Virus record (IMG/VR): IMGVR_UViG_3300035182_002586
Span: 1-64,000 of that record
Direction: 5' to 3' (one strand)
DNA: 64,000 nucleotides
In this document: positions 1 to 64,000 of the stretch, in pieces
Position numbering within the stretch: the stretch's first letter is position 1
Layout of the letters: each line of letters starts with the position of its first letter
Made by a program: the position numbers and the translations under genes
The notes under the pieces: generated by a model
The model's database searches: none
Told to the model about the DNA's origin: nothing
Seen by the model: only the letters and a program-made list of their open reading frames with translations

Positions 1-786
1 TCACTCCTGACGCTCCAGCGTGATGCTGGCGAACGGGCAGAGGGTCTTGCGGAGGAGGAGCAGGCACCAGTCCTGGATGACGCCGATGACGAGGACGAGG
101 AGCTGGATCGCGAATACGGCGTCGAGCCTGATGTGCTTGTCTTCGGTGAGCATCATCGCACCGAGCCCGCCCTCGAAGCGCACGAGACCCTCGACCATGG
201 TGAGCATCACCCACCCCATGGCAGCGTTCTGCCGGATGATGTCGAGCACGGCGTCCATGCGACCGAGGATCACGACCTCAACGACCGACCCCCACGGCCC
301 CATGCGCAGCGTCCGGGCGTGATCGAACTCCTCTTTCGGGATCGACTCCACCACGTCGTAGAGGGACGTGAGCATGAACGCCCCCATCCCGAAGACCAAG
401 AGGGCGACCTTGAGGCCGTGACCTCCGCCGAACGTGATCGTGAAGAGCACCACGATTCCCGTCAGGCCGAGGAAGCGGAGCTTGCTGAGCACCCGCACGA
501 GCGGCCGCATGATCGGCAGCACCGTGAGGTAAGCGATCGGGAGCGTGAGCAGACAGGTGATAGCGATGGCCTGGAGGCTCGTCGACAGGCTCATGTAGAG
601 CTGGTTGAAGAGCCCTTGCGACAGGAGCGCAGGGTAGGCCGCGAAGACCTCTGCCGGCCCGGGAAGGAAGGGGGGCCGGCACGCCCACGCGCCGAGGAGC
701 GCGATGGACGTGCCGACGGCCAGCAGAAGCCTCGCCCTAGGGGAGATGCGACCGTTCGGCCGCCACATATCACGGAACGTGGACAC
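1..786 (-). CDS. ABC transporter permease (NitT/TauT/SsuC-like)
   Basis: Multiple hydrophobic helices; EAA-like loop (IPKEEFDHARTLRMG); C-terminal EG..GGLG motif typical of SsuC/TauC permeases. Confidence 0.85.
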   Translation of the reverse strand: MSTFRDMWRPNGRISPRARLLLAVGTSIALLGAWACRPPFLPGPAEVFAAYPALLSQGLFNQLYMSLSTSLQAIAITCLLTLPIAYLTVLPIMRPLVRVLSKLRFLGLTGIVVLFTITFGGGHGLKVALLVFGMGAFMLTSLYDVVESIPKEEFDHARTLRMGPWGSVVEVVILGRMDAVLDIIRQNAAMGWVMLTMVEGLVRFEGGLGAMMLTEDKHIRLDAVFAIQLLVLVIGVIQDWCLLLLRKTLCPFASITLERQE

Positions 787-970
787 TGGTTTCCTCCACC
801 ACAGCGTAGACGTTCACGATGTCAGAGGTCTCGGCGCCATTGCAGGGGCCGAAGTAGATCTCGGTGCAGCGATCGAGGCCCAACTCGTCGAGCCTACGGA
901 GGACATCCCCGTGGAGGTTACCGATCGGCATGGGACCCTCCACCGTGAGCACGTGTACGCGCTTCGTCAC
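770..970 (-). CDS. small hypothetical protein
   Basis: 66-aa ORF whose start overlaps the OmpA-gene stop (GTGA) and whose end overlaps the permease start. Confidence 0.5.
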
Positions 971-2763
971 GTGCCCGATCCCATGATGATCTCGACGCGA
1001 CGGTTCTTCGTACGGCCCGTGTCAGTGTCGTTCGTCGCGACGGGCTTGGTCTGGCCGAACGCTTTGACCGTGAAGCGGTCCGCCGGGAAGTTCGACGGCG
1101 ACTGCTTCATCAGCCACGACTTGACCGCTTCGGCGCGCGACTTCGAGAGGACCATGTTGCCCGCAGCGTCGCCCGTGTTGTCCGTGTGGCCGTCGATCTC
1201 GATGAGAAGGTCGGTGAGCACGAGGTCCTTCTCCAGCTCGCGGAGCGTCGCCTCGGTCTCCGGGGTGAAGCTCGCACTCCCCGACTGGAACGTGATGCTC
1301 CACGCGCGCTTGCTCACGACCTGCGCGATGGGCGCATCGGGCTTGTACTTGGGGAGGTCCGGGGCAGCCGTCTTGCCCGGGGCAGCCTTCTTGCCGAGGT
1401 TCGCCACGTAGGACGTGTCGAGGATGTCGTCGACCTTCGGGTAGGAGGGGACGAGCTTCGGGTACTGCTGGACGGCGATGTCGCCGAAGACCGTGTACGT
1501 AGCCGCGAACAGGTTCGAGCCACCCGGCGTGAGGCCGAAGACGTTCATCCCGTCCGCGAGGTTCAGCACGGCCGAGCCACCGAGGGTCACCTGGAGGCCC
1601 TGCTTGTCGGTCTCCGTGACGCCCTTGAAGTACTTCTCCCAGTAGTCCGCCGTCTCTTCCTTGTAGACCACCGCGCTGATCTCCGCAGCCTTACGACGGG
1701 CCTCGGGGAACGCGTTGATCTGATCCGCCGCCTCGAACGACGCCGAGAGCATCCCCTCGACCACATCGCGGTGGGCGCGGTCCCACTTCCGGATGCCGAT
1801 GATCGTCGTCGGCATCTGCGAGCGGTACTCCTTGGTGCTGACGATGCTGACGAGCCCGCCCTTCTCCTTGGCCACGTTCACATCGCCCGGCGTCCAGGTC
1901 ACCACGCCGTTGACGCAGACCTTCCGCGTCTCACCCGTCGGCTTGCCCGCATGCACGACCTTGCGGTCTTCGCAGGTGTTGAGGATGTACTTCTTCGAAG
2001 CGTCGAGGTACGTGTCCACGGCCACCCAGTTGAGCGCGTCCGGATCGTAGGTGGTCTCGTCGGGGTTGTTCGGGATGTTGTTGTCGCCGGCCCACTTCAT
2101 CGCGATGTTCCAGTCGCCGTCACGGAGCACGCCCGCGATGAGCCCGCCCTGCGCCGCCTTCGGGTTCGCCTTCCACTCGGGCGGACCCATGAACTTGTCT
2201 TCGCCGCGCGAGTAGCCGATCACGCCGACGACTTCCGCCGTACAGTCGGCGCAGATCTTCGCGAGGTCGGCGTTCACGCCCGCGAACCACGCGGGGGTGC
2301 CGTCGCCCATGAGGATCACGAAGTGCTGACCGTCCGTCGTGTCGGGGTTCTTCTGGATCCCCTTCGCGAACGCCATGAGCTGCGCCGCCATCTTGCTCGT
2401 GTCGTCCTCACGCGTGAAGTGCAGGTTGATGCCCTTCGCCGCCATGAGGGAGCCTTCGGTCGTGTCCTGGCCGCCGTTGGCGAACAAGATGCCGCTCTGC
2501 GCGTTCCAGGCCCACACCATCATGCGGACCGGCGTGCCCTTGCCCACCGGGTTCGCCCCCGGCAGAGCCGTCTTCGACACGGGGCCCGTCGGCGCCGCGT
2601 TGTCGGGCATGGTCGGCAACGCGGCTTGCTTCGGCACCTCGGCCGCCTTCTTGGGCGAGCCGATGATCCCGCTGGTCACGAGGTAGCGGAACGTCATGAA
2701 CAGGACGACGAAGATCGCGATGCCACCGAGGATCTTCGGGAGCGGTTTCACACGAGTAGCCAT
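967..2763 (-). CDS. membrane-anchored substrate-binding protein fused to C-terminal OmpA-like peptidoglycan-binding domain
   Basis: N-terminal TM; NMT1/SsuA-like core (SRGEDK, VTWTP); OmpA_C motifs [21 protein letters not shown]. Confidence 0.88.
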
Positions 2764-2790
2764 GGGTCAGCCTCTCTCTTCCTTCTGCAT

Positions 2791-3843
2791 CTAATACTGA
2801 CGGTTCTTGGCCTTGTCGGCCGGAGTCTGGAACAGGTCGTCGAACGCACTCACGCTGTGCGCGGGGAGGGCGTTGACGTGCGTGCCGGGGGGCGCTTCGA
2901 TGCGAAGACCGGGGGGCGCGGACGTGTTGGAGCCAAGGATGCTCGTGTTGCTCTGCTCCCACGCTTCGAGCTGCGCGAGGGCGTTGGCCTCGTAGATCCC
3001 GTTCTCCAGGTCCGCGGCACCGAGGACACCCTTCGAGGTCATCATGAAGGTCTCGATCTCGCCCATCTTCATGCCGTAGTCGTCGGCCAGGTGTTCGAGA
3101 GCCATGTCGAACATCTCCCGCTCGTCGCCACCGCCCTGCAAGATCTTCCGGGCGTTCGAGAACGCGCTGTAGCCCGCGAGGAGCGCCGCACGCTCCTTGG
3201 CACGCAGCTCGACCTCGTTGCTCATATCCTCGACCATCATCGCGGCCTTCGCACGAACGCGACGGAGCGTGTCGAAGAGCTTCTGGAAGTCGTTCATCGT
3301 CTTCTGGAGGGTCTTGTTCGACTCCGAGAGACGGTCGGCCTGTCTCGACTGTACGATGAAGGTATCCCGGTTCTCTTCGTTCGGCTGCTTTTTCGCCTGC
3401 TGCATCAGCGCGAGACAGTGCTGACGGGCTCGCTCGTTCTCCTCGATGTTCACGGCGAGCTTCTTGATCTGCCCACCGAGATTCGTGATCGAGGTGTCCA
3501 TCTCGTCACGGTGCGCTTCGAGCGTCTTGATGTACGTCTTGAGGACGCCGATGGGGTCGATCTCGATGAAGAAGCCCGTGAGGGTCCGCATCAGCGACTT
3601 GTACCCGTAGACCATCAGGTTGCGCCAACGCGGGTCGAAGAGAACGACGCCGATCACGGCGAGGATGCCTGCGAGCGCCACCGCCGTCAGCGTGTTCTCC
3701 AGCATCGTGACGACCCACGGGAGGATCGTCCCCCACATGTAGATCACGAGGCCCACGACGCATGCGCCAGCGCCCACCGTGAGCGCCGTACCGAACTTCC
3801 CCTCTGGCCGCGCGAGCCAGCTCTTCTGCTTTTCCACAGCCAT
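2791..3843 (-). CDS. two-TM coiled-coil protein, PspA/IM30-like
   Basis: Two N-terminal TM helices, then DP-starting long heptad coiled coil as in PspA-family proteins. Confidence 0.6.
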   Translation of the reverse strand: MAVEKQKSWLARPEGKFGTALTVGAGACVVGLVIYMWGTILPWVVTMLENTLTAVALAGILAVIGVVLFDPRWRNLMVYGYKSLMRTLTGFFIEIDPIGVLKTYIKTLEAHRDEMDTSITNLGGQIKKLAVNIEENERARQHCLALMQQAKKQPNEENRDTFIVQSRQADRLSESNKTLQKTMNDFQKLFDTLRRVRAKAAMMVEDMSNEVELRAKERAALLAGYSAFSNARKILQGGGDEREMFDMALEHLADDYGMKMGEIETFMMTSKGVLGAADLENGIYEANALAQLEAWEQSNTSILGSNTSAPPGLRIEAPPGTHVNALPAHSVSAFDDLFQTPADKAKNRQY

Positions 3844-3846
3844 GAA

Positions 3847-4530
3847 TCACCCCTTCGCCAATGCGTCGATGTGGGACTTCTGATCGTTGAGGCGCCCGAC
3901 GACCTGCGCGTGCGCGGCCTCGAAGCCCATGCGGATGCTGTCGAGCCGGTGCTGCTCCTCCTGGAGGTGCGAGGTGTCCAGCGCGAGCTTCGACTTGAGC
4001 GAGACGATCTCGTCTTCGATCGCCCTGAGCTGGCTCTCCCTCGACTGGAGAAGGGATTCGGTCGACGCGATGGCTTCCTTCGCCGCACTTTCGACCTTGG
4101 AGGTCTGCGCCTGGAATCCGCGCAGGAACTCTTCCTGCGCCTTGTCCATGGTGTTGATGAGCTGATCGACGGCACCCGAGAGCTGCACGGGCGTCGCGTT
4201 GCTCGTCTTGAGCGCGGCCTTGAACCGCATGGACTCGTCGGGAATGACCTCGGCGAGCTGCGTGTACTTCTCCATCCACGTCGAGTAGACGGGAGGCAGC
4301 GCCGCCTGGAGCATCGCTTCGAGCTTCGCCATCGCCGCGGGGTCCGCCGCCACGGCCGCCTGGGCCGGGCGAGGGGCGACGGATGCGCTCCCCGGCGGAG
4401 GCATGGGCGCCTGGCTCTCCCTGGCCTTGGCAGCTTTGGGTTGTGCCTGCCCTTCGGGCACCTCTTCGACGAAGGCGCTCTTGATGAAGCCGAGGAACCC
4501 GCCGCCGCTCTTCTCGTTCTTGTCCGACAC
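3847..4530 (-). CDS. coiled-coil protein, first gene of envelope cassette
   Basis: GTG start at 4530 with purine-rich RBS; N-terminal amphipathic GFLGFIKSAF; C-terminal coiled coil. Confidence 0.7.
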   Translation of the reverse strand: MSDKNEKSGGGFLGFIKSAFVEEVPEGQAQPKAAKARESQAPMPPPGSASVAPRPAQAAVAADPAAMAKLEAMLQAALPPVYSTWMEKYTQLAEVIPDESMRFKAALKTSNATPVQLSGAVDQLINTMDKAQEEFLRGFQAQTSKVESAAKEAIASTESLLQSRESQLRAIEDEIVSLKSKLALDTSHLQEEQHRLDSIRMGFEAAHAQVVGRLNDQKSHIDALAKG

Positions 4531-4645
4531 GTCTACCGCCTTTCCACGGATGCTCCCGAGGGAGCTGCCCTTAGATACACCGGCCGGAGGGCTCGGTAGG
4601 ATCAACAGGCGTGGGAAGGCAAGAGACAGAACCCTCAGAACGGAA

Positions 4646-4852
4646 TCACTCGCTCTTGGGGCTCTTCTGGCAGTAGACTACCTGGGGTTCGCCCCCACTT
4701 CGCTGGAGGACACACCAGCCGAAGGTTAAGTCATAGGCGAGAGCACGGGAAGGGTCCTCTGCGGCCAAAGCGCGAACGTCCTCGGGGGCATGACCCCAAT
4801 CGGACGGAGGCAGGATCCGCTTTTCGATCTGGCGGGCGTCAGGTTGATTCAT
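4646..4852 (-). CDS. hypothetical protein
   Basis: ATG preceded by AGTGTA motif variant at 12 nt. Confidence 0.55.
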   Translation of the reverse strand: MNQPDARQIEKRILPPSDWGHAPEDVRALAAEDPSRALAYDLTFGWCVLQRSGGEPQVVYCQKSPKSE

Positions 4853-4861
4853 GGCCCCACT

Positions 4862-5272
4862 CTACACTACTACTGCGAGGGCTGCCTTCGCCCCCACCAG
4901 CGCCACGAACTCTTTGGCGGCGTCTTCCACAGAGCCCTTGAATTTCAAGTCCTTCGAGGCTCCCGTGGACACGAACGCGTCCCCCTTGTTGACGTGAACG
5001 AACGCGAGGCTTCCGTCCGCGAGAGAAGCCGCAACCTCCCCGTCGTTGGTGATGTGCTCCAGGACGTGCTGTACGGCCTGGTCGTGCACACAGCACGGAC
5101 AGAGTACGTGCGTTTGCGCGTCCTCCGTCTCGGCCGTGGCCCACCCCTTCGGCAAGTCGACAGTGACGGTGAGCGGGGGCCCGAGGGAGAGAATCCGTAC
5201 CTGCTGCTCCGTTGCGATCGCCCGCTTCGAGCAAGCATCGCAAGACACCTGAGCCGGAATGACGATCGGCAT
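4862..5272 (-). CDS. hypothetical protein with two CxxC motifs
   Basis: CDAC and CPCC; packed in same-strand gene run. Confidence 0.6.
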   Translation of the reverse strand: MPIVIPAQVSCDACSKRAIATEQQVRILSLGPPLTVTVDLPKGWATAETEDAQTHVLCPCCVHDQAVQHVLEHITNDGEVAASLADGSLAFVHVNKGDAFVSTGASKDLKFKGSVEDAAKEFVALVGAKAALAVVV

Positions 5273-5283
5273 GACGGACCCCC

Positions 5284-5835
5284 TCAACGGTACTTACACG
5301 GCGCCCCTTCCATCCGGCACGCGCAGTTCGGCGGACACGGACGGTTCACACACGACCCTTTCACACGGCAGAAACAGTTCGGCGGGCACGGACAGGTCAT
5401 GGGGACCTCGTTTGCGTGCTCGCAGTACATCGCGTTGATCTCCTCTTCCCCCTCGTCCACCACAGGGGGCCCGGACCCGAGAGGGCGCGGTCCCGTCTCC
5501 GGTGTGCCGTCGACGAGGGTGTCCCACACCATGGCGGGGACCTTGAACGTGTGGAAGAGCGCCATGAGGCACGTCTCGCACATCGAGAAGCGGTAGGCCG
5601 TGAGGTGCTGGAGGATCTTGGACCCGTAACCGCCCTTCACTGTGAGGTTGACGATCCCCTCGGGGTAGCCGGCGCCTGCGGGGATGAGGTCCCCGCCGCA
5701 GGCATTGCACGGAGGGAGAGGCGGAGGCACTTCCTTGAGGCGCCGCGCTTGCAGATCCTTGAGGAGCCCCACCAGGGTCTCGTTCCCTGCCTGCTGAGCG
5801 TGCTCGATCTGCTGCTTCAGGGGGTCGTGCGCCAT
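5284..5835 (-). CDS. Cys-rich hypothetical protein
   Basis: CNAC, CETC and duplicated CPPNCxCR tail; start set by GGTGTA motif. Confidence 0.65.
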   Translation of the reverse strand: MAHDPLKQQIEHAQQAGNETLVGLLKDLQARRLKEVPPPLPPCNACGGDLIPAGAGYPEGIVNLTVKGGYGSKILQHLTAYRFSMCETCLMALFHTFKVPAMVWDTLVDGTPETGPRPLGSGPPVVDEGEEEINAMYCEHANEVPMTCPCPPNCFCRVKGSCVNRPCPPNCACRMEGAPCKYR

Positions 5836-5855
5836 GGCCGGGTCCGTACACCAGA

Positions 5856-6287
5856 TCACTCGGTGTCGGTATCCCCGTCCTGATAGAGCTGATCCCGCAG
5901 GACATCTACGCGGGCCGCGCGCTGTGAAACGCGGGCGCTCTGCGCTGCAAGACTGGAAGCCCGCATTCGGACGCCGTACACGTCACGCTTCCGGGCACTC
6001 TCGACCACACCCCACGCCTGGTCGAGCGCAGCGAGGGCGTCGTCCAGAGCCGCTGCCAGCTCGTCATCGATCCGGGAGATGATCTTGGCCCTCGGTACGG
6101 AGTCGGCCGGGCCGTACGGCTTGGCGCCCTCGGGCAGGTCGGGAAGACGCGCGGCGTCCGAAGTCTCGATCGTACTGGCCAGCGCTTCGATGTCCTTGGT
6201 GCTTCGGAGGAGCTGAACCAGGGTCACCCTCTGGTAGTCCCCGAGGTGAAGGTCGTCGACGCTGACGGGTTCGGTGGAGGGCTTCAT
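5856..6287 (-). CDS. hypothetical helical protein
   Basis: ATG 14 nt after GGTGTA motif. Confidence 0.65.
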   Translation of the reverse strand: MKPSTEPVSVDDLHLGDYQRVTLVQLLRSTKDIEALASTIETSDAARLPDLPEGAKPYGPADSVPRAKIISRIDDELAAALDDALAALDQAWGVVESARKRDVYGVRMRASSLAAQSARVSQRAARVDVLRDQLYQDGDTDTE

Positions 6288-6299
6288 GGGACGCCACGG

Positions 6300-6312
6300 T
6301 ACACCAGGTGTA
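6300..6312. promoter_or_regulatory. back-to-back GGTGTA motifs (divergent leaderless promoters)
   Basis: TACACCAGGTGTA between divergent starts 6287(-) and 6323(+). Confidence 0.65.
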
Positions 6313-6322
6313 CTAGAGCGTC

Positions 6323-6553
6323 ATGCGCTGGTTCGGGAAGTCGTGGGGCGCTCCGGCATGTAGCCCCGAAGAACACGAAAGCACTCCCGTGGGTCAGTCC
6401 TGTATGTTCTGCCCCACACCGATCGCAGAAGGGGACAGGGGGCTGATCATGCCCTTCGTGAAGGCCACCACGGAGCGGAAAGAAGCCTGCGTGCACATCC
6501 GCTGCTTCCTTCGGAACGTTGGGCACTCCAGGCAATACAACCCGGCGAACTAG
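6323..6553 (+). CDS. small Zn-binding-like protein
   Basis: CMFC...HIRC; ATG 12 nt after GGTGTA. Confidence 0.6.
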   Translation: MRWFGKSWGAPACSPEEHESTPVGQSCMFCPTPIAEGDRGLIMPFVKATTERKEACVHIRCFLRNVGHSRQYNPAN

Positions 6554-6858
6554 CCCTCGTCACCCGCGAAGCCGCTGATCTGCTCCCATCCGGAGCCGCC
6601 GTGCGACGACGAGCTACCCGGACCGTAGTAACGGTCATGGTTCGAGGACGTGAAGCCGCGAACGCGCTTCGTCACCGGCCGCTCTTCCATGATCAGCCCG
6701 TACTCGCGGAGCCCACGGATCACCGGCGTCGGACACGAGAGCTTGAGCGCTTCCGCAAGCTCCTCAGCCTCGTGAAACGTGAAGGTCACGCGGTCGTCTT
6801 CGACGAGGTACTCCGCGAAGGCATCGATCGACGCAAGCTCGGGGGCGGGGGCGTCCAT
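6550..6858 (-). CDS. hypothetical protein
   Basis: Protein-like composition from MDAPAPEL; CGTTGTA motif variant upstream. Confidence 0.6.
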   Translation of the reverse strand: MDAPAPELASIDAFAEYLVEDDRVTFTFHEAEELAEALKLSCPTPVIRGLREYGLIMEERPVTKRVRGFTSSNHDRYYGPGSSSSHGGSGWEQISGFAGDEG

Positions 6859-6892
6859 GCCCCCACTACAACGGGACGCCCCGGTCGATCCA

Positions 6893-8086
6893 TCACCCGA
6901 TGGGGCAATGCCCCACGAAACGGACGTTGAGCCCTTCTGGAGCGTGGACCTTCGCCACGAGCTTCTTGAGGGTCTCGACCAGGGCCTTGGCCGCACTCAG
7001 GGTCACCCACGTCGATCCACTCACGAGCGAGAAGCTACGGCCGTGCACTGCGTACTCGGCCGCCCGGTCTTCGGTGGTCGGCCAGTGCTTGCCGAAGCAA
7101 GTGGCCGTTTGCATGAACTCCGCAGCCACGTCAGCGGAGACCTTGACGGCCTCCCCGAGAACCGGCGGAACATCGAAGGTCGGTTCCTTACGTGCCCCGG
7201 TCTTGGACGGGAGCGTGAAGGGATCGAAGTCGAAACGAGCGGAGAACTGCGTCAAGTACGTCCCGTTCCGAGCTTCCGGGGCCACAGACAGAACGAACAC
7301 GAGCGAGTGCTTGAGAACCCTCGGTTCATCGACCCCGGTGTCCGGCTCCGTCGGGAAGAGGTAGGCCATCTGCTTGACCATCGAGGCCCGTTGCTTGCGG
7401 TAGTGGGCCTTCTGGTGCTCGTTGCCCCCTTCCGCTGCCAGCACGGTGTCGATCCGGGCCAGGGTGCCTTCCCACCGCTCTTTCGGGTAGTCCGTCGTCT
7501 CGGGGAGCCACCCCGTGTCTCCGCAGCCGTACACACAGTCGTTGCCGATCCCCGACCAGTGCCCCTTGTGCTCGGGACAGGGCCGCGTGCGGAGCTTCTC
7601 CCCGCTGTAGATCAGACGCGCGAGGAGGTTCGACTTGCTGATGTCGCGCAGCACATGGTCGAGAGCGTCCGCGTAGTCGGACCCCTGCTTGTTGTCGTCG
7701 TGCCCCCGGTAGACGTCGAGGAGGTAGCCAGGCTGATTCAGAGTCTTGATGCACTGCGCCCACGTGCGGATCGCGTCGCAGTAGCGGTTGATGGGCGAGA
7801 CGGGGGTGTTGTAGTGCCGCGAGAGGCGCTTGAGCATCGCCTCGGCCTCTTCGCGAGACAGGGGCTCGGGCTCCCCCTCACGCTTCGGTCGCTGGATCCC
7901 GAGGGTGCGCGCGGCGTCGAGAAGAGCCGCGTCCAGCGTGTCCCCGTGTCCAGTCAGAACCTCCGCGTCGCCGCGGGAAAAGGTGATCTTCACGCCTCCC
8001 CACACCTCGACCTTCATGGTGGGGTAGCCGCCCGTGTGCCCCGCCCTGTCGAGCAACGTGCTCGCGATCTGCGTGAAGAGGTCCAT
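6893..8086 (-). CDS. hypothetical protein
   Basis: 397-aa ORF, ATG 12 nt after GGTGTA; internal Cys/His cluster (CPEH...C...C). Confidence 0.7.
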   Translation of the reverse strand: MDLFTQIASTLLDRAGHTGGYPTMKVEVWGGVKITFSRGDAEVLTGHGDTLDAALLDAARTLGIQRPKREGEPEPLSREEAEAMLKRLSRHYNTPVSPINRYCDAIRTWAQCIKTLNQPGYLLDVYRGHDDNKQGSDYADALDHVLRDISKSNLLARLIYSGEKLRTRPCPEHKGHWSGIGNDCVYGCGDTGWLPETTDYPKERWEGTLARIDTVLAAEGGNEHQKAHYRKQRASMVKQMAYLFPTEPDTGVDEPRVLKHSLVFVLSVAPEARNGTYLTQFSARFDFDPFTLPSKTGARKEPTFDVPPVLGEAVKVSADVAAEFMQTATCFGKHWPTTEDRAAEYAVHGRSFSLVSGSTWVTLSAAKALVETLKKLVAKVHAPEGLNVRFVGHCPIG

Positions 8087-8104
8087 GCAGACCCCCTACA
8101 CCGG

Positions 8105-8434
8105 TCAGAGCGCGGGCTCCTCAGCCAAGTGGTCCCACGCGGTCTTCTGCGGCTCTTCGATCGTGGCTCGCCACCAGATCCGAGTCATCTCCGGTTCGAT
8201 GCCGTCGAGATCGAGGTTGTCCCCCTCGTCCGCGCTGAGCACGAACACGTCGGTGCCCACGGGGAAGGTGGAGATCGGAGCGATGTCATCGGGGTCGAGG
8301 TCCATCGTGATGAGACCCCCCTGCCCCTCATCGCACATCTTGTAGATACTCGCGGGGACCACTTCGGTCTCGGGGCCGAGGGTCGTCGGGCGGGTGTCGT
8401 TCGGGATGGAGCAAGCGTAGCGGACAACGGCCAT
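8105..8434 (-). CDS. hypothetical protein with C-terminal TAWDHLAEE tag
   Basis: Acidic 109-aa ORF carrying the shared C-terminal motif. Confidence 0.65.
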   Translation of the reverse strand: MAVVRYACSIPNDTRPTTLGPETEVVPASIYKMCDEGQGGLITMDLDPDDIAPISTFPVGTDVFVLSADEGDNLDLDGIEPEMTRIWWRATIEEPQKTAWDHLAEEPAL

Positions 8435-8477
8435 ACCCCCACTACATTGCGAGGGCTTTGATGATCCATCCTAAGAT

Positions 8478-8855
8478 ATGCCGCTTCGGGACTACGGGAG
8501 CGAGTACGCACGTGCCTGTGTGGTGTGGGCCGATGGTCGCGTAGGCGTCGGACCCTGGCGTGAGCCCCTCGACGCGAAAGCCGAGGTCGCCGTCCTGGCT
8601 CGCTCACCTCGAATCCGGCACGTGTGGCTGGAGAGCGAGTCGGACCTGGCAGCCGGTCAAGCCCGTGCCGAGCTGGAAGAAGACGGGTACGTGTCGGCCA
8701 AGGGCTTTCGGGGCCTCGTGCGGATCAGCACGAACCTCCGCTCTGAGGTGGATCTGCCGGACGACGTGTTCTCCCTGCAAGAAGAGCCCGAGTGGGACGA
8801 CGAGCACACGTGGGAGGAAGTCACCGACGACGGGATCGAACGCCCGGAGGAGTGA
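8478..8855 (+). CDS. hypothetical acidic protein
   Basis: 125-aa ORF divergent from 8434. Confidence 0.6.
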   Translation: MPLRDYGSEYARACVVWADGRVGVGPWREPLDAKAEVAVLARSPRIRHVWLESESDLAAGQARAELEEDGYVSAKGFRGLVRISTNLRSEVDLPDDVFSLQEEPEWDDEHTWEEVTDDGIERPEE

Positions 8856-8875
8856 CTTGGTGTAGAAGCCCCGAC

Positions 8876-9295
8876 GTGGCGTTCAACACCTTGTGGCCGC
8901 AACCGGAGCCGGAACCTCCGCCTACCTTGTGGGCGCTGGTCCTCGAAGACCCTTTCGGCCCCCCACCGCCCCCGCTACCACCCCCACCCCCAGACCCTCG
9001 TTTCGGCGTGGCCGGCATCCGTGACCCCGACGCCCCCTGCCACATGTTCGACGACTCAGGATGGGGCCCGAAAAACGGGGACTGTGATACGGACGGACAC
9101 TACCTCTGCGATGAATGCTCCCACATGTCGTTGCGGACGTACCGAGAGCGCCACGAGAAGTGCACCCTCTGCGGGATCCCCCTGGTCTGTGCCCCCTGGA
9201 GTCGTGAGCCGAGCATGTGCCCCTTCTGCGATGAAGAGTGGCTCGCGAAAGAGAGTGCCCGTCACCAGCAGGCCCGTCTGAAGGTGGTCCGATGA
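8876..9295 (+). CDS. Pro-rich, Cys-rich hypothetical protein
   Basis: GTG 13 nt after GGTGTA; CDTDGHYLCDEC, CTLC, CPFC. Confidence 0.6.
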   Translation: MAFNTLWPQPEPEPPPTLWALVLEDPFGPPPPPLPPPPPDPRFGVAGIRDPDAPCHMFDDSGWGPKNGDCDTDGHYLCDECSHMSLRTYRERHEKCTLCGIPLVCAPWSREPSMCPFCDEEWLAKESARHQQARLKVVR

Positions 9296-9603
9296 CGCCC
9301 TACATCCCGCCTGACGGTCAGACCACGATCCACGACAACAACGTGACGCAGACCTGCACCATCTCCCTCACAGCTACGGCCGCGACGACGAACCCCATCG
9401 TTCTCACGTACCCTGCGGACCCCATCGACCCTCCGTGGCCCCGCAACCGTAGCGACCGCCTCATCTTGAAGTCCCTCAAGGAAGCGGGCATCGTGGCCGC
9501 CGTCCGCCGGGCGGAATCTCTCTTCGGTCCCCGGAAGCTGGCTTCCGACCCCTCCGCCTGGAACGCCCGGTTCTGGTCGATGTTGCAGCGCCGTCGCCCC
9601 TGA
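9292..9603 (+). CDS. hypothetical protein
   Basis: ATGA overlap with previous gene. Confidence 0.5.
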   Translation: MTPYIPPDGQTTIHDNNVTQTCTISLTATAATTNPIVLTYPADPIDPPWPRNRSDRLILKSLKEAGIVAAVRRAESLFGPRKLASDPSAWNARFWSMLQRRRP

Positions 9604-9771
9604 CACAGAATCTAGGGGTCGAAGTAGAGCCGCCCCAGCGGTCCACCCGTAAGGCTCCGGCGTCCAAGAGCGAACAACCCAGTAGCAGCACCGGACAACA
9701 CGTGGGGCCCCGTCTTGCCGGAGAGCGCGGGGCCTTCGACGCTAGCCCTTCTATCGAAATCCTCCTGGTGC

Positions 9772-10671
9772 ATGGCCCCCGGAATGGTTCTTCGAGTTGC
9801 TGCCCGGTTCCAGGTTGAAAACCAGGAGGGGCGGGTACGGCTTGCAGCTAAGTACAAGGGCAAGACAGTTTCCGAAGAAGGGAACGTCATCTACCAGTAC
9901 AGTGAACGGCAGATCGCACTCCGCAACAAGGCGAAGGCCGAGAAAATCGAGGGCCTGAAAAGGCACATCGGTGACCTTCGGGCGACCGTCAAGAAAGATC
10001 TCCGCTCGGAAGATCCCGAGACGATGTTGACAGCACTCGCGGTGGCCTTGATGGACCACACGTTCGAGAGAGTCGGCAACGAGGAGTCAGCCAAGGACGG
10101 GCACGTTGGAGTGACTGGCTGGGCAAAAAAGCACATCAGCTTCGGCAAAAAAGTCACCGTCAGGTACGTCGGAAAGTCCGGCGTGAAGCACACAAAAGAG
10201 ATTACAGACGCGGGCCTAAAGAAGGCGCTCCGTGACGCCTATGAAGCGGTCGATGGGGACAACGAAAGCATCTTCTCGTGGGACGGCGGAAAGGTAACGG
10301 CCGAGAAGGTCAACGCCTACTTGGAGGAGTTTGGCATCACTGCGAAGGACATCCGAGGCTTCCACGCGAATGACACGATGCACGAGGCCCTACGAGCTGC
10401 ACGCAAAGCAGGCGGAAAGCTCCCCGAGGACAAGAAAGCTAGGGAGAAGCAACTCAAGGAGGAGTTCAAGAAAGCTCTCGAAGAGACGGCGGATGTCGTC
10501 GGCCACGAGCCTGCGACCCTCCGTTCACAGTACTTGGTCCCGGGGCTAGAGTCGGACTACCTACGGGACGGTACGATAACGGACTCTTTCATCAAGTCCT
10601 CTTCCAGTCTTGCAGCACGCGTCGTCGACCGTTATCTTAGGGTGCATGAAGTGGGTGATCTACGTCCTTGA
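9772..10671 (+). CDS. DNA topoisomerase IB (bacterial/viral type catalytic core)
   Basis: RVGNE, GKSG, KDIR, GHEPATLRSQY match the R-K-R-H/N-Y catalytic pentad of type IB enzymes. Confidence 0.85.
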   Translation: MAPGMVLRVAARFQVENQEGRVRLAAKYKGKTVSEEGNVIYQYSERQIALRNKAKAEKIEGLKRHIGDLRATVKKDLRSEDPETMLTALAVALMDHTFERVGNEESAKDGHVGVTGWAKKHISFGKKVTVRYVGKSGVKHTKEITDAGLKKALRDAYEAVDGDNESIFSWDGGKVTAEKVNAYLEEFGITAKDIRGFHANDTMHEALRAARKAGGKLPEDKKAREKQLKEEFKKALEETADVVGHEPATLRSQYLVPGLESDYLRDGTITDSFIKSSSSLAARVVDRYLRVHEVGDLRP

Positions 10672-11376
10672 GGATCCGCGTCCGGTACGTAGGAGTGACC
10701 CACCAAGAACCTAAGAAGCGGCTTCTCAATCATCTATCCCGAGCCCGAAAGGGTGCTCGTTACCATCTGTTCAACTGGATCCGAAAACTGCTAACGGAAG
10801 GCGTCGAGCCTACTTTGCGGGTAATCGAAACCGGGTCTGGGGACGGGTGGGGCGAGGCCGAGGCCAAGTGGATTACACGGCACCGCCTTCAAGGGTGTGC
10901 CCTCACGAACGCTACGGATGGAGGTGAGGGTTGCCCCGGGCATACGGTATCCGACGAAGCTCGCGCAAAGATCCGTGCTGCTCGTTTGGGGAAGCCTCTG
11001 ACAGAAGAACACAAGGCGAAGGTGGCTGCTGGTAACCGAGGGAAGAAGATGTCCCCGGAATCCATCGCTAGGGGCGTCGATAAGCGACGGGGGCTCAAGC
11101 ACACACCAGAAGCTAAAGCGAAGATCTCCGCCTCACGTAAAGGGGGGGAAAGGGTGGAAGCCTACCCCCGAGCAACTCGCTCAACGGGCCGAAGCTATCA
11201 AGACAGCCCTGGCGGCGAAACGTGCCTCCGGTTGGGTCAGACCCCCTGTGAGCAAGGAAGCGTGCGAAAAGATCAGTGCCTCTAAGAAAGGGTGGAAGCC
11301 TACCCCCGAGGCAAGAGCACGGATGTCTGCCGCGAGGCGACAACGGGACGCTTCACGCAAGACCGACCCGGTGTAG
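10646..11376 (+). pseudogene. GIY-YIG homing endonuclease with NUMOD3 repeats, two +1 frameshifts
   Basis: MKWVIYVLEDPR (10646) continues as VRYVGVT in the +1 frame; NATDGGEG; HTPEAKAKISASRKG repeats; second shift at G7 run 11142-11148; third frame ends TAG 11376. Confidence 0.75.
11149..11310 (+). repeat. 24-bp direct repeat AAAGGGTGGAAGCCTACCCCCGAG (2 copies)
   Basis: Copies at 11149-11172 and 11287-11310; both encode KGWKPTPE in the restored endonuclease frame. Confidence 0.8.
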
Positions 11377-11385
11377 ATGAGGGGG

Positions 11386-11961
11386 ATGCCCACCCCCCTC
11401 CAGATCGCCCCCAAGACCACCCTTCTCGTCACCGGTCGAGTCGGCGTGGGCAAGTCGCAGTTCCTCTACCACCTCGCGATCGACCATTCCCAGCGAGGGC
11501 AGAGGGTTCAGCTCTGGTCTCGTGACCTGGACCCCAACCGCCTCTCGGCACGTCTGCGATCGCACGGGGCAGGGCACGTGGAGGTCATCTCGGACCCCAT
11601 CACCGAGTCCCTGGCGGACGTCGCAATCAGGAAAGGGGTGGACCTCCTCTTGATCGACGACATCCACGAGATTCTCATGTCTGCGGACCCCTACGACCAA
11701 CCCGTAGGGTCGGGTGCCGCGGGGACCAAGATCATCGTCGACACAGCACGCGCCAAGGGTCTGCCTCTCGTTGCCACGATGGCACGGAGAGGCCCGAAGG
11801 ACGGGAAGGACCCAAACGTGGACGCGGGGGTCGGAGGGCTCTTCGACGAGTACTGGTGGTTCCGCACGACGCTGAACGTCGAGTGTCTGCGGGGCGCAGA
11901 TACGACACGGGCCTTCTACGTCGAACCCCTCGTCGACCGTCCTGTCCTGCACCACATCTGA
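11386..11961 (+). CDS. P-loop NTPase (RecA/DnaB-C-like fold)
   Basis: Walker A GRVGVGKS; Walker B LLLIDD. Confidence 0.7.
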   Translation: MPTPLQIAPKTTLLVTGRVGVGKSQFLYHLAIDHSQRGQRVQLWSRDLDPNRLSARLRSHGAGHVEVISDPITESLADVAIRKGVDLLLIDDIHEILMSADPYDQPVGSGAAGTKIIVDTARAKGLPLVATMARRGPKDGKDPNVDAGVGGLFDEYWWFRTTLNVECLRGADTTRAFYVEPLVDRPVLHHI

Positions 11962-12001
11962 GAAGTCCCCGGTGAGCCCCCAACTCACCGGGGATCCAGA
12001 C

Positions 12002-13237
12002 CTACTGCGCGGCTGCGGCCGCGGGCTTCCCAGAGAGCTGCCGCTCGATGTCGTTGAGAGCATCCGCGATCGAGGCCACGCCCGCTTTGTCCGCCGCCGC
12101 GAAGGGGGTGTTCGTGGCCTTGCAGGCGGCCTGCACGTCATACCACGCATTGTGACTCGTGAGCCCCTCTAGGAAGACGATGGCTCCGATGCGCCCCGCG
12201 CGGACGCGCTTCACCACACCCTTGATGTCCTTCGACGAGCCATTGTCGATCGAGAACCACCCCGGCTCGATACCGAAGCGCTCTTTCACCAGCTCGATCT
12301 TCTCCTCCCGGCGAAGCCCACCGACGAGGTAGAGCCCTGCGTCCTCGATGCGCTTCCGGAGGTTGGGCAGCTCCGGCCAGTCGTACGTCACCGGGCTCTC
12401 GGCGCGTTCCTTCTCCTTGGCTGGACGAGAGACGCGCGGTCCAGCCGGGGCTTGCGCGGCATCCCGGTCGAAGCGTTGGAGCCGGCGACGGGCATCCTGT
12501 GCAAGGAGGTGCCAGTTGTCGCGGAACGTCGGCGAAAGCCCCTTGATGAACCCGATCTCTTCCGGTAGCCCGCGCACGAACCCGTCGATGCGCTGCATGA
12601 GGCGTTCGAGCCGCCGATGGACCGGGTGGTCCATCTCGATGTGCCCCATGATCTGTCGCGCCTCGGCCACGATCGCCTGGAGCATGGGCTGGAGACGCAA
12701 CGCGTGATCTTCGGCGTCGGCCTTCTCGAACTCGGCGAGAAGGGCCTCCGCCTTGGCGATCTCTGCGCGCGTTGGAACATGACGGACGATCACTTCCCGA
12801 ACGGTGTCCGCGTCGTTCGAGGGCACGGCTCGCAGAGCGGACTCACTCAGCTCCGCGGGTCGGGGTACGGCTCGCAGGATCACCGGAACTGCGGGAGCCT
12901 CTTGGGGAACCGGTTCCGGGACCACTGGCGCGTCCTGTGGGGGCTCGTCGGCAACAGCAGGGGCTTCCTCCGGTAGGTCTCCCAACAGGCTGAGGAGCGC
13001 CCGGAGAGAGCTGCGGAGGTGCAACGCCGAGGGGTCGTCCTCGGGCGGAGGTAGCGGGTCGTGACCAAGCACCGAGAACACTTCGGTATGCACGTCGTGC
13101 TCGGCCTTACGGCGAGCGTGGGTGAGGTACGGATCGAGCCATCGGCGGACATCCTCGACAGCACCCGCCACGGGGGTGGTCCGAATCTCCACGCGTTTTC
13201 GAACCGCCTCCAGCAGCTTCTCGTTCAAGCCTTCCAT
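12002..13237 (-). CDS. hypothetical protein with C-terminal DUF2325-like domain
   Basis: C-terminal LTSHNAWYDVQAACKATNTPF...GVASIADAL pattern; GAGAGG RBS before ATG 13237. Confidence 0.6.
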   Translation of the reverse strand: MEGLNEKLLEAVRKRVEIRTTPVAGAVEDVRRWLDPYLTHARRKAEHDVHTEVFSVLGHDPLPPPEDDPSALHLRSSLRALLSLLGDLPEEAPAVADEPPQDAPVVPEPVPQEAPAVPVILRAVPRPAELSESALRAVPSNDADTVREVIVRHVPTRAEIAKAEALLAEFEKADAEDHALRLQPMLQAIVAEARQIMGHIEMDHPVHRRLERLMQRIDGFVRGLPEEIGFIKGLSPTFRDNWHLLAQDARRRLQRFDRDAAQAPAGPRVSRPAKEKERAESPVTYDWPELPNLRKRIEDAGLYLVGGLRREEKIELVKERFGIEPGWFSIDNGSSKDIKGVVKRVRAGRIGAIVFLEGLTSHNAWYDVQAACKATNTPFAAADKAGVASIADALNDIERQLSGKPAAAAAQ

Positions 13238-13329
13238 GGCGCCTCTCATAGGTGGGTCCCCGCGCCCCCTGTGGATGCGGCCACGTGATTCTGTGTACAC
13301 CGGGGCGAGCTGGTGTACCCTCACCCACG

Positions 13330-13890
13330 ATGCTCACGAAGAACGCTGTCAAGGCTGTCCGCGCGTACGAGAAGGCAACCCCAGATCGGGATGTCGCCCG
13401 TGCCCGAGTCACCGAAGGACACGTGACGCCTGGCCCCTACCTGGCCCTACCTCTCATCGGATGGCTCGCGCAGGTGGGAGGAGCACGCTTCCTCAGCCTC
13501 GGAATGGCGCTCATCCGCATCTCGGACAACTCGCCCGTCGGAAGTCTCGGGTGGGCCATCCCGTTCGGACCGAGAACGGACGAGACCTGTGCAAACGTCC
13601 TCGCAGCTCTCGGGTGGGACGGCCGCATCTGGCCCACGAACCCCGGCTGGCCGACGGGCACCGACCGAGAGGAGGCGATCCGCACGATGCTCGACGAGGC
13701 CAACCTCGGCAACGCGATCGTCTTCCCTCCGGATGAGACGCGTGGCGCCCCGGCCGTGCGCATCAATGTCCTTGCGAGTTCGGGCCCCTTCACCCTGGAC
13801 CCGTCTTGCGTGGGGGCTGCCAACGTCCCGGAGAGCTGGAAGCAGCGCCTTTGGGCGCTCGTCTCCGACCCCGCTTGGTTCCAGCGCTAG
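13330..13890 (+). CDS. hypothetical protein
   Basis: ATG 14 nt after GGTGTA. Confidence 0.65.
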   Translation: MLTKNAVKAVRAYEKATPDRDVARARVTEGHVTPGPYLALPLIGWLAQVGGARFLSLGMALIRISDNSPVGSLGWAIPFGPRTDETCANVLAALGWDGRIWPTNPGWPTGTDREEAIRTMLDEANLGNAIVFPPDETRGAPAVRINVLASSGPFTLDPSCVGAANVPESWKQRLWALVSDPAWFQR

Positions 13891-14423
13891 AAGCCCTCTT
13901 CGAGGATCCGATCCCATAGGGTGGGTGGGAGTGTCTTCTCTTGCGGCTTCTCCTGCGGAGTCAACGTGAACCCCGTGAGGGGCACCGCGGTGAACGGCGC
14001 CACTTCCCGCTGCTCCGTGAAGAACGGTTCGGCAGGGACGAGAACCAACCGCACTTCGTCCCGCGGGCTGAGCACGTCTTGGATGTGGCGCACCTCGCGG
14101 ACGATGTGAAGCACAGGCTCGTCATCCCCGTTCAGACGAAGAGCCACGCCGTCCAGGGGCCGCAGGTTGAACAACCTGGGGATCATACGGCCATCGATGA
14201 TGATATCCCCACCACGGTCGGACATGCGAGACTCTACGGTGAGGACCCCCGCTGACCCGAAGGACACGTCCGGGGGAACCCCCGGTTCATCCTCTGCGCT
14301 GAGGCTGTCTTCCAGTGCGTTCGCGATCCGCACCGCTTCACCGTGCTGCGCGAAGTCAGCCTCACCTCGAAGTAGGTCGAGAAGGAACCGCGCCGTGTCC
14401 TCGGCCAGCGTGATCGTCGGCAC
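13887..14423 (-). CDS. hypothetical protein with C-terminal TLWDRILEE tag
   Basis: GTG 12 nt after CGTTGTA; shared C-terminal motif. Confidence 0.65.
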   Translation of the reverse strand: MPTITLAEDTARFLLDLLRGEADFAQHGEAVRIANALEDSLSAEDEPGVPPDVSFGSAGVLTVESRMSDRGGDIIIDGRMIPRLFNLRPLDGVALRLNGDDEPVLHIVREVRHIQDVLSPRDEVRLVLVPAEPFFTEQREVAPFTAVPLTGFTLTPQEKPQEKTLPPTLWDRILEEGF

Positions 14424-14488
14424 ATGTCGATGCTACAACGCCAGAACCGCCCTCGCCAGAGGTTGCACTAGGTGTACCCTTCAAGCAG

Positions 14489-15139
14489 ATGGACGCAGCA
14501 TCCCTCGCACAGTTGTACGCCGAGCTGAGCCCACTTCTCCAGGAAGTGTCTCTTCGGATGCGGCCGTTCGAGGAGGCCGTCACGGTCCCTGACAGTGGGA
14601 CGGGGATGGCCGACAACTACAGCTACATCATGTCGGGGCCCGACGAGGTGTACCTCGGTGTCTACGAGATCCTCCACAAGGTCGCCCCGGCTGGCAGGAG
14701 TGCCCGAGGGAAGACGGCCGCCAAGTGGGAGAAGACGGGCCGACACGCCCTCTTCCTGTCTGCGCTGAACCTCCCCCGGAAGACCTATCACCAGCTCTCG
14801 GACGGCACATTCCCCCTCGAACGCGTCGTGACCGAAGCTCAACGGGTCATCCTCCGTCAGCGTAAGGATCGGGTCGAGGCCGAGCAGCGGCGGCGCCACA
14901 AGCAGAACTACACGGAGGTGGCTACCCGCTTGGCCAAACAGTTCCACCTCGACGACTCCGACGTGGATTGCCTCACCACTGGAAGGCCCGAAGGGGTCGA
15001 GCTGTCCTTCACGGGGCTCTCTGAGGATCGAGCACGACAGCTTCTCTCCCTGGCGCGTCAGGCGGGCTTCATCCAGAGACCACACGAACAGAAGACGCCC
15101 CTCCCCTCCATGTGGGACCACTTGCTGGACGAGAGCTGA
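14489..15139 (+). CDS. hypothetical protein with C-terminal SMWDHLLDE tag
   Basis: ATG 14 nt after GGTGTA; shared C-terminal motif. Confidence 0.7.
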   Translation: MDAASLAQLYAELSPLLQEVSLRMRPFEEAVTVPDSGTGMADNYSYIMSGPDEVYLGVYEILHKVAPAGRSARGKTAAKWEKTGRHALFLSALNLPRKTYHQLSDGTFPLERVVTEAQRVILRQRKDRVEAEQRRRHKQNYTEVATRLAKQFHLDDSDVDCLTTGRPEGVELSFTGLSEDRARQLLSLARQAGFIQRPHEQKTPLPSMWDHLLDES

Positions 15140-15576
15140 TGCCCCACAAGCTCAACCCAACGCAGCTCGATGTACTGTCCGTCTTGGACTGGCTGATGGA
15201 TCGATCCACGGACGCACGAGGTACGGGACGCACGTACGTCACAGCCATCGCTTGCATCCGCGCTGCGTGTCGGAACCCCTCGCAGTGGATCAGCGTGCAC
15301 GACTACCAGACGGCAGACCTACGCGCGCACCGACATCTCTTCGGCGTGATCATGGGGCTGATCCACGAGGACACCAACACGTATCACGGGCACCCCCTTG
15401 CGCGATGGGTGCGGGAGGAGGGGCACGGTCACATGTTCGTCCTTGACCTGCCTGCGCCCGTAGAGGACTGGTTGCCTGTGGGGGCGGTGGACATCTCCAT
15501 GATCCGGCTACCGCCCTCGGGACCGCCCCCATCCCCGACTGCGTGGGAGCACCTTCTCGACGAGGGTGCGATCTAG
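15139..15576 (+). CDS. hypothetical protein (degenerate P-loop RGTGRT) with C-terminal TAWEHLLDE tag
   Basis: TGATG overlap with previous gene; shared C-terminal motif. Confidence 0.65.
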   Translation: MPHKLNPTQLDVLSVLDWLMDRSTDARGTGRTYVTAIACIRAACRNPSQWISVHDYQTADLRAHRHLFGVIMGLIHEDTNTYHGHPLARWVREEGHGHMFVLDLPAPVEDWLPVGAVDISMIRLPPSGPPPSPTAWEHLLDEGAI

Positions 15577-16565
15577 GCAGGATCGTCGTCGATGTCGTAG
15601 GGCGGTCGCTCGACGACTGCGGCCAGAGCTTCGGGGAGAGCCGTGCTGTCCTCCTCGATCGCCTCTGTGTCCTCGACTTCGATGGGGGTAGAGATGGGTG
15701 GGATCGACTCCCCGCTGCGCCAGGTCGACGGTGACCGTCGACCGACAATAATCAGTTCGCTGATCGCCCCCCGGCCATTCGCCTTCGAGTTGATCGGGCG
15801 ACGCACCAGGACCGGGTGCAGCTCGAAGCCCTCATAAAGGGTCCGCACGATCTCCGTGTCAGAGTTCGATGCGACGACCGCTACCCCGCGCTCGACCAGA
15901 TCCTTGAAGAGCGCTGCGAGACGGTACTGCGCGTCGATGCCGAACCCGTTGGACGTGTACGACGTGAAGTCCGAGGTTGCGTTGACGGGGACGTAGGGAG
16001 GATCGAAGTACACAAGGTCGCCGTGTTTGGCGTCCGCACAGGCATCGGCGAAGTCCCCCTGCTTGATCGAGGCCCACCGATCCAGAATCGCCGAGCATGC
16101 ACGGAGGTTCACAGGGTCGCAGATGCGCGGGTTCTTATACTTGCCGAACGGGACGTTGAATTTGCCTGTCTTGTTCACGCGGTAGAGGCCGTTGAAGCAC
16201 GTGCGGTTGAGGAACAGCAGACGCGCCGCCCGGGTGATGGGGTCGAGGGATTCCGTGTGGAGAGCCCGCCACCACTCGAACGTCGAACGAGCATCCAGCT
16301 TGTACGCGTCGGTGATCTCCGAGAGCTTCGTGATCAGCTCCTCGGGGAAGTCTCGGATGGTGCGGTAGGCGGTGACCAGCTCGTCGTTCCAGTCGTTGAT
16401 GACTGCGCGCTCGAACCGGCCTTCGGCCGCAAGGGCGAAGAAGAGGGCACCGCCGCCGATGAACGGTTCGTAGTAGGTACGAACCCTCTTCGGGAAGAGG
16501 TCGAGGAGCGTGGGTAGGAGGGCCGTCTTCCCTCCCGCCCACTTCATGAAGGGGTGCGCTTGCAT
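15573..16565 (-). CDS. dam: Dam-family N6-adenine DNA methyltransferase
   Basis: KWAGGK, EPFIGGG, FNGLYRVN..G.FNVPFG, DPPY, SNS motifs. Confidence 0.93.
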   Translation of the reverse strand: MQAHPFMKWAGGKTALLPTLLDLFPKRVRTYYEPFIGGGALFFALAAEGRFERAVINDWNDELVTAYRTIRDFPEELITKLSEITDAYKLDARSTFEWWRALHTESLDPITRAARLLFLNRTCFNGLYRVNKTGKFNVPFGKYKNPRICDPVNLRACSAILDRWASIKQGDFADACADAKHGDLVYFDPPYVPVNATSDFTSYTSNGFGIDAQYRLAALFKDLVERGVAVVASNSDTEIVRTLYEGFELHPVLVRRPINSKANGRGAISELIIVGRRSPSTWRSGESIPPISTPIEVEDTEAIEEDSTALPEALAAVVERPPYDIDDDPA

Positions 16566-16613
16566 AGCGGGCCGGTACACCGGGTCACCCCCTTGGGGCT
16601 CGGGGCACTTTCG

Positions 16614-17849
16614 TCATGTGTCTTCCTCGATGTCGAGCCAGGCTTCCTTGGGCATATCCGTGGTGTTTCGGACCCGTTGGATGCGCTGTGTGATGAGGTC
16701 CCGGTAGTCCCCGTTGACCTCGATCCCGAGATAGTCCCGGCCAAGGCTGAGGGCCTCTGCACCCGTCGTCCCACTCCCCATGAACGGATCGAGCACGAGG
16801 CACGGCACAGGGTCGCCAGCATCACACTTGCAGGTAGGCGCCCACCCGATCGTGACGGACAAGGGTTCGTCCCCCTCCTCAACCTCCAGGGGCCTTTCGA
16901 CAACACGCTTCCAGGGCGCTCGACACTTCGGGCACGCCCCCTTCTCGCTCGTTCCGGCACGGATGCATCGTGCCGGCAGCTCCGGGGGAAAGACCGCGAA
17001 GTGCGCCCCCTTGTACGGCTGAGAGAAGATCGTCCAGACCGAGCGACTGTTGCGGCCCAAGGGGTTCGGCCCGTGGGTCGCCCTGGACCCTTCGTGGGGG
17101 TGCTGTCCGGGAGGGTTGTACGACCCCCCTCGGGTCTGGTCGTGGTAGTTCTTCCCCCGGAACGACTCCCGAATGGCGTCCGCATCGTAGAAGTAGTGAC
17201 GGCTCTTCGCGAGAAGGAAGATCTGCTCGTGGGCCTTCGTCGGACGGTCGATGACGCTCTCCGGCATCGCGTTGGGCTTCTCCCAGATGATTTCCTGCCG
17301 CAGGTACCACCCGTCCTTGCGAAGCGCGAGAGCGAGCATCCAGGGGATCCCGAGGAGGTCCTTGGCCTTGAACTCCCTCTCGGCCGCCTGAGCCTTCTTC
17401 ATCGGCTGTACGGCGCTGTCCCCGATGTTGAGCCAGAAGGTCCCGTCCGCGCGGAGAACACGCCGCAGCTCCCGAAAGACCTCGACCATGTGCTCGACGT
17501 ACGCTTCCGGGGTTGGCTCCAGACCAAGCTGGCCGTACCAGGCGCCGCACTGGACGCACGTGAGAGTCGTGGCCGTCTGCCCCTTGCCGGCGGCCTGAGC
17601 CGTCTTCCACTTCGTCTGCTCGACCTGGCCGGGATGATGGGGCCCGTTCTCTTTGACCTCCCCGTGCTCACAATCGGGGTTGCCACCCCCGAACCAGTGT
17701 CGGGTCCCGTAGTCCCGCAGACCGTAGTAGGGAGGGCTTGTCACGCACGTCTGGACGTACTCGTCCGGAAGCATACGAAGCACGTCGAGGACGTCACCAA
17801 AGACAACGTGAACCTGATCGGGCTCGAACGTAGGGGCCGTTTTCGTCAC
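16614..17849 (-). CDS. site-specific DNA methyltransferase (N4-C/N6-A, beta class)
   Basis: TSPPY catalytic motif before DPFMGSGTT SAM-binding motif; HFAVFP. Confidence 0.92.
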   Translation of the reverse strand: MTKTAPTFEPDQVHVVFGDVLDVLRMLPDEYVQTCVTSPPYYGLRDYGTRHWFGGGNPDCEHGEVKENGPHHPGQVEQTKWKTAQAAGKGQTATTLTCVQCGAWYGQLGLEPTPEAYVEHMVEVFRELRRVLRADGTFWLNIGDSAVQPMKKAQAAEREFKAKDLLGIPWMLALALRKDGWYLRQEIIWEKPNAMPESVIDRPTKAHEQIFLLAKSRHYFYDADAIRESFRGKNYHDQTRGGSYNPPGQHPHEGSRATHGPNPLGRNSRSVWTIFSQPYKGAHFAVFPPELPARCIRAGTSEKGACPKCRAPWKRVVERPLEVEEGDEPLSVTIGWAPTCKCDAGDPVPCLVLDPFMGSGTTGAEALSLGRDYLGIEVNGDYRDLITQRIQRVRNTTDMPKEAWLDIEEDT

Positions 17850-17871
17850 GGCGGCGACGCGTACACCGATT

Positions 17872-18561
17872 TCAGTCGTCCTCGGGAAGGCCCGCCCACG
17901 GTTCCCACCCTTGTGCGAGTGCAGGCTCTTCTTTCTTCACCAGAGCCGCGATCGGGGCGTAGCTCTTCCGGTGGATGAGACACGGACCGAGCTTCGCCAA
18001 GGCGACCTGGTGCACCTTCGTCCCGTACCCCACATGCCTCTCGAAGCCGTACCCGGGGTAGCGCACGGCGTTATCTGCCATCACCTCGTCCCGAGCGAGC
18101 TTCGCGAGGACCGACGCCATGGACACGGCTGGAACGAGCTTGTCCGCCTTGGGCAGGCCGATCGCCCCATCCACGCGAACGTTCCCGTCCGCGATGACGA
18201 GCGGGTGCTCTCCACCCGCTTGCACGCGCGCCCACGCCGCTGCCTCCCGTAGGGCCTTCTGGTGGAGCCCCGTCAGCGTCGGGCCCGCTCCGTCACGGTC
18301 GATGACGTCGGCTTCCGCCCACCAGATCCGCCAGTGCACGTCGGCTGCGTGACGGTTGATGAACTCCGCCCGGATCCGCTTCATCTGCGTGGTCGACAGC
18401 TCTTTCGAGTCGGTGAGCCCCACCGGGGGGACCCACTCCCGAGGCACGGCGACCGCGCAGACAGCGATGGGGCCCGCCCACGCGCCGAAGCCCACCTCGT
18501 CGGATCCGACAATGTAGGGGGCCTCAGAGTCGTCGATGAGGGAGTTCCCCGTGTTGAGCAT
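17872..18561 (-). CDS. rnhB: ribonuclease HII
   Basis: GSDEVG.G..AGP, DSK, ADG, ASVLAKLARD, HVGYGT..H, HRKSY. Confidence 0.92.
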   Translation of the reverse strand: MLNTGNSLIDDSEAPYIVGSDEVGFGAWAGPIAVCAVAVPREWVPPVGLTDSKELSTTQMKRIRAEFINRHAADVHWRIWWAEADVIDRDGAGPTLTGLHQKALREAAAWARVQAGGEHPLVIADGNVRVDGAIGLPKADKLVPAVSMASVLAKLARDEVMADNAVRYPGYGFERHVGYGTKVHQVALAKLGPCLIHRKSYAPIAALVKKEEPALAQGWEPWAGLPEDD

Positions 18562-18580
18562 GAAGCTCGGGTACACCGAA

Positions 18581-18931
18581 CTACTTGGGGAGATCTCCCG
18601 CCAACGTCTGCATCACCACGGGGTGCAAGTCGACGGGGCACCCCTTTTGTGCGGAGGAGAGGAAGCCCCCCATCCCCGTCAGGGCGGTGCGCGCAGCCGT
18701 GTCCAGGCCGGGATGCTGCTCGACGAACTTGCCGTCGATGCGGAGCCACTCGCGACCGAGATCGGGAACCCACACCCTGACGATGTGATGCGGGTCCTTC
18801 TCGATGTCTTGGACCCGCATCTCGGCCTGGTACTCGTAGTCGACCCGAACGGACCCCGCATGCGTGGGTCCGTCGCGGCCGTGCTTCTCACCGGGAGCTG
18901 CGGGCGTGTTGTCGTGCAGGGTGATTTCCAT
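18581..18931 (-). CDS. hypothetical protein
   Basis: ATG 12 nt after GGTGTA. Confidence 0.65.
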   Translation of the reverse strand: MEITLHDNTPAAPGEKHGRDGPTHAGSVRVDYEYQAEMRVQDIEKDPHHIVRVWVPDLGREWLRIDGKFVEQHPGLDTAARTALTGMGGFLSSAQKGCPVDLHPVVMQTLAGDLPK

Positions 18932-18951
18932 GCGCGACTACTACACCAAGG

Positions 18952-19125
18952 TCACTTGACGACGGCGGAGCGAACGGTCCCCTTCCAAGGGAACACCTGG
19001 AGGAACGCCTTGATCGACTTGATGAGACCGACCGCATCCAAGACACACCCGTCTTCCGGGGCCTCGACTTCGAGGACGATGCGGAGCGTGAGGTTGGACT
19101 GCGCGGAGCGAGTGTTGTTCTTCAT
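18952..19125 (-). CDS. 57-aa hypothetical protein (not in ORF track)
   Basis: MKNNTRSAQSNLTLRIVLEV...WKGTVRSAVVK; CATGTA variant 13 nt upstream; fills the gap. Confidence 0.5.
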   Translation of the reverse strand: MKNNTRSAQSNLTLRIVLEVEAPEDGCVLDAVGLIKSIKAFLQVFPWKGTVRSAVVK

Positions 19126-19164
19126 GCCGCCGACGCTACATGGCGCCGGAGGAGCGGGCCAAAT

Positions 19165-19593
19165 TCAGTGCACCCGACGCGTGGGGAAGGACTTCGACAC
19201 GTCCGGGGCACTGACCCAAAGGCGCGTCAGCAGCTCCAGGTCCGCTACGGTGTGGCCCTCCTGTGCTGAGACCCGCTCGGGACCGGGCATGTTCTCGAAC
19301 AGGCTCCGGAGCGCCTCCAGCTCCCGTTCGATGTCCCGCTTGGGTCGCGGCTGTGTGGTCGGGGTGCGCGCCGGGGTAGCCTTCGGCTTCCCTGCCACAC
19401 GACGCAGCCACGCTGCGATGCCCTCGATGTGATCGGCCGCCTGCTCGACGGTCATGGGCTGGCTGTGCCTCTTGATGAACCGCCCCAACGCCGTAGCCGC
19501 GCTCTCCATGTCCACGTGGTACAGGGGGTAGAGCAGCGTGCCATCGTTCACGAGGGCACGGAACCAGCCTTCCTTCTGCGCGACCTCTCGCAC
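19165..19593 (-). CDS. hypothetical protein (start uncertain)
   Basis: Frame stays open upstream to about 19785 without a canonical start. Confidence 0.55.
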   Translation of the reverse strand: MREVAQKEGWFRALVNDGTLLYPLYHVDMESAATALGRFIKRHSQPMTVEQAADHIEGIAAWLRRVAGKPKATPARTPTTQPRPKRDIERELEALRSLFENMPGPERVSAQEGHTVADLELLTRLWVSAPDVSKSFPTRRVH

Positions 19594-19797
19594 GATGCGG
19601 AAGAACCCCGTGGCACCGACCCCGAAGGGTGGGGGGGTGCCAAGAAAAGTGCGGCCCGGTGCTCGGGGGCGGTCGTGGCGACGGTACGTGATGCACGCGG
19701 CCGACGACGACAGACTCTTGTAGTGACATACGATTCCCTCTTTGATTTGGGGGTAACCCCCACGAAAAGGGAACGTAAGTACTGGAATTCAAGTCCG

Positions 19798-20313
19798 CTA
19801 GGTCGAGAGGATCTCGAAAGGCATGACCGCCACCAGCTCGGTCTTGAGGTCCACCCCATCCACACACGCTTGGGCGTAGGGATCACCCCACAAGAGAGTC
19901 GTGGGGTCTGCAAGGTCGAATATCTTCCGCCACGACTGCTTCTTGTCGACCCCGGGGAGGGGCTCTCCGTCGTCGTCGATGTCCAACGGAGTGTCGTTCA
20001 AGACCGCGTGCCACGCGTGGAACGACGACCGCAGAACCCTTTCGACGGGCACGTCCAGTATGAGAAGGACCATCCGCTCGCCGATGTTCCCCCACCCGCC
20101 AGCATGGCGAAGTCGACCCACCGGGGACTCGACCCACGCCCAGACCGGGTACTCTCCCGAGAACCCCGGCACACGCGCCGCCATCTCGTTCCGCATCCAG
20201 TCGTACGCAGGCTTCCACGCCGCGTCGATATGGTCGCCTGGTCCCCCCGTGAGTCGTCCTTGCTCTCGACACCGCAGCCAGTGCTGCTCCCCTTGCACAG
20301 TCCAGAGCCTCAT
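19798..20313 (-). CDS. DUF3841-like protein
   Basis: MRLWTVQ, AYDWM..EM, YPVWAW, S.F..WH.VLN, SW..IF, QA motifs. Confidence 0.75.
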   Translation of the reverse strand: MRLWTVQGEQHWLRCREQGRLTGGPGDHIDAAWKPAYDWMRNEMAARVPGFSGEYPVWAWVESPVGRLRHAGGWGNIGERMVLLILDVPVERVLRSSFHAWHAVLNDTPLDIDDDGEPLPGVDKKQSWRKIFDLADPTTLLWGDPYAQACVDGVDLKTELVAVMPFEILST

Positions 20314-20383
20314 CTGCGGGCACCCCCAAACATGCGCGGTCAACCGACTGTGTGCGCCTTCGTTCGGTTACACGTACACCGGA

Positions 20384-21046
20384 TCAGGTAGGAGGTCTCT
20401 TGATCTTTGCAGCCTCCCTCTTTTTCCGTAGGGAGACTTCCCGCACCACTTCGGAGTACGGGTTGAGCAGGTAGAGCCCACCTGGAGCAGTCACCTCGTA
20501 AACGAGGTTGGCCCGCCACCCGTTTGCGTCGAGTGCATCCCACACACGCCCCCGGGCTTCCCACTCGCGAGCACTGATGTTCCTCGGGCGGTCGGTGTTG
20601 TTCCAGTAGGCGAAGTCGACGACCCTTGGATCTCGACGTAGGAACGAGAAAACGTCCCCCCACATGGAATCCTTCCGCTTCACGCCGAAGGGCATCCCCC
20701 GATGCGGGATGATGTAGATCTCTTTCTTGTACTCGCGAAAGACGAGAGACGCAGAGAAGTCGAAGGGGTTGTTCTCAGCCGAACCGAGCTGACCCAGGTA
20801 CCCTTTGATCATCTTCATATCGGCGAACCCGAGGCGAGCCAGTTCCTCGTCTTTCTCTACGTAAGAAGACGTCTTGTACTTCTGGTACTCGTCACTCGAC
20901 GTGTCGATGTTCGACGCGAGGCCCACGAGCACCTTCTTGAGGATCGTCTTCGCCGCCAGCTCAGCCTTCTGCTGCACATCACGCACGAAGGGCCAGAGAT
21001 CCTTCGCGTTCACCATCTTGTAGGCTTCGTACACCTTCGTGCTCAC
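20384..21046 (-). CDS. hypothetical protein
   Basis: 220-aa ORF coupled to the BtpA gene (GTGA overlap). Confidence 0.7.
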   Translation of the reverse strand: MSTKVYEAYKMVNAKDLWPFVRDVQQKAELAAKTILKKVLVGLASNIDTSSDEYQKYKTSSYVEKDEELARLGFADMKMIKGYLGQLGSAENNPFDFSASLVFREYKKEIYIIPHRGMPFGVKRKDSMWGDVFSFLRRDPRVVDFAYWNNTDRPRNISAREWEARGRVWDALDANGWRANLVYEVTAPGGLYLLNPYSEVVREVSLRKKREAAKIKRPPT

Positions 21047-21768
21047 GGCGTACCTCTCAGGTCGATGTGCCGGCCGTACTTCTTGGCTCGGTGGATCTTG
21101 TCCGACAGGTCTCGTGTGAGACCTTCATCGAGAACTCCCAGAGACGATTCGATACCCGTTGCGACGAGGAACGCGTCCACGTGTTCCAAGTAGGGGTCGA
21201 CGTTCTTGGGCGTGATGCCGCTGGCCACAGCGAGAGGGTGCGTGTCCCCAAGAGCCTGACGGAACGTCCGAATTTTCTCTTCGGTCGGAGGGACCCCCGT
21301 GGCATCCCCGCTTGTCGTCACGACATCGACGAACGGGACAGCCTTCTTCACGATGTCCTTGATCTGATCGAGGGCGACGGGGGCCCGGTACTTGAACGCC
21401 ACGCCGCCAAAGTAGGCGCCCTGCCACCCACCCTGCTCGGCAATCTCCCTGGCCCGCATGAAGGCGACGGGGACCAGCGGGGACTCCAGCCCGGCGTCAT
21501 CGGACCAGAGCATCTGCGCACCCACGGACGCCAGCCTGCGTACGGTGATAGCCGCGGGAGACGAAAGAAGGTTGATCCCGACGGGGAGCGTGGGGTACTG
21601 CGCTCGCAGCTTCACAGCCAGAGCCAGCACCCCTTCGGCGCTCATCCCCTGGTCGATGAGGAACACCCCATCGGCACCGACACCCACAGCCACCCCCACG
21701 CTTCGGAGGGCTGCCTTGGTGTTGACGGGATGGATGACCGGGAAGAAAACGGGGCCGGGGAGGAGCAT
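21043..21768 (-). CDS. BtpA/SgcQ-family TIM-barrel protein
   Basis: PVIH, GADGVFLI, GINLL, GGVAFKY, TSG.ATG, ASGITP.N, FLVATGI. Confidence 0.75.
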   Translation of the reverse strand: MLLPGPVFFPVIHPVNTKAALRSVGVAVGVGADGVFLIDQGMSAEGVLALAVKLRAQYPTLPVGINLLSSPAAITVRRLASVGAQMLWSDDAGLESPLVPVAFMRAREIAEQGGWQGAYFGGVAFKYRAPVALDQIKDIVKKAVPFVDVVTTSGDATGVPPTEEKIRTFRQALGDTHPLAVASGITPKNVDPYLEHVDAFLVATGIESSLGVLDEGLTRDLSDKIHRAKKYGRHIDLRGTP

Positions 21769-21779
21769 CCCGCTCTCCC

Positions 21780-21968
21780 CTACACCGGGTTCAGCGGTGG
21801 AGTGTTCTTGCGTGCTGCCTCACGGCGACGGGCCAGAGCCTCCAGGATGCGCCCGAACAAGTTCTGAGGGATCCCGGCGCGGCGAACCATGTCGACGCGC
21901 TCTCTTGTCTGTGCTTCGGCGTCCGCGCCGTCAGCTTGCGCCCACCACGGGGTTTCCTCGGTTTTCAC
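21780..21968 (-). CDS. small hypothetical protein
   Basis: GTG 12 nt after GGTGTA. Confidence 0.5.
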   Translation of the reverse strand: MKTEETPWWAQADGADAEAQTRERVDMVRRAGIPQNLFGRILEALARRREAARKNTPPLNPV

Positions 21969-22040
21969 AGACAAGTTCTACACCGGCAGGGCCACCCGCC
22001 CGGGTCCGATCCTTCTTGTACGGGGGTATAGTCCGCCCCC

Positions 22041-23066
22041 ATGACGACGTTGCGCATTCGGCGTCCGGACGACTTCCACGTGCACCTGCGAGAAGGGGCG
22101 ATGCTCCAGCTCGTGTCCCCCTGGACGGCGCGGGATTTTGCACGAGCGCTGGTCATGCCGAACACGCAAAGTCCGATCCGAATCGCGGAGGAGGCCCTTG
22201 TCTACCGGCAAGCTGTCCTCGACGCTTGCCTCTGCTCCTCGTTCAACCCCCTCATGACGATCAAGATCGGCCCGTGGACAACCCCGGCGATCATCGAGGA
22301 AGCAAAGTCCGCCGGAATCGTTGCCGGCAAGGTCTACCCCGAGGGTGTCACCACGAACTCAGATGATGGGGCCCGGTCCGTAGACGACCTCTTCCCCGTG
22401 TTCGAGGCCATGGAGAAGCACGGCATGGTGCTCAGCCTCCACGGAGAAGATCCCGATGCGTTCTGCTTGGACCGCGAGGTTGCTTTCCTACCGACCTTGC
22501 GTCGTATCGCTGCCATCTTCCCACGCTTGAAGATTGTCCTAGAACACATCACGACACAGGCCGCCGTGACCGAGATCACGGCGTTGCCCGATACTGTCGC
22601 AGCGACGATCACCGTCCACCACCTGTTGCTCACTCTCGATGATGTCGTCGGACGGGAGATCGACCCACACCACTTCTGTAAGCCTCTTGCGAAGCGTCCC
22701 TCGGACAGGGATTCGTTGCGCGCTGCGGCACTGTCAGGATCTCCGAAGTTCTTTCTTGGCACGGACTCTGCACCCCACGCCCTCGACAAGAAAGAAGGCG
22801 CAAGCGGTTGCGCCGGGGTTTTCAGCGCTCCTACGGCCATACCCCTCCTCGCGGAATTCTTCGAGGAAGCTGGCTGTCTGCACCGACTGGAGGCGTTCAC
22901 GTCGGAGTTCGGCGCTCGATTCTACGACCTACCCCTGAACGAAGGGGTGATGCGTCTCACGAAGGTTACCCCACCGCGTGTCGGGTGTCCTACCGTAGGG
23001 GGGCCAGGCACACCCACGGTGAGAGTGTTTCGAGGAACACGTCCCGGTTTGTGGCGACGTACCTGA
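22041..23066 (+). CDS. pyrC: dihydroorotase (homodimeric, E. coli type)
   Basis: RPDDFHVHLREG, KVYP.G.TTNS, LHGE, LEHITT, FLGTDSAPH. Confidence 0.95.
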   Translation: MTTLRIRRPDDFHVHLREGAMLQLVSPWTARDFARALVMPNTQSPIRIAEEALVYRQAVLDACLCSSFNPLMTIKIGPWTTPAIIEEAKSAGIVAGKVYPEGVTTNSDDGARSVDDLFPVFEAMEKHGMVLSLHGEDPDAFCLDREVAFLPTLRRIAAIFPRLKIVLEHITTQAAVTEITALPDTVAATITVHHLLLTLDDVVGREIDPHHFCKPLAKRPSDRDSLRAAALSGSPKFFLGTDSAPHALDKKEGASGCAGVFSAPTAIPLLAEFFEEAGCLHRLEAFTSEFGARFYDLPLNEGVMRLTKVTPPRVGCPTVGGPGTPTVRVFRGTRPGLWRRT

Positions 23067-23126
23067 CACACCCCTATGACGAAAAGCCCCTGTACAGACG
23101 AGGGTTTACGTGTAGAGTAAGGGGTA

Positions 23127-23366
23127 ATGGAGACCCCCAAGGAACCCAAGAAGAAGTCGAGGCGCGGCTTTGCCGCGATGGATCCGGACAAGCAGAAGGC
23201 GATCGCGAAGGCGGGGGGCCGAGCGGCGCACGCAAAGGGAACAGCACACACGTTCTCGCCCGACGAGGCTCGTGAAGCGGGCCGTAAGGGCGGGCAGAAG
23301 GCAGCCGAGAAGCGTCGTGAGAAAAGCGACGAGACTGCTGCCCCTGACAGTGGCCGCGCGGCCTAG
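23127..23366 (+). CDS. KGG-repeat general stress protein (YciG/Con-10-like)
   Basis: RGFAAMD...IA..GGRAAH..G.AH.F...EAREAGRKGG. Confidence 0.85.
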   Translation: METPKEPKKKSRRGFAAMDPDKQKAIAKAGGRAAHAKGTAHTFSPDEAREAGRKGGQKAAEKRREKSDETAAPDSGRAA

Positions 23367-23444
23367 ACCACACGCGAGAAGCCCAGCAGCTCTTGGATGC
23401 TACGAACCGTACTCGGGAAGTGGCTCAAACTTGCGCATGAGATT

Positions 23445-24194
23445 CTACTCGATTCGAAGCTGTGCCGATGTCTCTTGAGAGAGATCCTCCGGTAGTAAGC
23501 CTCCGGCTCGACGGTACGAGCGCGTGGAACTCTCCCGGCGAAGCCGGTATCGCTCTCTCAGGAGGGCTTTCACTGCGGACGGATGATCGTTGAGCTGGAT
23601 CTCTTTGTCCTCGGAATGTCCGAGAAGACCCTGCCCTCCTACCACGTCCGCGTGACTCTTTCTGCCGCACGCGCGGCAGTGGAACTTAGTGCCCGAACGG
23701 TTCGCACGGGACACATACCAGCAGCTCGGGCACGTCTGGCTTGAATATGCTGGGTTGACGACCTCGCACGGGGCCTTCGTGACCAAGCTGTGATGCAACG
23801 CCCTGTAGGCGAACCTCTTGGTCCCCTTACATCCACGAAGGTCAAGATCCTCTATGACGAATACGGCACCTGGGTGGGCCACAACGAGCTTGTTTGCACA
23901 CTCGCCCGCCATCGTCTTGACCATGCCGGTGAGGCGGGACTCCAGGCGGTCTAGCCTCGGGCTGTTGTCCTTGAAGCCTTGGCGCTGACGGTTCGCTCGT
24001 AGGTCACGTACCTTGCTGTAGAGCGCGTTGAACTTGGGCTTGAGCGAGGCGCCGAAAAGCCGCCCTAACCGGAGGGCTTGCTCGGCAAGTCTCTCCGACT
24101 GGACACCCGTGTCCGTGGACAACTTCGCGTACAGCTCCTCTGCCGTCGTCAGGAACGGGGACAGGGAGCGCGAAGGTGGCCGGTACTCACTCAC
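23445..24194 (-). mobile_element. tnpB: truncated/chimeric TnpB (IS200/IS605-type) remnant
   Basis: IEDL (RuvC-II), VNPAYSSQTCPSC...CRACG..HAD (Zn ribbon, RuvC-III); RuvC-I Asp and N-terminal lobe absent. Confidence 0.75.
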
Positions 24195-24230
24195 ACCCTA
24201 AGGAGGGTATGAGAAGGTCCGCGGCCGAGG

Positions 24231-24404
24231 TTACTTGAGGTTCTCGGTGAAGAGCGCCGACAGGTCGATGTTCGCGGCTTTCAGCCCCTTCACCGCCTCT
24301 TCGTTGGAGACCCTGTGGTGCCGCAGCTCCACAACGATCTTCGCGACGGCCTCGTGAAGCCCATCACTGATGACCTCTCGCGCCCGATCGACCTTCTCGC
24401 TCAT
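24231..24404 (-). CDS. 57-aa hypothetical protein
   Basis: ATG 24404 preceded by AGGAGAGGG RBS. Confidence 0.55.
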   Translation of the reverse strand: MSEKVDRAREVISDGLHEAVAKIVVELRHHRVSNEEAVKGLKAANIDLSALFTENLK

Positions 24405-24426
24405 GTGATCGCCCTCTCCTGTGATC

Positions 24427-24975
24427 CTACCTCGTCGTGGACGAGGGGAGCAACTTTTCAGGGTCGAACGGCGGTAGAGGCGCCGACACCTGGATGCGCA
24501 AGAGGCGGAACAAGACCTTTTTCCACCACGGCAGGCGGATGATGGGCTCCGAGGAGAGGACCCAGTACAAGGTGTGTACCTCAGGCAGGTTCTCCCTGAG
24601 CCACGCGTCATCTTGCATCTGGCTGGTGAACTCCACCCACAGATCTTCCTTCGAGGTCCGTGGGTGGAAGATCGGGCAGCGCTGTGCGTCGATAGGGTCT
24701 TCGCAGATCGTCCCCGGCCACTGCTCGATGCTTTCCGCGCCGAGCATGCACAACCCCATCGTCTGGAGCACGGGAAGCCCTCGCTCCCCTTCGCGTGTGA
24801 TGCGATTGTAGTTCTCGTTCGGCGCCCCCTCGACACCCTTCCGTGTGTCGAGGGGCTGCTGGTGGTTGTGCGTACACAGGCGCGGAAGGCGCTGGTGAGC
24901 CAACGCCACGCGGCGGTCCAGCTCCTCGACGAGGAGACCCCTGATACGGTCCTCGATCTCCTCTGTCGTTCTCAT
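24427..24975 (-). CDS. hypothetical protein (Cys cluster)
   Basis: ATGA overlap with the SbcC-C stop. Confidence 0.65.
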   Translation of the reverse strand: MRTTEEIEDRIRGLLVEELDRRVALAHQRLPRLCTHNHQQPLDTRKGVEGAPNENYNRITREGERGLPVLQTMGLCMLGAESIEQWPGTICEDPIDAQRCPIFHPRTSKEDLWVEFTSQMQDDAWLRENLPEVHTLYWVLSSEPIIRLPWWKKVLFRLLRIQVSAPLPPFDPEKLLPSSTTR

Positions 24976-25670
24976 GCTGCCTTCCCTCGTATGTGACGGA
25001 GCCCCAAGCGCTTGTACCCACCGTCCAGGGCCTCCTCGTGCCCCATGTACGCGTGATCGGCGTGGTCGAGGAACTCCGGCTTGTGGGTCACCAGCAGTAC
25101 ATCTACACCCATCGAGGCGCACAGGCGTTGCAGGAAGCGACCCGTGGCCTCGACGTACTCCGCCGAGATGGCAGGGAGGGTCTCGTCTAGCAGTAAGAGG
25201 GGGGCCCGTCCGAGGCGACGGAGCGCGAAGACCCGCAGGAACAGCGAGACGATGGTGGACGGCCCCCCACCGAAAGCATCGAGGGGGTTGTCCTTGATGA
25301 CCAGCGCGTCCTTGCCCTGCTTGAGGAACAGGTCCATCTCGACGCGGTTGGCCCGCTGGACGACCTCAGCCTCGAACGAGAGTTCCTGGTCGTGGAAGAT
25401 GGCCTCCAGGCCCTCGGTGACCAGGCCCTCTACGATGGCCTTCTGCTTCTCGACGAGCTTGTCCATCAGCGAGCGAAACAGCTCGCTGACCATGGTGAGC
25501 TTGGTGGCCTTACTTTGAAGCGTGGCCACCTCTACACGACGGCTCTCGGTCTCTGTTTCCAGTCGGTCCCGAAGGGTGCGGTGGCGGGCAGCAGTCTCCC
25601 GCAACGCACGCACCCTCGGACCGAAGCTGGAAGTCAGTCCATCGACGGCGTGAACCGCGTCACCCGGCAT
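24972..25670 (-). CDS. sbcC: SbcC/Rad50 C-terminal half (ABC-ATPase signature lobe)
   Basis: Coiled coil, signature FGGG, Walker B LLLLDE, H-loop VTH; no Walker A. Confidence 0.8.
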   Translation of the reverse strand: MPGDAVHAVDGLTSSFGPRVRALRETAARHRTLRDRLETETESRRVEVATLQSKATKLTMVSELFRSLMDKLVEKQKAIVEGLVTEGLEAIFHDQELSFEAEVVQRANRVEMDLFLKQGKDALVIKDNPLDAFGGGPSTIVSLFLRVFALRRLGRAPLLLLDETLPAISAEYVEATGRFLQRLCASMGVDVLLVTHKPEFLDHADHAYMGHEEALDGGYKRLGLRHIRGKAA

Positions 25671-26956
25671 TCGTACGTCCCTTCGGGCTTCTTCTCCCCG
25701 CCCGCGCCCACGGCGAGGCGGTTGTCACTGTCGACGAGGTACGTGTCGATCGTGCGGAACATCGCGCGTTCCTTCGACTGCTTCTCGTCAGCCGGGCGAA
25801 CGTGGATGCGCAGCTCAACCTCCTCGGCCTTCGCGCCGTCGAAGAGCGAGATCATGTTGTCGATGTTGACGTTGAAGGCGAAGTCGCGCGGCTCCGAGAG
25901 GACGATCATGTTGTCGTCGATCTGGACCGGCCTCGTGCGCCCCTTGTCCTTGCTCTCGTTGACGTAGAAACGCAGCGACTTCTCCGCCGCCGACCAGCTC
26001 AGACGGATCTTCTTGGCGTCCTTGTTGAGCGTGGCCTTCGTGTACCGGAGCACGGCGAGGATCTTGTCGCGGTTGACGCGCAGAACCCACTGGTCGGTCT
26101 TGAGCCCGTAGTAGCTGAACTTGCCGTGCGTCTTGAGGTGGTGCGTCCACCCGATGACGTGCGTGCGTCCCGGGCGAGGCTCCGGAGGGGTCTCGCCCTC
26201 CTTGACCACGGGCGCGGGGGCCAGCTCCTCAGAGAGGGCGAAGATCTTGTTGCGGTTCGTCTTGAACGTGACCTTCCCCTTCACCTTCGAGAGGAAGTTC
26301 ATCAGGTGGCTGAGGTGCTTCCCGTGGACAGCCAGCCCCAAGTTCGCCGAGGCGAACGCGTCCGAGTAGAAGTAGAACGCCTGGCGGGCGTTCGAGGCGA
26401 AGAGAGTGCCCTTCCCCTTCTCCCACTCGGGCTTGCTCTCGTCGAAGATCTGGAGCGTCTTGAAGTTGTCCTCGGCCTTCTCGTCGTCGGCCTTCGCGAG
26501 GAAGTTCTTCGACAGGGCGATGGCGTCGCGGAGGATCTCGACGGAGAAGTCGCGGCCCTCTGCGGCCTCTTCCAGCTCCTTGTCGAGGGACGCCATCAGC
26601 TTCGGGTCGAACGCGATCATCTCGCGGTCGTCGCCGCTAGAGGTCGAGTAGGACACGACGTACTGTCCGTTGTCGTCCTTGGCGGTGAACGTGATCTCCT
26701 CCCCGTCGAGGTACTTGAACGGCTCGATCGACGCCGACGGGTAGATGAACGCACCCTCACCCTCGACCTCGATGAGGGCGACTTGGGCTCGGGTCGTGTG
26801 CATGCTGTCCTGTGAGTAGATGGAGAGCATCTCCCCACGCACGACGAACAGGTAGCCGGCGGCCCCCTGCGCGTTCACGGGACGCGGTTGGACGATAGAG
26901 ACGATTTCGAGGGCGTCCTTGAGCTTCGACGCGTCCAGCTTGAATCTGATGTTCAT
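25634..26956 (-). CDS. DNA polymerase beta sliding-clamp-like protein
   Basis: N-terminus follows the DnaN pattern (F.L....L..AL..VS......P......L.V....L.I...D...EGEG....P); about 440 aa; replication/repair context. Confidence 0.6.
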   Translation of the reverse strand: MNIRFKLDASKLKDALEIVSIVQPRPVNAQGAAGYLFVVRGEMLSIYSQDSMHTTRAQVALIEVEGEGAFIYPSASIEPFKYLDGEEITFTAKDDNGQYVVSYSTSSGDDREMIAFDPKLMASLDKELEEAAEGRDFSVEILRDAIALSKNFLAKADDEKAEDNFKTLQIFDESKPEWEKGKGTLFASNARQAFYFYSDAFASANLGLAVHGKHLSHLMNFLSKVKGKVTFKTNRNKIFALSEELAPAPVVKEGETPPEPRPGRTHVIGWTHHLKTHGKFSYYGLKTDQWVLRVNRDKILAVLRYTKATLNKDAKKIRLSWSAAEKSLRFYVNESKDKGRTRPVQIDDNMIVLSEPRDFAFNVNIDNMISLFDGAKAEEVELRIHVRPADEKQSKERAMFRTIDTYLVDSDNRLAVGAGGEKKPEGTYECRVTRFTPSMD

Positions 26957-26966
26957 CCGTGCATCC

Positions 26967-27245
26967 TCACTTCTTGTTGAAGGCGTCGAGGGCTTTCTCG
27001 GCCTCGGCCAGGTCCTTTTCGTAGGTGGCGATCTCTGCGAGCAGCTCCTTTTCGAGCAGCTCCTTGTCCGCCGCGAGCGTCTGGGGGTTCCGACCGGCGG
27101 CCCGGATCTCCTTGATCAGCTCGACCAGCTCTTCTTTCTTGGCCTGGAGCTGCCCCTGGAGACCCGCCTTCTTCTTCTCGAAAGACTCCGACCTCTTCGT
27201 GAGGTCCGCGATCTTCTTCTGGATATCATCCGGCGTCGTCGTCAT
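26967..27245 (-). CDS. small coiled-coil protein
   Basis: 92 aa of heptad repeats; GAGGAG RBS. Confidence 0.75.
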   Translation of the reverse strand: MTTTPDDIQKKIADLTKRSESFEKKKAGLQGQLQAKKEELVELIKEIRAAGRNPQTLAADKELLEKELLAEIATYEKDLAEAEKALDAFNKK

Positions 27246-27289
27246 CGCTCATCTCCTCTAGTTCCTGGGGTACACGAACGCCGCCAGGG

Positions 27290-28279
27290 TCATAGCCCCA
27301 CGTCCTCTACACCCGTTCCATCGGCGGGGACGGAGGAAACGGTCGACGGCAGCGTAGTCTTCTCGGACTCCTCCCAGACCTTGCCCGTCGGGCAAATCTG
27401 GAGGTATTTACACAACTTGCAGTGGGTGGGGCCGGGGTGGGGAGGGAACCACTCGTTCCCGAGGGCTTCCTTCGCTTCCGGGGTGGTTGCGAGGGACAGA
27501 CGAACACGGCCCGTCTCGATGGTCTCGACCACTTCCAGCAGGTGCGCGCGAAGACCGTCTACCTCTGCGGCTGACAGGGACACCCACGACATGGCCTTGT
27601 CTGGCTCTTTGCGCCAGAGGATGAAGCCCACCCGATCCGGCAGGCGCTTCGTCCTCTCTCGCCAGAGCATCGAGTACCAGACGAGCTGCGTCTCATCGAG
27701 GAACTTGTCCCCCCAACGGCTCCCCTTGCCGTCGAGGATGTGCCTCTCCTTGTTCTCGTGCGCGATCACGAAGTCGGCGCGACCTACGTAGGTGTGGTCA
27801 CCGATCTGCGCGTCGAGCTTCAACTCGGCGTAGGCCGCTGCCCCTGTGAGCCCGTGCTGGCGAACGATTTCGATGCCGCGAGGGATGGCGGTCTTGATGT
27901 CGTCCAAGAGCGCCTCACGGCTCACGTAGTTGGCCTTCGGATCCTGCCCCTCTCCGTTGCCCTTCCAGCGGATGGCGTTGCGGGCCCACTCCTCCGGGTC
28001 CGCCTTGATCTCCTCTGCCGTGTTCCGGGCGGCCGCCACCAGCTCGTTGAGTTCCCGGTCCAGGAGCTTCTCCCCGAGAGTCAGCATGAACTCTTCGTGG
28101 CCAGGGCGTTTCCAGAGCGTCTTCTCGAAGAAGATCTCGAACGTCTTGCCCACGATGGTCCCGAACAAGGCGTTGACCTTGTTCTCCGGCATCGGCAGCG
28201 CCGGCTTCGTCACGTACTGGTACATGTACGCGCGAGGGCACCCGTCATACAGCTTCCAGCCGGAGTAGGAGAGGAACAT
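27290..28279 (-). CDS. PD-(D/E)XK RecB/Cas4-like exonuclease
   Basis: LSYS...Y..CPR, E...GRADFV, ILDGK, QL..Y, C-terminal CKLC...C. Confidence 0.85.
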   Translation of the reverse strand: MFLSYSGWKLYDGCPRAYMYQYVTKPALPMPENKVNALFGTIVGKTFEIFFEKTLWKRPGHEEFMLTLGEKLLDRELNELVAAARNTAEEIKADPEEWARNAIRWKGNGEGQDPKANYVSREALLDDIKTAIPRGIEIVRQHGLTGAAAYAELKLDAQIGDHTYVGRADFVIAHENKERHILDGKGSRWGDKFLDETQLVWYSMLWRERTKRLPDRVGFILWRKEPDKAMSWVSLSAAEVDGLRAHLLEVVETIETGRVRLSLATTPEAKEALGNEWFPPHPGPTHCKLCKYLQICPTGKVWEESEKTTLPSTVSSVPADGTGVEDVGL

Positions 28280-28280
28280 C

Positions 28281-29255
28281 TCAGCCCACCTCGGCGCGTG
28301 CCCGCTGGAGGTACTCGCGCGCGAGGTCCTGGACATCGCGCGCATAGGACATGGACGCCAGCGTCTCCTCGATGGAGGCTGACGGGTCGATGTTCGCGTC
28401 GTTCTTGAGGCGCTCGACGAACTGCTCGATCTCCTTGCCCTCTTTCTCTTCCCGCTCCTTGCGATCGAGGTCGAATACGTCTGCGGGCGCAGCTACGACG
28501 AGGGGGATGGGCGTCACCCGGAACGACCCCTTCGTGAACTCGAAGTGGGCGACCTTCGGGGTGCGCTCCAGGTTCTCACGGATCAGCGCCCCCCGGCTCA
28601 CGGCCCCCAAGTTGACGAACTTGCGGCCACGCAGGTCCACGATCCCCTGGTCCTTGTGCCAGTGCCCGAACGCGAACACGTCGGGCCCGTCTTCGGTGAG
28701 CAGCTCTGCGTAGCGGAAGACAGGCTCTCCGAAGAAGTCCTCCACGGAGGCGGGAGGGTTCTCCGAGGCGAGCTGGTGGATGATCACGACGAGGAAGTCA
28801 TCCCCGGGCTTCTTCTGCACGGCACGGATCTCGTCCGCCGTCCGGTGAGGGCTGTACGGCATGCCTACGACACGCACGCGCACCCCATCCGAGTCGAAGA
28901 CCGTCTCTCGGAGCTGCTTGAAGACGCCTGCCGCGTAGAGCACGCCGAGGGGCTGCCTTTCGATGCTCGCGAGGTCGTTGTAGGCGATGTCGTGGTTGCC
29001 CTCCACGCAGTGGACCGGGCACGTGTAGTCCTGGTGCAACCGGGCCGTGTGCTCGACGAGCCCATGACTGTTGCGGCTCGCGGCCTTCACGTGGAAGTAG
29101 TCGCCCCCGTCAAGGATCGCAGAAGCCCCCCGCTCTCGCGCGAGGACCCCGATCTGGCGCACGTTCTCCCAGATCTCCGCCGGGTAGTCACCCTTCCACG
29201 AGATCGGACTGCGATCTGCGACGTGGGTGTCAGTCCGGTAGATGAACGACGGCAT
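28281..29255 (-). CDS. sbcD: SbcD/Mre11 metallophosphoesterase nuclease
   Basis: DTH, GDYFH, GNHD, GHWH motifs; adjacent to SbcC-N. Confidence 0.88.
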   Translation of the reverse strand: MPSFIYRTDTHVADRSPISWKGDYPAEIWENVRQIGVLARERGASAILDGGDYFHVKAASRNSHGLVEHTARLHQDYTCPVHCVEGNHDIAYNDLASIERQPLGVLYAAGVFKQLRETVFDSDGVRVRVVGMPYSPHRTADEIRAVQKKPGDDFLVVIIHQLASENPPASVEDFFGEPVFRYAELLTEDGPDVFAFGHWHKDQGIVDLRGRKFVNLGAVSRGALIRENLERTPKVAHFEFTKGSFRVTPIPLVVAAPADVFDLDRKEREEKEGKEIEQFVERLKNDANIDPSASIEETLASMSYARDVQDLAREYLQRARAEVG

Positions 29256-30624
29256 GTTCGTGCCCCTTCCCCTGCGGTTGGTCCTGGTACGTCTGTGCGC
29301 AGGTCGGGCACACCCCGAGCGCTCGAAGTTCCGCCCGCGCCTCCTCCAGGAGCACGGTGGCCTCCTCGGCTTCCTTGGCGGCGGCTCGAATCTGCTCCTC
29401 CAGCAGATCGACCCCCCGCGTGAGGAAATCGAGCTTGCGGGCAAGGTCTGCGCACCCTGTCAGGGCCCGACCCTTTTCCACGAGGGGTCGAGAGTCGAGG
29501 GTGGGGAGCTGCTCGCCCTTCTGGATCTCAGCCTTCCAGACCCGCGCCGCCACGAGCTTGGCGATCCAAGTTCCCATCTGGCGGAGCGTCGTGACCGCCG
29601 ACGCATTGGGAAGGCTCGTGGGTGCATGTACCGACTCGACGCCGATGCAGGCTGCGATGGTCGCCTGACACTCGGCCTCGCGAATCTGCATGCTCACGAG
29701 CTGCTGGTACTCCGCAGCCTTCCGTACGAGGTTCGCGGGCGAGGGGGCTTCGACCTTCTCCACGCCTTGCAGCGCCTTGTACGGCGGCATGAGCGTCAGC
29801 CACTTGTCCGTGTACTCCACCGTCTTGCGGTACTCGTCTCCGCGTGCCACCAAGGAGGCGACCACAGGGGCCCGGACAGCATCCACACCCGAAAGAGAAT
29901 CGACGCGCTCTTTGGCGGCCTCAAGGGAAACGATGAACCCGTACACACGGGCCCCCTCAACCTCCATGGCTTGGAGCTTACCGAGCCGTGCCTCCACCTT
30001 CGCCGCACGGTCAAGTGCCGGGTCGAGGCCGCCATACTGATCGAGCTGCGCGTTCAGCTCTGCGAGGTCCTTCTCGCGTACCTTCCGCAGCGAGTTCGCC
30101 TCACGTCTGTCCTTCTCGACCATCTTGACCGCGACGTTGATCGCGTCGAGGCGGGCAACGTCCGAGAGAACGTTCGCAACCGTGGCCCCGGACTCGTCGA
30201 GGAGGAAGATGGGCTTGAGCTGGTCGCTCACCTGGATGAGGCGCGAGTCGTCACCGATGCGCACGGGCTCGAACCCGGATCCCTTGAGGAACTCCGGGAA
30301 GCCTCGGCCAGGGACCGTCAGCTCCACGCCGTTGAAGACGTAGCGGTTGATCGCGTCACCCTTCTCCCACAGGAGGTCGAACCCTTCCTTCTTGATGTGC
30401 ACGGATGCCTGGCACCGGCAGGTCTTCGCCCCCTTCAAGCGCCGAGCACAAGAGACCCCATGCCGAACGAACGACGCGCCCGAAGCCCCGGACAGAGCCG
30501 CCTTCACGGCTCGAACGATGGAACTCTTGCCGATGTTGGACCGCCCGGAGAGCGCGGTGAAGCCTTCGACACGCACCTTCACGTGCTCGATGCTCTGAAA
30601 CCCCCGGATCTCGATGTCGATCAT
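29230..30624 (-). CDS. sbcC: SbcC/Rad50 N-terminal half ending in zinc hook
   Basis: IRGFQS, Walker A GRSNIGKSS, Q-loop, coiled coil, terminal CPTCAQ. Confidence 0.85.
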   Translation of the reverse strand: MIDIEIRGFQSIEHVKVRVEGFTALSGRSNIGKSSIVRAVKAALSGASGASFVRHGVSCARRLKGAKTCRCQASVHIKKEGFDLLWEKGDAINRYVFNGVELTVPGRGFPEFLKGSGFEPVRIGDDSRLIQVSDQLKPIFLLDESGATVANVLSDVARLDAINVAVKMVEKDRREANSLRKVREKDLAELNAQLDQYGGLDPALDRAAKVEARLGKLQAMEVEGARVYGFIVSLEAAKERVDSLSGVDAVRAPVVASLVARGDEYRKTVEYTDKWLTLMPPYKALQGVEKVEAPSPANLVRKAAEYQQLVSMQIREAECQATIAACIGVESVHAPTSLPNASAVTTLRQMGTWIAKLVAARVWKAEIQKGEQLPTLDSRPLVEKGRALTGCADLARKLDFLTRGVDLLEEQIRAAAKEAEEATVLLEEARAELRALGVCPTCAQTYQDQPQGKGHEHAVVHLPD

Positions 30625-30684
30625 GTGGGAGACCCTCCGGAGAGGGTGGGTGCACGAACGGCCCCCACCCTCTCCTTACGTCGA

Positions 30685-32040
30685 TCAGGACGCAGGGTTC
30701 TCTACACCACCCGTCTCGCTCACGAGGATCTCAGCAGCCTCGGCAGCGAGATCCTTCTCGTCCTCGTCGTCATCCCCAGTGGCGGTGGCCGCGTTGTACT
30801 CGGCCATCAGACGATCTTCCTCGGACAGCTCCTCGTCGGGGATCGTGTCCGCCGTCGCGAGTACTGCGGACGTAACCCTTGAGGTAAGCTCCGCGAAGAG
30901 CTTGGGGTCGTTCTTGAGATGGTCGCGCCACTTGTCGCGACCCTGGAGGCGCAGGCCGTTGTAGGTGAGCCAGGCCCCGTCCTTCTTCATGATGTTCTGC
31001 GCGCACGCCGTCTGGATCACGGAGTAGTAGTTGTCGATCCCATCGCCGTAGCGGATGAAGATCTCCACCTCGTGGCCCTGCTTCGCGTCGCACTTCGACT
31101 TGACGCACTTCACCTTCGTCTGGTTGCCGTAGGGGTAGCGCTTGTCCTTGCCGGTGAGCGGGTCCTTGCGCTGGATGAACTCCGACCCGATGCGCGTGAG
31201 CTGGAGGCGCACATAGGCGAAGAACTTGAGCGCCTTGCCGCCCGTCGTGTTCGTGTTGTCCGGAGCACCACCGCCACCACCGCCACTCGTCTGGATCAGC
31301 GAGCGCGTCTGGTTGATGAACACGAGGGCCGAACCCTTCGCGCCCGGGAGGGGTTTGCCCGACTCTTTGTCCTGTGGGTACTTCGTCAGCCAGAGCATGA
31401 ACTTCGGGAGAAGCTCGCTCATCGGCTTAGCGACCCCGCCGACCTTCGCCGCGTCTCCGATGTCCTTCTCCAGCTCGGCTGCCGGGACCATCGCGGCCAC
31501 CGAGTCGACGATGATGAGATCGATCCCCGCCATGATGCCCGCGAGCATCATCTGGAACCCCTCCTCCATCGTGTCCGGCTGCCACCAGCCGAACGAGTCG
31601 TCGAACTTGACGCCGATGCTCTCGGCGTACCCCTTGTGGAGCGCGTGCTCGAAGTCGAGGAACATCACGTTCCCGCCCTCACGCTGGCACTTGGCGGCCG
31701 ATGCGAGGGTGAGGGTCGTCTTGCCCGACGACTCACCACCGAACACCTCGGTGAGACGACGACGAGGGAAGCCGGGGCAGACCGGGCCCTTGCCATCCTT
31801 CGCGGGCGTCCCGCCGATCAGGTAGTCGACGATCACCGAACCCGTCGAGGTCGCGGCCATCGTCGAGACGCCACCCGCGATCGGCTTCTGGCCCGTCTTC
31901 TTGAAGATCATGGCCTTGGTGAGGTCCATGACCGACATCTTGCCCGGCGCCTTCTTCGTGACGGTGCTCGCCTTGGCGGCGGCTTGTGCCTTGGGGGCAG
32001 CCTTCGTGTCAGCCTTCGTGTCCTTCTTCGGGTCTACCAT
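30685..32040 (-). CDS. recA: RecA recombinase
   Basis: STGS, GGESSGKTT, DFEHAL, VDSVAAMVP, FINQ.R, GGKALKF.A.VRL. Confidence 0.95.
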   Translation of the reverse strand: MVDPKKDTKADTKAAPKAQAAAKASTVTKKAPGKMSVMDLTKAMIFKKTGQKPIAGGVSTMAATSTGSVIVDYLIGGTPAKDGKGPVCPGFPRRRLTEVFGGESSGKTTLTLASAAKCQREGGNVMFLDFEHALHKGYAESIGVKFDDSFGWWQPDTMEEGFQMMLAGIMAGIDLIIVDSVAAMVPAAELEKDIGDAAKVGGVAKPMSELLPKFMLWLTKYPQDKESGKPLPGAKGSALVFINQTRSLIQTSGGGGGGAPDNTNTTGGKALKFFAYVRLQLTRIGSEFIQRKDPLTGKDKRYPYGNQTKVKCVKSKCDAKQGHEVEIFIRYGDGIDNYYSVIQTACAQNIMKKDGAWLTYNGLRLQGRDKWRDHLKNDPKLFAELTSRVTSAVLATADTIPDEELSEEDRLMAEYNAATATGDDDEDEKDLAAEAAEILVSETGGVENPAS

Positions 32041-32734
32041 GACGGGGGATCTCCAGTACGCGTTCGAGTTGATCGTCCGAGTCCGGTCCGAGGCGGGAGA
32101 AACGGTAGAACCGCTTACCCTCCTTGAAGGCCGCCCCTTGGTAGAGGGTCTCGCCCGCGCGCTTACCTTTGGTGAAGGTGTGCACGAGAGCGAAAGCCCT
32201 CTTCTCCGCGGGTGTCAGCTCCTCCACACCGACTCTCTCGTCTATGAAGTCGAAGAATCGGGCTGCGAACCGTGCGATGTGGTAGGCGTCCGCTTCATTG
32301 TGGTTGAAGCGGCCTGTGACACCGGTGTCCGCCTTGGCGGCGTCCACCATGTCTTGCTTGAACATCTTGCCCTTGCGGACGCTCGGATCTCCCTTGGTCA
32401 GCATCTTCACGCTGCCAGGATCGAAGTACACGACGTCCTTGCGACGCGTGTAGATCGCCTCGTTGACGTACAGGAAGAGCCCGTATAGCCCTTCGCTGAA
32501 CTGTTCACCGAATGGAGGGGACTCGACCCCAATCGCCTGGATCGACGGGAACTTGTCGATCAGACGCTCTATGTCTGCCCTGAGGGCGCGGTAGCGAGTG
32601 ACGAAGATGGACTTCGCCGACGTCACAAACCGCCCCCTCGCTACAACCCGAGCAGGCCCTACGGCTTCTGAGTTGTGGACACACCAGCCGAAGCCGGTCA
32701 GAGAAGGGTCGAGTCCGAGCGAGATCATGGGCAC
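32009..32734 (-). CDS. RuvC-like Holliday junction resolvase
   Basis: LGLDPSLTGFG, GVE.P, K..MV, NEADAY. Confidence 0.8.
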   Translation of the reverse strand: MPMISLGLDPSLTGFGWCVHNSEAVGPARVVARGRFVTSAKSIFVTRYRALRADIERLIDKFPSIQAIGVESPPFGEQFSEGLYGLFLYVNEAIYTRRKDVVYFDPGSVKMLTKGDPSVRKGKMFKQDMVDAAKADTGVTGRFNHNEADAYHIARFAARFFDFIDERVGVEELTPAEKRAFALVHTFTKGKRAGETLYQGAAFKEGKRFYRFSRLGPDSDDQLERVLEIPRHGRPEEGHEG

Positions 32735-32769
32735 GTGGACGGGGGGCGACTACTCGCCCCCGTGCCCAC

Positions 32770-33684
32770 TCAGACGTTGCTCAGGATGTCGTCGAAGTTG
32801 GTGGCATCACCACCACCCGCATCGAGCGCCGGAGCCGACCCACCGCCGCCGCTCGTGAGAGCGCCGGCCGAGGAGGAGGAGGAGGAGGACGTGCTCGAAC
32901 CGCCGCCGAGCTTCTGACGGAGCTGCTCCGTCGTCATGTCGCGGAACGGCGAGAGCTTGTCGTAGAACGGGAGAGCCTTGCTGAGGACGAGCTGCGCGAA
33001 GTCTTCCTTCGATGCCCAGATCGCCTTGCCCGCCGCCGTGACCGTGAACTTCTGGTACGTCGGGTCTTTGCAGTCGAGGAGGAAGTCCTGCCCTGCGACG
33101 GGGATGTTGTTCGTCATCAGGGTGTTCTTGGTCTTCTCGAACTCCTGGTACGACGGCTCCGAGAGGCGCCACGGTCTGACCTGGAGGCCCGCCTGGAACG
33201 CTTCCTTGTCGCGGATGATCTGCCCCTTGTTGTCCGTGAGGTAGAAGACCATCAGCGTGACGTAGTAGACGCGCGGCTCGGGGAGCTGACGCCACACCTT
33301 GTCTGCGTCCGACCCCTCCAGACCCAGGCGTGAGGTCACGAAGCCGAGACCCTCCTGGAAGTGGGCCCGGATCTTCTTGAACTTCGCCGTGCCGCGATCG
33401 AGCTTGTCGATGTCGGTCAGGTCGTCGACGCTCTTGCCGAGCTGGTCAGCGCGAGCCTTGAGCGCCTTCGCGCCGATGGCCATCTGCTCGTCGCGGGAGA
33501 GGCGCGGGTTGTCACGCTTCGCCGCGAGGACCGCGTTCACGTCGACGCGGTGGAAGTAGACCGGCGAGGCGCGCTCGATCTTCCCCTTGATGCCCTTGTA
33601 CCAGGCATCGCGGTCATTGGTCGTCGTGTGGGTTTCGAGATCGATGTCGCCCGCGAAATCGTCGTAGTCGAACGGAGTGCTCAT
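32770..33684 (-). CDS. probable single-stranded DNA-binding protein
   Basis: Ser/Gly linker and acidic-hydrophobic tail (NFDDILSNV) as in T4 gp32-type SSBs; strong RBS; upstream of ruvC-recA. Inference. Confidence 0.55.
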   Translation of the reverse strand: MSTPFDYDDFAGDIDLETHTTTNDRDAWYKGIKGKIERASPVYFHRVDVNAVLAAKRDNPRLSRDEQMAIGAKALKARADQLGKSVDDLTDIDKLDRGTAKFKKIRAHFQEGLGFVTSRLGLEGSDADKVWRQLPEPRVYYVTLMVFYLTDNKGQIIRDKEAFQAGLQVRPWRLSEPSYQEFEKTKNTLMTNNIPVAGQDFLLDCKDPTYQKFTVTAAGKAIWASKEDFAQLVLSKALPFYDKLSPFRDMTTEQLRQKLGGGSSTSSSSSSSAGALTSGGGGSAPALDAGGGDATNFDDILSNV

Positions 33685-33838
33685 GGTCGTCTCCTCTTGC
33701 GGACCGTCCCGTGCAAACGGTGCCTTGTAGGCGGGTAGCCGGGGCAGTCAGGTTGGTGTTCGTGAGTGCCTATCCAGAGGGAGGGTCCCCCCGAACAGGC
33801 GCGCCGGTACACCAGACGATGCGAGGTCGCACCGCCTA

Positions 33839-34909
33839 TCACGAGAGGAGGAACGAAAGATCCTCGTCAGACACGTCAACAGGCGGCGGCGTGGGCTTTC
33901 CAGCGAGAAACGCCTTGGTTTCGTCATCCATCACGGCCGGCTGGAGGAGACTTTGAATCCGGTCTTCGTCCGGGAGAGCCTCTTTCGAGACTGATGCGCC
34001 CGGGGTCGACGTTGTAGCGTCCAGGCTCGCCAGGATATCTTCGACGCTCGGAGGGGGCGGCGTGGGCCCGGACTTGGGCTTGGGTGCCTCCACGGGCGCT
34101 TCTGAGGGCCCGGAAGTCGGAGCCGTGGCCGGTGAAGGGCCCGTACTTGCGGGGACCGTCAGAGAGCCTTCGAGAGCCATCCGCACGATCTCATCAGAGG
34201 GTGTCTCGGGCGCCTTCGGCGTGGGCACCACTTCCGGGGTCACTTCCGGGGTCACTTCCGGGGTCACTTCCGGGGTCACTTCCGGGGTCACTTCCGGGGT
34301 CACTTCCGGGGTCGCCTTGTCGTCACCGTTCATCCCCGAGGTGTCGAGGATCTCCCGCAGCTCCTCTTCGTCGATGTCTTCGTCAGGCAGGATGGGCTCG
34401 ACGTAGGATGAGCTTCCCTTCGAGGGCCGCTCGTCACCGTACATGGCACCCGTGTCGATCTCGGCACGAATGAGAGCACGCTGCTCACGGACCTCGGTGA
34501 TGGTGTCTCGGATCTCTCGATGCCTGTGACGGATGGCCTTCTCGACGTGCGTGAGGTCTGCGATCTCTCGCTTCTTCGTGTGGATCTCGCGGAGCTGCTC
34601 ACGCAGGATCGTCTTGATCGCAGCCTCGCGGTCCTTGATATTCGCACGTGAGGTGACGCGCTCATCTCCCGCCAGCAGCTCTGAGCAGTCGATCTCGTAG
34701 GCACCCTCAAGGGCGTTCAACTCGCTTGTGAGCTGCGAGCGCTCCTGGTGGATCTCCATGAGGATCAAGGAGACCCTGTTGGTCCAGTTGCGGAGCGTGG
34801 CGATGCAATCCTGGAGGTACTTGGGCCCGAGAGAAACGGGGTCCCTTGCCAGGGTCATCTGGAACTGGTTCAGCTCGTCGTAGATCTTCGCAGCGCGCTC
34901 CGGTGTCAT
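33839..34909 (-). CDS. helical protein with TPEV repeats (possible recombination mediator)
   Basis: N-terminal coiled coil, Pro/acidic disordered C-terminus; ATGA overlap with upstream gene. Confidence 0.65.
   Translation of the reverse strand: MTPERAAKIYDELNQFQMTLARDPVSLGPKYLQDCIATLRNWTNRVSLILMEIHQERSQLTSELNALEGAYEIDCSELLAGDERVTSRANIKDREAAIKTILREQLREIHTKKREIADLTHVEKAIRHRHREIRDTITEVREQRALIRAEIDTGAMYGDERPSKGSSSYVEPILPDEDIDEEELREILDTSGMNGDDKATPEVTPEVTPEVTPEVTPEVTPEVTPEVVPTPKAPETPSDEIVRMALEGSLTVPASTGPSPATAPTSGPSEAPVEAPKPKSGPTPPPPSVEDILASLDATTSTPGASVSKEALPDEDRIQSLLQPAVMDDETKAFLAGKPTPPPVDVSDEDLSFLLS
34229..34312. repeat. perfect 12-bp tandem repeat CACTTCCGGGGT x7
   Basis: Seven exact copies; encode (TPEV)7 on the minus strand. 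Confidence 0.95.
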
Positions 34910-35331
34910 CGTTTGCCTCCGCCCCCGTTGCCGAGGAGACGAGCGATCTGCTTGTCGTACGCTCCTAGGACCCGTCGAACCTCTTCTTCCGCCGAGTGGG
35001 GCAGAAGAATGCCTCGCCGAGCGGCATCCCCGTACACCGCAGCGACCACCTGCTGTGAAAGCAGGGCGTGCACGACCTTCGCCTCGCTCACATCCCAACC
35101 GGCGGACTCTGCACCCTGATCGTGCTGACGTGAGGCGGTGAGGCTGTAAAACGCACTCTTCCGGACCCCGTTCAGGTCCCTCCCCTCGATGGAGAAGGAC
35201 ACCATCAGCTTCTCGTTGCAGATCTCCGATCGGATCTTGTCGAGGCGTGCACGTTGCTCTGCCGTCAGGCCGGTGAAGTCGTCTCCCTCAGCCTGCGTTT
35301 GCAGGGACTCCTGTGTCGGAGGTGCGCTCAT
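34906..35331 (-). CDS. hypothetical protein
   Basis: GGTGTA upstream (in-frame TTG at 12 nt, ATG at 18 nt). Confidence 0.65.
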   Translation of the reverse strand: MSAPPTQESLQTQAEGDDFTGLTAEQRARLDKIRSEICNEKLMVSFSIEGRDLNGVRKSAFYSLTASRQHDQGAESAGWDVSEAKVVHALLSQQVVAAVYGDAARRGILLPHSAEEEVRRVLGAYDKQIARLLGNGGGGKR

Positions 35332-37573
35332 TGTCAACTTGACAACGTACACCGCCCGCAGCCGCCACGACCGCCGCCTGTGCCTCAGCGATGGCACGCG
35401 CAAGCATCGTATTTCTCTGCACCACCATGTCATTCGCGATGGCACGACCCACCGCATCGGCGTGCCCGATCAGCCAGAGCTTCTTCTTGGCCCGGGTCAC
35501 GGCCGTGTAGAGGAGGTTCCGCTGGAGCATGCGACGCTGCGTACGGGCGATGGGGAGGATGACCGTTTCCCACTCCGACCCCTGGCTCTTGTGCACCGTG
35601 ACGGCGTAGGCGAGGCACAGCTTGTAGGGCGCCTCGCTCTTCGGGACACGGACGTAGGTGTCCACATCCATCGGCCCGATCCCGTGGATCTTGATCACCA
35701 CGTCTTCACGGGAGAATGAGTTCACCTTCGCCATGTCCCCGTTGTAGATCCCGAGCTGGTAGTCGTTCTTGACCACCATCACACGATCGCCCTCTCGAAG
35801 AGAGAAGTCGCCCGCCGCCCACTCCGGCTGACCCACGGCAGGGTTCAGCTTGTCCCGCATCTGCGTGTTGAGGGCGTCCACTCCGACCGACCCCTCATAC
35901 TTGGGCGAGAGCACTTGGAAGTTGGCGTCACGGGCCTTGAGCTTCGCCGCCATCTCGACGATCAGGTGGGCTGCCTTCTCCTCGTTCTCCAGGGGGATGA
36001 AGCGGAACTCGCTTGTAGGATCCTTCTCGTCGAGGTCGAGGCTCTCTCCTCCGTTGATCCGGTGGGAGTTCGTGACGATGCCGCCCTTGGCGGATTGACG
36101 GAAGATCTGCGTCAGTCGGACGTTCGGGATCGCCGGACACGCGAGAAGCTCACGCAGCACGTTACCGGGCCCAACCGATGGGAGCTGCGCGTCGTCCCCC
36201 ACGAACACGAGGATCGTCGAGGGGTGTAGAGCGTCGAGGATGCGGAAGAACAGCTCGATGTCGACCATCGACATCTCGTCGATGATCACGGCGTCGATCG
36301 TGTACTTGTTCGCCCGGTTGAAGGCCCACGTCTCCCCGTCGTACCCGAAGGTGCGGTGGATGGTCGCAGACTCTTTGCCCGTGACGCTGGCCATCCTCTT
36401 GGCTGCGATGCCCGTCGGGGCCATCTGCCGAAAGCTCAGCCCCGCAGCCTGAAAGAGGTTCACGAAGGTCTTCACCACCGTGGTCTTGCCCGTGCCCGGG
36501 AGCCCCGTGAGGACCAACACCCGGCTCGTCAGCAGCTTCTCTACGGCCTCTTTCTGCGCGTTCGACAGGTCGATGCGGTGAGACCTCTCGTACTCATCGA
36601 GGAACGCGAGGGGTTCGACTTCGAGCTGCACGGGGGTCAGGAACTCGGCCAGCATGGTGGCCGCTTCTCGTTCGTAGCGGAAGTACTCGGGGAGGTAGAC
36701 GGCTTCCCCATCCACCACAACAGCGCCCTCCGCCGCCAAGCCTTCGACGGCCGTGTTGACCCGTGAGGGTCTCGTGGGGAACGCCGACACCCGGGCATCC
36801 CGAGCCACATCCGGGAACAGCATGGGGAAGTCCCCCTGCTTCACGAATACGTGACCTTCCGTAGTGGCGGCACGCAAGGTGGCGAGAACCGCCCCCTGCG
36901 TACGGCGAGGGTCTTCAAGGTCGAGACCCATGCGCGCAGCGATACGATCAGCTTGCTGCATGGAGAACCCACGGATCTCCAGGAGCCGGTATGGGTTCTT
37001 GGACACGATGTCCTTCGCATCATGCCCAAACCGCACGAACACGTCCTTGATCACCTGCGCGGTGAGCCCCTGGTCCTGGAGGACACCCAACAGCTCGTAC
37101 GTCGTCCGGAGCCGGTCCCACGCGACCAGTGCACGGCTCATCGAGCTGTGCTTGATCTGCCCCGGCATCGCGAGGTGGTCTGGTTCGGCCAACGCCAGAA
37201 CGGCCTTAGGGTTTTCGGCCAGAGCTGCGAACGTCCCCTCCTCGAAGTGATCGCAGATCGTCCGCGTCAGGTTGTAGTCGAGGAAGCCGTCCACACACTC
37301 GTGAAGGAAGCGCAGAGCGCTTTCCCCGTCGGGAGCCCACGGCGCCCAACAGTGGATTGCGAACTGCCTCCCGTACTTCGGGTGCATGACCCACTCCCCA
37401 TTGAGCTGGAGAGTGATGCCCCCGGAGACCCCAAGGAGCCCGCTCAGGTGGCCTCGTGCCTTGCAGAGCACTTCGGACACAGGAGGGTTCGCTGACGCAA
37501 CCTGTAGGGACAGGATGTAGAAGTCCTTGCTCGCGTGCACCACACTGTGTACGCGAGCGCGAATCGTAGCCAT
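35288..37573 (-). CDS. recD2: RecD2/TraA-family SF1B helicase
   Basis: HPKYGRQF, NPYRL, GLPGTGKTT, APTG.AA, DEMSM, GD..QLPSVG, YAVTVHKSQGSE, LYTAVTRAK. Confidence 0.93.
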   Translation of the reverse strand: MATIRARVHSVVHASKDFYILSLQVASANPPVSEVLCKARGHLSGLLGVSGGITLQLNGEWVMHPKYGRQFAIHCWAPWAPDGESALRFLHECVDGFLDYNLTRTICDHFEEGTFAALAENPKAVLALAEPDHLAMPGQIKHSSMSRALVAWDRLRTTYELLGVLQDQGLTAQVIKDVFVRFGHDAKDIVSKNPYRLLEIRGFSMQQADRIAARMGLDLEDPRRTQGAVLATLRAATTEGHVFVKQGDFPMLFPDVARDARVSAFPTRPSRVNTAVEGLAAEGAVVVDGEAVYLPEYFRYEREAATMLAEFLTPVQLEVEPLAFLDEYERSHRIDLSNAQKEAVEKLLTSRVLVLTGLPGTGKTTVVKTFVNLFQAAGLSFRQMAPTGIAAKRMASVTGKESATIHRTFGYDGETWAFNRANKYTIDAVIIDEMSMVDIELFFRILDALHPSTILVFVGDDAQLPSVGPGNVLRELLACPAIPNVRLTQIFRQSAKGGIVTNSHRINGGESLDLDEKDPTSEFRFIPLENEEKAAHLIVEMAAKLKARDANFQVLSPKYEGSVGVDALNTQMRDKLNPAVGQPEWAAGDFSLREGDRVMVVKNDYQLGIYNGDMAKVNSFSREDVVIKIHGIGPMDVDTYVRVPKSEAPYKLCLAYAVTVHKSQGSEWETVILPIARTQRRMLQRNLLYTAVTRAKKKLWLIGHADAVGRAIANDMVVQRNTMLARAIAEAQAAVVAAAGGVRCQVDNERTSDTGVPANAG

Positions 37574-37576
37574 AGG

Positions 37577-39619
37577 TCAGACCTCATCCACAATCGAGAT
37601 GTCCGTGAGTGCGTCGAGGTCGGGATCTACCTCCTCGGCGGGGGTCTCCGAACCGGTGCCGGGGTCAGCATCCGGATCGATACCCGCCATCCGAAGGAAG
37701 TCTTCCTCCGAGATGGTCTTCGTCCCGTTCTTGCGGGCAGCCTGAGCTTTCGTCGTCGTGGAGTTCGCGTCAGCCATCACGAGATAGCTGAGGTTCTTCA
37801 CGACGGAGGACTTCACGACGCCCCCGCACGCGACGACGATCTCTTGCAGCTCCGGGCGGGGACGCTTCGACGATCCCGTGAAGCAGAACGTCATCCCGCT
37901 CAGGGTGCCTTTCACCTTCTGCTTGATCTGCACGCCGGCCCCGAGAAGCTCGACGACGATTCCGGAGCTTTCTCGGAGCCACTTGTGGAGGGCCTCGGCC
38001 TTTACGGGCCCAAGACCCGGGACTGCCTGGAGTTGCTCTTTGGACGCGGCGAGCAGGGCATCGAACGTGTCGATACCCGTGGAGGTGACCATCTCGATGG
38101 TCGAGGCAGCGCAGAGGGGGATGGATAGAGCCCCGAGCAGTTGCTCGATCGGAATGGGGTTGCGCGCCCACAGGGACTTGAGGACGGCGGCCGCGCTCCT
38201 CTTGCCCATGCGCTCGATGCTGGCGATCTGGTCGGCCGTCAGGCGGTAGAGGTCCGGGATCCCCTTCACGAGGCCCGACGAGAGAAGACGCTCGACCAGG
38301 GTTTCACCCCACTCCTTGATGTCGAGGGCCTGCACGTAGCGCTTGATCCGGCCTGCCGACTGTGCGGGGCAGCTCCCGATGTGAGGGCAGACGTAGTACT
38401 CCCCCTCGACGACCACGGCCCCGCCGCACGACTCGCAGTGCGTCGGCTCGGGGTACGTCGTCCCCGTCCCCTTGGACACGGACACCACACGGGGAATCAC
38501 ATCGTTTGAGCGGGTCACGAGGATCATGGCCCCCACGTCGAACCCGATCTCGCGGATGTACTTCCAGTTATAGAGGCTCGCCTGCGTCACTTCGGCCCCG
38601 AGCAGGTGCACGGGGTCGAACACTGCGACGGGGGTGATGCGGCCAGAGGGGCCCGTCTGCTTGAGGCACCCCGTCGCACGCGTCTCGCGGGCAGGGCTCT
38701 TGAACTTGAACGCGACGGCGCCGTTCGGGCAGTTGTCCGTCTCTCCAAGGGAGATCTGGCGTGCGAGCTGGTTGATGCGAACGACGAGCCCGTCGATGTC
38801 GTAGTCGAGGGTCGCTCGCTTTGACTGCTGGTACTCGACCCAGATGTCCTGCGGCGTCCGAATCCCGGGCACCATCGCCGTGACGTACCAGTTGGGCACG
38901 AAGAAGCCGAGAGAGGAGAGCCACTCGAACTGCTCCATCTCCGTCGTGAACTCTTTGCCGTCGAGCACCTGGTAGAAGTAGACGGTCAGGTGCTCGCACC
39001 CCACGCCGTCATGACGGTGGGAGACGCCCCCTGCCGTGTTCCGGGTGTTCGCATTGTCGGGGAAGTACGTCGAGAGACGGCTCTTGTGGAGGACGATCTC
39101 GCCTCGCAGTGAGCCCGTGAAGCGTTCCGGGATGTTCGTCGGAACGCCTTCCATCTTGGCGACGTTGCGGGTGATGTCCTCCCCTGTGACCCCATCCCCA
39201 CGAGTGATCGCCTGGACGAGTCTCCCCCGCTTGTACTTGACGTGGATCGAGATCCCGTCGAGCTTCTCGGTCACGAGCAGCTCATCGAACTGCGGCGTCC
39301 CATCCAGGTCGTTCGGCGTGCGGCTGACGATCCAGGAGGTCATCTCCTCCATCGTCTTGACCTTGTGCAGAGACCCCATGGGCAGTCCGTGCAGGGCCTT
39401 AGTCCAACCTGAGTCCTCGGGGACCTTGGCGCCGACGGAGATGACCTCGGGGCTTCGGGCCTTCAGTTCCGCCAGCTCATCCTGGAGGGCATCGTACACG
39501 TCGTCGGTCATGATCGGCTGACCGTTGTGGTAGGTGTGACGGGCCTTCGCGAGCCGCTCCTCCAGCTCGCGTACGCGGTCCCCCTCAACTGCCTTCATCA
39601 GCTCTTCAAACTCGCTCAT
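37577..39619 (-). CDS. ligA: NAD-dependent DNA ligase
   Basis: KLDG, TRGDG..GEDIT, RGE, DGLVV, Zn finger, HhH, C-terminal BRCT. Confidence 0.95.
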   Translation of the reverse strand: MSEFEELMKAVEGDRVRELEERLAKARHTYHNGQPIMTDDVYDALQDELAELKARSPEVISVGAKVPEDSGWTKALHGLPMGSLHKVKTMEEMTSWIVSRTPNDLDGTPQFDELLVTEKLDGISIHVKYKRGRLVQAITRGDGVTGEDITRNVAKMEGVPTNIPERFTGSLRGEIVLHKSRLSTYFPDNANTRNTAGGVSHRHDGVGCEHLTVYFYQVLDGKEFTTEMEQFEWLSSLGFFVPNWYVTAMVPGIRTPQDIWVEYQQSKRATLDYDIDGLVVRINQLARQISLGETDNCPNGAVAFKFKSPARETRATGCLKQTGPSGRITPVAVFDPVHLLGAEVTQASLYNWKYIREIGFDVGAMILVTRSNDVIPRVVSVSKGTGTTYPEPTHCESCGGAVVVEGEYYVCPHIGSCPAQSAGRIKRYVQALDIKEWGETLVERLLSSGLVKGIPDLYRLTADQIASIERMGKRSAAAVLKSLWARNPIPIEQLLGALSIPLCAASTIEMVTSTGIDTFDALLAASKEQLQAVPGLGPVKAEALHKWLRESSGIVVELLGAGVQIKQKVKGTLSGMTFCFTGSSKRPRPELQEIVVACGGVVKSSVVKNLSYLVMADANSTTTKAQAARKNGTKTISEEDFLRMAGIDPDADPGTGSETPAEEVDPDLDALTDISIVDEV

Positions 39620-39632
39620 CGTACGGTTCCCA

Positions 39633-40028
39633 TCACGTGAGGTTGACTGTCATCCGGAGATTCACGGTGTCCCCGGGAAGGACATGCTTGGTCACCATCA
39701 GGCGGGACTCGTATACGAGGTTTCCGCCTTCCTGTGCTGTCCAGATCAGCGCTTTTTCGATCTTGCCCGTGTGGTGCATCGGGAAGGACGTTGGAGCGAA
39801 GACCAGGGTTGAACCCTCTACGGTCACAGTGGAGCTAACCCTGGGCGTGGCCTCGCACAGCCCGTCCGACAGGGACACCCACCACACACCCGTGGGTCCC
39901 ACCGAGAAGAGTGTCGCCAGCAGTTGGGGCACGACCTGTGGACCCCTCTCATCCCCGTGCTCGGAGAGAGGAGGTTCGGGGCCTCGTACGAGCGGCCACC
40001 AGGATTCGATGTCGTCTTCGACTTCCAC
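39633..40028 (-). CDS. hypothetical beta-rich protein
   Basis: GTG 14 nt after GGTGTA. Confidence 0.6.
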   Translation of the reverse strand: MEVEDDIESWWPLVRGPEPPLSEHGDERGPQVVPQLLATLFSVGPTGVWWVSLSDGLCEATPRVSSTVTVEGSTLVFAPTSFPMHHTGKIEKALIWTAQEGGNLVYESRLMVTKHVLPGDTVNLRMTVNLT

Positions 40029-40066
40029 GGGGGACGCCCGTACACCACGTGTTAGACTTCGGCGCG

Positions 40067-40420
40067 ATGTACGTGATCCTCGAACGCGAAGAGAGCGGCC
40101 GGCTGCGGGAAATTGAGAAGGCGGAAGATGCCGTTGGGGCGAGCCGCAAAATCGCCGAATGGCTCTGCATGACCGGAGCCGAGCTGCCGAACGGCAGCCG
40201 GGTCAAGGACACCGATCACGTGCTCCTCCGCGCTCTCCCCGTCCCTTCCTCCGACCTGCCCGTTGGTACGCGATCTGCTTTCGCCGCCTACCTGCTTCGG
40301 GATGGCAACGTCGTCGACGTGGGGGCCGTGCTGATCGAGAAGTGGGCGTTGATCACGCGAGGGTCGACCGTAAGCTCTGCCTCAAACGTCAGAACGCCGC
40401 GACGTCGCGACCGGAAGTAG
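40067..40420 (+). CDS. hypothetical protein
   Basis: Protein-like from MYVILER; divergent from 40028. Confidence 0.55.
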   Translation: MYVILEREESGRLREIEKAEDAVGASRKIAEWLCMTGAELPNGSRVKDTDHVLLRALPVPSSDLPVGTRSAFAAYLLRDGNVVDVGAVLIEKWALITRGSTVSSASNVRTPRRRDRK

Positions 40421-40572
40421 AGGGTCGGTGTGCGGATGCTACGTCCCACAGAGGTGGTGTGCCCACACCGAGTGTACACCATCGTGCGGGCTCTGCACGT
40501 CCCACGGAAGCGCATCGAAAGAAGTGCGAATGCTGCATTCTTCCTATGCCGTGGGATCATCAAGAGACCACG

Positions 40573-41040
40573 ATGCTGATCGACCTGACGAGAAGGATCC
40601 CAACGATCCTCTACGACGTGGAACCCACCCTCGTCGTCGTTCGCGTCCTCTCGATCGACGAGAGCCCTGCATGGGTCCGAGAGACCGGTGACGGAGTTGT
40701 CGACGGGCTCCTGACGCCCACCCTCTGGTCTTCCGGCAAGGGCAAGTCAACTTGGGCGCACCACGTCGTGCCTGCTCCCGGAAACCGAGATGAGCTGCTG
40801 ACCTACGAATGCACGACCATGCGGTTCGAGGTTGAACCCCCTCCCCAAGACGGCCCGATGATGCCCTGGGACGGGTTCGTGTCCATAGAGATGCTGACCA
40901 CCGAGTTCCACCGGGTGATCATCACGGGCCCCGATGGACTTGAGTGTCAGTGCCGCGTGAAGAATCTCTCGACGTTGGCCTCCGACGACAACGAGCCCCG
41001 CATGTCACTGTGGGAAAGACTAGGTAATTCAGACGCTTGA
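40573..41040 (+). CDS. hypothetical protein with C-terminal SLWERLG tag
   Basis: Protein-like from MLIDLTRR; shared C-terminal motif. Confidence 0.6.
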   Translation: MLIDLTRRIPTILYDVEPTLVVVRVLSIDESPAWVRETGDGVVDGLLTPTLWSSGKGKSTWAHHVVPAPGNRDELLTYECTTMRFEVEPPPQDGPMMPWDGFVSIEMLTTEFHRVIITGPDGLECQCRVKNLSTLASDDNEPRMSLWERLGNSDA

Positions 41041-41102
41041 GGTGCGGACTCGACGACCGACTGAGCCGTGTCTAGCTTGGCGTCGAACCTCGGAGGACCC
41101 GC

Positions 41103-41831
41103 ATGTACGCAACTACTACTCGCCAGAGCGCAACGCCGATCCTCTACCTTCGCCGGGTCTACGCCTGGCTCCTCGCCGGCATCGCGCTGTCGGGTCTCGG
41201 CGGGTACGCCGCGCTCAATGTGGGGTCGCCGGTCCACACGACCATCGACAGACACGACGTTCTCGTCGCCCCCGTCGTCGCGATGATGAGTGCGCACCCC
41301 ATCCTCTCGGGGTTCCTCCTCATCGCCATGACCTTCCTCACGATGGCCGTACGGAAGGCTGAGGGCATGAACGCCGTCGCCTTCTTCATGCTCACGCTGT
41401 TCGCAGGCGCGTTCGTCGCCCCGCTCATCGTCTTCGCGCAGGCAAAGGCGGCCGCGGGGACCTCCCTGACCTCCCACCCCGTACGTGACGCGTTCATGCT
41501 CACGTCGGCCGCGTTCGTCGGGCTCACGTCCTACACGATGGTGACGAAGAGGGACTTCTCGTATCTTCGTGCCGGGCTCGTGGCCGGATTGTGGGTGCTC
41601 CTCGTCGCCCTGATCATCGGGATGCTCCTCGGGTCCAGCGTGTACAGCCTCGCTGTGTCGTCGATGGCCGTCCTGCTCTTCTGCGGGTTCATCATCCTGG
41701 ACACGAGCAAGGTCTTGCGGTCGTCGGACCGCGATGATCCGGTCGGTGACGCCCTCAATCTGTATCTCGACGTTCTGAACATCTTCGTGCACCTGCTCTC
41801 GATCTTCGCAGGCGGCTCGAACCGTGACTGA
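41103..41831 (+). CDS. Bax inhibitor-1/YccA family membrane protein
   Basis: About 7 TM helices; YLRRVY, KRDFS, ILDT, ALNLYLDVLNIF; GGAGG RBS. Confidence 0.92.
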   Translation: MYATTTRQSATPILYLRRVYAWLLAGIALSGLGGYAALNVGSPVHTTIDRHDVLVAPVVAMMSAHPILSGFLLIAMTFLTMAVRKAEGMNAVAFFMLTLFAGAFVAPLIVFAQAKAAAGTSLTSHPVRDAFMLTSAAFVGLTSYTMVTKRDFSYLRAGLVAGLWVLLVALIIGMLLGSSVYSLAVSSMAVLLFCGFIILDTSKVLRSSDRDDPVGDALNLYLDVLNIFVHLLSIFAGGSNRD

Positions 41832-41837
41832 ACAACG

Positions 41838-42029
41838 TCACGCCTCCGGGGGTAGAAACCCCCGGGTGACGAGAACGGCACCGTCCGGAGAGAAGACCCG
41901 GGCTTTGCCCTTCGTGCTGAGGAAGTAGCGGAGCATCTTCTCGGGGTCGTCGAACGTCCTGTCCGCCTCTCCTGGCTGACGAACGAGGTACCCCTGGAGA
42001 ACCCTACTCGGGGGTTCCGACGTGCTCAC
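41838..42029 (-). CDS. small hypothetical protein
   Basis: Protein-like C-terminal part of the 41838..42638 frame; start uncertain. Confidence 0.4.
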   Translation of the reverse strand: MSTSEPPSRVLQGYLVRQPGEADRTFDDPEKMLRYFLSTKGKARVFSPDGAVLVTRGFLPPEA

Positions 42030-42957
42030 GTCCAGCCTCGTACGCGAAGAGCAGGTGCTCGAACATCGAGTAGGGGTTGGGGTCACCCTCGGAGAGACGG
42101 AGAGAGAACCCGGCGGCCTTCGTGTGGCCTCCGCCACCGTGGGACCGTGCGAACGAAGAGCAGTCGAAGTTCGTGTGTGATCGCGTGGAGAAGACCAGAA
42201 TCCGCTTCCCGTCCTCCACGCGATAGGAGAACCCGACCACGAGGTCGGCCTCTTGGTCCAGGGTCTCTGCGGCGAAGGACGAGTGGGACAACCCCTCGAA
42301 GAGGACGACCCTCGTACCGTTCGTCGTCGTCGTGAAGCGATGCGCCTCCGCGATGGACTTCGAGGTCCTCTTGTCCTGGCTCGCGATCTTGGCCTCGCCC
42401 ACCCACTTGAACCGGGTGTCCCACGAAGCCGCGATCTCGGAGAACGGGAGCTGGAGCCAGAAGCTCTGCGTCGGGAAGGTGAGGATGGCCTGCTGCACGC
42501 GCGCAGCCTCCCACTCGGGGCTCTGGCGCTGCCACGTGTCGAAGACGCCTGCGAGCATCGCGAACCGCTCGGCGAAAGCACTCTGCTTCCCCATGGGCTT
42601 GCAGATGTGCTCGTAGACGAGACTTGCCCCGCAGACACCGGGCTGCGTCTTCTCGTCGCCGAAGCGACCGTTCTCCCCGAAGGACTCGACCAGGGCTTTC
42701 GCGGTCTTGTGGTGATCGAGAACGATCGAGCCGGCTTCTACGAAGTACCTTGCCCGATCAGGGTGCGGTGAGAAGTCGGCGAACAGGATGCCGGCCTCCG
42801 CCTTCATGAGCTTGTGAGCGTCCGTCGAGTACTGGACGAACTCCACCGTCGCCCACGGAAGAGCCTCGTGCGCGAGGATGGCGCTGGCCGTCCCGTCCGC
42901 GCAATTGTCGTGAACCACGATCTTCGTGACGGCCTTGAGCTTTTCGAGATCGAACAT
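42004..42957 (-). CDS. DHH/DHHA1 phosphoesterase (NrnB-like)
   Basis: H..C.DG, DFS, LDHH, DTW, GGGGHTKAAGF. Confidence 0.85.
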   Translation of the reverse strand: MFDLEKLKAVTKIVVHDNCADGTASAILAHEALPWATVEFVQYSTDAHKLMKAEAGILFADFSPHPDRARYFVEAGSIVLDHHKTAKALVESFGENGRFGDEKTQPGVCGASLVYEHICKPMGKQSAFAERFAMLAGVFDTWQRQSPEWEAARVQQAILTFPTQSFWLQLPFSEIAASWDTRFKWVGEAKIASQDKRTSKSIAEAHRFTTTTNGTRVVLFEGLSHSSFAAETLDQEADLVVGFSYRVEDGKRILVFSTRSHTNFDCSSFARSHGGGGHTKAAGFSLRLSEGDPNPYSMFEHLLFAYEAGREHVGTPE

Positions 42958-43002
42958 GGGTGCGCCCGTACACCAGGCACACCCATGTTCGGCCCTTCTA
43001 GA

Positions 43003-43287
43003 TCAGGTCGTCGTAGAAGACGTCCCGCCGACGCTGGCTTCGATCGCGACGGCCTTCGGCGAGGGCTCCTCGAACTTGGTCTCCGACTTCGAGGTGAGGG
43101 TGGCGCCGTTCGGAAGCACGACCTCCAGCTTCAAGCACCACGACACGGGCTTCTCCGAGACCTTCTCGGCCTCCTGCATGACTTCCGCCCACGCGTCTTG
43201 CAGGTTCTTGTGGATGTCTACCTGACGCGCCTCCAGGTGCTCGGCGGTCGTCATCTTCAACGGCTCATTTTGTGCGGTCATGCCCAT
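43003..43287 (-). CDS. hypothetical protein
   Basis: GGAGG RBS; GGTGTA upstream. Confidence 0.55.
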   Translation of the reverse strand: MGMTAQNEPLKMTTAEHLEARQVDIHKNLQDAWAEVMQEAEKVSEKPVSWCLKLEVVLPNGATLTSKSETKFEEPSPKAVAIEASVGGTSSTTT

Positions 43288-43308
43288 GGTGGAACCTCCA
43301 CCCTAGGT

Positions 43309-43719
43309 CTACACCGACTCGACCGTACGACGCTGACCCTTCGAGTCGATGATCTCGACGGGGACCCCCGCAGCCAAGCAGCGCTTCACCATATCCCGTG
43401 TCCCCTTGCTGTTCACGATGTCATCGGTGAACGCGAGACACAGATCGAAGGGAAGGCCGTCCGGGCCAGGATGCTCCTTTTCGAGCATCCGCGCGTTTCG
43501 ACGCGGGCCCGCACCACGCCCCTCCCCCTCCCAATCTGCCGGGTAGGAACGTACGGTGAACCCTAGCTCCCGGGCTGCGAAGTCCGCCATGGTGTCCGCA
43601 CCACGCGCATCCCCATGGATGATGATGGACCCCTCGGGCAGCTCCGATAGACGCCCCTTCACGACGGAGCGGAAGGTGAACGTGCGAGAACCACAACAGA
43701 GGACCTTCAGAGCTTTCAC
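43309..43719 (-). CDS. DUF2493/YspA SLOG-family protein
   Basis: VLCCGSR, IIHGDARGAD, ADW...GAGPRRN..ML, SKGT.DM. Confidence 0.85.
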   Translation of the reverse strand: MKALKVLCCGSRTFTFRSVVKGRLSELPEGSIIIHGDARGADTMADFAARELGFTVRSYPADWEGEGRGAGPRRNARMLEKEHPGPDGLPFDLCLAFTDDIVNSKGTRDMVKRCLAAGVPVEIIDSKGQRRTVESV

Positions 43720-44102
43720 GGCTCGGGCTCGACGAGGAAGAACTTGGCGACATCCACAGCGCACTCGGCTGCGGTCTCCGTGGAAGCACGAGGTCCCGTG
43801 AAATGGAAGGGCGTGTACGGGCCGGTACCCTCGATCGCGGCCTCGTACTCACCGAAGGTCCGGATCGCCCGAAGCCGCTCCGACACGATCTCTTTGATGG
43901 CTTCCCCACCCCACTTCGGGAACGCACGGAAAACCCTCGACCAGTCCTTCAACAGGTGGAGGTAGACAGGTGCGTCCGAAGCGGGCTTCAGGTCAGGGCT
44001 AGCGTTCGACCCAGGGGGCAAGTCCCACGTGAGAACGGCGACGTTCATGACCTCCCCGCGGTTCAGGTCGCCGAACTGTGCGACGATGTACCGGCAGGTC
44101 AC
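43716..44102 (-). CDS. DUF3037-like protein
   Basis: YIVAQF.D..RGEVMNVAV, FT.PR, F.VEP pattern. Confidence 0.55.
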   Translation of the reverse strand: MTCRYIVAQFGDLNRGEVMNVAVLTWDLPPGSNASPDLKPASDAPVYLHLLKDWSRVFRAFPKWGGEAIKEIVSERLRAIRTFGEYEAAIEGTGPYTPFHFTGPRASTETAAECAVDVAKFFLVEPEP

Positions 44103-44821
44103 TACCGAGCCTCAAGGGCAAGCTTCTTCGCCCGGATGGCGTCGACCAGTGTGTTGCGGAGTGTCTGGCTCACCACGCTGTCGATGTCCTTCTTGCTCTG
44201 CTGGTACCACAGAGCGAGCGTATCCAAGCCGTCCACCGTCTCCAGCTCCATCAGAAGGCGCCGCTGCACGTCGTACTCCCCGAACTGCGCCGGGGGCTTC
44301 TTGAACTCCTCCGCCCCCTTCCCCGAAGCAGCCTCCGGGACCTCCTCCAGACGGCGGGTGATGTCCGTGGCGAGCCGGAGAGCTTCGATCCCCTGGTTGA
44401 GGGCAGCCTGAGCCTGCGTGGCAGCTTCCTTGTTCCCCTCGAAGATCGAGTTGGCGAGGGCGCGCAACGCGTCGAACGTCGCCATGAACGCCGTGAACTG
44501 CGCCTGCGTCTTGAGCCCTGGCATCGACATCCGAAGGGCCTCGACCATCATCTGGTTCGGGTCCGGAGCCGGCTGTGCCGGGGCCTCCACCGGGGTGGGT
44601 TCCGGTTCCGGCTTCGCTGCTGCGACCTCGGCTTCGATCTCGCTCAGAACCTCTTCCCCGAGGAAGGACGTGAAGATCTTCCGTGCGAGTTGCACCCCTC
44701 CGGGCCCTTGCCGGATGAACTCGCGCGCATAGTTGCGTGAAGCCGCCATGAACGCGTCCTCCCCCTTGGCTTGACGGAGGCGTTCAAGTTCACGCAGCAA
44801 TGAGTCCATGTGGTCGGCCAT
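44102..44821 (-). CDS. hypothetical helical protein
   Basis: GAGGG RBS; packed operon. Confidence 0.7.
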   Translation of the reverse strand: MADHMDSLLRELERLRQAKGEDAFMAASRNYAREFIRQGPGGVQLARKIFTSFLGEEVLSEIEAEVAAAKPEPEPTPVEAPAQPAPDPNQMMVEALRMSMPGLKTQAQFTAFMATFDALRALANSIFEGNKEAATQAQAALNQGIEALRLATDITRRLEEVPEAASGKGAEEFKKPPAQFGEYDVQRRLLMELETVDGLDTLALWYQQSKKDIDSVVSQTLRNTLVDAIRAKKLALEAR

Positions 44822-44835
44822 CGAGCCCTCGTTCC

Positions 44836-45132
44836 CTAGGAGAGTCGTTTCCCGCTCTTCTCGATGAAGAGCCTGTACACCTGGTCGGCAGCGGCCTCCG
44901 GGTCTCGGTGGCCTTGGGCCCGGAAGTTCGCCACGGCGAACCCCCGCATCAGCCTCGCCCCTGCTTCTCTGTCTCCGAGGATACGCCAGCACGGCTTGCA
45001 GTAGATGTACTCGTCACGTGGGGTCTGCCCGAGCTTTCGAACGGCTTCCCGCTCGGCCTCGTTGAGCACGATGACCTCGCACTCTTGACGAGGCTTGTCA
45101 CGACCACACACGCTGCACTTGAGGAGGGACAT
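44836..45132 (-). CDS. small Zn-finger protein
   Basis: CSVC...CKPC. Confidence 0.65.
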   Translation of the reverse strand: MSLLKCSVCGRDKPRQECEVIVLNEAEREAVRKLGQTPRDEYIYCKPCWRILGDREAGARLMRGFAVANFRAQGHRDPEAAADQVYRLFIEKSGKRLS

Positions 45133-45774
45133 CTAGATCTCCCCTCCGTACCCCTTTGCAATGGTCTTGTCGACGTCACCAACTTCGACTTCCCCCTCCT
45201 CCACCTTTTCCGCGAGGAGAAGGGCGTAGGGAAGAGGTGTCAGCAACCGGTGCACCCCAAGACGACGAAGCACCTCCGTCTCCGCGGCCTCGAAGTCCCG
45301 GAGAGGTTCTTGACGAGGGAGGATGTCCGTACTCGATGCGATGTGGTGCGGATGACACTTTTCTGCATCACCGATCGAGAAGACCGTCCGACACGACACC
45401 GGGCGAACGTCGTACGCACTGCACAGACCCGTCGGAGTCAGGAGTACACAAGGAAGTGCTGCGAGCATCCACACCTCGAAGCTCAGCCCGGCAGACTTCT
45501 GTGCGGCTGCCTGACACGCCGCGCGTAGCTTCGGGGTCCACATCCCGCGTGAGACCAGGTGACGATAGAGGAGGAGACCCTCCATTACACTCACGGCCAC
45601 CGGGTGCAGACAGCAGTTGTGACACCCCTTACGACACGACAGAGGGGGGCCTGACTCCTCCTCCATCGTCATACCGAAAAGTGTCTGCTCGAACTCCGAC
45701 CCGATACGCCCCTGTGCCTCTCTCACCTCGGCAAGAGCGCGTTCGACGAGCAGGGGTAGGCGACGGCGGATCAC
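45133..45774 (-). CDS. YkgJ/CxxCxxCC cysteine-cluster protein
   Basis: CRKGCHNCC, PC.LL...LCSAY..RP..CR. Confidence 0.85.
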   Translation of the reverse strand: MIRRRLPLLVERALAEVREAQGRIGSEFEQTLFGMTMEEESGPPLSCRKGCHNCCLHPVAVSVMEGLLLYRHLVSRGMWTPKLRAACQAAAQKSAGLSFEVWMLAALPCVLLTPTGLCSAYDVRPVSCRTVFSIGDAEKCHPHHIASSTDILPRQEPLRDFEAAETEVLRRLGVHRLLTPLPYALLLAEKVEEGEVEVGDVDKTIAKGYGGEI

Positions 45775-45789
45775 GAGGCCCCCCGGTGT

Positions 45790-46314
45790 CTAGTCGTCGT
45801 CTTCTTCTGCATCGCCTTCATCCTCCAGTATCCGGTCGATCTGCTCGTAGGGGTCTGTGATCGGAGCGGGGCGTTGCCGCGCTTCCTCCGCCCTCTTCGT
45901 GATCTCACCCACGGTCACCAGGGGACGACGTACATCGACTCGTACAAGACCTCGCGCGAACTGGCCCGCGAGCACTTCACCGACGGAGAGCCTGAGGTCG
46001 GGGTTGACGAATACCGCCGAGGTCCGCCCCCCGATCGTCGTCGGAACGAAGTCGTACAGGGGGCGAAGTGGCTCCCCCTCGCGGAGAAGCGTGACGAAGG
46101 CCCCGTGCTTGATCTTTGAGGTCAAGTGCAAGATGGGCCAGTCTGCGGGGAGGTCCGCGACGATAGCGCACAGGTCGGGGTTGCGATCCGAATTCGACCT
46201 GATCTCGACGTAGCCCTGTACCGTCTCTACGGAGGCCACCCCCGTTCGACGATCGACGTGGCGGACAACCCCGCGCCGACCCTCGAAGTCGATGAGTTCC
46301 CCCGCTTTCAGCAT
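45790..46314 (-). CDS. hypothetical protein
   Basis: SH3-like N-terminus; acidic tail. Confidence 0.65.
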   Translation of the reverse strand: MLKAGELIDFEGRRGVVRHVDRRTGVASVETVQGYVEIRSNSDRNPDLCAIVADLPADWPILHLTSKIKHGAFVTLLREGEPLRPLYDFVPTTIGGRTSAVFVNPDLRLSVGEVLAGQFARGLVRVDVRRPLVTVGEITKRAEEARQRPAPITDPYEQIDRILEDEGDAEEDDD

Positions 46315-46682
46315 GGGAGAGCCTGCGGGCCCAAGAGGGTGGATGCCCGGAACGAGAGGATGAAGTCCGAGACGAGCTGCTGGAGCTGCTCAGCCTCGAT
46401 GCGCTCACCGAGGCTCTCGACCACTCCGCTACATGCTGCATACAGGGCTTCCCCGACCACACGTACGAGAGTGTCGTCGTCCGGCTTGTTGGCCTCGCAT
46501 TCAGCCACCCAAGAGGCTTGTGCCTCGCTCTGGATGGCCTCCTCCAACGTCAACATGCTCCACCAGACTCGCTCGTTCGCTCCGCCCTCCGTGAGCTTAG
46601 CGGCGAAGGTGTGGCGGCGCAGACGGCTCTTGAGGAGCTGCCGCGCCGCCATCATCAGCGAGGTCTCGTTCATGTCTTCCAT
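46308..46682 (-). CDS. hypothetical protein
   Basis: Same-strand packed ORF. Confidence 0.6.
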   Translation of the reverse strand: MEDMNETSLMMAARQLLKSRLRRHTFAAKLTEGGANERVWWSMLTLEEAIQSEAQASWVAECEANKPDDDTLVRVVGEALYAACSGVVESLGERIEAEQLQQLVSDFILSFRASTLLGPQALPC

Positions 46683-46716
46683 AGGACACCGGAAGGTGGT
46701 CCCGAGGAGAGACTGA

Positions 46717-47685
46717 TCAGCTCTGCGTGCCGGTGACGGCCGGCTTGTCGCCGCCGATACCCACGCCCGCGAGGATCTCGTCCACCGAGGCGCTGCCGTT
46801 CGCCTTGGTCTCCGCCTTCGGGGCCGCCTTGGTCTCGGTCTCCGCCTTCGCGGGGGCCGCCTTGGCCGTCTTCTTCGCGGGGGCCGCCTTGGCCTTCGGG
46901 GCCGCCTTGGCCGCCTTGGCCGCCTTCTTCGCGGGAGCCGCCTTCGGAGCCGCCTTGGCCTTCGCGGGAGCCGTCTTGGCCGCCTTCTTCGCGGGAGCCG
47001 CCTTGGCCTTGATCGGCTTCGGCGACTTCGCAGGCGCCTTGCCGGCCGCCTTGGCCTTGAACTCCTCGTACGCCTTGGCGACGTCGGCGACGACGTTGGG
47101 CTTCACGCGGTAGAAGCCGCGCCCCTTGCCCTCGACGCGCTCGAAGGTCTCCTTGTTCTGCGAGAGCATGTAGCCGATGTACGTCTTCTGATCCGACGTG
47201 TCGGCCTGCCAGCCCTTCTGCTCCAGGAGCGGGACGATCTCGGCCGCGTTCATGGTCTTCTCGCCCATGACCGTCGCGATCGCGACCCGGATGGTCGGAC
47301 GCAGCCCTTCCGCGACCGCCCTGCGACCCGCGGTCGCCCTGCGGTTCAAGGTCTTCGCAGGGGCCGCCTTGGCCTTCGCAGGGGCCGCCTTGGCCGCCTT
47401 CTTCGCCGGGGTCTTGGCCGCCTTCTTCGCCGGGACCGCCGCCTTGGCCTCCACCTTCACGGGAGCCGCCGCCTTGGTCTCGCCCTTCTTGATGCCCATG
47501 TCCACGCCGTAGACGGCATCGAACTTGGCCAGACGATCCTGCGCCGTCTTGGAGACCGTCTTGGCCTCGTTGTACTGCGGGACGAGCTTCTCGATGCGGG
47601 TCTTGAGATCCGCCTCGACTTTGGCCGCCTGCTGCACTTCCTTCACGTGGTCGGCGCGCAGCTTCTTGAGCGTATTTGCATCCAT
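46717..47685 (-). CDS. histone H1-like nucleoid protein with central winged-helix-like domain
   Basis: Lys/Ala/Pro repeats (APAKKAAK) flank a domain ending FERVEGKGRGFYRVK; N-terminal coiled coil. Confidence 0.75.
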   Translation of the reverse strand: MDANTLKKLRADHVKEVQQAAKVEADLKTRIEKLVPQYNEAKTVSKTAQDRLAKFDAVYGVDMGIKKGETKAAAPVKVEAKAAVPAKKAAKTPAKKAAKAAPAKAKAAPAKTLNRRATAGRRAVAEGLRPTIRVAIATVMGEKTMNAAEIVPLLEQKGWQADTSDQKTYIGYMLSQNKETFERVEGKGRGFYRVKPNVVADVAKAYEEFKAKAAGKAPAKSPKPIKAKAAPAKKAAKTAPAKAKAAPKAAPAKKAAKAAKAAPKAKAAPAKKTAKAAPAKAETETKAAPKAETKANGSASVDEILAGVGIGGDKPAVTGTQS

Positions 47686-47730
47686 CTTGATCTCTCCTCT
47701 GTTCTGCATCTGTGACCCTACAAGGGCCCG

Positions 47731-47795
47731 AGACTAGTCTAGTACCGAAATTCGTGCAACGACCCCAATGAAGTCTTCCTCACTGGGGGTGTCAA
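47731..47795 (-). promoter_or_regulatory. two tandem sigma70-type promoters
   Basis: TTGACA-17-TTCATT (47795-47767) and TTGCAC-17-TAGTCT (47759-47731) upstream of the histone-like gene. Confidence 0.65.
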
Positions 47796-47813
47796 GTACC
47801 CAAAGAGGGTTTT

Positions 47814-48149
47814 CTAGTCCCCCCCGAGAACACGCAGGATCCTGGACACCCTAGGATCCGTCGAACCCTCCTTGAAGTTGTCGTAGTGGCACTGCTTCAT
47901 CTGGTAGCACGTGGCCACCACCCCGGGCCCTGCTTTGAGCCCCTCGCAAGACTCACACTGAGAAGTCCCGAAGTTCACCCGATACCGGAGTTGAGCTGCC
48001 TCGAACGCCAGCTCGCGGTGCGAGGCAGCAAGACCTACGGACGCCTGGTAGGCCGCTGCGGGGTCTCCTGCCTCGAAGGCGTGTAGAAGAGCCTCGATCA
48101 GCCGCTCCCCGTCGGCTCCGGGAATTCGCGAAGCAGGTCGGCTTCGCAA
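47814..48149 (-). CDS. hypothetical Cys-containing protein (start uncertain)
   Basis: Protein-like from ERLIEALL; CESC...CYQMKQC; only a TTG start is available nearby. Confidence 0.5.
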   Translation of the reverse strand: MRSRPASRIPGADGERLIEALLHAFEAGDPAAAYQASVGLAASHRELAFEAAQLRYRVNFGTSQCESCEGLKAGPGVVATCYQMKQCHYDNFKEGSTDPRVSRILRVLGGD

Positions 48150-48346
48150 ATGATGCCCATGGCCCTCAGATGTGCCTCCGACCTCCCGTCGGCCTTCGCT
48201 TTCTGCAAGCCAGTGAGCCTCCGGTCCCCCTTCTCGACCGCCCTCTCGATCGCCCGATCGATGAGCGCCGTCCACCCCCCGGCGGTCTGCGGGTGACGTT
48301 GCCTCGGAGCCTGCGGCCCCGTGTTGAAGACCCTCGACTTTGCCAT
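48098..48346 (-). CDS. hypothetical protein
   Basis: GGAGG RBS before ATG. Confidence 0.6.
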   Translation of the reverse strand: MAKSRVFNTGPQAPRQRHPQTAGGWTALIDRAIERAVEKGDRRLTGLQKAKADGRSEAHLRAMGIICEADLLREFPEPTGSG

Positions 48347-48361
48347 GGGACACCTCCAGCC

Positions 48362-48778
48362 TCACGCCGATGTAGTGGTCTCACCAGCGCTCAGGGCAGG
48401 CGCCGGGGGTTCGACCATCGCCCCCACATCCGGGAGCGGGTTCTCCGCGTCCCACGAGGCTGCGATCTCTTCGTAGAGTTCCTGCACGGCTTCCGGCTGG
48501 AGCTTCGCCACGTGGGCGATGACCCCGAGGATCGCAGCGCTATCGCGGTGGACCTTGCGTTCGAGGTCAGCCTTCTCCTGGATCAGCCCCGCGCACGCCT
48601 GCTGTACCTCGACGAGCCGAGGCATGATCTCCTGCACAAGGCCGAGCAGGTCGTTGAGCTGCTTCACCTTGTCCAGGTTCGAGAGTGCCTTCACGGCATC
48701 CCCGAGCGCGGCCAGGTTCGGCACGCCGGCCATTGCCTTGCGCGCCTGGTTGCGCGCGATCTTCCGTCCGATGCTCAT
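48362..48778 (-). CDS. hypothetical coiled-coil protein
   Basis: GAGGA RBS. Confidence 0.7.
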   Translation of the reverse strand: MSIGRKIARNQARKAMAGVPNLAALGDAVKALSNLDKVKQLNDLLGLVQEIMPRLVEVQQACAGLIQEKADLERKVHRDSAAILGVIAHVAKLQPEAVQELYEEIAASWDAENPLPDVGAMVEPPAPALSAGETTTSA

Positions 48779-48799
48779 TTGATCCTCATCTAGGTAGGT

Positions 48800-49165
48800 C
48801 TACTGCGAGAAGGGAGGTTGCCCCCTGAAGATCGCGTAGAAGGGGATCGACGCTGCCGTGTTGTTCCGGTTCACGTCGTTCTGAATCTCGTCGTCCTGTT
48901 CCGTTACCGGCAGCCGAGGCGTCGTCTCTGCGATCTCTCGGAGTCGGGGGTCCGTCGTGACACGCAAGAGGTCGGCTCGCGCGACATCGTTGCGTTCGAC
49001 GGAGAAGATCACCTGCGCCTCCGTCAGCGTGTCGAGGAGACAGATGCCGATCCGACCCTCTTCGGCTCGCTCCACCCACAGGTTGTCGGTGGTGTCCCCG
49101 TCACACAGAGTCCCTGCCGTAGGGGGCGGACAGGGAGGGGCATTCGGCGGGCGCTGGTTCGACAT
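48800..49165 (-). CDS. hypothetical protein
   Basis: GAGG RBS. Confidence 0.6.
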   Translation of the reverse strand: MSNQRPPNAPPCPPPTAGTLCDGDTTDNLWVERAEEGRIGICLLDTLTEAQVIFSVERNDVARADLLRVTTDPRLREIAETTPRLPVTEQDDEIQNDVNRNNTAASIPFYAIFRGQPPFSQ

Positions 49166-49208
49166 GTCGGTGGCCTCTGATCTCTAGGGGTCGGAAAGGA
49201 AGACTATC

Positions 49209-49502
49209 CTATCCGACCCCCAAGGGCTGCACCCAATCCGCTCGTAGAACCACCCTCTGGTCGTGCCCGCCTTCACAGGCCAGACGTACACGCCAGTAGA
49301 GGTAGGGCTTGCGCCTCCGGAGAGCGTAGGCAGTGGGGGTCGCCCGTAGCGAACACCCCGGCGTGGAGCACGTGACCCTGCCGAGGAACTCAGCGATCGC
49401 TTCGGGTGCGGGCATAGCCACAGCCGAAGCGATCTCCTCGTCCGAGAGGTCCTCGGAGTCCTCGTGAAGAGAGACTCCGGCTTCCTCAGGTCGCAGGGCC
49501 AT
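49209..49502 (-). CDS. hypothetical Zn-ribbon-like protein
   Basis: CSTPGC...CEGGH; TGATG overlap. Confidence 0.55.
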   Translation of the reverse strand: MALRPEEAGVSLHEDSEDLSDEEIASAVAMPAPEAIAEFLGRVTCSTPGCSLRATPTAYALRRRKPYLYWRVRLACEGGHDQRVVLRADWVQPLGVG

Positions 49503-49813
49503 CAGTCGTCCCACGAGTCGCGACGACGACCCCCGCCACCCCCGCCCTTCTTCCGGCCCCCGCCACCCCCGCCCTTGCGGTACTCCTCGTAGGCGGGCGC
49601 CGCCTGCTGCACGACGACCGGAGCGGGGACGCCACCCCCATCCCGCGCTTCCTTCTCGGCCTTACGTCGCTGACGACAGGGCTTGCAGCGGGTCGGGGGC
49701 GTGAACTGACGCTCAGCGAAGAACGCCTGCTCCCCCGCGGTGAAGGTGAACTGGTTCGGGCAGTCGCGGCACTGGATGACTTGATCGGCGGAGTTCGGAG
49801 TTTCGTTGTTCAT
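49502..49813 (-). CDS. zinc-ribbon (zf-trcl, CxxC-x-FT.GEQ) protein with Gly/Arg tail
   Basis: CRDC..FTFTAGEQAFF.ER.F..P.RCKPCR. Confidence 0.85.
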   Translation of the reverse strand: MNNETPNSADQVIQCRDCPNQFTFTAGEQAFFAERQFTPPTRCKPCRQRRKAEKEARDGGGVPAPVVVQQAAPAYEEYRKGGGGGGRKKGGGGGGRRRDSWDD

Positions 49814-49882
49814 GGGAGGTTTCTGCCTTGTTCCTTATGTCGAGATGCGCTCTCGGCCGGCGCCTCGGAAGTCGAGGTCGAT

Positions 49883-50719
49883 TCAGCGAAGGACGGGAAG
49901 CGAGCGGGTCGTGTTCCGCTTCTTGCCCGAAAGCTCTTGATCTGCGGCGTAACAGTAGGAGCAACCGAAGACGCAGCTCTCGTTGATGGTGAACGGGTCC
50001 ACCATCAGAACACAACCGCAACCCTCGGAAGATGCACGGGGACGGTCAGGCAACGAGAAGTCGTCGGGAGGTGCACACACGACCGACGCCAAATTCGCCA
50101 CCGAGGTAGCCCCCACGAGAGTCCTGTCCTCATTACAGAGCCCGACCGCCACCCCGACGTCGGCTGCCGCTTGGGCGAGCTTCGTCAGAAGGGCAACCTT
50201 AGCCTCCGTACCACGCGTCTCCGCCATCCGGTCGTTGGTCTGGAGGAACGACAGGACAGAGCTGTGGATGCCCATACCCGCCGCTGCGGTGGCGATCTTC
50301 ATGAATCGGTCGACCACGACCTCATCAGGAAGCAGGGGGATCGGGCTGAACCGCCAACGCACGCGATCCACACCGAAGGCTTGGACGACCTGCCGGAGAA
50401 GCTCTACTCCCTGGTCCAGGGTCGGGGCGCCCTTCTCGACTTCCTCCCACCCGGTGAGAGTCATGTGGATGCGCACGTCGTAGGGGCGAAGCATCTGCCG
50501 GTCGCGCACGAGGTTCGTGGGGTCCCTGGTCCAGAAGACCAGGCCGAGCACGTCCTTGGGCTTGAGCGACCACCGGTCCGGCAGGTACTCGTTCTGCGCG
50601 AACGCCGTCATCCACCCCTGCGTGAGCTGAGCCTGGAACCACAACCACTTGGCTGCCGGCACGTCCGTCCAGCGGGAAAGGCTGTACGGCAGATTTGCGT
50701 CCCGACCCGTCTTCACCAT
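49883..50719 (-). CDS. DUF1848-like Fe-S (radical-SAM-related) protein
   Basis: SRWTDVPA, VFWTRDP, WRFSPI, C-terminal CVFGCSYCYA. Confidence 0.75.
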   Translation of the reverse strand: MVKTGRDANLPYSLSRWTDVPAAKWLWFQAQLTQGWMTAFAQNEYLPDRWSLKPKDVLGLVFWTRDPTNLVRDRQMLRPYDVRIHMTLTGWEEVEKGAPTLDQGVELLRQVVQAFGVDRVRWRFSPIPLLPDEVVVDRFMKIATAAAGMGIHSSVLSFLQTNDRMAETRGTEAKVALLTKLAQAAADVGVAVGLCNEDRTLVGATSVANLASVVCAPPDDFSLPDRPRASSEGCGCVLMVDPFTINESCVFGCSYCYAADQELSGKKRNTTRSLPVLR

Positions 50720-50763
50720 GAACAGCATATACACCAGATCTACGACCCTCAGGACGAGAAACC

Positions 50764-51399
50764 CTACCGCATGAGGGCGGTGGGCTCACGATCCACACGG
50801 GGCCCGAGCACAGCCGACTGGAAGGCGTCGGCAACCCTCATGGCGGTGACCGACACGGTTTCCAAGGGGTGCTCCTCCCCCTTACCGCAAGAACCGCTGC
50901 ACTGGCCACCGCAAGAACCGCTGCACTGGCCACCACAAGTACCCGTACACGACCCCCCGCAAGTGCAACCACCCTCACAGGCGTGCAGGTACCTCGCAAG
51001 CACCCGGTGAGCTGTCTTCGACTCACTCTTGTACTGCACGGGTGTAGAGGCGGGAGCCATGGCTTCCTCCCCACCCTCGACGGAAGGGTCGCGGGTATCG
51101 TACGTGTGGTAGCGGTCTCCTTGGTAGTCGAGCAAGGGGACGGTCCGTGCGAGCGCCTCTCCCAACCAACGGGCGATGTCACTCGTCCCGAGGGGGAAAG
51201 ATCCGTCGACCATCGCACTCATGTGGGAGAACGAGTACTCGAACCGGTAGGACCTCGACACGGGCTCCAGCGTCGGCAAGTTCATCAGCGTAGCAGGGTC
51301 CCAAACCATCGCCTCCTCGACAATACGAAGAGTCAGCCCCCCGTTCCCCGTGTGGAAGTAGGACTCTTCGAGGACGCGTCGGGTGCGTTCAGTGCCCAT
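50764..51399 (-). CDS. hypothetical protein with RVLARY tag and Cys-Gly repeats
   Basis: HRVLARYLHA followed by (C..G.C)n; 24-bp tandem duplication 50884-50931. Confidence 0.65.
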   Translation of the reverse strand: MGTERTRRVLEESYFHTGNGGLTLRIVEEAMVWDPATLMNLPTLEPVSRSYRFEYSFSHMSAMVDGSFPLGTSDIARWLGEALARTVPLLDYQGDRYHTYDTRDPSVEGGEEAMAPASTPVQYKSESKTAHRVLARYLHACEGGCTCGGSCTGTCGGQCSGSCGGQCSGSCGKGEEHPLETVSVTAMRVADAFQSAVLGPRVDREPTALMR

Positions 51400-51406
51400 G
51401 GGTCCC

Positions 51407-52297
51407 TCAGGCCGCTACGGCGCGTTTGGAGACGGGCAGGAACTCTGACCCGTACTCGTTCATGAAGCGGAGCAGCCCACCCTGGTCGAGGATGTCCTGG
51501 TAGAACGTGCCCGGGACCGTGGGGTTCATCTCCCACGTGCAAAGGCGCACCGAAGTGGAGATACGGTCCAGCTTCTCGTTGAAGAATCGGTAGAACTGCC
51601 CCTGCTTCTCCCCAGCGCTGGACAGGGCGACCATCGAGGGGCCGGGAAGGCTTGACCCCACCACCGAAGGAAGCACAGCCTGGTAGAGGTCGGTACCACC
51701 ATCGTCGTGGTAGTACGCCATCTCGTCGAAGAGGACGAAGCTGTGCCGCACCCCGCAGAGACCCTTGAACCCGGCTGAACGCACCGTGATTCTCACGGAC
51801 GAGTTGTGGGTCTTGCAACCGCACACACAGTGGTTGGGGCTCGGGATCTGGATGGAGGAGGTCGTCTCCTGCGAGGGGGTGACGTGGCCCTCACGGACCG
51901 CCTTGCGGACCCCTTTCATCATGGTCTGAGCCATGGCGCGGTCGATCGTGAACCCGGCCACCGTCATCGCGCCGGGGTCCCGCTCCGCCTGCGCGAGTGC
52001 CGCCATCGCACGCTGGTAGAGCAGACGTGCCCCGAGGTAGGACTTGCCCGACCGGCGACCCGCTGCGAGGGCAACGAGTTGCTCCTCCGAGTTCACCTCA
52101 CGGGTGTTGGAGCGCCCCTCGTCGTAGAGGTAGACGAGGAAGTCCTTCTCCGTGAACAACCGCACGCGTCCGGTCAGGGGATGGGTGAACTCGACCCGAT
52201 CCGTATCTGACAGAGGAACCCCGTCCAGTACTTTCAAGGCGAATCGCTGACCGGGGTAGAGAGGGTACGCCCTCTCCGCGTGCTCGATGGTGTTCAT
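51407..52297 (-). CDS. ATPase-only paralog of terminase large subunit
   Basis: LYPGQRF, LYDEGR.N.RE, GRRSGKS, FDEMA, LSS, TWEMNP, F..EYG..F are colinear with the N-terminal half of TerL at 61177..63204. Confidence 0.8.
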   Translation of the reverse strand: MNTIEHAERAYPLYPGQRFALKVLDGVPLSDTDRVEFTHPLTGRVRLFTEKDFLVYLYDEGRSNTREVNSEEQLVALAAGRRSGKSYLGARLLYQRAMAALAQAERDPGAMTVAGFTIDRAMAQTMMKGVRKAVREGHVTPSQETTSSIQIPSPNHCVCGCKTHNSSVRITVRSAGFKGLCGVRHSFVLFDEMAYYHDDGGTDLYQAVLPSVVGSSLPGPSMVALSSAGEKQGQFYRFFNEKLDRISTSVRLCTWEMNPTVPGTFYQDILDQGGLLRFMNEYGSEFLPVSKRAVAA

Positions 52298-52307
52298 GCA
52301 GAAGGTC

Positions 52308-53165
52308 TCAGTGCCAGACGGAGTGGTGAACGTCGTAGTCCACCTTGTTGCTCTTGAGCCAATCACTGAACTTGGCCCAGGCGATCGACTTGAGGGCGCC
52401 CGGGTTCTCCTTGAGGAGCTTGTAGAGCTTGCGAGCGCTCGTCGGCTTGCCCTCGTAGAGCGTGTAGTGAGGGTCACCGCTGTGGCCCATGTCGGAGTCC
52501 GGCGAGTAAGCGGACCACTTCGTCCACTCGATGTGGACCGTGAAGTCCTTGCCCTCGGCGTTGAACGGGTCGACGTTCTCCGGAGTCACCTCCAGGAAGT
52601 AGACCTGCTGCTCCCACCAAGAGGTGCGACGAAGGAAGTCCCACGACCCAGGCTTGACGCCCTGGATCGCGTCGGCCTTCTTGATCACCTCGTCGGCAGC
52701 GTCCGCCATCCCCTGGCTGACCTTTTCCTTCACCTGGTCGTAGGTATCCGACGCGGAGATGTGCTGCCTCCGGATGATGTTGTCCGGAATGAAGGCGTCG
52801 AAGTTACCGTGCTGGCTGAAGTGCAGGTTGGTCTGCACCGTCGCGACACGGAGCTTGCGCTTGCCCTTCATCGGCAGCTCTTCCAGCTTCCACTGGTCGT
52901 GCGTCCACGAGAGGCGGAAGTCCTTGCCGACGAGCTTGCCGTCCCACGAGCCCTGGAGGAACTTCGCTGCGACGCGGACCGCTGCCCCACCGTTCGTGAG
53001 CCCCGACGCTTGCTTCGTCAGGTACTCGTCCTGGTGGCAGGAGTCCGAGCCCGGGTTGACGTTCTTGCAGTAGATCGACCATGCGGTCGCCCATGCCTGC
53101 TCGTCCGAGTAGGACGGGTTGCCTTCCTTCACTTCCTTGAAGTAGTCGTCGACAGGCTTCGGCAT
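52308..53165 (-). CDS. hypothetical protein with internal RVAAKF tag
   Basis: AGGAG RBS; ChaB-like N-terminal helix (EQAWATAWSIY). Confidence 0.75.
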   Translation of the reverse strand: MPKPVDDYFKEVKEGNPSYSDEQAWATAWSIYCKNVNPGSDSCHQDEYLTKQASGLTNGGAAVRVAAKFLQGSWDGKLVGKDFRLSWTHDQWKLEELPMKGKRKLRVATVQTNLHFSQHGNFDAFIPDNIIRRQHISASDTYDQVKEKVSQGMADAADEVIKKADAIQGVKPGSWDFLRRTSWWEQQVYFLEVTPENVDPFNAEGKDFTVHIEWTKWSAYSPDSDMGHSGDPHYTLYEGKPTSARKLYKLLKENPGALKSIAWAKFSDWLKSNKVDYDVHHSVWH

Positions 53166-53205
53166 GGTGTGGGCTCCTATGGGGCACCCGCGATAAACAC
53201 TTCCG

Positions 53206-53865
53206 TTAGTGCAAATGACGCCCCCAGCTCGGGGCCGAGGTCGGATCGAAGGCCGTATCCTGCATGTCCACGAAGTTCGGCCAGTCGACGCCAGGCACGA
53301 CAAGCGCGATCTGGTAGCGCCAACGCTTGACCCCGTGCTCGTGGCCGGGCCCTAGGCGCTCCGCCACGTACCCGAACACATAGGACACGGAATCCTCGTG
53401 GTAGGGCTTCCGCAGCCGAACCCACGCACCCTCAGGAAGCTGCGGCTTCTCTGGCTCAACCTTCCGTCTTGCACCGGGCACCTCGACCCACTTGTGCACG
53501 AGGGCGGGCACGGTCGTGAACCCACTCTCAAGGGAGGCGTTCGTCCTGTGGATCCCGTCGTCGATGTGCAGTCTCCCCTCGTGCTCTGTGAGCTGTACGG
53601 GGGGCAGAGCCACACCGGCTGCGATCGCTGCCCGGACCTTCTCAATCCGGTCCTTGTGCCACACAGGGGGCACGCTGATGTGCGAGAGGGGCACCAGCTC
53701 GAACCGATACTCGTTGTGCCCTCCGAACTCCGCGTCCGACTCGGCCCTGGCCTCAGGGTTGTTGAGGGTGTGGAGCTGCGCGTGTACGACGCCTTCGTCG
53801 TAGCGGTAGTGCGTCGTCGACGCGACGAACCGCGCGGCAACCCGGAGGGCCAGCGGGGGCATCAC
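53206..53865 (-). CDS. ParB/Srx-like domain protein with N-terminal RVAARF tag
   Basis: LPPVQL......IDDGIHR motif. Confidence 0.7.
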   Translation of the reverse strand: MMPPLALRVAARFVASTTHYRYDEGVVHAQLHTLNNPEARAESDAEFGGHNEYRFELVPLSHISVPPVWHKDRIEKVRAAIAAGVALPPVQLTEHEGRLHIDDGIHRTNASLESGFTTVPALVHKWVEVPGARRKVEPEKPQLPEGAWVRLRKPYHEDSVSYVFGYVAERLGPGHEHGVKRWRYQIALVVPGVDWPNFVDMQDTAFDPTSAPSWGRHLH

Positions 53866-54131
53866 ACGTCGTCGGAGCGGAGGAGGTATTCGAGGCCCTC
53901 CTTGATGGACTTCACGAGCGCTTCGACACCCTCGTGGGTCGACTCCACCTGGTCGATCATCCAGTCGAGGGACTGCTCGGTGTGGAGCGTACGCGCGTGC
54001 TGGAGCGCCTTGTGGAGCGCAGCGTCAGCCACACGCAGCTCGGCGAGCATCGCCTTGGCGTTCCCCTCGATGTGAGGGTCCATCTGACGGCGGGCGTAGC
54101 GGTTGGCGACCTTCGAGGCGAGGGGGTCCAT
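53862..54131 (-). CDS. small helical protein with N-terminal KVANRY tag
   Basis: 89 aa; overlaps the next start. Confidence 0.65.
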   Translation of the reverse strand: MDPLASKVANRYARRQMDPHIEGNAKAMLAELRVADAALHKALQHARTLHTEQSLDWMIDQVESTHEGVEALVKSIKEGLEYLLRSDDV

Positions 54132-54164
54132 ACCCCGAAGCCCCTGATAAAAGGATCGGGCGCG

Positions 54165-54551
54165 CTAGAGGTCTTCTTCTCCGAGCCGTTCCCATGCGGA
54201 AGGGGCTGAAACGGACTCGACGGAAGGCTCGGGAGGGGAGGCCGCCAAGAGAGCTTCGGCAGCCTCACGCTGACGGTTGGCCTCCGTGATCAGGTCGTTG
54301 GCCAGCTCGTCTGCCGCTTGGACCACTTCCGGCCGCACGAACGACAGGTCCCCGTAGCCAGAAGTGTTGTACCCGAGCATCTATCAGAACTGCTCGCGAT
54401 CCTCCACGGGGATGTCCCGCCAGGCAGCGATCGTGTTCAGGTCGATGATCCTCTCTTGGAACAGACGGCCGATGATCCTATTCTCCCGGAACCGGACGAC
54501 CCCCTCACCATCCAGGTAGATCGGCTGCATCGGAGGCGGAGGAGGGGGCAT
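54165..54551 (-). pseudogene. hypothetical gene interrupted by tandem in-frame TGA-TAG
   Basis: MPPPPPPMQPIYLD...EDREQF-TGA-TAG-MLGYNTSGYGDLSFV...SAWERLGEEDL, all in one frame. Confidence 0.6.
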
Positions 54552-54554
54552 GGC

Positions 54555-55877
54555 TCAACCCGTCGCTTCGGCCGGCGTAACGACGATGAGAGGGCGACGC
54601 GTGACCTCCGCCGCCTTCTCGCCTTTCACGACATCCGCCGTAACGGTGATCGAAGCGATCGTCGCGTCGCTAGGGGCATCGAACGAGTAGGGGCGAAGCA
54701 GGTCCTCGACGATCGACCGGAGGGCTCGGGCACCCGTCGGACGCGACTTCGCGAGGCGGCCGATCTCCAAGAGTGCGTCGTCCGTGAACACGAGGTCGAT
54801 GTTGTCGTAGGCAAAGAGGGCTCGGAACTGCTTGATGATCGAGTGCTTCGGCTCCGTGAGGACGCGCACCATGTCCGTGTCCGTCAGCGGGAGCGTCGAC
54901 GTGCGGACCGGGAGGCGGCCGAGCAGCTCGGGGATGATCCCGAAGTCCAGGATGTCCTCCTCCGTGATCGCCGAGTACACGTCGGTGAGGTCGAGCTTGC
55001 GCTTCGTACTCTCGTTGGCCCCGAAGCCCAAACGGGAACTCTTGTTGATGCGACGGTCGACCGTCTCCTGGATACCGTCGAACGACCCCGCGCAGACGAA
55101 CAGCACGTTGGTGGTGTCCAGCATGTCGAGGCTCGGTTTGGCCGTCCCGTCCGCGCCGATCGTGATGACAGTGCCGCCCTTCCCCATGCCGCGAGGCACC
55201 GGGACCATCGAGCCCTCGATGAGCTTGAGGAGGGACTGCTGCACGCCCTCTCCGCTCACGTCTCGGTAGCCGGAGGCGCCGCGCCCCGACTTGCGCGCGA
55301 GCTTGTCGAACTCGTCGATGAAAATGATGCCCCACTGCGCCTTCTCCGGGTCGCCGTTGGCCGCCTGGAGGAGCCCCTGGAGCATGCTCTCCACGTCGTC
55401 CCCCACGTATCCCGCCTGCGTCAGGCGGGTCGCATCGGCCACGTAGAAGGGCACCTTGAGCATCCGGGCGATGGCCCGGAACAGCTCGGTCTTGCCCGTA
55501 CCGGAGGGCCCGAGGAGCATGATGTTGCTCTTCTGGATCTCGACCCCTTCGGCCTTCTCGATCTTCGCGGCACGAGCACGGTCTCGCCGCTTGAAGTGGT
55601 TGTAGACCGCGACGGCCACGTCCTGCTTCGCTCGCTCTTGGGCGATGACGTGCTGGTCGAGAAACGCCTTGATCTCCCGGGGCTTGCGGAGCGGCTCTTC
55701 CTTGACCGTGGCCTTCTGACGGTGACGGTTCTCCGCCTCCATCGCCTCAGCGATCTCCCCGTTGCAACGGTCGCAGATCAGGACTTCGCCGCCCTGCTTG
55801 AGCGGTGCCGCGATGAGGTTGCGCACCTCGTTGCTGGCACGGTGGCAGACGTTACAGCGAAGGATCTCGTTGGCCAT
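54555..55877 (-). CDS. clpX: ATP-dependent Clp protease ATP-binding subunit ClpX
   Basis: C4 Zn domain, KSNI.LLGPSGTGKT, AGYVGDDVE, DEFDK, RDVSGEGVQQ, LGF loop, TGARALR. Confidence 0.95.
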   Translation of the reverse strand: MANEILRCNVCHRASNEVRNLIAAPLKQGGEVLICDRCNGEIAEAMEAENRHRQKATVKEEPLRKPREIKAFLDQHVIAQERAKQDVAVAVYNHFKRRDRARAAKIEKAEGVEIQKSNIMLLGPSGTGKTELFRAIARMLKVPFYVADATRLTQAGYVGDDVESMLQGLLQAANGDPEKAQWGIIFIDEFDKLARKSGRGASGYRDVSGEGVQQSLLKLIEGSMVPVPRGMGKGGTVITIGADGTAKPSLDMLDTTNVLFVCAGSFDGIQETVDRRINKSSRLGFGANESTKRKLDLTDVYSAITEEDILDFGIIPELLGRLPVRTSTLPLTDTDMVRVLTEPKHSIIKQFRALFAYDNIDLVFTDDALLEIGRLAKSRPTGARALRSIVEDLLRPYSFDAPSDATIASITVTADVVKGEKAAEVTRRPLIVVTPAEATG

Positions 55878-55898
55878 GGGGGATCTTACACCGGGGGT

Positions 55899-56495
55899 TC
55901 AGGCAGCAGCGTAAGGCTTGGGGTCGTACTTGCACAGGAGCATGGGCGTGCTTTCGAGCCCCTGCGGAAAGTGCTGCAACACCCTCTGTTGATAGTCGTT
56001 CGGCTCCCACTCGGGGTTGGCCGCCTTGTACTTGAGCAGAAACTCCGCCTCGTATGCACGAGCCCGGATCTGCACCTTGCCAGGGGGACTGATGCGCCCG
56101 TTCCAGTAGTCCACGGCCTGGCTGCCGAGGAAGATGAGCGCCCCCGTCTGCATGACAGGATCCTCCTCGATTCTCCTGACCCACTCGACGGGCAAGAGAA
56201 TCAGGGCCCGGGTTGCGTCCCCCGCCCGCACGACGGTGAAAGAAGGGGTTGCCACGGGGCCGAGAGCCGACTCGACAACCCGGTGCTTCACCAGGTCCCA
56301 CACGATCGACATGAGACGGCGGATGTTCGGGTCGGGGAACTGCGACCGGAGGAGGTGCACGGACGCCGTGAAGAGGCTTTCCACAGTCTTCACGTTGGCA
56401 TACTCCGCAGAATCGTGCGGCATTTCCTCGACGTTTTTCGACTGGCGGAGGATCTCCGCGAACCGTTCCGCCCAGCTCGGTGCGCCCGTAGTCAT
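55899..56495 (-). CDS. hypothetical protein
   Basis: ATG 13 nt after GGTGTA. Confidence 0.7.
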   Translation of the reverse strand: MTTGAPSWAERFAEILRQSKNVEEMPHDSAEYANVKTVESLFTASVHLLRSQFPDPNIRRLMSIVWDLVKHRVVESALGPVATPSFTVVRAGDATRALILLPVEWVRRIEEDPVMQTGALIFLGSQAVDYWNGRISPPGKVQIRARAYEAEFLLKYKAANPEWEPNDYQQRVLQHFPQGLESTPMLLCKYDPKPYAAA

Positions 56496-56502
56496 CGATC
56501 TA

Positions 56503-56512
56503 GGTGTACACC
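56503..56512. promoter_or_regulatory. palindromic GGTGTACACC bidirectional motif
   Basis: Perfect 10-bp palindrome; each half lies 13 nt from a divergent ATG (56495 and 56520). Confidence 0.7.
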
Positions 56513-56519
56513 GGGGAGC

Positions 56520-56857
56520 ATGACGGCCCCCGTCTGCTCGACGAACCTCTCTTGGTCGCGTCAGGTCAGGGGATCCAAAGGCGACCTCTACAACGTGACG
56601 TTCGGGGAGAGGTACGACAGCACCGTCGGGTGGTCCTGTACCTGCCCCGACTACCGGCTCCGCCGCCAAGCCAAGGGTGAGGTCTGCAAGCACATCCGGG
56701 TCGCGAGTAGCTGGCGGTGCTGCTGGAACGCCGAGCTGGACCCTACCAGAACCCTACCAGAACCGTCCCCGCAGACGGGCTCTGCCCTCTTTGTCGGGCG
56801 AAGATCGTGTGGGCCGAAGCGCTACCTGATCAATTTCGTTCTATCACAGGTGGGTGA
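56520..56857 (+). pseudogene. SWIM Zn-finger protein, frameshifted by an 11-bp duplication
   Basis: CTCPDY...CKHI; removing one ACCCTACCAGA copy restores a CPLC-containing C-terminus ending at TGA 56857. Confidence 0.65.
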
Positions 56858-56858
56858 T

Positions 56859-57254
56859 ATGGATCCGAGCCACCCCGCCTGGAAGGCCAAGTCCGCCTCG
56901 ATGTTCGACGACTCGCTCTGGATCGCCATCCAGAACGCCTTCCACGGATGGGCCGACCACGTGTTTCTCCCCATCCTCTCGAAAGACCTCAAGGGAGCGT
57001 GGAGTATCGACAGTAGCCATCCGGCGGCGCTGAACCAGATGCAGGTCTCCTGCGCCCTGTCAGCGGCGGACGGGTCGAAGCTCAACGTCTACCTCGGCCT
57101 CGACGGGTCGCTGCACATCAGCATCTTCGCCGCGTACTACGCCCCCGGCGCGCGTGACGTGACCGAGCGATACAAGGGCAAGATCGACTCGTTCTCGGGG
57201 TCGCACGCGGCATCCAGTGTTGCCCACGAGATGAACGCCGCGTTCAAGATCTAG
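56859..57254 (+). CDS. hypothetical protein
   Basis: ATG with AGGTGGG RBS; TTCTATC motif upstream. Confidence 0.65.
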   Translation: MDPSHPAWKAKSASMFDDSLWIAIQNAFHGWADHVFLPILSKDLKGAWSIDSSHPAALNQMQVSCALSAADGSKLNVYLGLDGSLHISIFAAYYAPGARDVTERYKGKIDSFSGSHAASSVAHEMNAAFKI

Positions 57255-57430
57255 TTCTTCGCGTCTCCAGCACACAAGACAGCACAGAGGTCCTCGATCA
57301 TTTCGAGGACCTCTGCGTCTTTCGTGGCGTCCAAAGGCGGAGGAAGACGGCCGACGTACTTCGGCTCCCCTTGGATGTAGATCGTCCCACCGGGGAGCTT
57401 GGTCACCGTGTGCTTGCTCTTGACGCTCAC
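57251..57430 (-). CDS. 59-aa hypothetical protein (not in ORF track)
   Basis: MSVKSKHTVTKLPGGTIYIQGEPKYVG...; GTG 12 nt after GGTGTA. Confidence 0.55.
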   Translation of the reverse strand: MSVKSKHTVTKLPGGTIYIQGEPKYVGRLPPPLDATKDAEVLEMIEDLCAVLCAGDAKN

Positions 57431-57452
57431 GGTGAACCCCTACACCGGACGG

Positions 57453-59264
57453 TCAGAAGCGGTTGTCTTCTCCGCCCCCACCCTCACCCTCAGGCTTCTT
57501 CTTCATCTTGAGCTTGAGATAGTGGGCGATGCGTTCGGCGATGTCCGTCTCCTCGGCGAGCTTACCCGCGACGCCCGTGGAGATACCACGGATGACCTCG
57601 TTGAACGTGGAGTCGTTCACCGTGAACATGTCTTCTTCGAGCTTCTTCTTCGTGTCCACCGGATCGATGTTGAACATCTCCAGGATGACGTCGATCGGCA
57701 CTGACCCCTTGATGTAGAGGTTGTTGAGGGCGTCGAACGTGTCCTGCGAGTCGCGCAGCGGCAGACGCGTGAACGTGAGCTTCGGGTAGAGGACGATCTC
57801 CTCCCCCCACTTGTCCTTCTCCACGAACCCCTTGCGCCGTGCGACGGGCTTGAAGAGATACTCTTCCACGTACTCCTGGAGCACGTCGCGGAGGAACATG
57901 TAGCGCGAGTTGATGACTTCGAGCTTGAGACGGTCGCCCGAGAAGAGGGTCTCGCCACTCATCAGCGACTCGGTGACGCCGAGCCCCGTGATGAGGTGCT
58001 TGTCCGTGATCTCGTACTCACCTGAGAGGTCGAGGAGGCGGTCCTTGCTGCCCATCTCCTCCCAGTGAACCTCGTAGTTCGCGACGATCGAGTAGTCCGG
58101 GTCCACGAGTGCAAGGTCAACCTGCTCGCGAAGCTGGTCGGTGTCGGACTCTGAGATACGGTCTCCCCAGACGATGCGCTTCGGGGTCATCGCACGGCTG
58201 GCGATCTGCGTCTGCGCCTGGCGGAGCTTCTCCTTGTAATAGAGGTCGCGGAGGCAGCGGTCGAGGATGGACTGGCCGAGTTCGTCCGTCGCACCACGAC
58301 GACCGGCGAGGTGGTAGACGAACGAGCCCTCGTCGGGGTCCGTACCAAGCGGGATCAAGCGTCCGCGCTCGATGTGCTCGCGCACCTCTTCGGGGATCTC
58401 TTGGGCCATCTGCTCGGCGATGGGGTCGCCGCCCATGCGCGCCTGCTCGATGAGCCCACGGTCTCGGTCGGAGGGGATCAGCTCGATGCGAACCTTGTCC
58501 GTGAAGCTGTACGTGGTGACCTTCACCTGGTCGAGGGGCATGATGATCAGGCGATCCCACCCCTTGTACTGCTTCCGGTAGTGGTTCAGCTCCTCTTCCT
58601 GACGGTTGGCCTTCTCGACCCACTCCGTCGACTCCTCCTCCATCGTCTCGCCGTCATCGGAAAGAACATCCCTCTTGACGACTCTCTGCTCGTAACCGAT
58701 CTCCGGAGGGAGCGGCACCTCTGAGTCTTCGGCGAAGATGAATGCGTTGCCGTCGAGCCAGTAGTGGTGAACTGCGGTGATCAAGCGCTGGAAGAGCTTG
58801 ATCCGCTTGCACATGCGATCGAAGAAGTTGAAGATGTACTTGCCGTAGTCGTCCGGCGAATCGAAGCCCTTCGGGCATGTACGCGGCTTCGGGGCCGCGA
58901 GTCTGACCTTCGAGAGCGGCAGCTCCGTGTGCAGGTCGATGGCCTGCCCGACCAGGGGGTCAGAGTTGTAGAAGTGTCGGTAGATCTCCCGCTTCTCGCG
59001 GAGGCTCTGCGGCAGCTCCAGGAAGTCGGTCGAGAGCTGCGGGGAGAAGAAGTTCGAGCCCGTGGAGATGGAGGTGTTCATCCCCATCCCGCCACCAGCC
59101 ATGGCCATGTCGAGGGCCGCGCCACGCTGGTTGAAGTTCGGGCCTCCCCCTGAGGGTCGGTTGAAAGTCCCCGTTCCCGTCCCAGCCGTTCGGCTGAACA
59201 CGTTGGGGCGGCTCACCATCCGGGCCTGACGGCGAGCCTCTCGCTCCTTGTCGGTGAGAGGCAT
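57453..59264 (-). CDS. phage portal protein
   Basis: About 600 aa, downstream of TerL; portal-like segments (FYNSDPLVGQAIDLH, HYWLDGNAFI, GQSILDRC, ITGLGV...L.SG). Confidence 0.7.
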   Translation of the reverse strand: MPLTDKEREARRQARMVSRPNVFSRTAGTGTGTFNRPSGGGPNFNQRGAALDMAMAGGGMGMNTSISTGSNFFSPQLSTDFLELPQSLREKREIYRHFYNSDPLVGQAIDLHTELPLSKVRLAAPKPRTCPKGFDSPDDYGKYIFNFFDRMCKRIKLFQRLITAVHHYWLDGNAFIFAEDSEVPLPPEIGYEQRVVKRDVLSDDGETMEEESTEWVEKANRQEEELNHYRKQYKGWDRLIIMPLDQVKVTTYSFTDKVRIELIPSDRDRGLIEQARMGGDPIAEQMAQEIPEEVREHIERGRLIPLGTDPDEGSFVYHLAGRRGATDELGQSILDRCLRDLYYKEKLRQAQTQIASRAMTPKRIVWGDRISESDTDQLREQVDLALVDPDYSIVANYEVHWEEMGSKDRLLDLSGEYEITDKHLITGLGVTESLMSGETLFSGDRLKLEVINSRYMFLRDVLQEYVEEYLFKPVARRKGFVEKDKWGEEIVLYPKLTFTRLPLRDSQDTFDALNNLYIKGSVPIDVILEMFNIDPVDTKKKLEEDMFTVNDSTFNEVIRGISTGVAGKLAEETDIAERIAHYLKLKMKKKPEGEGGGGEDNRF

Positions 59265-59355
59265 CGTGTGGTGTCCCCCGCTCGACGTGTAACCGCCAAT
59301 GCGCGAGGAGACCGTCGGGACGACGACCTGCCGCTGAGGCGAAACGTTCGTGAAG

Positions 59356-59829
59356 CTACCGGGAGGCATCGTCAACCAGCTCCTTGCCGTACAGTTCAAT
59401 CAAATCATCCATCGGCTCCCCCTCCGAACCCGACGGGCGAGTGACCGCAGAGGGGCTCATCGCCTCCTGCCGGGCCTCACGGGCCCGCCTCTGCTCGGTA
59501 GCCTCCCGGCGCCTCCGTTCCTGCTCTTCCCGCTGTTTCTCCTCCGCAAGGCTCCGGTGGCCCTCGTCGAGCATCCGGTCCGCCATCTCGGTGCGACGCA
59601 CAGCCTGTTGGACAAGGCCGGCAACACGTGCCCAGGCGTTGGCGTAGACCACGTGCATGGCCGCAACAGGGTCCGCCGAAGCGCGGCGGCCGTCACGTCT
59701 GGACCGCTCCAGAAGCGCCTTACACAGCTCCCCCATCCGCGCGGTCCCGCGCGTGATCCCTCCGTGGATCGCCCGGATTTCCGTGACGATCTCCGCGTAG
59801 GACATCTGTTGAGGGTTGTTGGAAGGCAT
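59356..59829 (-). CDS. hypothetical coiled-coil protein (head module)
   Basis: Between TerL and portal. Confidence 0.65.
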   Translation of the reverse strand: MPSNNPQQMSYAEIVTEIRAIHGGITRGTARMGELCKALLERSRRDGRRASADPVAAMHVVYANAWARVAGLVQQAVRRTEMADRMLDEGHRSLAEEKQREEQERRRREATEQRRAREARQEAMSPSAVTRPSGSEGEPMDDLIELYGKELVDDASR

Positions 59830-59835
59830 AAGGTC

Positions 59836-60354
59836 CTAGATGATGGTCTGAATCCCGAGGAACTGCCGGTTAATGGTGCTTGGAACCTGCGCTACGAACC
59901 CAACAGGGAGGGCCGGCGCCCTTGGATCTGCGGTGAGAGACAGCTCGTCTTCTTTGGTGAAGAGGCCGCGAAGGCTAAAGTAAAGCTCCTCCTGCGATCC
60001 GTAAAGGAGGGGAACGAGCGGACCCCCTCCAATCCTCGATGCGTACGTGTAGCGCTCGTACGAAGACGTGGAAATCAGGCTCGATCCCGAGACCATGACT
60101 CCGTACTTGTACGTGGGAAACTGGCGCGTCGACGCGATGTACTGGTCCGCCGGCTCGTCGCTCCCCCACAGGAGAAAGCCCCCAAAGCGCCCGGAAGAGT
60201 AGGTCACTACCCGGTCGTCCACCGACACGTCGACCCACTCGACGCCCTGACCCCCCGGCCACCCGTTGTTCACCATCGCCTGCGAGACCGTGACGGCGTA
60301 GATGTCCCCCCTCACGAGGAGCACACAGTCACGGGAACGAAGGATCTCGGGCAT
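59836..60354 (-). CDS. putative structural protein, paralog B
   Basis: Strong similarity to the adjacent 60364..60885. Confidence 0.75.
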   Translation of the reverse strand: MPEILRSRDCVLLVRGDIYAVTVSQAMVNNGWPGGQGVEWVDVSVDDRVVTYSSGRFGGFLLWGSDEPADQYIASTRQFPTYKYGVMVSGSSLISTSSYERYTYASRIGGGPLVPLLYGSQEELYFSLRGLFTKEDELSLTADPRAPALPVGFVAQVPSTINRQFLGIQTII

Positions 60355-60363
60355 CGGTAGTCC

Positions 60364-60885
60364 TCAGAACGAGGTTTGAATCGTGATGTAGTTGGAGGTA
60401 ACCCCTGTGGGGGACTGCGAGACGAACCCCACGATGTTCTCGTTCGGGGCTCGAATGTCCCCCGACAGTGCCCACTCGTCCTCCACTGTCCAGAGGCCCC
60501 GGAGGCTGAACCTGAGGTGGTCACTGGCCGTGTAGGTGAGCGGAACCAGAGGGCCGCCACCCGTACGTGAGGCGTACGTGTAGCGCTCGAACGCCACGGT
60601 CATGATGAGCCAGCGTCCGAAGGCCATCGTACCCGCACGGTACGTGGGCTGGTTCATTGTCATCGACGTGAACTGGTCGGCCGACTCGTTCGACCCCCAG
60701 ATCATGAAGCCCGCCACCTCCCCATCGGAGAGTTCGACCTCGAAGTCGTCCTTCGTGGACCCTGCCCACCGAACCCCGGTCCCACCTACCCACCCGGCAG
60801 TGGACATGGAGCTGGACAAGGTGGGCGTGATCGAGCGTCCCCGGGAGAGGATGATCAGATCACGGGATCGCGGGTTCTCGGACAT
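60364..60885 (-). CDS. putative structural protein, paralog A
   Basis: Shares WGS.E.ADQ, ERYTYASR.GGGPLVPL, FSLRGL.T.EDE with paralog B. Confidence 0.75.
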   Translation of the reverse strand: MSENPRSRDLIILSRGRSITPTLSSSMSTAGWVGGTGVRWAGSTKDDFEVELSDGEVAGFMIWGSNESADQFTSMTMNQPTYRAGTMAFGRWLIMTVAFERYTYASRTGGGPLVPLTYTASDHLRFSLRGLWTVEDEWALSGDIRAPNENIVGFVSQSPTGVTSNYITIQTSF

Positions 60886-61142
60886 CAGACCACCACGTCA
60901 GAGTCCTTGACTCGTCCAGGCATCTTCCCCCACGCCAACACCACATCCTTGAGCAGCTCCAGGTGGTGGATGTCCCCCTGCTCGATCATGCTCCACTGGC
61001 CGCCGAGCTTCCGAAACACCACACGCATGGCGATGTAGTCCCACGGGTGGACTGTCATGTCCGGCGCCAGCATGTGCGAGATGAACTGCCGGATCACATG
61101 GTTGGCGAAGACCAACGGCGGCGGAAGCGGATCATCGTACAT
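60885..61142 (-). CDS. hypothetical protein
   Basis: TGATG overlap with paralog A. Confidence 0.6.
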   Translation of the reverse strand: MYDDPLPPPLVFANHVIRQFISHMLAPDMTVHPWDYIAMRVVFRKLGGQWSMIEQGDIHHLELLKDVVLAWGKMPGRVKDSDVVV

Positions 61143-61176
61143 AGGCTGCCCTCAAGAGGGCTTTGAGAGAAGAGGT

Positions 61177-63204
61177 TTACCGGCGGAACCGGAGACCGAG
61201 GCTCTTCGGGACGGCCCGCTCCGAGAAACCCCCGTGCATACGGGCTCGGGAGAGCTGATAGGCCCCCGTTCCCGCCGCCCGCGAGATGGTCGGTGTGGCT
61301 GTTGCTCCGTAAAGCGCGCGCCCTTGACCGAGCCTCTCCACAGAGAGCCAGACCGAACGTACAAGGGCGTCGCTCATGTCGTCGTGCTTGCCCTTCGGGG
61401 CCTCGACTTCGACGATGTTCTTGCTCACCTGCTCGGCTTGGAGAGTCATCAGCTCTGTGATGAGCGGGGAGTGCTTCAAGTTGTCCCCCACGCCTGCCGG
61501 GGGCGGCCAGTCGTAGAGACGAAGCTTGCGGTCGTACATGAGCAGCTTCGTCGCCTGGAACATCTGCGACGTGTCCATCTTCTGGAAACGCTCAGACCGG
61601 AACTGCTTGAGGCCGCGCTTGTGGAGGTTCTGCTCCAGTGAGAGCCCCTCCCACCGGTCGAAGATGACGTCGGTGATGTAGAAGCGCCTGCACATCACCT
61701 CCATCCAGTTGGCGATCTCGTCGAAGTCGAGGCGCTCCACGTCCCGGAGCGTGCGTGCGTACGGCGTCGTGAACTCGGTCAGGTGGGGGTTGGACTCCCG
61801 CCAGTCCGTACCCGCGTACCAGACCTCGTGATAGTCGATGACGATCACGTCGTCTTCCACGTGGGAAAGCACGAAGGCCGTACCGTCGCCGACAGCCGCG
61901 ACGTCGAGACCGCCCTGGTGCGGTGCCCGGGGGATGCCCTGGAGCCTCGGGCGATGCTCGGGGTCAATACAGGCGAGGAGGTCCTCGGGGCGTTCGATCC
62001 ACCCGCGCATACGGTCGGAGAAGCGCGCCCCGTGCTCCACCATGAAGCTGTTCGGGTCCGCGTGGAACCGCTGCCGGTAGTAGCTGATGGGGACCGACGG
62101 GTTGATCTCCCACGTCGGCATCTGGAGAGCGAGCATGTTCTCGGACCCCTCTCCCCTCGACATCGCGAGGTTGAAGAGGTCGAAGAACTGTCCCTGCTTG
62201 TTCAGGGGGGACGAGATGCAGATGATGCGGCTCTCGACCGGGTAGTCCGTCCCGTCGGGGTGCTTGAGCACCATCCCGTCCGGACCCTTCGGAGAGAAGG
62301 TCGCTGCGGAGGGCTGGACCGCCTTGTATATCTCCTCGGCCGAGGACCCACCTTCGTCGATGAAGTGAGCCATCTCGTCGAGGATGATGACGATGTTGCC
62401 CATACCACGGAGGCCCTTCGCGATACAGGGGCGGAACGTGACCCTGATCGAGGACTTGCCGTTGTAGCTGACGAACTTCCCGTCGGCGTGGCGGTTGTAC
62501 GTGCCGAAGGTGTCGAGGTCGAACGGTGTCTGGAGGTCTACGAACGTCTTGTTGTCGGAGAGCTTGTACGGGTGGAAGTACTCGCACCGCGCCATGTGAT
62601 TCGAGACTTCGCGGAAGAGAATCGCCGCCTGCTCCTTATCGGTAGCGACGCTGACGATCTGGATGGTGTTACCGTCCGGGAGACCGTAGTACTCCTGGGG
62701 GTTGTACATATTCAAGAGGCGGTAGACCTCGTACGAGGCGAAGATCGACGAGAGCATGGTCTTGCCCCCGCGACGCCCGATGGCGAGCACCAGCTCGCGT
62801 CGTTCGTGGTCCTGCTCTCGGATGTTGCAGCGTCCCTCGTCATAGAGGTGCCGCAGGTACTCCACCTCCGTGAAACGCCCTACGAGGTTCTCACGGAACA
62901 TGTCCCAGATCTCGATCGTCTTCTCCTTGTCATCGAGAGGGATGTGGTAGTAGAGCTTCACAATGAAGCGCTGGACTGGATAGAGCTTCCGATCCAGACC
63001 CCACTTGGACTCGATGTAGTCGATGACTGAGAAGATCTTGGGCTTCTTCGGCTGCGCCTGTCCTGTTGGGACGGGCATCATGGACGCGAGGTAGTCGTCG
63101 ACCTGAGGATCCTCGGTCCCGGTCCTCTCTGCTTCGACTTTGGCTTCTTGTGCGGCTTGGCGGAATAGCCCCGCCATCCCGCTGCCGCGTTTCGTGGCTG
63201 CCAT
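61177..63204 (-). CDS. terL: terminase large subunit
   Basis: Walker A GRRGGKT, Walker B IILDEMAH, ISSP, nuclease GLDVAAVGD, FD, HDDMSDA. Confidence 0.9.
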   Translation of the reverse strand: MAATKRGSGMAGLFRQAAQEAKVEAERTGTEDPQVDDYLASMMPVPTGQAQPKKPKIFSVIDYIESKWGLDRKLYPVQRFIVKLYYHIPLDDKEKTIEIWDMFRENLVGRFTEVEYLRHLYDEGRCNIREQDHERRELVLAIGRRGGKTMLSSIFASYEVYRLLNMYNPQEYYGLPDGNTIQIVSVATDKEQAAILFREVSNHMARCEYFHPYKLSDNKTFVDLQTPFDLDTFGTYNRHADGKFVSYNGKSSIRVTFRPCIAKGLRGMGNIVIILDEMAHFIDEGGSSAEEIYKAVQPSAATFSPKGPDGMVLKHPDGTDYPVESRIICISSPLNKQGQFFDLFNLAMSRGEGSENMLALQMPTWEINPSVPISYYRQRFHADPNSFMVEHGARFSDRMRGWIERPEDLLACIDPEHRPRLQGIPRAPHQGGLDVAAVGDGTAFVLSHVEDDVIVIDYHEVWYAGTDWRESNPHLTEFTTPYARTLRDVERLDFDEIANWMEVMCRRFYITDVIFDRWEGLSLEQNLHKRGLKQFRSERFQKMDTSQMFQATKLLMYDRKLRLYDWPPPAGVGDNLKHSPLITELMTLQAEQVSKNIVEVEAPKGKHDDMSDALVRSVWLSVERLGQGRALYGATATPTISRAAGTGAYQLSRARMHGGFSERAVPKSLGLRFRR

Positions 63205-63215
63205 TCAGGATCCGA

Positions 63216-63923
63216 TCAGCGCTTCGCGAGTTGCACCGAGGCGCGTTCCTCCCACCCCTCCAGCTTCGTCATGAGACGGTTGGTGAGGAGGTCGAGTTCT
63301 TCGGTCTTGAGGACTTCGCCTGCGACGGCCAGGACTGACTGCACCCACAGCTTGAAGACCGCCTGGAACTTCTCGCTGTGCAGGTCGAGAAGGTCACCAC
63401 CGAGCTTCTTGATCTCCAGCTCGATGTTCGCGATCTTCGTCAGGGCGTCGATGCGGCGCGTCGAGATCTGCGCGGTGTCCTTGCCGAGCTTCTCGTTCTC
63501 GATGCGCTGGAACTGGAGAGCCGCCGACTCCTTGGCGACTTCTGCCTTCACGAGATGCAGGATCTCCGCTGAGTCCGCCTTGCCGAGGGCAGCCCGCAGG
63601 ATCGGGTCGTTCTGAACGAACTTCTGCTTCTCGTTCGACATCTCCGCGTGGTATTCGAGGTCCGATGTCGTCGGCATCCTCTCGACCTTGCGCGGCCGCC
63701 CACGCTGGCGCGTCACCTTGAGGTCGTTCTTCCCCGTTCGCGGCGCTGCGTGCACCGGAAGAAGACGAAGCACGTTGCCCTCACGGTCATCCGAACCGCC
63801 TTCGGCCTCCCCGGACTCGCCGATCGGGTCTGCGTCGTCGACATCTTGCCCCTCGCCTTCATCGGCGGTGGCCTCGTCGATCACTCGCTCCAGCTCGTCG
63901 TCATGTTCCGCAGACATGCTCAT
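63216..63923 (-). CDS. probable terminase small subunit
   Basis: Immediately upstream of TerL; AT-hook-like RGRPRK and helical C-terminus. Positional inference. Confidence 0.5.
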   Translation of the reverse strand: MSMSAEHDDELERVIDEATADEGEGQDVDDADPIGESGEAEGGSDDREGNVLRLLPVHAAPRTGKNDLKVTRQRGRPRKVERMPTTSDLEYHAEMSNEKQKFVQNDPILRAALGKADSAEILHLVKAEVAKESAALQFQRIENEKLGKDTAQISTRRIDALTKIANIELEIKKLGGDLLDLHSEKFQAVFKLWVQSVLAVAGEVLKTEELDLLTNRLMTKLEGWEERASVQLAKR

Positions 63924-64000
63924 TTCTCCTTGACGCCGACTGCTTTGGCGCCACCCCCACCCTGCGTCTCGATGAGATACTGAGAGAGGTTGCTCACAGC
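63920..64000 (-). CDS. 3' end of a gene truncated by the window edge
   Basis: ...NLSQYLIETQGGGGAKAVGVKEK-TGA overlapping the next ATG (ATGA). Confidence 0.5.
   Translation of the reverse strand, partial: AVSNLSQYLIETQGGGGAKAVGVKEK

What the first reader, a model, noticed from the sequence alone, without database searches (positions are those of the whole stretch)
1..4581. Phage-borne envelope cassette: coiled-coil + TM/PspA-like + SBP-OmpA fusion + ABC permease
Seen: five tightly coupled genes behind a GGTGTA motif. The substrate-binding domain is tethered at both ends, by an N-terminal TM helix and a C-terminal peptidoglycan-binding OmpA domain, which is atypical for nutrient ABC importers. 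Known: PspA/IM30 proteins remodel stressed membranes. Inference: a membrane-sensing or sealing machine (superinfection exclusion, lysis delay or PMF maintenance) rather than simple uptake. The ABC ATPase is expected just left of the window.
Basis: partly seen in the sequence, partly recalled or inferred. Interest (0 to 1): 0.6.

Follow-up and report, generated by a model that had tools for sequence, protein, structure and literature searches.

The report
Huge-phage PspA-like membrane module plus ABC importer
A roughly 0.6-megabase phage carries a conserved operon that pairs a membrane-anchored relative of the bacterial membrane-repair protein PspA with an ABC importer whose binding protein is pinned to the cell wall; the same operon recurs in many giant phages, but its bacterial counterpart and its phage occurrence have already been noted in print.

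Summary
All genes are on the minus strand. They are a 227-aa coiled-coil protein, a 350-aa two-TM protein, a 598-aa TM–binding-protein–OmpA fusion, a non-conserved 53-aa ORF and a 255-aa permease. The predicted ABC ATPase follows directly on the untrimmed 620-kb parent contig.

The 350-aa protein is a divergent PspA/IM30 (ESCRT-III superfamily) member:
- Vipp1/PspA are its top fold matches.
- hhalign against cassette PspAs gives 87% probability.
- 22 of 100 family representatives hit Pfam PspA_IM30.

The binding domain has the TauA/NrtA/CmpA fold. The element is a true phage, with TerL and portal in the window.

The five-gene order recurs in about 65 viral contigs (31–64% GC), in Lak megaphages and in LR756500. 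The cultured Ralstonia phage RsoM2USA keeps only the coiled-coil/TM-PspA pair.

Bacteria carry a homologous operon (X–PspA–PBP/OmpA–permease–ATPase–TM-Snf7–AAA+), described by Ravi et al. 2024. A 2026 preprint reports huge-phage pspA next to ABC transporters.

Verdict: a real, conserved phage version of a known but uncharacterised kind. The function (membrane maintenance coupled to solute import) is inferred. The ligand is unknown.

The parts
4576..4581 (-). GGTGTA motif upstream of the first cassette gene
   Evidence: Exact match. The window holds 37 copies against 10.5 expected. Genome-wide the motif usually sits 9-12 nt before start codons. Here it is 46 nt before GTG 4530, so its role for this operon is uncertain.
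3847..4530 (-). CC227: cytoplasmic protein with an N-terminal amphipathic segment, a Pro/Ala-rich linker, a helical domain and a C-terminal coiled coil. It is the homologue of gene 'X' that precedes pspA in bacterial PspA-ABC operons.
   Evidence: The JGI gene call is 227 aa. No TM segment. No Pfam, NCBIfam or PHROG family. Family alignment A3. hhalign of A3 against the bacterial family A4 gives prob 96%, E 1e-9; against PspA, 5%. It sits next to the TM-PspA gene in 42 of 46 and 24 of 24 viral loci.
2791..3843 (-). TME350: two N-terminal TM helices followed by a cytoplasmic PspA/IM30 (ESCRT-III superfamily)-like domain (helices 71-95, 97-152, 156-235, 241-274, 281-304), a disordered linker and a conserved C-terminal aromatic-x-x-L-F motif.
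   Evidence: AF2 model, pLDDT 76. TM windows at 27-45 and 51-69, and the C-terminal motif in 38 of 40 relatives. Foldseek top hits are Vipp1/PspA. VIA gives Vipp1 Z 13.0 with 203 residues aligned, model 74-309 against chain 2-215. hhalign against cassette PspAs: 80% and 87%, E 1.5e-5 and 4e-6. 22 of 100 family representatives hit PF04012, best E 7e-8.
967..2763 (-). TM-anchored substrate-binding protein fused to an OmpA-like peptidoglycan-binding domain: signal-anchor helix, Pro-rich linker, NitT/TauT-type class II binding domain (~77-470), OmpA domain (491-588).
   Evidence: AF2 model, pLDDT 84.6. Foldseek matches: TauA 6ssy, NrtA 2g29 and CmpA 2i49 (TMt 0.63-0.69), and OmpA domains (TMt 0.8-0.9). 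PF00691 E 4e-20. The GHTD...R motif is invariant at D528 and R543. The binding domain has no sequence match in PDB.
770..931 (-). Small 53-aa ORF between the binding protein and the permease. It is not a conserved cassette member.
   Evidence: The JGI gene call. No relatives in about 130 related loci. A related groundwater strain joins 785->976 with 47 other letters in its place. No TM segment.
1..768 (-). ABC importer permease, 255 aa, multi-TM, with an EAA-like coupling loop. The stop codon is at window 1-3. The partner ATPase (277 aa) lies outside the window at L004:12790-13623.
   Evidence: BPD_transp_1 E 4.9e-4, below cut-off. SaoP 4e-11, TauC 3e-5, SsuC. Hydropathy and the EEFDHARTLRMGPWG loop. 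The ATPase has Walker A GPSGVGKT, signature LSGGQRQR, Walker B LILDEP and an H-loop.

Best explanation
This is the huge-phage version of the bacterial 'PspA-linked ABC importer' operon.

Shown:
1. A NitT/TauT-type type I ABC importer, made of a permease and a catalytically intact ATPase.
2. Its binding protein is held in the periplasm by an N-terminal membrane anchor and a C-terminal OmpA-like peptidoglycan anchor.
3. A membrane-anchored, divergent PspA/IM30 (ESCRT-III superfamily) protein whose helical domain faces the cytoplasm.
4. A partner protein with an N-terminal amphipathic segment and a coiled coil, homologous to the gene that precedes pspA in the bacterial operons.

Inferred: during the long infection of a very large phage, the TM-PspA protein and its partner coat or stabilise the cytoplasmic face of the host inner membrane, limiting leakage and keeping the proton-motive force. 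The importer, working at the same membrane, takes up one particular small periplasmic solute that bacteria and phages have both kept under strong selection.

The phage version has dropped the separate soluble PspA, the TM-Snf7 protein and the two-domain AAA+ ATPase of the bacterial operon. Disassembly or regulation would therefore fall to host factors, or to the conserved C-terminal motif of the TM-PspA protein. The ligand is unknown.
For: Parts.
- Fold and profile evidence for PspA-likeness.
- The iterated TME350 HMM retrieves bona fide PF04012 proteins of bacterial cassettes, and the reverse search also works.
- The binding-protein fold and OmpA domain.
- ATPase motifs and permease family matches.

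Coupling.
- The order CC-TME-SBP-permease-ATPase is kept in 42 of 46 viral loci found through the SBP.
- It is kept in 22 of 24 loci found through TME350, at 31-64% GC.
- It is also kept in Lak-A1 and LR756500.
- The bacterial operons b234-PspA-SBP/OmpA-permease-ATPase-b330-AAA+ occur in several arrangements in Acidobacteriota, Myxococcota and Armatimonadota.
- These match the operon published by Ravi et al. 2024.

Homology and conservation.
- CC227 is homologous to bacterial gene X.
- The transporter genes are the most conserved: median 44-48% identity among phage loci, against 27-30% for CC227 and TME350.

Phage context.
- TerL and portal are in the window.
- Phage-like genes continue 19 kb beyond the IMG/VR cut.
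- A preprint finds pspA next to complete ABC systems in 15 huge phages.
- RsoM2USA, which keeps the CC-TME pair, has a 270-min latent period.
Against: - No experiment exists on any member, bacterial or viral.
- No RNA run holds the sequence, so expression is not shown.
- The window's own 350-aa protein does not reach any Pfam threshold.
- Structural Z-scores for Vipp1 (13.0) stand only slightly above unrelated helical hairpins (11-12).
- Co-folding of CC227 with TME350 gave no verdict.
- The CC-TME pair also occurs without the transporter (RsoM2USA, L146, L160), so the two halves can work apart.
- The AAA+ ATPase thought to drive remodelling in the bacterial operon is missing from the phage cassette.
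Confidence: 0.6

Rival explanations
1. An ordinary auxiliary metabolic gene set. The ABC importer simply brings in a nutrient of the NitT/TauT range (nitrate, bicarbonate, taurine or sulfonates, a thiamine precursor) to feed replication of a very large genome. The two helical proteins are accessory or unrelated.
For: - The transporter genes are the best-conserved part.
- The closest folds are nutrient-binding proteins: TauA, NrtA, CmpA.
- The permease and ATPase best match TauC/SsuC and CysA/TauB-type models.
- PHROGs files such ATPases under 'moron, auxiliary metabolic gene'.
Against: - The helical genes stay glued to the transporter, in the same order, from 31% to 64% GC phages and in bacteria, where a true PspA takes that position.
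- The binding domain matches no characterised binding protein by sequence.
- The peptidoglycan anchor is not a feature of the known NitT/TauT importers matched here.
Confidence: 0.15
2. A superinfection-exclusion or lysis-timing device. The membrane proteins alter the envelope to block DNA entry by competing phages, or to hold back lysis.
For: - All products act at the envelope.
- The cassette sits among replication and recombination genes rather than structural genes.
- PspA-type proteins counter membrane damage of the kind that holins and secretins cause (established knowledge of the Psp response).
Against: - A homologous operon is chromosomal in hundreds of bacterial species, where exclusion of phages is not an obvious role.
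- PADLOC was not searched. No defence-system signature was seen in Pfam or NCBIfam.
- Nothing ties the ATP-driven importer to exclusion.
Confidence: 0.1
3. A membrane-sculpting device. The TM-anchored ESCRT-III-like protein bends or buds the host inner membrane to build a phage-specific membrane structure (vesicle or compartment). The transporter supplies or senses a solute for it.
For: - ESCRT-III superfamily proteins remodel membranes (papers listed).
- The family is large, with 1,464 clusters at 50% identity.
- It is tied to very large phages.
Against: - No structural or imaging data exist.
- The AAA+ partner that powers remodelling elsewhere is absent from the cassette.
- Bacterial homologous operons argue for a housekeeping or stress role.
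Confidence: 0.1
4. Not phage-borne at all: the cassette belongs to host DNA flanking an integrated prophage, as the IMG/VR 'provirus' label might suggest.
For: - IMG/VR classes the record as a provirus. Its left boundary falls exactly at the permease stop codon.
- Bacteria carry related operons.
Against: - The cut splits an operon.
- The 19 kb beyond it hold small ORFs without families, endonuclease VII, an RF-1 domain protein, EF-Ts and an RNB nuclease, with no bacterial housekeeping block.
- The cassette is of the CC-TME type that sits deep inside other 200-480 kb viral contigs and in Lak phages.
- In the tree it groups with viral sequences, outside the bacterial clade.
Confidence: 0.03

Closest known systems
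Bacterial PspA / AAA+ / ABC / PBPB-OmpA operon (Ravi et al. 2024, mSystems, PMC11237479; example OGG56892.1)
   Same: - A TM-anchored binding protein with an OmpA domain, one permease and one ABC ATPase.
- An upstream helical gene 'X' (CC227 is homologous: prob 96%).
- A PspA-family protein directly before the binding protein.
- The binding proteins are 51-57% identical to the phage protein.
   Different: - The phage PspA-family protein carries two TM helices and is far diverged: below Pfam threshold, with hhalign 80-87%.
- The TM-Snf7 protein ('b330') and the two-domain AAA+ ATPase are absent from the phage cassette.
- The bacterial operon itself has never been tested experimentally.
Huge-phage pspA neighbourhoods (Yuan & Chen, bioRxiv 2026, 10.64898/2026.10.24.761521)
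   Same: It reports 189 pspA genes in 184 huge phages and 667 IMG/VR genomes. 15 of the pspA genes lie next to complete ABC systems (binding protein, ATPase, permease). It proposes membrane-stress mitigation.
   Different: - The main text does not describe the OmpA fusion, the TM anchor on the PspA-like protein, the CC227 partner, the link to the bacterial operon, or the presence of the cassette in Lak phages.
- Whether its 15 cases are this same cassette could not be checked.
Classical PspA / Vipp1(IM30), ESCRT-III superfamily
   Same: - Collinear helices alpha0-alpha5, with a long alpha1-alpha2/3 hairpin.
- A conserved 'DP' break before alpha1 that aligns with the PspA N-terminal motif.
   Different: - A two-TM membrane anchor precedes the region that aligns with the amphipathic helix alpha0.
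- There is an extra disordered tail with an aromatic-x-x-L-F motif.
- No PspBC or PspF partners were seen.
NitT/TauT-family ABC importers (TauABC, SsuABC, NrtABCD, CmpABCD)
   Same: - The binding-domain fold.
- The permease and ATPase family matches.
- The layout of one permease and one ATPase.
   Different: - The binding domain has no detectable sequence relation to any solved binding protein.
- It is fixed to both the membrane and peptidoglycan.
- The substrate is unknown.
OmpA-like peptidoglycan anchors (Pal, MotB, YiaD, TssL/TagL)
   Same: A C-terminal PF00691 domain with the conserved Asp/Arg pair.
   Different: Here it is fused to a solute-binding domain. No such fusion appeared among the solved structures searched.

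Membership tests
PspA/IM30 - ESCRT-III superfamily (for the 350-aa protein) | Long alpha1-alpha2/3 helical hairpin followed by alpha4 and alpha5, collinear with Vipp1/PspA | tested here: met
   AF2 helices at 97-152, 156-235, 241-274 and 281-304. Vipp1 7o3w: Z 13.0, 203 residues aligned, model 74-309 against chain 2-215. Vipp1/PspA are the top Foldseek hits. Caveat: unrelated hairpins reach Z 11-12.
PspA/IM30 - ESCRT-III superfamily (for the 350-aa protein) | Sequence-profile match to PspA_IM30 (PF04012) | tested here: inconclusive
   The window's own protein has no hit. 22 of 100 family representatives hit PF04012 at E<=0.01 (best 7e-8), and no other family exceeds 2 members. hhalign against bona fide cassette PspAs gives 80% and 87%, E 1.5e-5 and 4e-6, over 188 columns.
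PspA/IM30 - ESCRT-III superfamily (for the 350-aa protein) | N-terminal amphipathic helix alpha0 as the membrane-binding element, with no TM segment | tested here: not met
   Two hydrophobic TM windows (27-45, 51-69) precede the region that aligns with alpha0. This is a variant architecture.
PspA/IM30 - ESCRT-III superfamily (for the 350-aa protein) | Self-assembly into rings, rods or carpets, and membrane remodelling or protection | not testable with these tools
   Needs purified protein, electron microscopy and liposome assays.
Type I ABC importer, NitT/TauT group | ABC ATPase with Walker A, Q-loop, signature, Walker B and H-loop | tested here: met
   GPSGVGKT, VPQ, LSGGQRQR, LILDEP and SHD in L004:12790-13623. 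PF00005 is on record. The best NCBIfam matches are CysA, PhnT, TauB and SaoA types, all below equivalog cut-offs.
Type I ABC importer, NitT/TauT group | Permease of the BPD_transp_1 fold with an EAA coupling loop | tested here: inconclusive
   PF00528 scores E 4.9e-4, 20.3 bits against a cut-off of 26.4. SaoP 4e-11, TauC 3e-5. An EAA-like loop was seen by eye.
Type I ABC importer, NitT/TauT group | Binding protein of the TauA/SsuA/NrtA class | tested here: inconclusive
   Met at the fold level: TauA, NrtA, CmpA with TMt 0.63-0.69 and Foldseek E 4e-10 to 5e-9. Not met at the sequence level: no PDB, Pfam or NCBIfam match for the domain.
OmpA-like peptidoglycan-binding domain (PF00691) | Profile match over the gathering threshold, and the conserved Asp/Arg pair that contacts the peptide stem | tested here: met
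   72.4 bits against a cut-off of 27.2. D528 and R543 are invariant in 30 relatives. Structural TMt 0.8-0.9 to OmpA, TagL and YfiB domains. Actual binding was not tested.
Bacterial PspA-AAA+-ABC-PBPB/OmpA operon (Ravi et al. 2024) | PBPB+OmpA binding protein, permease and ABC ATPase in one operon with a PspA-family gene and the upstream gene X | tested here: met
   Gene order in the window and L004. CC227 is homologous to X. TME350 is related to the cassette PspA.
Bacterial PspA-AAA+-ABC-PBPB/OmpA operon (Ravi et al. 2024) | Two-domain (inactive + active) classical AAA+ ATPase and a TM+Snf7 protein in the operon | tested here: not met
   Neither lies within +/-6-8 kb in the window or in almost all viral loci. 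The exceptions with an AAA+ nearby are L037 and L152. TME350 is not similar to the TM+Snf7 family. A lone AAA+ gene lies 315 kb away in this genome.

The most novel reading that the evidence does not exclude
The cassette is a self-contained, ligand-gated membrane-repair machine of giant phages. The wall-tethered binding protein and importer report or import a periplasmic signal. The signal may be a divalent cation or a cation-anion complex, as with the Ca2+-bicarbonate ligand of CmpA; the invariant Asp/Asn-rich loops DGDWN and NNPDE hint at this. That input switches polymerisation of the membrane-anchored ESCRT-III-type protein. If so, this would be a viral and bacterial counterpart of calcium-triggered ESCRT-III membrane repair, conserved from Lak gut megaphages to soil phages.
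Probability: 0.1. Interest if true: 0.8.

Novelty: new member of a known kind. Interest (0 to 1): 0.45.

Why it matters
Giant phages occupy their hosts for hours, and how they keep the host envelope working is largely unknown. This cassette is one of the few multi-gene modules kept in the same order across huge phages of very different hosts: Lak phages of Prevotella, sediment and soil phages at 64% GC, and many contigs in between. It descends from, or shares ancestry with, an uncharacterised bacterial PspA-linked transporter present in hundreds of species.

It defines a large unnamed branch of the PspA/ESCRT-III superfamily, with at least 1,464 clusters at 50% identity, that carries its own membrane anchor. 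The cultured phage RsoM2USA (gp55-gp54) gives an experimental handle. Finding the ligand of the wall-tethered binding protein would explain both the phage and the bacterial systems.

Tried and rejected
- ATPase search in the trimmed genome. PF00005 gave only weak P-loop matches, because IMG/VR had cut the contig. This was solved with the parent contig.
- Pairwise BLASTP. Comparing the phage helical proteins with the bacterial cassette proteins showed nothing. Profiles were needed.
- Tool failure. Protein comparison on A2 against A5 failed internally. hhalign was run in the Python box instead.
- CC227 as a second PspA. Rejected: hhalign 5%.
- TME350 as the bacterial TM+Snf7 ('b330') protein. 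Rejected: hhalign 2-5%. In my hands b330 also shows no profile similarity to PspA.
- PDB sequence searches. CC227 and b234 give only generic coiled coils. The binding domain alone gives nothing. TME350 gives nothing significant.
- PHROGs. No family for CC227, TME350 or the binding domain.
- Atlas look-alikes. Only unnamed clusters. The nearest named one for TME350 is a viral PspA/IM30 cluster at 0.77, which is a lead only. The Atlas's own poor model matches chemoreceptor hairpins.
- Co-folding. CC227 with TME350(75-350) gave no verdict, so it is evidence neither way.
- Expression. No RNA run holds the stretch. Only DNA contigs were laid.
- Promoter and terminator scan. Nothing above shuffles.
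- Ligand inference from pocket residues.
- Genetic code. In one script the Lak-A1 locus was read with TAG as a sense codon. The five ORFs contain no in-frame TAG, so the result does not depend on that code.
- The 1137-aa plus-strand ORF. Rejected as an antisense artefact.

Full report
WHAT IS THERE

The window is the first 64 kb of an IMG/VR record of 528,957 bp at 64% GC. IMG/VR labels the record 'provirus'. It was cut from a 620,031-bp sediment-metagenome contig.

In this high-GC DNA many frames are open. The real genes of 1-4605 are on the minus strand, where third-position GC is 0.81-0.93 and second-position GC is 0.37-0.46. The 1137-aa plus-strand ORF does not pass that test.

In order of transcription the genes are:
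- CC227, 4530->3847.
- TME350, 3843->2791.
- The 598-aa fusion, 2763->967.
- A 53-aa ORF, 931->770.
- A 255-aa permease, 768->1.

The gaps between them are 3, 27, 35 and 1 nt.

It is 277 aa, starts 26 nt after the permease stop, and has Walker A, Q-loop, signature, Walker B and H-loop intact. The next gene is on the other strand, so the operon ends there.

The IMG/VR boundary therefore cuts an operon in two. The next 19 kb hold small ORFs without families, endonuclease VII, an RF-1-domain protein, a deacetylase, EF-Ts and an RNB nuclease. That is huge-phage-like content, not a bacterial chromosome. Terminase large subunit and portal lie at 57-63 kb of the window. The cassette is phage-borne.

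THE PARTS

The 598-aa protein.
- It has one N-terminal hydrophobic helix and no lipobox, followed by a Pro-rich linker.
- Its central domain in a confident AF2 model (pLDDT 84.6) matches TauA, NrtA and CmpA, with TM-scores of 0.63-0.69 by target.
- Its C-terminal OmpA domain scores 72 bits against PF00691, with the Asp/Arg pair invariant.
- The binding domain has no detectable sequence relative among solved structures or in Pfam or NCBIfam, so the ligand cannot be read off.
- It is nevertheless very conserved, with 56-84% identity among the best 120 database relatives.

The permease and ATPase. Their best matches are TauC, SsuC, SaoP and CysA, TauB, SaoA-type models, all below equivalog cut-offs. 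The permease has an EAA-like loop.

TME350. It has two TM helices and then an all-helical cytoplasmic domain. Five lines of evidence make it a divergent PspA/IM30 protein:
1. Foldseek's top hits are Vipp1 and PspA. In the VIA second look, Vipp1 aligns collinearly over 203 residues (model 74-309, chain 2-215, Z 13.0). Unrelated hairpins align over only 120-140 residues at Z 11-12.
2. hhalign of the family against the bona fide PspA proteins of the bacterial cassettes gives 80% (E 1.5e-5). With a broader alignment it gives 87% (E 4e-6) over 188 columns. The family's conserved 'IDPIG' motif lies on the PspA N-terminal 'E-x-PE' motif.
3. Of 100 diverse family representatives, 22 hit PF04012 (best E 7e-8). 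No other Pfam family is hit by more than 2.
4. An iterated family HMM picks up PF04012 proteins of Thermoanaerobaculia cassettes, and the reverse search also works.
5. It occupies the position that PspA has in the bacterial operon.

The family is large: 1,464 clusters at 50% identity, of which 698 score E<=1e-30. It has no Pfam or PHROG model. Its C-terminus carries an aromatic-x-x-L-F motif in 38 of 40 relatives, after a disordered linker.

CC227. It has no TM segment. It consists of an N-terminal amphipathic stretch, a Pro/Ala-rich linker, a helical domain and a coiled coil. It is homologous to the gene that precedes pspA in the bacterial operons (hhalign 96%, E 1e-9) and is unrelated to PspA.

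The 53-aa ORF. It is not conserved. In a related groundwater strain 47 other letters stand in its place.

RELATIVES AND CONTEXT

Viral contigs found through the binding protein. Searching IMG/VR gave 46 loci. Of these, 42 show the order CC227-TME350-SBP-permease-ATPase. Fourteen of the contigs exceed 200 kb and 27 exceed 100 kb.

Viral contigs found through TME350. This search gave 24 loci at 25-64% GC.
- 22 loci (31-64% GC) carry the whole cassette.
- Two low-GC loci (25% and 27%) carry only the CC-TME pair.

GenBank phages.
- LR756500 (462 kb) and Lak-A1 carry the whole cassette. TME350 homologues are present in all 15 Lak records.
- The cultured jumbo phage RsoM2USA has only the pair, gp55-gp54.
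- The Lak ORFs have no in-frame TAG, so this does not rest on a recoded reading.

Conservation gradient. Median identity to the window's proteins across phage loci is 47% for the SBP, 44% for the permease, 48% for the ATPase, 30% for TME350 and 27% for CC227.

Bacteria. In one genome per species, 439 genomes encode a relative of the binding protein. They are mainly Acidobacteriota, Myxococcota and Armatimonadota, and include multi-megabase contigs. Their operons read b234-PspA(PF04012)-SBP/OmpA-permease-ATPase-b330-AAA+, or rearrangements of the same genes. This is exactly the operon listed by Ravi et al. [quoted passage not shown]

Mis-binned contigs. Contigs with the phage-type cassette also sit in MAGs assigned to Acidobacteriota, Saccharimonadales, Limnocylindria and Cybelea, yet their SBP sequences are nearly identical. 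I read these as mis-binned phage contigs. That is an inference.

Tree of the binding protein. The bacterial PspA-type sequences form one clade with SH-aLRT support of 99. All phage-type sequences lie outside it in several deep lineages. The root is unknown, so no direction of transfer is claimed.

What the phage cassettes lack. They lack the AAA+ ATPase and b330. Two loci have an AAA+ gene nearby, and this genome has a lone AAA+ gene 315 kb away.

PRIOR WORK

Ravi et al. proposed a link between PspA/Snf7-AAA+ membrane remodelling and solute transport for the bacterial operon, without experiments. A preprint of October 2026 reports 189 pspA genes in huge phages, 15 of them beside complete ABC systems, and suggests membrane-stress mitigation. 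No experimental study of either version was found.

HOW IT MOST LIKELY WORKS

Shown: the architecture and homologies above, and the tight, ancient linkage of the two halves.

Inferred:
- TME350, already fixed in the inner membrane, and CC227 assemble on the cytoplasmic face and protect or reshape the membrane.
- The importer takes up one specific periplasmic solute. Its receptor is fixed between membrane and wall.
- In a phage with a very long cycle this keeps the host membrane energised until lysis. RsoM2USA, for example, has a 270-min latent period.

Rivals, with evidence and confidence, are listed in their own section: a plain nutrient importer, exclusion or lysis timing, membrane sculpting, and host flank.

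THE GGTGTA MOTIF

The motif is real. It is enriched 3.5-fold in the window. Genome-wide, 133 of 332 copies lie 6-16 nt before the start of a long high-GC3 ORF, with a peak at 9-12 nt. The median for permuted hexamers is 7%. At this operon it lies 46 nt upstream of the likely start, so its role here is open.

OTHER CHECKS

- Near-identical DNA occurs in microbial-mat metagenomes from other studies, and a 90-96% relative occurs in groundwater.
- No RNA data were available.
- Co-folding gave no verdict.

VERDICT

The functional reading is plausible but untested. This is a well-conserved phage member of a kind already described computationally, with useful new detail: the TM-anchored PspA branch, the homology of CC227 to gene X, the loss of AAA+ and TM-Snf7, the presence in Lak phages, and a culturable model phage.

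Noticed in passing
whole genome G000; in the window e.g. 8097-8102, 17862-17867, 21781-21786, 42969-42974, 55887-55892 (all minus strand): (C)GGTGTA is a gene-start signal of this phage. 117 copies lie 9-12 nt before the start codon of a long high-GC3 ORF. Only a weak preference for C at -1 (0.64 at gene-start sites) extends the consensus. The fixed spacing suggests a translation-initiation or very short-leader promoter element unlike a standard Shine-Dalgarno site.
   Followed up: partly
window position 1 (= parent contig Ga0373636_0000001 position ~90,622); L004 and L162: The IMG/VR/CheckV 'provirus' boundary falls between the permease and the ATPase of one operon. At least the first 19 kb of the 90.6 kb removed as 'host' look like phage DNA (endonuclease VII, RF-1 domain protein, deacetylase, EF-Ts, RNB nuclease, many small ORFs). 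The element is probably a ~620-kb phage genome rather than a provirus.
   Followed up: partly
window 770-931 (minus strand): The small 53-aa ORF between the binding protein and the permease is strain-specific. A groundwater relative has 47 other letters in its place. Many related phage loci have variable inserts of 0.3-1.7 kb between the three transporter genes.
   Followed up: partly
window 51407-52477 and 61177-63204 (minus strand): Two separate ORFs match terminase large-subunit families: 356 aa (phrog_2, E 6e-10) and 675 aa (phrog_2/9/17415). This may be a second terminase-like ATPase or nuclease, or a split gene.
   Followed up: no
window 9772-10671 (plus strand): A type IB (eukaryotic/poxvirus-like, PF01028) topoisomerase gene, as precomputed for the parent contig.
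   Followed up: no
window 15573-39619 (minus strand): A dense block of DNA-transaction genes: Dam-type and N4/N6 methyltransferases, a PD-(D/E)XK nuclease, an Mre11/Rad50-like pair, RecA, a RecD2-type helicase and an NAD-dependent ligase. A ClpX-like AAA+ gene lies at 54555-55877.
   Followed up: no
G000:C1:315125-316723 (L161:5126-6724, minus strand): A lone classical AAA+ ATPase (532 aa, PF00004 at 281-409) with the same N-domain-plus-AAA layout. It is 26% identical across the AAA domain to the AAA+ of the bacterial PspA-ABC operons. It could be the missing partner of the cassette.
   Followed up: partly
L012 (IMGVR_UViG_3300044957_000763, 478,840 bp): This 'viral' contig carries the bacterial-type arrangement (SBP-permease-ATPase with a b234 gene downstream, and no CC-TME pair). 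It groups with Chthonomonadales in the tree. It may be bacterial DNA or a provirus flank.
   Followed up: no
L086, L098, L099, L106, L117, L120, L123, L126, L130 (genome contigs): Nearly identical phage-type cassettes sit in MAGs assigned to Acidobacteriota, Saccharimonadales, Limnocylindria, Cybelea and Terriglobia. This is most simply explained by huge-phage contigs binned into bacterial MAGs.
   Followed up: no
L135 (Ralstonia phage RsoM2USA, MG752970: gp55 42444-43079, gp54 41514-42440): A cultured 344-kb phage carries the CC227-TME350 pair without the transporter. Both genes are annotated 'hypothetical protein'.
   Followed up: partly

What the first reader, a model, noticed from the sequence alone, without database searches (positions are those of the whole stretch)
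4576..57446. Genome-wide GGTGTA motif fixed 11-14 nt before start codons: a leaderless transcription/translation programme
Seen: exact GGTGTA whose TA begins 11-14 nt before the start codon at 22 genes: 5835, 6287, 6323, 8086, 8876, 11386, 13330, 14489, 16565, 17849, 18561, 18931, 21768, 21968, 35337, 40028, 42957, 50719, 55877, 56495, 56520, 57430. Variants occur at 4852, 6858, 8434, 14423, 19125 and 23127. Most of these starts lack a Shine-Dalgarno, and no conserved -35 is visible. The motif often reuses the upstream GTG-TAG stop. It is not seen before genes of the head module (57453-64000). Known: a -10 element starting near -12 puts the transcription start on the start codon. Inference: a phage sigma factor or RNAP recognises one short element and makes near-monocistronic leaderless mRNAs for early/middle genes, possibly escaping host translation shut-off.
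Basis: partly seen in the sequence, partly recalled or inferred. Interest (0 to 1): 0.82.

Follow-up and report, generated by a model that had tools for sequence, protein, structure and literature searches.

The report
Leaderless-gene promoter motif of huge phage
An invariant 7-base signal (YGGTGTA) sits about 10 bases before the start codon of roughly a fifth of the genes of an uncultured phage of more than 0.5 Mb and of its two known relatives. It is most likely a phage-specific promoter that makes messenger RNAs beginning at the start codon: a known kind of gene architecture, here with a new sequence, unusual strictness and large scale.

Summary
All 22 listed sites check out, and one more start (21016) was found. 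In the window, 24 of 37 GGTGTA copies lie 9-13 nt before a start codon, against 9% for permuted hexamers. In the whole 529-kb record, 113-166 of 332 copies do. Two relatives (407 and 363 kb, 55-57% TerL identity) carry the same signal: Y-GGTGTA, most often 10 nt before ATG, with no -35 and no Shine-Dalgarno.

I read it as a -10-type, -35-independent promoter that places the transcript start at or within a few bases of the start codon. Five findings support this:
- The geometry fits: C at -1, 88% ATG starts.
- Back-to-back copies sit in divergent gaps of 35-50 nt.
- Copies lie 13-19 nt before tRNA and tmRNA genes, which have no start codon.
- A second, bipartite class shares the GTA core and has a -35-like box at sigma-70 spacing.
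- In the relatives, that second class also drives leadered genes with a Shine-Dalgarno.

No phage RNA polymerase was found. A conserved, very divergent candidate sigma factor co-occurs with the motif.

The motif is not genome-wide (about 18-25% of genes). Transcripts are probably nested rather than monocistronic. No RNA data exist, so 5' ends are unproven. Verdict: a new variant of a known kind.

The parts
5847..5852 (-). class-1 motif GGTGTA, 11 nt before ATG 5835 (183 aa, no Pfam hit)
6300..6305 (-). class-1 motif, 12 nt before ATG 6287; back to back with the + strand copy at 6307
6307..6312 (+). class-1 motif, 10 nt before ATG 6323; the divergent pair has 35 nt between its start codons
8097..8102 (-). 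class-1 motif, 10 nt before ATG 8086 (397 aa)
8859..8864 (+). class-1 motif, 11 nt before GTG 8876
11370..11375 (+). class-1 motif, 10 nt before ATG 11386
13312..13317 (+). class-1 motif, 12 nt before ATG 13330
14471..14476 (+). class-1 motif, 12 nt before ATG 14489
16576..16581 (-). class-1 motif, 10 nt before ATG 16565 (D12/Dam-class DNA methyltransferase)
17862..17867 (-). class-1 motif, 12 nt before GTG 17849 (N6_N4 DNA methylase)
18572..18577 (-). class-1 motif, 10 nt before ATG 18561 (RNase HII)
18942..18947 (-). class-1 motif, 10 nt before ATG 18931 (116 aa). This gene is missing in a ~95% identical relative, and a motif copy sits at the deletion joint.
21781..21786 (-). class-1 motif, 12 nt before ATG 21768
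21979..21984 (-). class-1 motif, 10 nt before GTG 21968 (62 aa frame)
35348..35353 (-). class-1 motif, 10 nt before TTG 35337 or 16 nt before ATG 35331; start uncertain
40041..40046 (-). class-1 motif, 12 nt before GTG 40028
42969..42974 (-). class-1 motif, 11 nt before ATG 42957 (DHHA1-domain protein)
50730..50735 (-). class-1 motif, 10 nt before ATG 50719 (DUF1848)
55887..55892 (-). class-1 motif, 9 nt before ATG 55877 (ClpX-like AAA ATPase)
56503..56508 (+). class-1 motif, 11 nt before ATG 56520; overlaps its divergent partner in the palindrome GGTGTACACC
56507..56512 (-). class-1 motif, 11 nt before ATG 56495
57441..57446 (-). class-1 motif, 10 nt before GTG 57430 (59 aa)
6859..6894 (-). 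class-2 bipartite promoter-like site: GATGGATC, spacer, TGTAG, then 8 nt to ATG 6858.
8435..8470 (-). class-2 bipartite promoter-like site before ATG 8434.
4853..4873 (-). loose variant AGTGTAG, 9 nt before ATG 4852
19126..19145 (-). loose variant TGTAG, about 10 nt before ATG 19125, with no -35-like box

Best explanation
YGGTGTA is the single recognition element of a -35-independent, -10-type ('extended -10-like') promoter class of this phage clade.

How it most likely works (all steps inferred unless marked):
1. The host's multisubunit RNA polymerase carries a factor that reads the invariant heptamer.
2. It opens the DNA just downstream and starts RNA about 10 nt after the A of the motif, at the A of a conserved C-ATG.
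3. Each served gene is therefore the 5'-terminal cistron of a leaderless mRNA, or one with a leader of at most a few bases. It is translated without a Shine-Dalgarno sequence.
4. Leaderless translation needs a 5'-terminal AUG, so every such gene carries its own copy, even 20 nt behind the previous stop codon. With no terminators in between, the transcripts are nested and co-terminal.

The class belongs to a programme of at least two classes. A bipartite class shares the (T)GTA core and adds a -35-like box at sigma-70 spacing. In this phage that box is GATGGATC, with 17-18 nt to the GTA. One member of this class, with a normal leader and Shine-Dalgarno, drives the gene of a conserved, very divergent sigma-like protein (record coordinates 93299-94480). 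I take that protein as the most likely reader of the heptamer.

Shown: the motif, its position, its strictness and its conservation in relatives; the absence of a Shine-Dalgarno; the copies before RNA genes; and the co-occurrence with the sigma candidate.

Inferred: the transcript start, the leaderless state, and which protein reads the motif.
For: Position and strictness.

Conservation: the same motif at the same distance occurs in two relatives of different G+C. Counts against a reversed-pattern control are G000 132 vs 6, G001 141 vs 8, G002 54 vs 3; logos.

Geometry: with TA read as -12/-11, the spacing of 9-13 nt (mode 10) puts the start codon at positions 6-10 (mode 7) after a -10 hexamer. 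From my own knowledge, that is the usual start-site range for sigma-70 enzymes. C is found at -1 in 73% of sites and the start codon is ATG in 88%, against 63% for other genes.

No Shine-Dalgarno above the random rate.

Divergent junctions: 44 of 113 served genes sit at divergent junctions with a median of 49 nt between genes, each with its own copy.

Copies before genes that are not translated: 13 and 15 nt before tRNA-Thr and tRNA-Ser in G000, and 15 and 19 nt before the tmRNA and tRNA-Pro in G002. My arithmetic gives about 0.3 expected by chance, Poisson P about 3e-4.

The bipartite class shares the GTA core and has a -35-like box at 16-18 nt. In G001 (TTGAACT) and G002 (GGTTGATTC), some of its members have ATG at 8 nt and others a 15-30 nt leader with a Shine-Dalgarno. 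That is what a promoter does and a ribosome signal does not.

Regulon membership is partly conserved: 45-60% of orthologues of served genes carry the motif, against 8-13% for other genes.

Sigma candidate:
- Sub-threshold Sigma70_r2 hits fall in the same register in four homologues.
- TIGR02937 E 0.0019; phrog_1740 'sigma factor' E 1.2e-4.
- Language-model neighbours are viral sigma r2 clusters.
- ECF sigmas dominate the Foldseek list, though none is significant.
- Its own gene has a class-2 promoter.
- All five contigs that encode a homologue have the motif at gene starts. Two complete genomes of more distant jumbo-phage relatives have neither.

Precedents: -10 motifs 6-7 bp before ORFs give leaderless mRNAs in Deinococcus-Thermus (PMC12340547). 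phiYS40 makes mostly leaderless middle/late mRNAs (PMC3594737).
Against: - No transcript 5' end has been seen. No public RNA run holds the phage.
- The T at -7, which sigma-70-type -10 elements need, is not conserved. The TG abuts the TA instead of lying one base away as in classical extended -10 promoters.
- The two classes differ by 2 nt in the distance from GTA to ATG (8 vs 10). One shared reading geometry therefore does not fit both exactly.
- About 200 further copies lie inside genes. That is near the chance level, so the heptamer alone (about 13 bits) cannot fully specify a promoter.
- No protein passes a curated threshold for a sigma region 2. The structure model of the candidate is mediocre (pLDDT 62) and its fold matches are not significant.
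- The co-occurrence of candidate and motif is confounded by shared ancestry.
- The host is unknown, so a host factor cannot be excluded.
Confidence: 0.72

Rival explanations
1. RNA-level processing signal. Long polycistronic transcripts are cut by a phage or host endoribonuclease at a fixed distance after GGUGUA. This gives mRNAs with a 5'-terminal AUG and frees tRNA precursors.
For: It would also explain the fixed distance to the ATG, the missing Shine-Dalgarno and the copies before tRNA and tmRNA genes. The strictness of the hexamer is more typical of a sequence-specific nuclease or binding protein than of sigma-70 promoters.
Against: Divergent gene pairs with only 35-50 nt between their start codons each have a copy, and no other promoter is visible anywhere. 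The core is shared with a class that has a -35-like box at canonical spacing. The C(-1)/A(+1) preference matches a transcription start. No candidate nuclease was identified.
Confidence: 0.08
2. Non-Shine-Dalgarno translation initiation signal. The transcribed motif recruits or positions ribosomes, by pairing with rRNA or through a phage protein, 10 nt before internal start codons of polycistronic mRNAs.
For: There is a fixed distance to the start codon and no Shine-Dalgarno. Tight packing behind upstream stop codons resembles translational coupling.
Against: Only GGUG could pair with the conserved 16S tail (CACC). The invariant UA could not, and the spacing (12-14 nt from GGUG to AUG) is too long for that part of the anti-Shine-Dalgarno (my own reasoning from the universal 16S 3' end). 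Copies stand before tRNA and tmRNA genes, which have no start codon. Related GTA sites with a -35-like box drive leadered genes that carry their own Shine-Dalgarno. No S21 or IF3 gene was found in the three phages.
Confidence: 0.06
3. The promoter element is read by the host's own primary sigma (an extended -10-type promoter), not by a phage sigma. Phage proteins that mimic or bind sigma region 4 switch the enzyme from -35/-10 promoters to this class, as gp39 of P23-45 and AsiA of T4 do.
For: The switch from -10/-35 promoters to the extended -10 class is an established phage strategy (PMC4124052). The phages encode conserved proteins with sigma region 4 only: a 215-aa protein with two such helix-turn-helix domains, syntenic in all three, and a 117-aa region-4-only protein. 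The -35-like boxes of the relatives resemble TTGACA. The motif is identical in phages of 55-64% G+C.
Against: T at -7 is not conserved, although host sigma A needs it; positions 1, 2 and 6 are irreplaceable in Deinococcus (PMC12340547). The near-total intolerance to mismatches is unlike host promoters. The regulon is confined to the clade that has the sigma candidate.
Confidence: 0.2

Closest known systems
'-10 motif adjacent to ORFs' of Deinococcus-Thermus (TANNNT 6-7 bp before the ORF, leaderless mRNA; PMC12340547)
   Same: A -10-type element lies directly before the start codon, with no -35 needed and no Shine-Dalgarno. The geometry matches if TA is read as the first two bases of the hexamer, leaving 6 nt to the ATG at the modal spacing. 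It serves a large share of genes.
   Different: Here the conserved part is YGGTG upstream of the TA. The sixth base (T) is free and mismatches are hardly tolerated. It is a phage regulon conserved across phages, not a host-wide feature. The host is unknown.
Thermus phage phiYS40 middle/late transcription (Sevostyanova et al. 2007, as summarised in PMC3594737)
   Same: A large phage whose non-early mRNAs mostly lack leaders; a temporal programme with promoter classes.
   Different: phiYS40 was shown experimentally and uses host-like -10 elements (my recollection; the paper was not readable here). Here the motif is different and invariant, there are over 100 copies per genome, and a candidate phage sigma exists. 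Nothing is shown at the RNA level.
Extended -10 promoters and phage-induced specificity switches (P23-45 gp39, T4 AsiA; PMC4124052)
   Same: A -35-independent class that coexists with a -35/-10 class in one phage. The phage also encodes proteins related to the sigma region 4 / beta-flap interface.
   Different: The TG is directly next to the TA (TGTA, not TGnTA). No gp39 or AsiA homologue was looked for or found. The region-4-like proteins are a different family.
T4 late promoters (TATAAATA read by gp55 with gp33 and gp45; my own knowledge)
   Same: One short, nearly invariant -10-region element, no -35, a dedicated and very divergent phage sigma, and many copies before individual genes.
   Different: The sequence is unrelated. 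T4 late mRNAs have leaders with a Shine-Dalgarno. No gp55, gp33 or sliding-clamp coupling is shown here.
ECF-type sigma promoters (AAC-containing -35, about 16-17 nt, CGT-type -10; my own knowledge)
   Same: The bipartite class of relative G001 (TTGAACT, 17-18 nt, GTAC) resembles this layout. The sigma candidate's weak sequence and fold matches are to ECF sigmas.
   Different: ECF promoters normally need the -35 box, and class 1 has none. The box in this phage is GATGGATC. None of this is significant on its own.

Membership tests
sigma-70-family -10 element (TANNNT) | T at -12 and A at -11, at 6-8 nt from the start site | tested here: met
   TA is invariant. It lies 9-13 (mode 10) nt before the A of the start codon. 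If transcription starts there, the start site falls at hexamer-end positions 6-10.
sigma-70-family -10 element (TANNNT) | conserved T at -7 (sixth base) | tested here: not met
   At the modal spacing the sixth base is A7 C12 G12 T11.
classical extended -10 promoter (TGnTATAAT) | TG at -15/-14, one base before the hexamer | tested here: not met
   The TG abuts the TA (GGTGTA) in every copy. The function may be alike, but the register differs.
leaderless mRNA genes | the primary 5' end of the mRNA is at the start codon | not testable with these tools
   No public RNA run holds the phage. The one read-laying run used DNA contigs only.
leaderless mRNA genes | no Shine-Dalgarno, strong ATG preference, promoter element at -10 distance | tested here: met
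   Shine-Dalgarno-like 4-mers 0.19 vs 0.17 random and 0.45 in other genes; ATG 88% vs 63%; C at -1 in 73%.
Shine-Dalgarno-type ribosome binding site | complementarity to the 16S 3' tail, 5-9 nt before the start codon | tested here: not met
   Only GGUG could pair. The TA is unexplained and the spacing is 12-14 nt. The motif also precedes tRNA and tmRNA genes. The host's 16S is unknown; I used the universal tail from my own knowledge.
phage single-element promoter with a dedicated phage sigma (T4-late-like) | one short invariant element and no -35 | tested here: met
phage single-element promoter with a dedicated phage sigma (T4-late-like) | a phage-encoded sigma that reads it | tested here: inconclusive
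   A candidate (393 aa, record coordinates 93299-94480) is conserved in all three phages. It has only sub-threshold sigma signals and co-occurs with the motif. Binding is untested.
promoters of phage-encoded RNA polymerases (T7-like, phiKZ-like) | a phage RNA polymerase gene | tested here: not met
   PF00562: no hit, and its control rang in all 14 control genomes. No DFDGD motif in any long frame of the three genomes. PF00940: no hit, but its control rang nowhere, so that result is weak.

The most novel reading that the evidence does not exclude
A clade of 0.36-0.62-Mb phages expresses a fifth or more of its genes as leaderless cistrons from an invariant 7-bp promoter. This factor would itself be switched on from a bipartite promoter class. 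The same motif would mark the borders of gene cassettes that are gained and lost between strains.
Probability: 0.3. Interest if true: 0.75.

Novelty: new variant of a known kind. Interest (0 to 1): 0.55.

Why it matters
Huge phages are known almost only from metagenomes, and nothing is known about how they time gene expression.

- The result gives three of these genomes a readable regulatory map of more than 100 sites each, and a two-class promoter logic.
- It corrects many start codons.
- It predicts that leaderless translation, so far documented at scale for phages only in phiYS40, is a major mode in a clade of the largest known phages.
- It names two testable protein candidates: a divergent sigma and a protein with two sigma-region-4-like domains.
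- A strict 7-bp element that suffices for expression without a ribosome binding site would also be a compact expression part for high-G+C hosts.

Tried and rejected
- **Megablast of 20 kb against cultured and deposited phages:** no match.
- **RNA runs:** none holds the phage; only a rhizosphere run with a related protein was offered, which is useless for 5' ends.
- **Read laying on DNA contigs**: the same phage is present in microbial-mat and hot-spring runs, and a ~95% identical relative in groundwater. The variant list was truncated, so selection on the motif could not be tested.
- **Host:** the one genome-contig scan, with the region-4-tandem protein, returned MAG contigs labelled Parcubacteria, Lysinibacter, Methylobacter and Lentisphaeria. 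These are clearly mis-binned phage pieces, so the host is unresolved. The nearest cultured TerL is from an acidobacterial jumbo phage at 29% identity, which is only a hint.
- **Canonical sigma-70 promoters and intrinsic terminators in 4000-23500:** promoters 2 vs 1.9 expected; terminator-like sites 18 vs 10.5, all weak.
- **Sigma region 2** (PF04542, TIGR02937): nothing over threshold.
- **Ribosomal protein S21 and IF3:** absent.
- **215-aa protein:** good model (pLDDT 87), but only its region-4-like domain matches known folds.
- **Sigma candidate:** no PDB sequence match; Foldseek not significant.
- **Repeat-element artefact:** rejected, because nothing beyond one base on each side of the hexamer is conserved.
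- **DNA-level roles** (methylation, packaging or recombination site): rejected as the main role, because orientation and distance are tied to the downstream gene.
- **phiYS40 paper** (PMC1885378): not held.

Full report
**What the window is.** The window is the first 64 kb of a 528,957-bp IMG/VR virus record with 64% G+C throughout. It is a real tailed phage. It encodes a large terminase (61177-63204, minus strand), a portal (57453-59369, minus strand), RecA, SbcCD-like proteins, a RecD2-type helicase, an NAD-dependent ligase and a ClpX-like ATPase. It also carries 54 tRNA genes and a tmRNA. Nothing similar exists among deposited phages at the DNA level. The TerL protein finds two relatives in IMG/VR: G001 (407 kb, 55% G+C) and G002 (363 kb, 63% G+C), at 55-57% identity. 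I fetched both whole.

**The observation.** GGTGTA occurs 37 times in the window; 10.5 are expected. Using open frames only, 24 of 37 copies have a start codon 9-13 nt downstream, against 9.3% for permuted hexamers (P about 2e-16). I made a rough gene call for the whole record from a codon-periodic Markov model (639 genes, 81% coverage). Of the 332 copies in the record, 108-113 lie 9-13 nt before a called start, against a median of 0.7% for permuted hexamers. Counting any frame of at least 50 codons gives 166 copies.

The logo adds a pyrimidine before the motif (C 80, T 25, G 1) and C/G after it, and nothing else. In particular there is no -35 box and no purine-rich stretch before the start codon. 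The spacing is 10 nt (42 sites), 11 (28), 9 (21), 12 (18) and 13 (4). The hexamer is nearly intolerant of change: one-mismatch variants are enriched at most 9-fold and mostly under 3-fold, against 45-fold for the exact word.

**It is a clade feature.** The pattern GGTGTA-N9-12-ATG occurs 132, 141 and 54 times in G000, G001 and G002. The reversed-pattern control gives 6, 8 and 3. The logo and the modal spacing are the same in all three. Five more distant fragments (TerL about 31%), the 485-kb uncultured phage LR745208.1 (TerL 42%) and the acidobacterial jumbo phage Tunturi_5 (TerL 29%) show no such excess.

Genes behind the motif are mostly fast-evolving. Only 11 and 20 of the 113 have a homologue in G001 and G002. 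Where they do, 45-60% of the homologues also carry the motif, against 8-13% for other genes. In the window the served genes include a Dam-class and an N6/N4 DNA methyltransferase, RNase HII, a ClpX-like ATPase, a DHHA1 phosphoesterase and many ORFans. Long single-strand blocks at 220-280 kb and 340-400 kb, and the head genes, lack the motif and use Shine-Dalgarno-like sequences.

**Transcription or translation?** Six lines of evidence point to transcription.
1. The served starts have no Shine-Dalgarno: such 4-mers occur at 19% of them, 17% at random and 45% at other genes. ATG makes up 88% of the starts, against 63% elsewhere. A C precedes the start codon in 73% of cases, giving the usual pyrimidine/purine pair of a transcription start.
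2. If TA is read as -12/-11, the spacings put the A of the ATG at positions 6-10 (mode 7) after the hexamer. That is the normal start-site window of sigma-70-type enzymes (my own knowledge).
3. 44 of the 113 genes sit at divergent junctions with a median of 49 nt between genes, each with its own copy. At 6300-6312 and 56503-56512 the two copies are back to back or overlapping. Such genes must have promoters, and nothing else is there; canonical promoters occur at the chance rate.
4. The motif precedes genes that are never translated. It lies 13 and 15 nt before the mature ends of tRNA-Thr and tRNA-Ser in G000, and 15 and 19 nt before the tmRNA and tRNA-Pro in G002. About 0.3 such cases are expected (my arithmetic).
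5. A second class exists, discussed next.
6. Only GGUG of the motif could pair with the universal 16S tail, and at the wrong distance.

**The second class.** K-mer enrichment upstream of starts gave a second signal: GATGGATC, 17-18 nt, (T)GTAG-W-R-GG, then C-ATG exactly 8 nt after the GTA. There are 53-73 sites, mostly at 417-524 kb. Its core aligns with class 1 base for base (CG-y-TGTA-G against CG-G-TGTA-S).

If TGTAGW is read as the hexamer, the box, spacer, hexamer and start codon have canonical sigma-70 geometry. The -35-like box is specific to each lineage: none of the G000 type occurs in the relatives. G002 has GGTTGATTC and G001 has TTGAACT at the same distance from a GTA. In those two phages, some members have ATG at 8 nt. 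Others have a leader of 15-30 nt with a clear Shine-Dalgarno. An element that works with or without a leader is a promoter, not a ribosome signal. A -35/-10 class beside a -35-independent class is the layout known from P23-45 and T4 (PMC4124052).

**Who reads it?** No phage RNA polymerase was found: PF00562 has no hit with a working control, and there is no DFDGD motif. PF00940 has no hit either, but its control was uninformative.

Sigma region 4 is found in several proteins.
- One is a 215-aa protein with two such helix-turn-helix domains. It lies 8-10 kb from the terminase gene and is syntenic in all three phages. It belongs to a family with about 600 cluster representatives in metagenomes. 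Its structure model is good (pLDDT 87), but only the region-4 domain resembles anything solved.
- Another is a 117-aa protein consisting of region 4 only.

No region 2 passes a curated threshold. However, a 393-aa protein (record coordinates 93299-94480) has orthologues in G001 and G002 and gives consistent weak signals:
- The first half of Sigma70_r2 matches in the same place in three orthologues (E 0.024, 0.0007, 0.025). The second half matches after a long insertion in a fourth homologue.
- TIGR02937 gives E 0.0019, and a PHROG annotated as sigma factor gives E 1.2e-4.
- Language-model neighbours are viral sigma-r2 clusters.
- The Foldseek list is headed by ECF sigmas, though none is significant and the model is mediocre.

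The candidate's gene is driven by a class-2 site with a 24-nt leader. Two further short contigs that encode homologues (60% and 28% identical) also have YGGTGTA 10-12 nt before ATG starts. LR745208.1 and Tunturi_5 have neither the protein nor the regulon. I put the chance that this protein is a sigma factor at about 0.7. The main alternative is the host's primary sigma, redirected by the region-4-like proteins.

**What I could not do.** There is no RNA evidence, so 'leaderless' rests on geometry and analogy. The analogies are the -10 motif 6-7 bp before ORFs in Deinococcus-Thermus (PMC12340547) and the leaderless middle/late mRNAs of phiYS40 (PMC3594737).

Several points do not fit neatly:
- The missing T at -7.
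- The 2-nt offset between the two classes.
- The roughly 200 background copies inside genes.

The first two mean this is not a standard sigma-70 -10 element; the background copies mean the heptamer alone cannot be the whole specification. The host is unknown.

**Verdict.** Its details need correcting on four points: 'genome-wide', 'monocistronic', 'phage RNAP' and the 'variants'. The kind of system is known; the sequence, its strictness, the number of copies, the two-class layout and the candidate factor are new.

Noticed in passing
whole record; L074:12764-21797 (contig 3300035182 Ga0373636_0000001, positions below 90622): The 'provirus' record is cut from a 620,031-bp contig. The 9 kb just outside it has the same G+C, Endonuclease VII, an RF-1-domain protein, ORFans and both promoter-like classes. 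The trimmed 90 kb therefore looks like phage, and the genome is probably at least 620 kb.
   Followed up: partly
G000 123254-123328 (outside the window): A tRNA with anticodon TTA would read the UAA stop codon. All 54 tRNAs and a tmRNA (tag ANDNGTVITALKAAA) lie on one strand at 123-177 kb. Among my gene calls TAA is the rarest stop (37 of 639), and TAG is frequent (211), partly because the motif's TA is reused as a TAG stop.
   Followed up: no
window 6859-6894 and 8435-8470 (minus strand); about 50-70 more sites at 417-524 kb of the record: A second, bipartite promoter-like class: GATGGATC, 17-18 nt, TGTAG, 8 nt, ATG. It is specific to this phage. The relatives have TTGAACT or GGTTGATTC in the same place.
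   Followed up: yes
window 15573-16565 (-) and 16614-17849 (-): A Dam-class (D12) and an N6/N4 DNA methyltransferase are both class-1 genes. The -35-like box of class 2 contains GATC, so methylation could switch that class. This is speculation.
   Followed up: no
window 18563-18954: In a ~95% identical relative from a groundwater run, the class-1 gene 18581-18931 is absent. The joint carries 20 other letters that contain a motif copy on the minus strand. Gene cassettes may be exchanged at motif borders.
   Followed up: no
G000 71524-72171 (-), L022:1171-1818: A 215-aa protein with two sigma-region-4-like helix-turn-helix domains and a conserved LPQW tail, syntenic near the terminase gene in all three phages. 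It belongs to a family with about 600 cluster representatives in metagenomes and has no known function.
   Followed up: partly
G000 93299-94480 (+), L073:799-1980: A 393-aa candidate sigma factor with a long insertion inside region 2, conserved in G001 and G002. It shows local similarity to the N-terminal part of the annotated sigma factor gp3 of Tunturiibacter phage Tunturi_5 (BLASTP E 7e-4 for the pair).
   Followed up: partly
runs X2, X3, X5 on window 16001-22000: Contigs with no differences from the window over the pieces laid occur in microbial-mat and hot-spring metagenomes from other studies. The phage is therefore widespread in such habitats.
   Followed up: no

What the first reader, a model, noticed from the sequence alone, without database searches (positions are those of the whole stretch)
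8105..54200. Shared C-terminal peptide tag [ST]-[ALM]-W-[DE]-[HR]-[LI]-x-[DE]-[DE] on unrelated proteins
Seen: six apparently non-homologous proteins end in nearly the same motif after a Pro-rich linker: KTAWDHLAEEPAL (8105), PTLWDRILEEGF (13887), PSMWDHLLDES (14489), PTAWEHLLDEGAI (15139), MSLWERLGNSDA (40573), PSAWERLGEEDL (54165). An N-proximal copy is PTLWALVLED (8876). Weaker W/acidic tails occur on the MTase (EAWLDIEED), RNase HII (PWAGLPEDD) and 8478 (TWEEVTDD). The DNA differs between copies, so conservation is at protein level. Inference: a short linear docking motif that addresses many early proteins to one hub. Candidates are the phage ClpX (degron), the clamp-like protein, RNAP or a replication compartment. 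I know of no described motif matching it.
Basis: partly seen in the sequence, partly recalled or inferred. Interest (0 to 1): 0.82.

Follow-up and report, generated by a model that had tools for sequence, protein, structure and literature searches.

The report
Shared C-terminal docking tag, huge phages
About twenty unrelated proteins of unknown function in this 529-kb phage, and similar sets in its relatives, end in the same short tryptophan-and-acid peptide, which most likely docks them all onto one still unidentified partner protein.

Summary
All six strict matches in the window lie 1-3 residues before a stop codon. Genome-wide, 17 of 21 matches sit in the last 14 residues (binomial p 3e-17; shuffles average 0.26).

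Codons vary synonymously, so selection acts on the peptide. The carriers share no detectable similarity outside the tail and have no Pfam or PHROG match.

Six related huge phages carry the tag on their own, different orphan proteins. I curated 78 copies in six genomes. The consensus is P-[RK]-[KP]-[TS]-[VAL]-[W/F/Y/L]-[DE]-[HR]-[LI]-[LM]-[DE]3, with the aromatic residue 6-15 residues from the end, after a proline-rich linker.

One core 174-aa family (45790-46314) keeps the tag. A matrix trained on other proteins scores 10 bits or more in 95 of 143 members.

The best reading is a docking peptide for one conserved receptor, which I could not identify. My first choice is the phage's own DnaN-type sliding clamp (25634-26956, shown by fold), which has its own loader. 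This would parallel the acidic-hydrophobic clamp-binding tails of T4.

The rivals are a tether or degron for the phage ClpX, an encapsidation signal, and mimicry aimed at a host hub. No solved structure or paper in the held library matches the motif.

The parts
8105..8434 (-). 109-aa orphan protein; tag ...EEPQKTAWDHLAEEPAL* encoded at 8108-8143
   Evidence: no Pfam or PHROG match
13887..14423 (-). 178-aa orphan protein; tag ...TLPPTLWDRILEEGF* at 13890-13922
   Evidence: no Pfam or PHROG match
14489..15139 (+). 216-aa orphan protein; tag ...TPLPSMWDHLLDES* at 15107-15136
   Evidence: no relative in IMG/VR; no Pfam or PHROG match
15139..15576 (+). 145-aa orphan protein; tag ...PPPSPTAWEHLLDEGAI* at 15538-15573. 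A related strain has an in-frame 6-nt insertion at 15522 in the Pro-rich linker.
40573..41040 (+). 155-aa orphan protein (the ORF could start at 40159); tag ...EPRMSLWERLGNSDA* at 41005-41037
54165..54380 (-). 71-aa orphan protein two genes downstream of ClpX; tag ...VSAPSAWERLGEEDL* at 54168-54200. ClpX in G001 and G002 has no such neighbour.
45790..46314 (-). 174-aa clade-core protein, the only conserved family that carries the tag. The G000 tail is ...DPYEQIDRILEDEGDAEEDDD* (45793-45852). Orthologues end in T-[VA]-[YF]-D-[RH]-L-[LM]-acidic.
8921..8956 (+). Possible N-proximal or internal copy PTLWALVLEDPF in ORF 8792-9295; it is uncertain whether this part is coding
   Evidence: 16 bits; my gene call starts at 9008
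16614..17849 (-). N4/N6 DNA methyltransferase with the weak variant tail ...PKEAWLDIEEDT*
17872..18576 (-). RNase HII with the weak variant tail ...GWEPWAGLPEDD*. In G002 the RNase HII and the Dam orthologues both end in ...TSLFDLAMSGELDD.
25634..26956 (-). Candidate receptor: DnaN-type (beta) sliding clamp, 440 aa, clade-core
   Evidence: AF2 pLDDT 82.5; Foldseek against PDB E 2e-18, TM 0.74-0.78 to bacterial beta clamps; weak PHROG 'processivity factor' hit; orthologues in all relatives
54555..55877 (-). Candidate receptor: phage ClpX, with a weak Zn-finger N-domain match (below the Pfam cut-off), a GYVG pore loop and an LGF ClpP-docking loop
   Evidence: orthologues at 55-62% identity in all relatives
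32770..33684 (-). Probable gp32-like ssDNA-binding protein. It has a related but distinct tail, ...NFDDILSNV*, conserved as [DE]-F-x-[DE]-L-L-x-x-V in five genomes.
   Evidence: fold evidence weak: E 0.02-0.05 to T4/RB69 gp32
33839..34909 (-). Coiled-coil protein with a long PEVT-repeat linker and two copies of the same second tail type (...SVEDILASLD... and ...DEDLSFLLS*)

Best explanation
The peptide is a docking tag, a short linear motif.

Shown: it follows a flexible linker rich in Pro, Lys and Arg. The conserved residues are [ST]-hydrophobic-aromatic-[DE]-[RH]-[LI]-[LM], followed by three or more acidic residues. The chain ends 6-15 residues after the aromatic residue.

Inferred: the [ST]-x-x-[DE] spacing fits a helix-capping box. 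The tag would then be a two-turn amphipathic helix with an acidic trailer that plugs into one hydrophobic and basic groove of a single conserved receptor. In that way each phage's own fast-changing set of 5-25 accessory proteins, plus one core 174-aa protein, would be brought to the same place.

Not shown: which receptor it is. My first choice (about 0.3) is the phage's own DnaN-type sliding clamp, which is loaded on phage DNA by the phage's own delta and delta-prime-like loader. The tag would then work like the clamp-binding tails of T4 gp43, gp55 and gp33 and tether the carriers to replicating phage DNA.
For: Enrichment and protein-level selection:
- Terminal enrichment is far beyond chance.
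- Codons vary synonymously.

Carriers and spread:
- The carriers are unrelated orphans with no homologue in sister genomes. 54 of 65 strong hits are singletons against 55% of all proteins (Fisher p 3e-6).
- The same tag occurs on different orphans in G001, G002, G005, G006, G009 and G011.
- It is not enriched in the more distant phages LR745208.1 and Tunturi_5.
- An IMG/VR-wide pattern scan found the peptide C-terminal only in this clade.

Conservation in orthologues:
- The core family keeps the tag in 95 of 143 divergent members, against 1 of 286 internal windows, scored with a matrix trained on other proteins.

Linker behaviour:
- Pro is enriched 2.5-fold.
- A sister strain has an in-frame indel in the linker.

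For the clamp specifically:
- A clamp fold is present, with loader subunits, and all are clade-core.
- Variants of the tail sit on classic DNA-tracking enzymes: RNase HII, Dam and the N4/N6 methyltransferase. G002 Dam and RNase HII share the same tail...TSLFDLAMSGELDD.
- There is an internal copy in the inter-lobe linker of an SNF2 helicase.
- One carrier has topoisomerase-type zinc ribbons.
[quoted passage not shown] I read the T4 tails directly from its genome.
Against: - No binding test was possible, because only single chains could be folded.
- The motif does not match QL[SD]LF (recalled) or T4 [ST]LDFL[FYL].
- The family A replicative polymerase of the phage carries no such tail.
- Twenty or more orphan clients for a clamp has no precedent.
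- ClpX and 51 other genes have the same clade-restricted distribution as the clamp.
- The strong preference for the extreme C-terminus (78 terminal copies against about 5 internal) would also suit a protease or an encapsidation signal.
- The helix and capping-box reading is inference only.
Confidence: 0.55

Rival explanations
1. The tag is a tether or degron for the phage's ClpX (with the phage's or the host's ClpP). It would bind the ClpX zinc-finger N-domain or the pore loops, so that accessory proteins are unfolded or degraded on schedule. SspB is tethered to ClpX in this way by a C-terminal peptide behind a long flexible linker.
For: - ClpX has a GYVG pore loop, an LGF loop and a weak zinc-finger match.
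- A 205-aa ClpP is encoded.
- ClpX is present in every genome that has the tag and is absent from the two phages without it.
- One carrier lies two genes downstream of ClpX.
- Domain, linker and terminal peptide is the SspB architecture (recalled).
- The strong preference for the chain end suits an unfoldase.
Against: - The last residues are variable in identity and number, unlike LAA-type degrons, which need a fixed end (recalled).
- The tag bears no resemblance to LRVVK or to the phages' own tmRNA tags ...ALKAAA...LAIAA and ...QARAA. Those tags already give ClpX an obvious client class.
- No SspB homologue is present.
- Internal copies exist.
- The tag is conserved on a core protein over more than 140 lineages, which is odd for a pure disposal signal.
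- The small gene next to ClpX is not conserved in G001 or G002.
Confidence: 0.18
2. The tag is an encapsidation (virion-loading) signal. It would bind the inside of the procapsid, the scaffold or the portal, so that a variable arsenal of accessory proteins is packed and injected with the DNA. T4 internal proteins share only a capsid-targeting sequence in the same way.
For: - The carriers are hypervariable, genome-specific orphans that share nothing but the tag. T4 internal proteins are described the same way (PMC3012670).
- A terminal peptide behind a flexible linker is the layout of encapsulin cargo peptides and of the HK97 protease tail (recalled).
- Very large capsids have room for cargo.
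- A carrier gene is a G000-specific insertion in a conserved block.
Against: - No carrier lies in a recognisable structural operon.
- The portal and terminase, and the proteins next to them, lack the tag.
- I did not find the major capsid protein or the scaffold.
- Tag variants sit on RNase HII and DNA methyltransferases, and a copy lies inside an SNF2 helicase. These are not obvious cargo.
- No virion proteome exists for this clade.
Confidence: 0.13
3. The tag mimics a host peptide or otherwise targets a host hub such as RNA polymerase, partners of the host SSB, or the host clamp. The accessory proteins would then be host-takeover factors aimed at one host machine.
For: - The carriers look like typical takeover or anti-defence orphans.
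- The tag shares the skeleton aromatic-x-x-L-L-acid with the tail of the phage's probable gp32-like SSB and with T4 gp32 ...DLDDLLNDL.
- The aromatic residue and the residues before it drift between phages of different G+C content, and so probably of different hosts.
Against: - The host is unknown, so nothing could be tested.
- A separate 81-aa ORF already carries the canonical bacterial SSB tip ...EDDDIPF, so that tip is used in another form.
- Conservation over 200 or more lineages of a core phage protein suits a phage-encoded partner better.
Confidence: 0.12
4. There is no common function. The tails would be a by-product of composition, of shared descent of a 3' gene cassette, or of miscalled reading frames.
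For: The genome is G+C-rich and full of spurious ORFs. My gene calls are home-made.
Against: - Shuffles and internal windows give almost no hits.
- Codons differ and no flanking DNA is shared.
- The tag recurs in genomes of 52-64% G+C.
- The carrier ORFs show coding-type codon scores.
Confidence: 0.02

Closest known systems
T4-family sliding-clamp-binding motifs (C-termini of gp43, gp55 and gp33)
   Same: A short hydrophobic-plus-acidic peptide sits at the extreme C-terminus of otherwise unrelated phage proteins. It starts with Ser/Thr, contains Leu, Asp and an aromatic residue, follows a divergent unstructured linker, and still works when internal (PMC2988020; tails read). This phage also encodes a clamp and a loader.
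   Different: The residue order differs: [ST]-L-D-F-L-[FYL] against [ST]-hydrophobic-W-[DE]-[RH]-L-[LM]-acidic. The clamp here is a three-domain DnaN type, not a gp45/PCNA type. There are about 20 carriers per genome rather than 3, and most have unknown function. Binding is untested.
Bacterial beta-clamp-binding motif QL[SD]LF / QLxLxL (recalled)
   Same: Many different proteins use a terminal or loop peptide for one hydrophobic cleft of a DnaN clamp.
   Different: There is no Gln, the spacing differs, and the acidic trailer is not part of the bacterial consensus.
T4 internal-protein capsid-targeting sequence (PMC3012670)
   Same: A diverse, fast-evolving set of phage proteins shares only a short terminal address peptide.
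   Different: The T4 sequence is N-terminal and is removed by the prohead protease (recalled). Here the tag is C-terminal, and no link to the capsid is shown.
SSB C-terminal tips (bacterial ...DDDIPF; T4 gp32 ...DLDDLLNDL)
   Same: An acidic tail with hydrophobic anchors sits behind a disordered linker. The skeleton aromatic/Leu-x-x-L-L-acid is shared with gp32 and with the phage's own 32770-33684 protein.
   Different: An SSB tip is one tail read by many partners. Here many proteins carry the tail, which implies one reader. The canonical DDDIPF tip occurs separately, at 328129-328374.
SspB-type ClpX tethering peptide and ssrA-type degrons (recalled)
   Same: The layout is domain, flexible linker, C-terminal peptide. 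ClpX, ClpP and a tmRNA are all encoded by the phage.
   Different: There is no sequence resemblance to LRVVK or to ...LAA. The end residues are variable.

Membership tests
T4-type sliding-clamp-binding motif | Short hydrophobic and acidic segment at the extreme C-terminus behind a divergent flexible linker | tested here: met
   78 instances. The aromatic residue is 6-15 residues from the end and the linker is 2.5-fold enriched in Pro. The definition is from PMC2988020.
T4-type sliding-clamp-binding motif | Consensus [ST]-L-D-F-L-[FYL] | tested here: not met
   T4 tails read from NC_000866. The consensus here is [TS]-[VAL]-[WFYL]-[DE]-[HR]-[LI]-[LM], so Asp and the aromatic residue are in the opposite order.
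T4-type sliding-clamp-binding motif | Physical binding to the phage's sliding clamp | not testable with these tools
   Only single natural chains can be folded. A clamp exists.
Bacterial beta-clamp-binding motif | A DnaN-type clamp is available as receptor | tested here: met
   25634-26956 has the beta-clamp fold, E 2e-18. Loader subunits are at 400808-402677.
Bacterial beta-clamp-binding motif | Pentapeptide QL[SD]LF or hexapeptide QLxLxL (consensus recalled) | tested here: not met
   No position of the 78-instance matrix favours Gln, and the L..L spacing differs.
SSB C-terminal tip | Acidic run ending in I/L-P-F on the ssDNA-binding protein itself | tested here: not met
   The carriers are not SSBs (no Pfam match). 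The canonical ...EDDDIPF is on a different ORF. A few copies end in D-D-P-F (489323-489712, and G009).
ClpX degron or tether | ClpX with an N-terminal zinc-finger domain, pore loops and a ClpP-docking loop is present | tested here: met
   (the zinc-finger match is below the Pfam cut-off)
ClpX degron or tether | Known recognition sequence (…LAA-COOH, or the SspB LRVVK; both recalled) | tested here: not met
   The ends are variable and acidic. The phage tmRNA tags end in AAA, IAA and RAA.
Capsid-targeting or cargo-loading peptide | Unrelated, hypervariable proteins share only the terminal address | tested here: met
   T4 description in PMC3012670
Capsid-targeting or cargo-loading peptide | The carriers are found in virions, or the scaffold or protease carries the same peptide | not testable with these tools
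   No proteome exists. The scaffold and major capsid protein were not identified. The portal and terminase, and the proteins next to them, lack the tag.

The most novel reading that the evidence does not exclude
The tag is a clade-wide 'postcode'. It marks a hypervariable arsenal of accessory proteins, possibly anti-defence or takeover effectors, for delivery to one station. That station could be the capsid interior for co-injection, or phage DNA through the phage clamp. If so, the terminal peptide alone would identify the effector set in hundreds of uncultured huge phages, and foreign proteins could be addressed the same way.
Probability: 0.3. Interest if true: 0.85.

Novelty: new variant of a known kind. 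Interest (0 to 1): 0.72.

Why it matters
Most genes of huge phages have no known function. Here one 12-residue peptide groups 5-25 such proteins per genome into a single functional class. It does so across a clade with at least 200 distinct lineages in sediment, microbial-mat and groundwater metagenomes.

The peptide gives a direct experimental handle. It can be used as bait to find the receptor. The receptor would then say what this whole set of orphan proteins is for, whether that is DNA-tethered factors, timed proteolysis or injected cargo.

If the clamp is the receptor, this would be a much larger set of clamp clients than in any known phage. If the capsid is the receptor, it would be a C-terminal counterpart of the T4 capsid-targeting sequence and could be used to load proteins into capsids.

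Tried and rejected
1. Orthologues of the window's carriers. The search for related loci found none for 14489-15139. A word-indexed search on the tail of 456113-456595 returned only the protein itself. tblastn into six relatives found none. Conservation therefore had to be tested on non-orthologous carriers and on the one core family.

2. Function of the carriers. Pfam on about 40 carriers and PHROGs on 10 gave nothing, apart from three isolated hits: Top1 zinc ribbon with DUF3268, RlaP, and DUF2793. An ESM Atlas search on one carrier gave no lead.

3. Presence and absence across genomes as a way to find the receptor. 53 G000 genes are present in all four fully compared relatives and absent from the two phages without the tag. 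ClpX, the clamp and the loader subunits are all among them, so this does not discriminate.

4. A strict DNA pattern wrongly suggested that G005, G008 and G009 lack the tag. Reading G005 and G009 showed variants with Phe/Tyr or Leu. G008 was never fetched, so its status stays open. I dropped the idea that ClpX-positive relatives without the tag argue against ClpX.

5. I looked for a clamp-contact element resembling the tag in the delta-like loader subunit and found nothing clear.

6. I first took 46717-47709 for the major capsid protein, which would have tied the core carrier to the head module. Atlas neighbours are winged-helix DNA-binding proteins, with weak scores, so I dropped that.

7. An SspB homologue that could link the tag to ClpX is absent.

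8. PDB sequence search with a profile of 31 tails gave only a chance hit. Literature searches on the concept and on the literal strings found nothing relevant.

9. Read laying showed DNA-only runs and a strain about 95% identical. The variant table was truncated, so I could not count substitutions inside the tags.

Full report
What the window is. The 64-kb window is the start of a 528,957-bp single-contig virus record with 64% G+C. IMG/VR classes it as a provirus and CheckV rates it 100% complete. Its parent JGI contig is 620,031 bp long.
- The window encodes a large terminase, a portal, RecA, a RecD2-type helicase, an NAD-dependent ligase, SbcCD-like proteins, Dam and N4/N6 methyltransferases, RNase HII and ClpX.
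- Elsewhere the genome encodes a ClpP, a family A DNA polymerase, clamp-loader subunits, about 53 tRNAs, a suppressor tRNA and a tmRNA.
- Near-identical DNA occurs in sediment, microbial-mat and groundwater metagenomes.
- Because spurious ORFs abound at this G+C content, I called genes with a codon log-odds model trained on long ORFs with high third-position G+C. Start codons are approximate; stop codons, which matter here, are not.

Checking the observation.
- Genome-wide, the four-residue core W[DE][HR][LI] occurs 27 times in six frames, 17 of them within 8 residues of a stop.
- On called proteins, 17 of 21 hits lie in the last 14 residues, which make up 6.5% of all residues (binomial p 3e-17). 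Shuffled proteins average 0.26 terminal hits. No hit is N-terminal.
- The codons behind the conserved residues differ freely between copies, and the DNA after the stop codons is unrelated. The conservation is therefore at the protein level.
- The bodies of the carriers show no similarity to one another and no Pfam or PHROG family.
- G000 has about 21-24 carriers, counting variants with Tyr for Trp or Thr/Gln for the first acid. Most lie in the orphan-rich stretch 435-529 kb plus 1-55 kb.
- A few copies are not terminal. One is in the linker between the two lobes of an SNF2 helicase at 197435-199693. One lies 24 residues before a stop at 455289. A possible N-proximal copy is at 8930.

Relatives.
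- Two phages in GenBank lack any enrichment of the tag: LR745208.1 (terminase 42% identical) and Tunturiibacter phage Tunturi_5 (29%).
- IMG/VR holds closer relatives, found through the terminase and ClpX. I read four of them whole (G001, G002, G005, G009) and all but 10 kb of G006, whose tail I added later.
- All of them carry the tag on their own orphan proteins. None of these is homologous to a carrier in G000.
  - G001 (55% G+C): about 21 copies, mostly P-[KR]-K-[ST]-V-W-E-H-L-L-E-[DE].
  - G006: about 15 copies, with A/K/R/Q after the acid.
  - G005: about 12 copies, mostly with Phe or Tyr.
  - G009 (52% G+C): 5-7 copies with Leu in place of the aromatic residue, [ST]-[VI]-L-D-R-[IV]-L-x-D-D-x-P-F.
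  - G002 (76% complete): 4-5 copies.
  - G011, a complete 437-kb genome with terminal repeats: 11 matches to a strict DNA pattern, against none for the reversed control.
- A scan of all IMG/VR for a DNA pattern of the tag found terminal copies essentially only in this clade. Elsewhere the same peptide pattern sits inside conserved proteins.

Anatomy. 78 curated copies give this matrix, with counts out of 78:

| Position | Residues |
|---|---|
| -5 | P 33 |
| -4 | R/K/P 46 |
| -3 | K/P/R 55 |
| -2 | T/S 58 |
| -1 | V/A/L/I 66 |
| 0 | W 50, F 12, Y 10, L 6 |
| +1 | D/E 67 |
| +2 | H/R 61 |
| +3 | L/I 69 |
| +4 | L/M 48 |
| +5 to +7 | mostly D/E |

- The chain ends 6-15 residues after position 0, most often 7-9.
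- The 23 residues before the tag are 2.5-fold enriched in Pro.
- The carriers are 43-925 residues long and their pI is unremarkable.
- The spacing [ST]-x-x-[DE] fits a helix-capping box, and W, L and L fall on one face of a helix. I therefore read the tag as a capped two-turn amphipathic helix with an acidic trailer. That is inference, not a computed result.

Conservation in orthologues.
- Strong hits are mostly singletons: 54 of 65, against 55% of all proteins (Fisher p 3e-6).
- One core family carries the tag in every genome I compared. In G000 it is 45790-46314, 174 aa.
- A profile of this family finds 201 representatives, each standing for a cluster at 50% identity, among 1.84 billion proteins.
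- I scored their tails with a matrix trained only on other proteins. 95 of 143 full-length members reach 10 bits in the last 24 residues. Only 1 of 286 internal windows and 0 of 143 shuffled tails do so (Mann-Whitney p 1e-42).
- The family consensus is P-x-[RPK]-T-[VA]-[Y/F]-D-[RH]-L-[LM]-[DE]-D-D-D. The segment before it is poorly conserved.
- A strain about 95% identical, from groundwater, has an in-frame six-base insertion in the Pro-rich linker of 15139-15576, seven codons before the Trp. A spacer would be expected to tolerate this.

What could read the tag. Many different proteins carrying one peptide implies one reader.

(a) Sliding clamp.
- 25634-26956 folds with pLDDT 82.5 into a three-domain beta clamp (Foldseek E 2e-18, TM 0.74-0.78 to bacterial DnaN).
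- Delta-like and delta-prime/gamma-like loader subunits lie at 400808-402677.
- All of these are present in every relative.

(b) ClpX.
- It has a GYVG pore loop, an LGF ClpP-docking loop and a weak zinc-finger match.
- It is also present in every relative.
- A 205-aa ClpP is encoded.

(c) Something in the capsid. ClpX lies a few genes from the portal and terminase. ClpX and ClpP were found in virions of megaphage G (PMC12484599).

(d) A host protein.

Presence and absence across genomes cannot choose between these, because 53 genes share the clade-restricted pattern.

Why I rank the clamp first.
[quoted passage not shown] Those tails hang on a divergent, unstructured linker, are interchangeable and still work when made internal (PMC2988020). 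I read the tails from the T4 genome...KASLDFLFG...SPSLDFLYEAND and ...TNTLDFLL.
- The layout here is the same, and so is the residue set: Ser/Thr, Leu, Asp, an aromatic residue, Leu. The order, however, is different.
- Enzymes that ride on clamps in other systems carry variants of the tag in this clade. RNase HII and Dam of G002 both end in ...TSLFDLAMSGELDD. RNase HII of G001 ends in ...DVWSQLPNLG.... The N4/N6 methyltransferase of G000 ends in ...EAWLDIEEDT.
- An SNF2 helicase has an internal copy, and one carrier in G006 has topoisomerase-type zinc ribbons.
- Against the clamp: the family A polymerase lacks the tag, the motif is not QLxLF, and twenty orphan clients would be without precedent.

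A second tail type.
- The proteins at 32770-33684 and 33839-34909, next to RecA, end in [DE]-F-x-[DE]-L-L-x-x-V/L in all five genomes, behind Gly/Ser or PEVT-repeat linkers.
- The first of these folds with modest confidence. Its only fold matches with any support are T4 and RB69 gp32 (E 0.02-0.05, weak).
- T4 gp32 itself ends in ...DLDDLLNDL. This second type is therefore probably the tip of the phage's SSB.
- It shares the skeleton aromatic-x-x-L-L-acid with the tag under study but differs in its flanks. The two may or may not use the same pocket.

Comparison with what is known, and verdict.
- The tag works like a terminal docking peptide. The closest known examples are clamp-binding tails, the SspB tether, SSB tips and the T4 capsid-targeting sequence.
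- It fails the sequence definitions of all of these (see the membership table). It has no counterpart in PDB sequences or in the held literature.
- I file it as a new variant of a known kind: a proteome-wide C-terminal address tag in a clade of huge phages, whose receptor is unidentified.
- Confidence that it is a functional docking tag is high. Confidence in the clamp as receptor is about 0.3, ClpX about 0.2, encapsidation about 0.13-0.15, and a host or other partner takes the rest.
- Nothing here shows that the carriers are early proteins.

Noticed in passing
window 9784-10671(+), 53206-53862(-), 53862-54131(-), 63920-64324(-); G000 170571-170843(+); also G001 and G002: A second shared peptide sits at the very N-terminus: M-x(0-4)-[LI]-A-L-R-V-A-A-R-[FY]. 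It is found on 5-7 different proteins in each of G000, G001 and G002, and on none in the two distant phages. Several of these proteins flank ClpX in all three genomes, and one lies next to the terminase. It may be another address or recognition peptide, possibly for ClpX or for head assembly.
   Followed up: partly
window 32770-33684(-) and 33839-34909(-); G002 Dam and RNase HII orthologues: A second conserved C-terminal tail type, [DE]-F-x-[DE]-L-L-x-x-V/L, sits on two proteins next to RecA. It resembles the T4 gp32 tail. 33839-34909 has two copies separated by a PEVT tandem repeat. In G002, Dam and RNase HII share the same tail, ...TSLFDLAMSGELDD.
   Followed up: partly
G000 328129-328374(+): An 81-aa ORF ends in the canonical bacterial SSB tip ...PPPVDEDDDIPF. 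It could be a truncated SSB or a decoy for partners of the host SSB.
   Followed up: no
G000 123254-176528: About 53 tRNA genes, a suppressor tRNA with anticodon UUA (reads TAA) at 123254-123328, and a tmRNA at 175160-175517 with tag ANDNGTVITALKAAA. G001 and G002 also have tmRNAs. G002 has a tRNA with anticodon CUA.
   Followed up: no
G000 150855-155904(+): A conserved block holds a VWA-domain protein, a 332-aa protein ending in a His/Asp-rich tail, 135-aa and 86-aa proteins (the latter ends in ...RPKTPFG(A), which looks ubiquitin-like), and a ThiF/E1-like protein. It may be a phage ubiquitin-like conjugation set. The tagged gene 154970-155311 is inserted into this block in G000 only.
   Followed up: partly
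window 54555-55877(-), 57453-59369(-), 61177-63204(-); G000 143509-144126(-): ClpX lies between the portal/terminase genes and a run of unknown proteins. A separate 205-aa ClpP is encoded 90 kb away, amid the tRNA array.
   Followed up: partly
G000 397562-400792(-): A 1076-aa ORF has an ATP-cone domain and a weak intein-splicing match. It is probably a ribonucleotide reductase interrupted by an intein. Its G006 orthologue is 76% identical, against 27% in the other relatives.
   Followed up: no
window 46717-47709(-): A 330-aa clade-core protein has a high codon-usage log-odds score (195). Its ESM Atlas neighbours are winged-helix proteins (HARE-HTH, PadR, forkhead), with weak scores. It may be an abundant DNA-binding protein.
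   Followed up: partly
whole record: IMG/VR classes the 528,957-bp record as a provirus, while the JGI parent contig is 620,031 bp. The relative G011 has direct terminal repeats and is rated complete. It is unclear whether the trimmed 91 kb are host or phage DNA.
   Followed up: no
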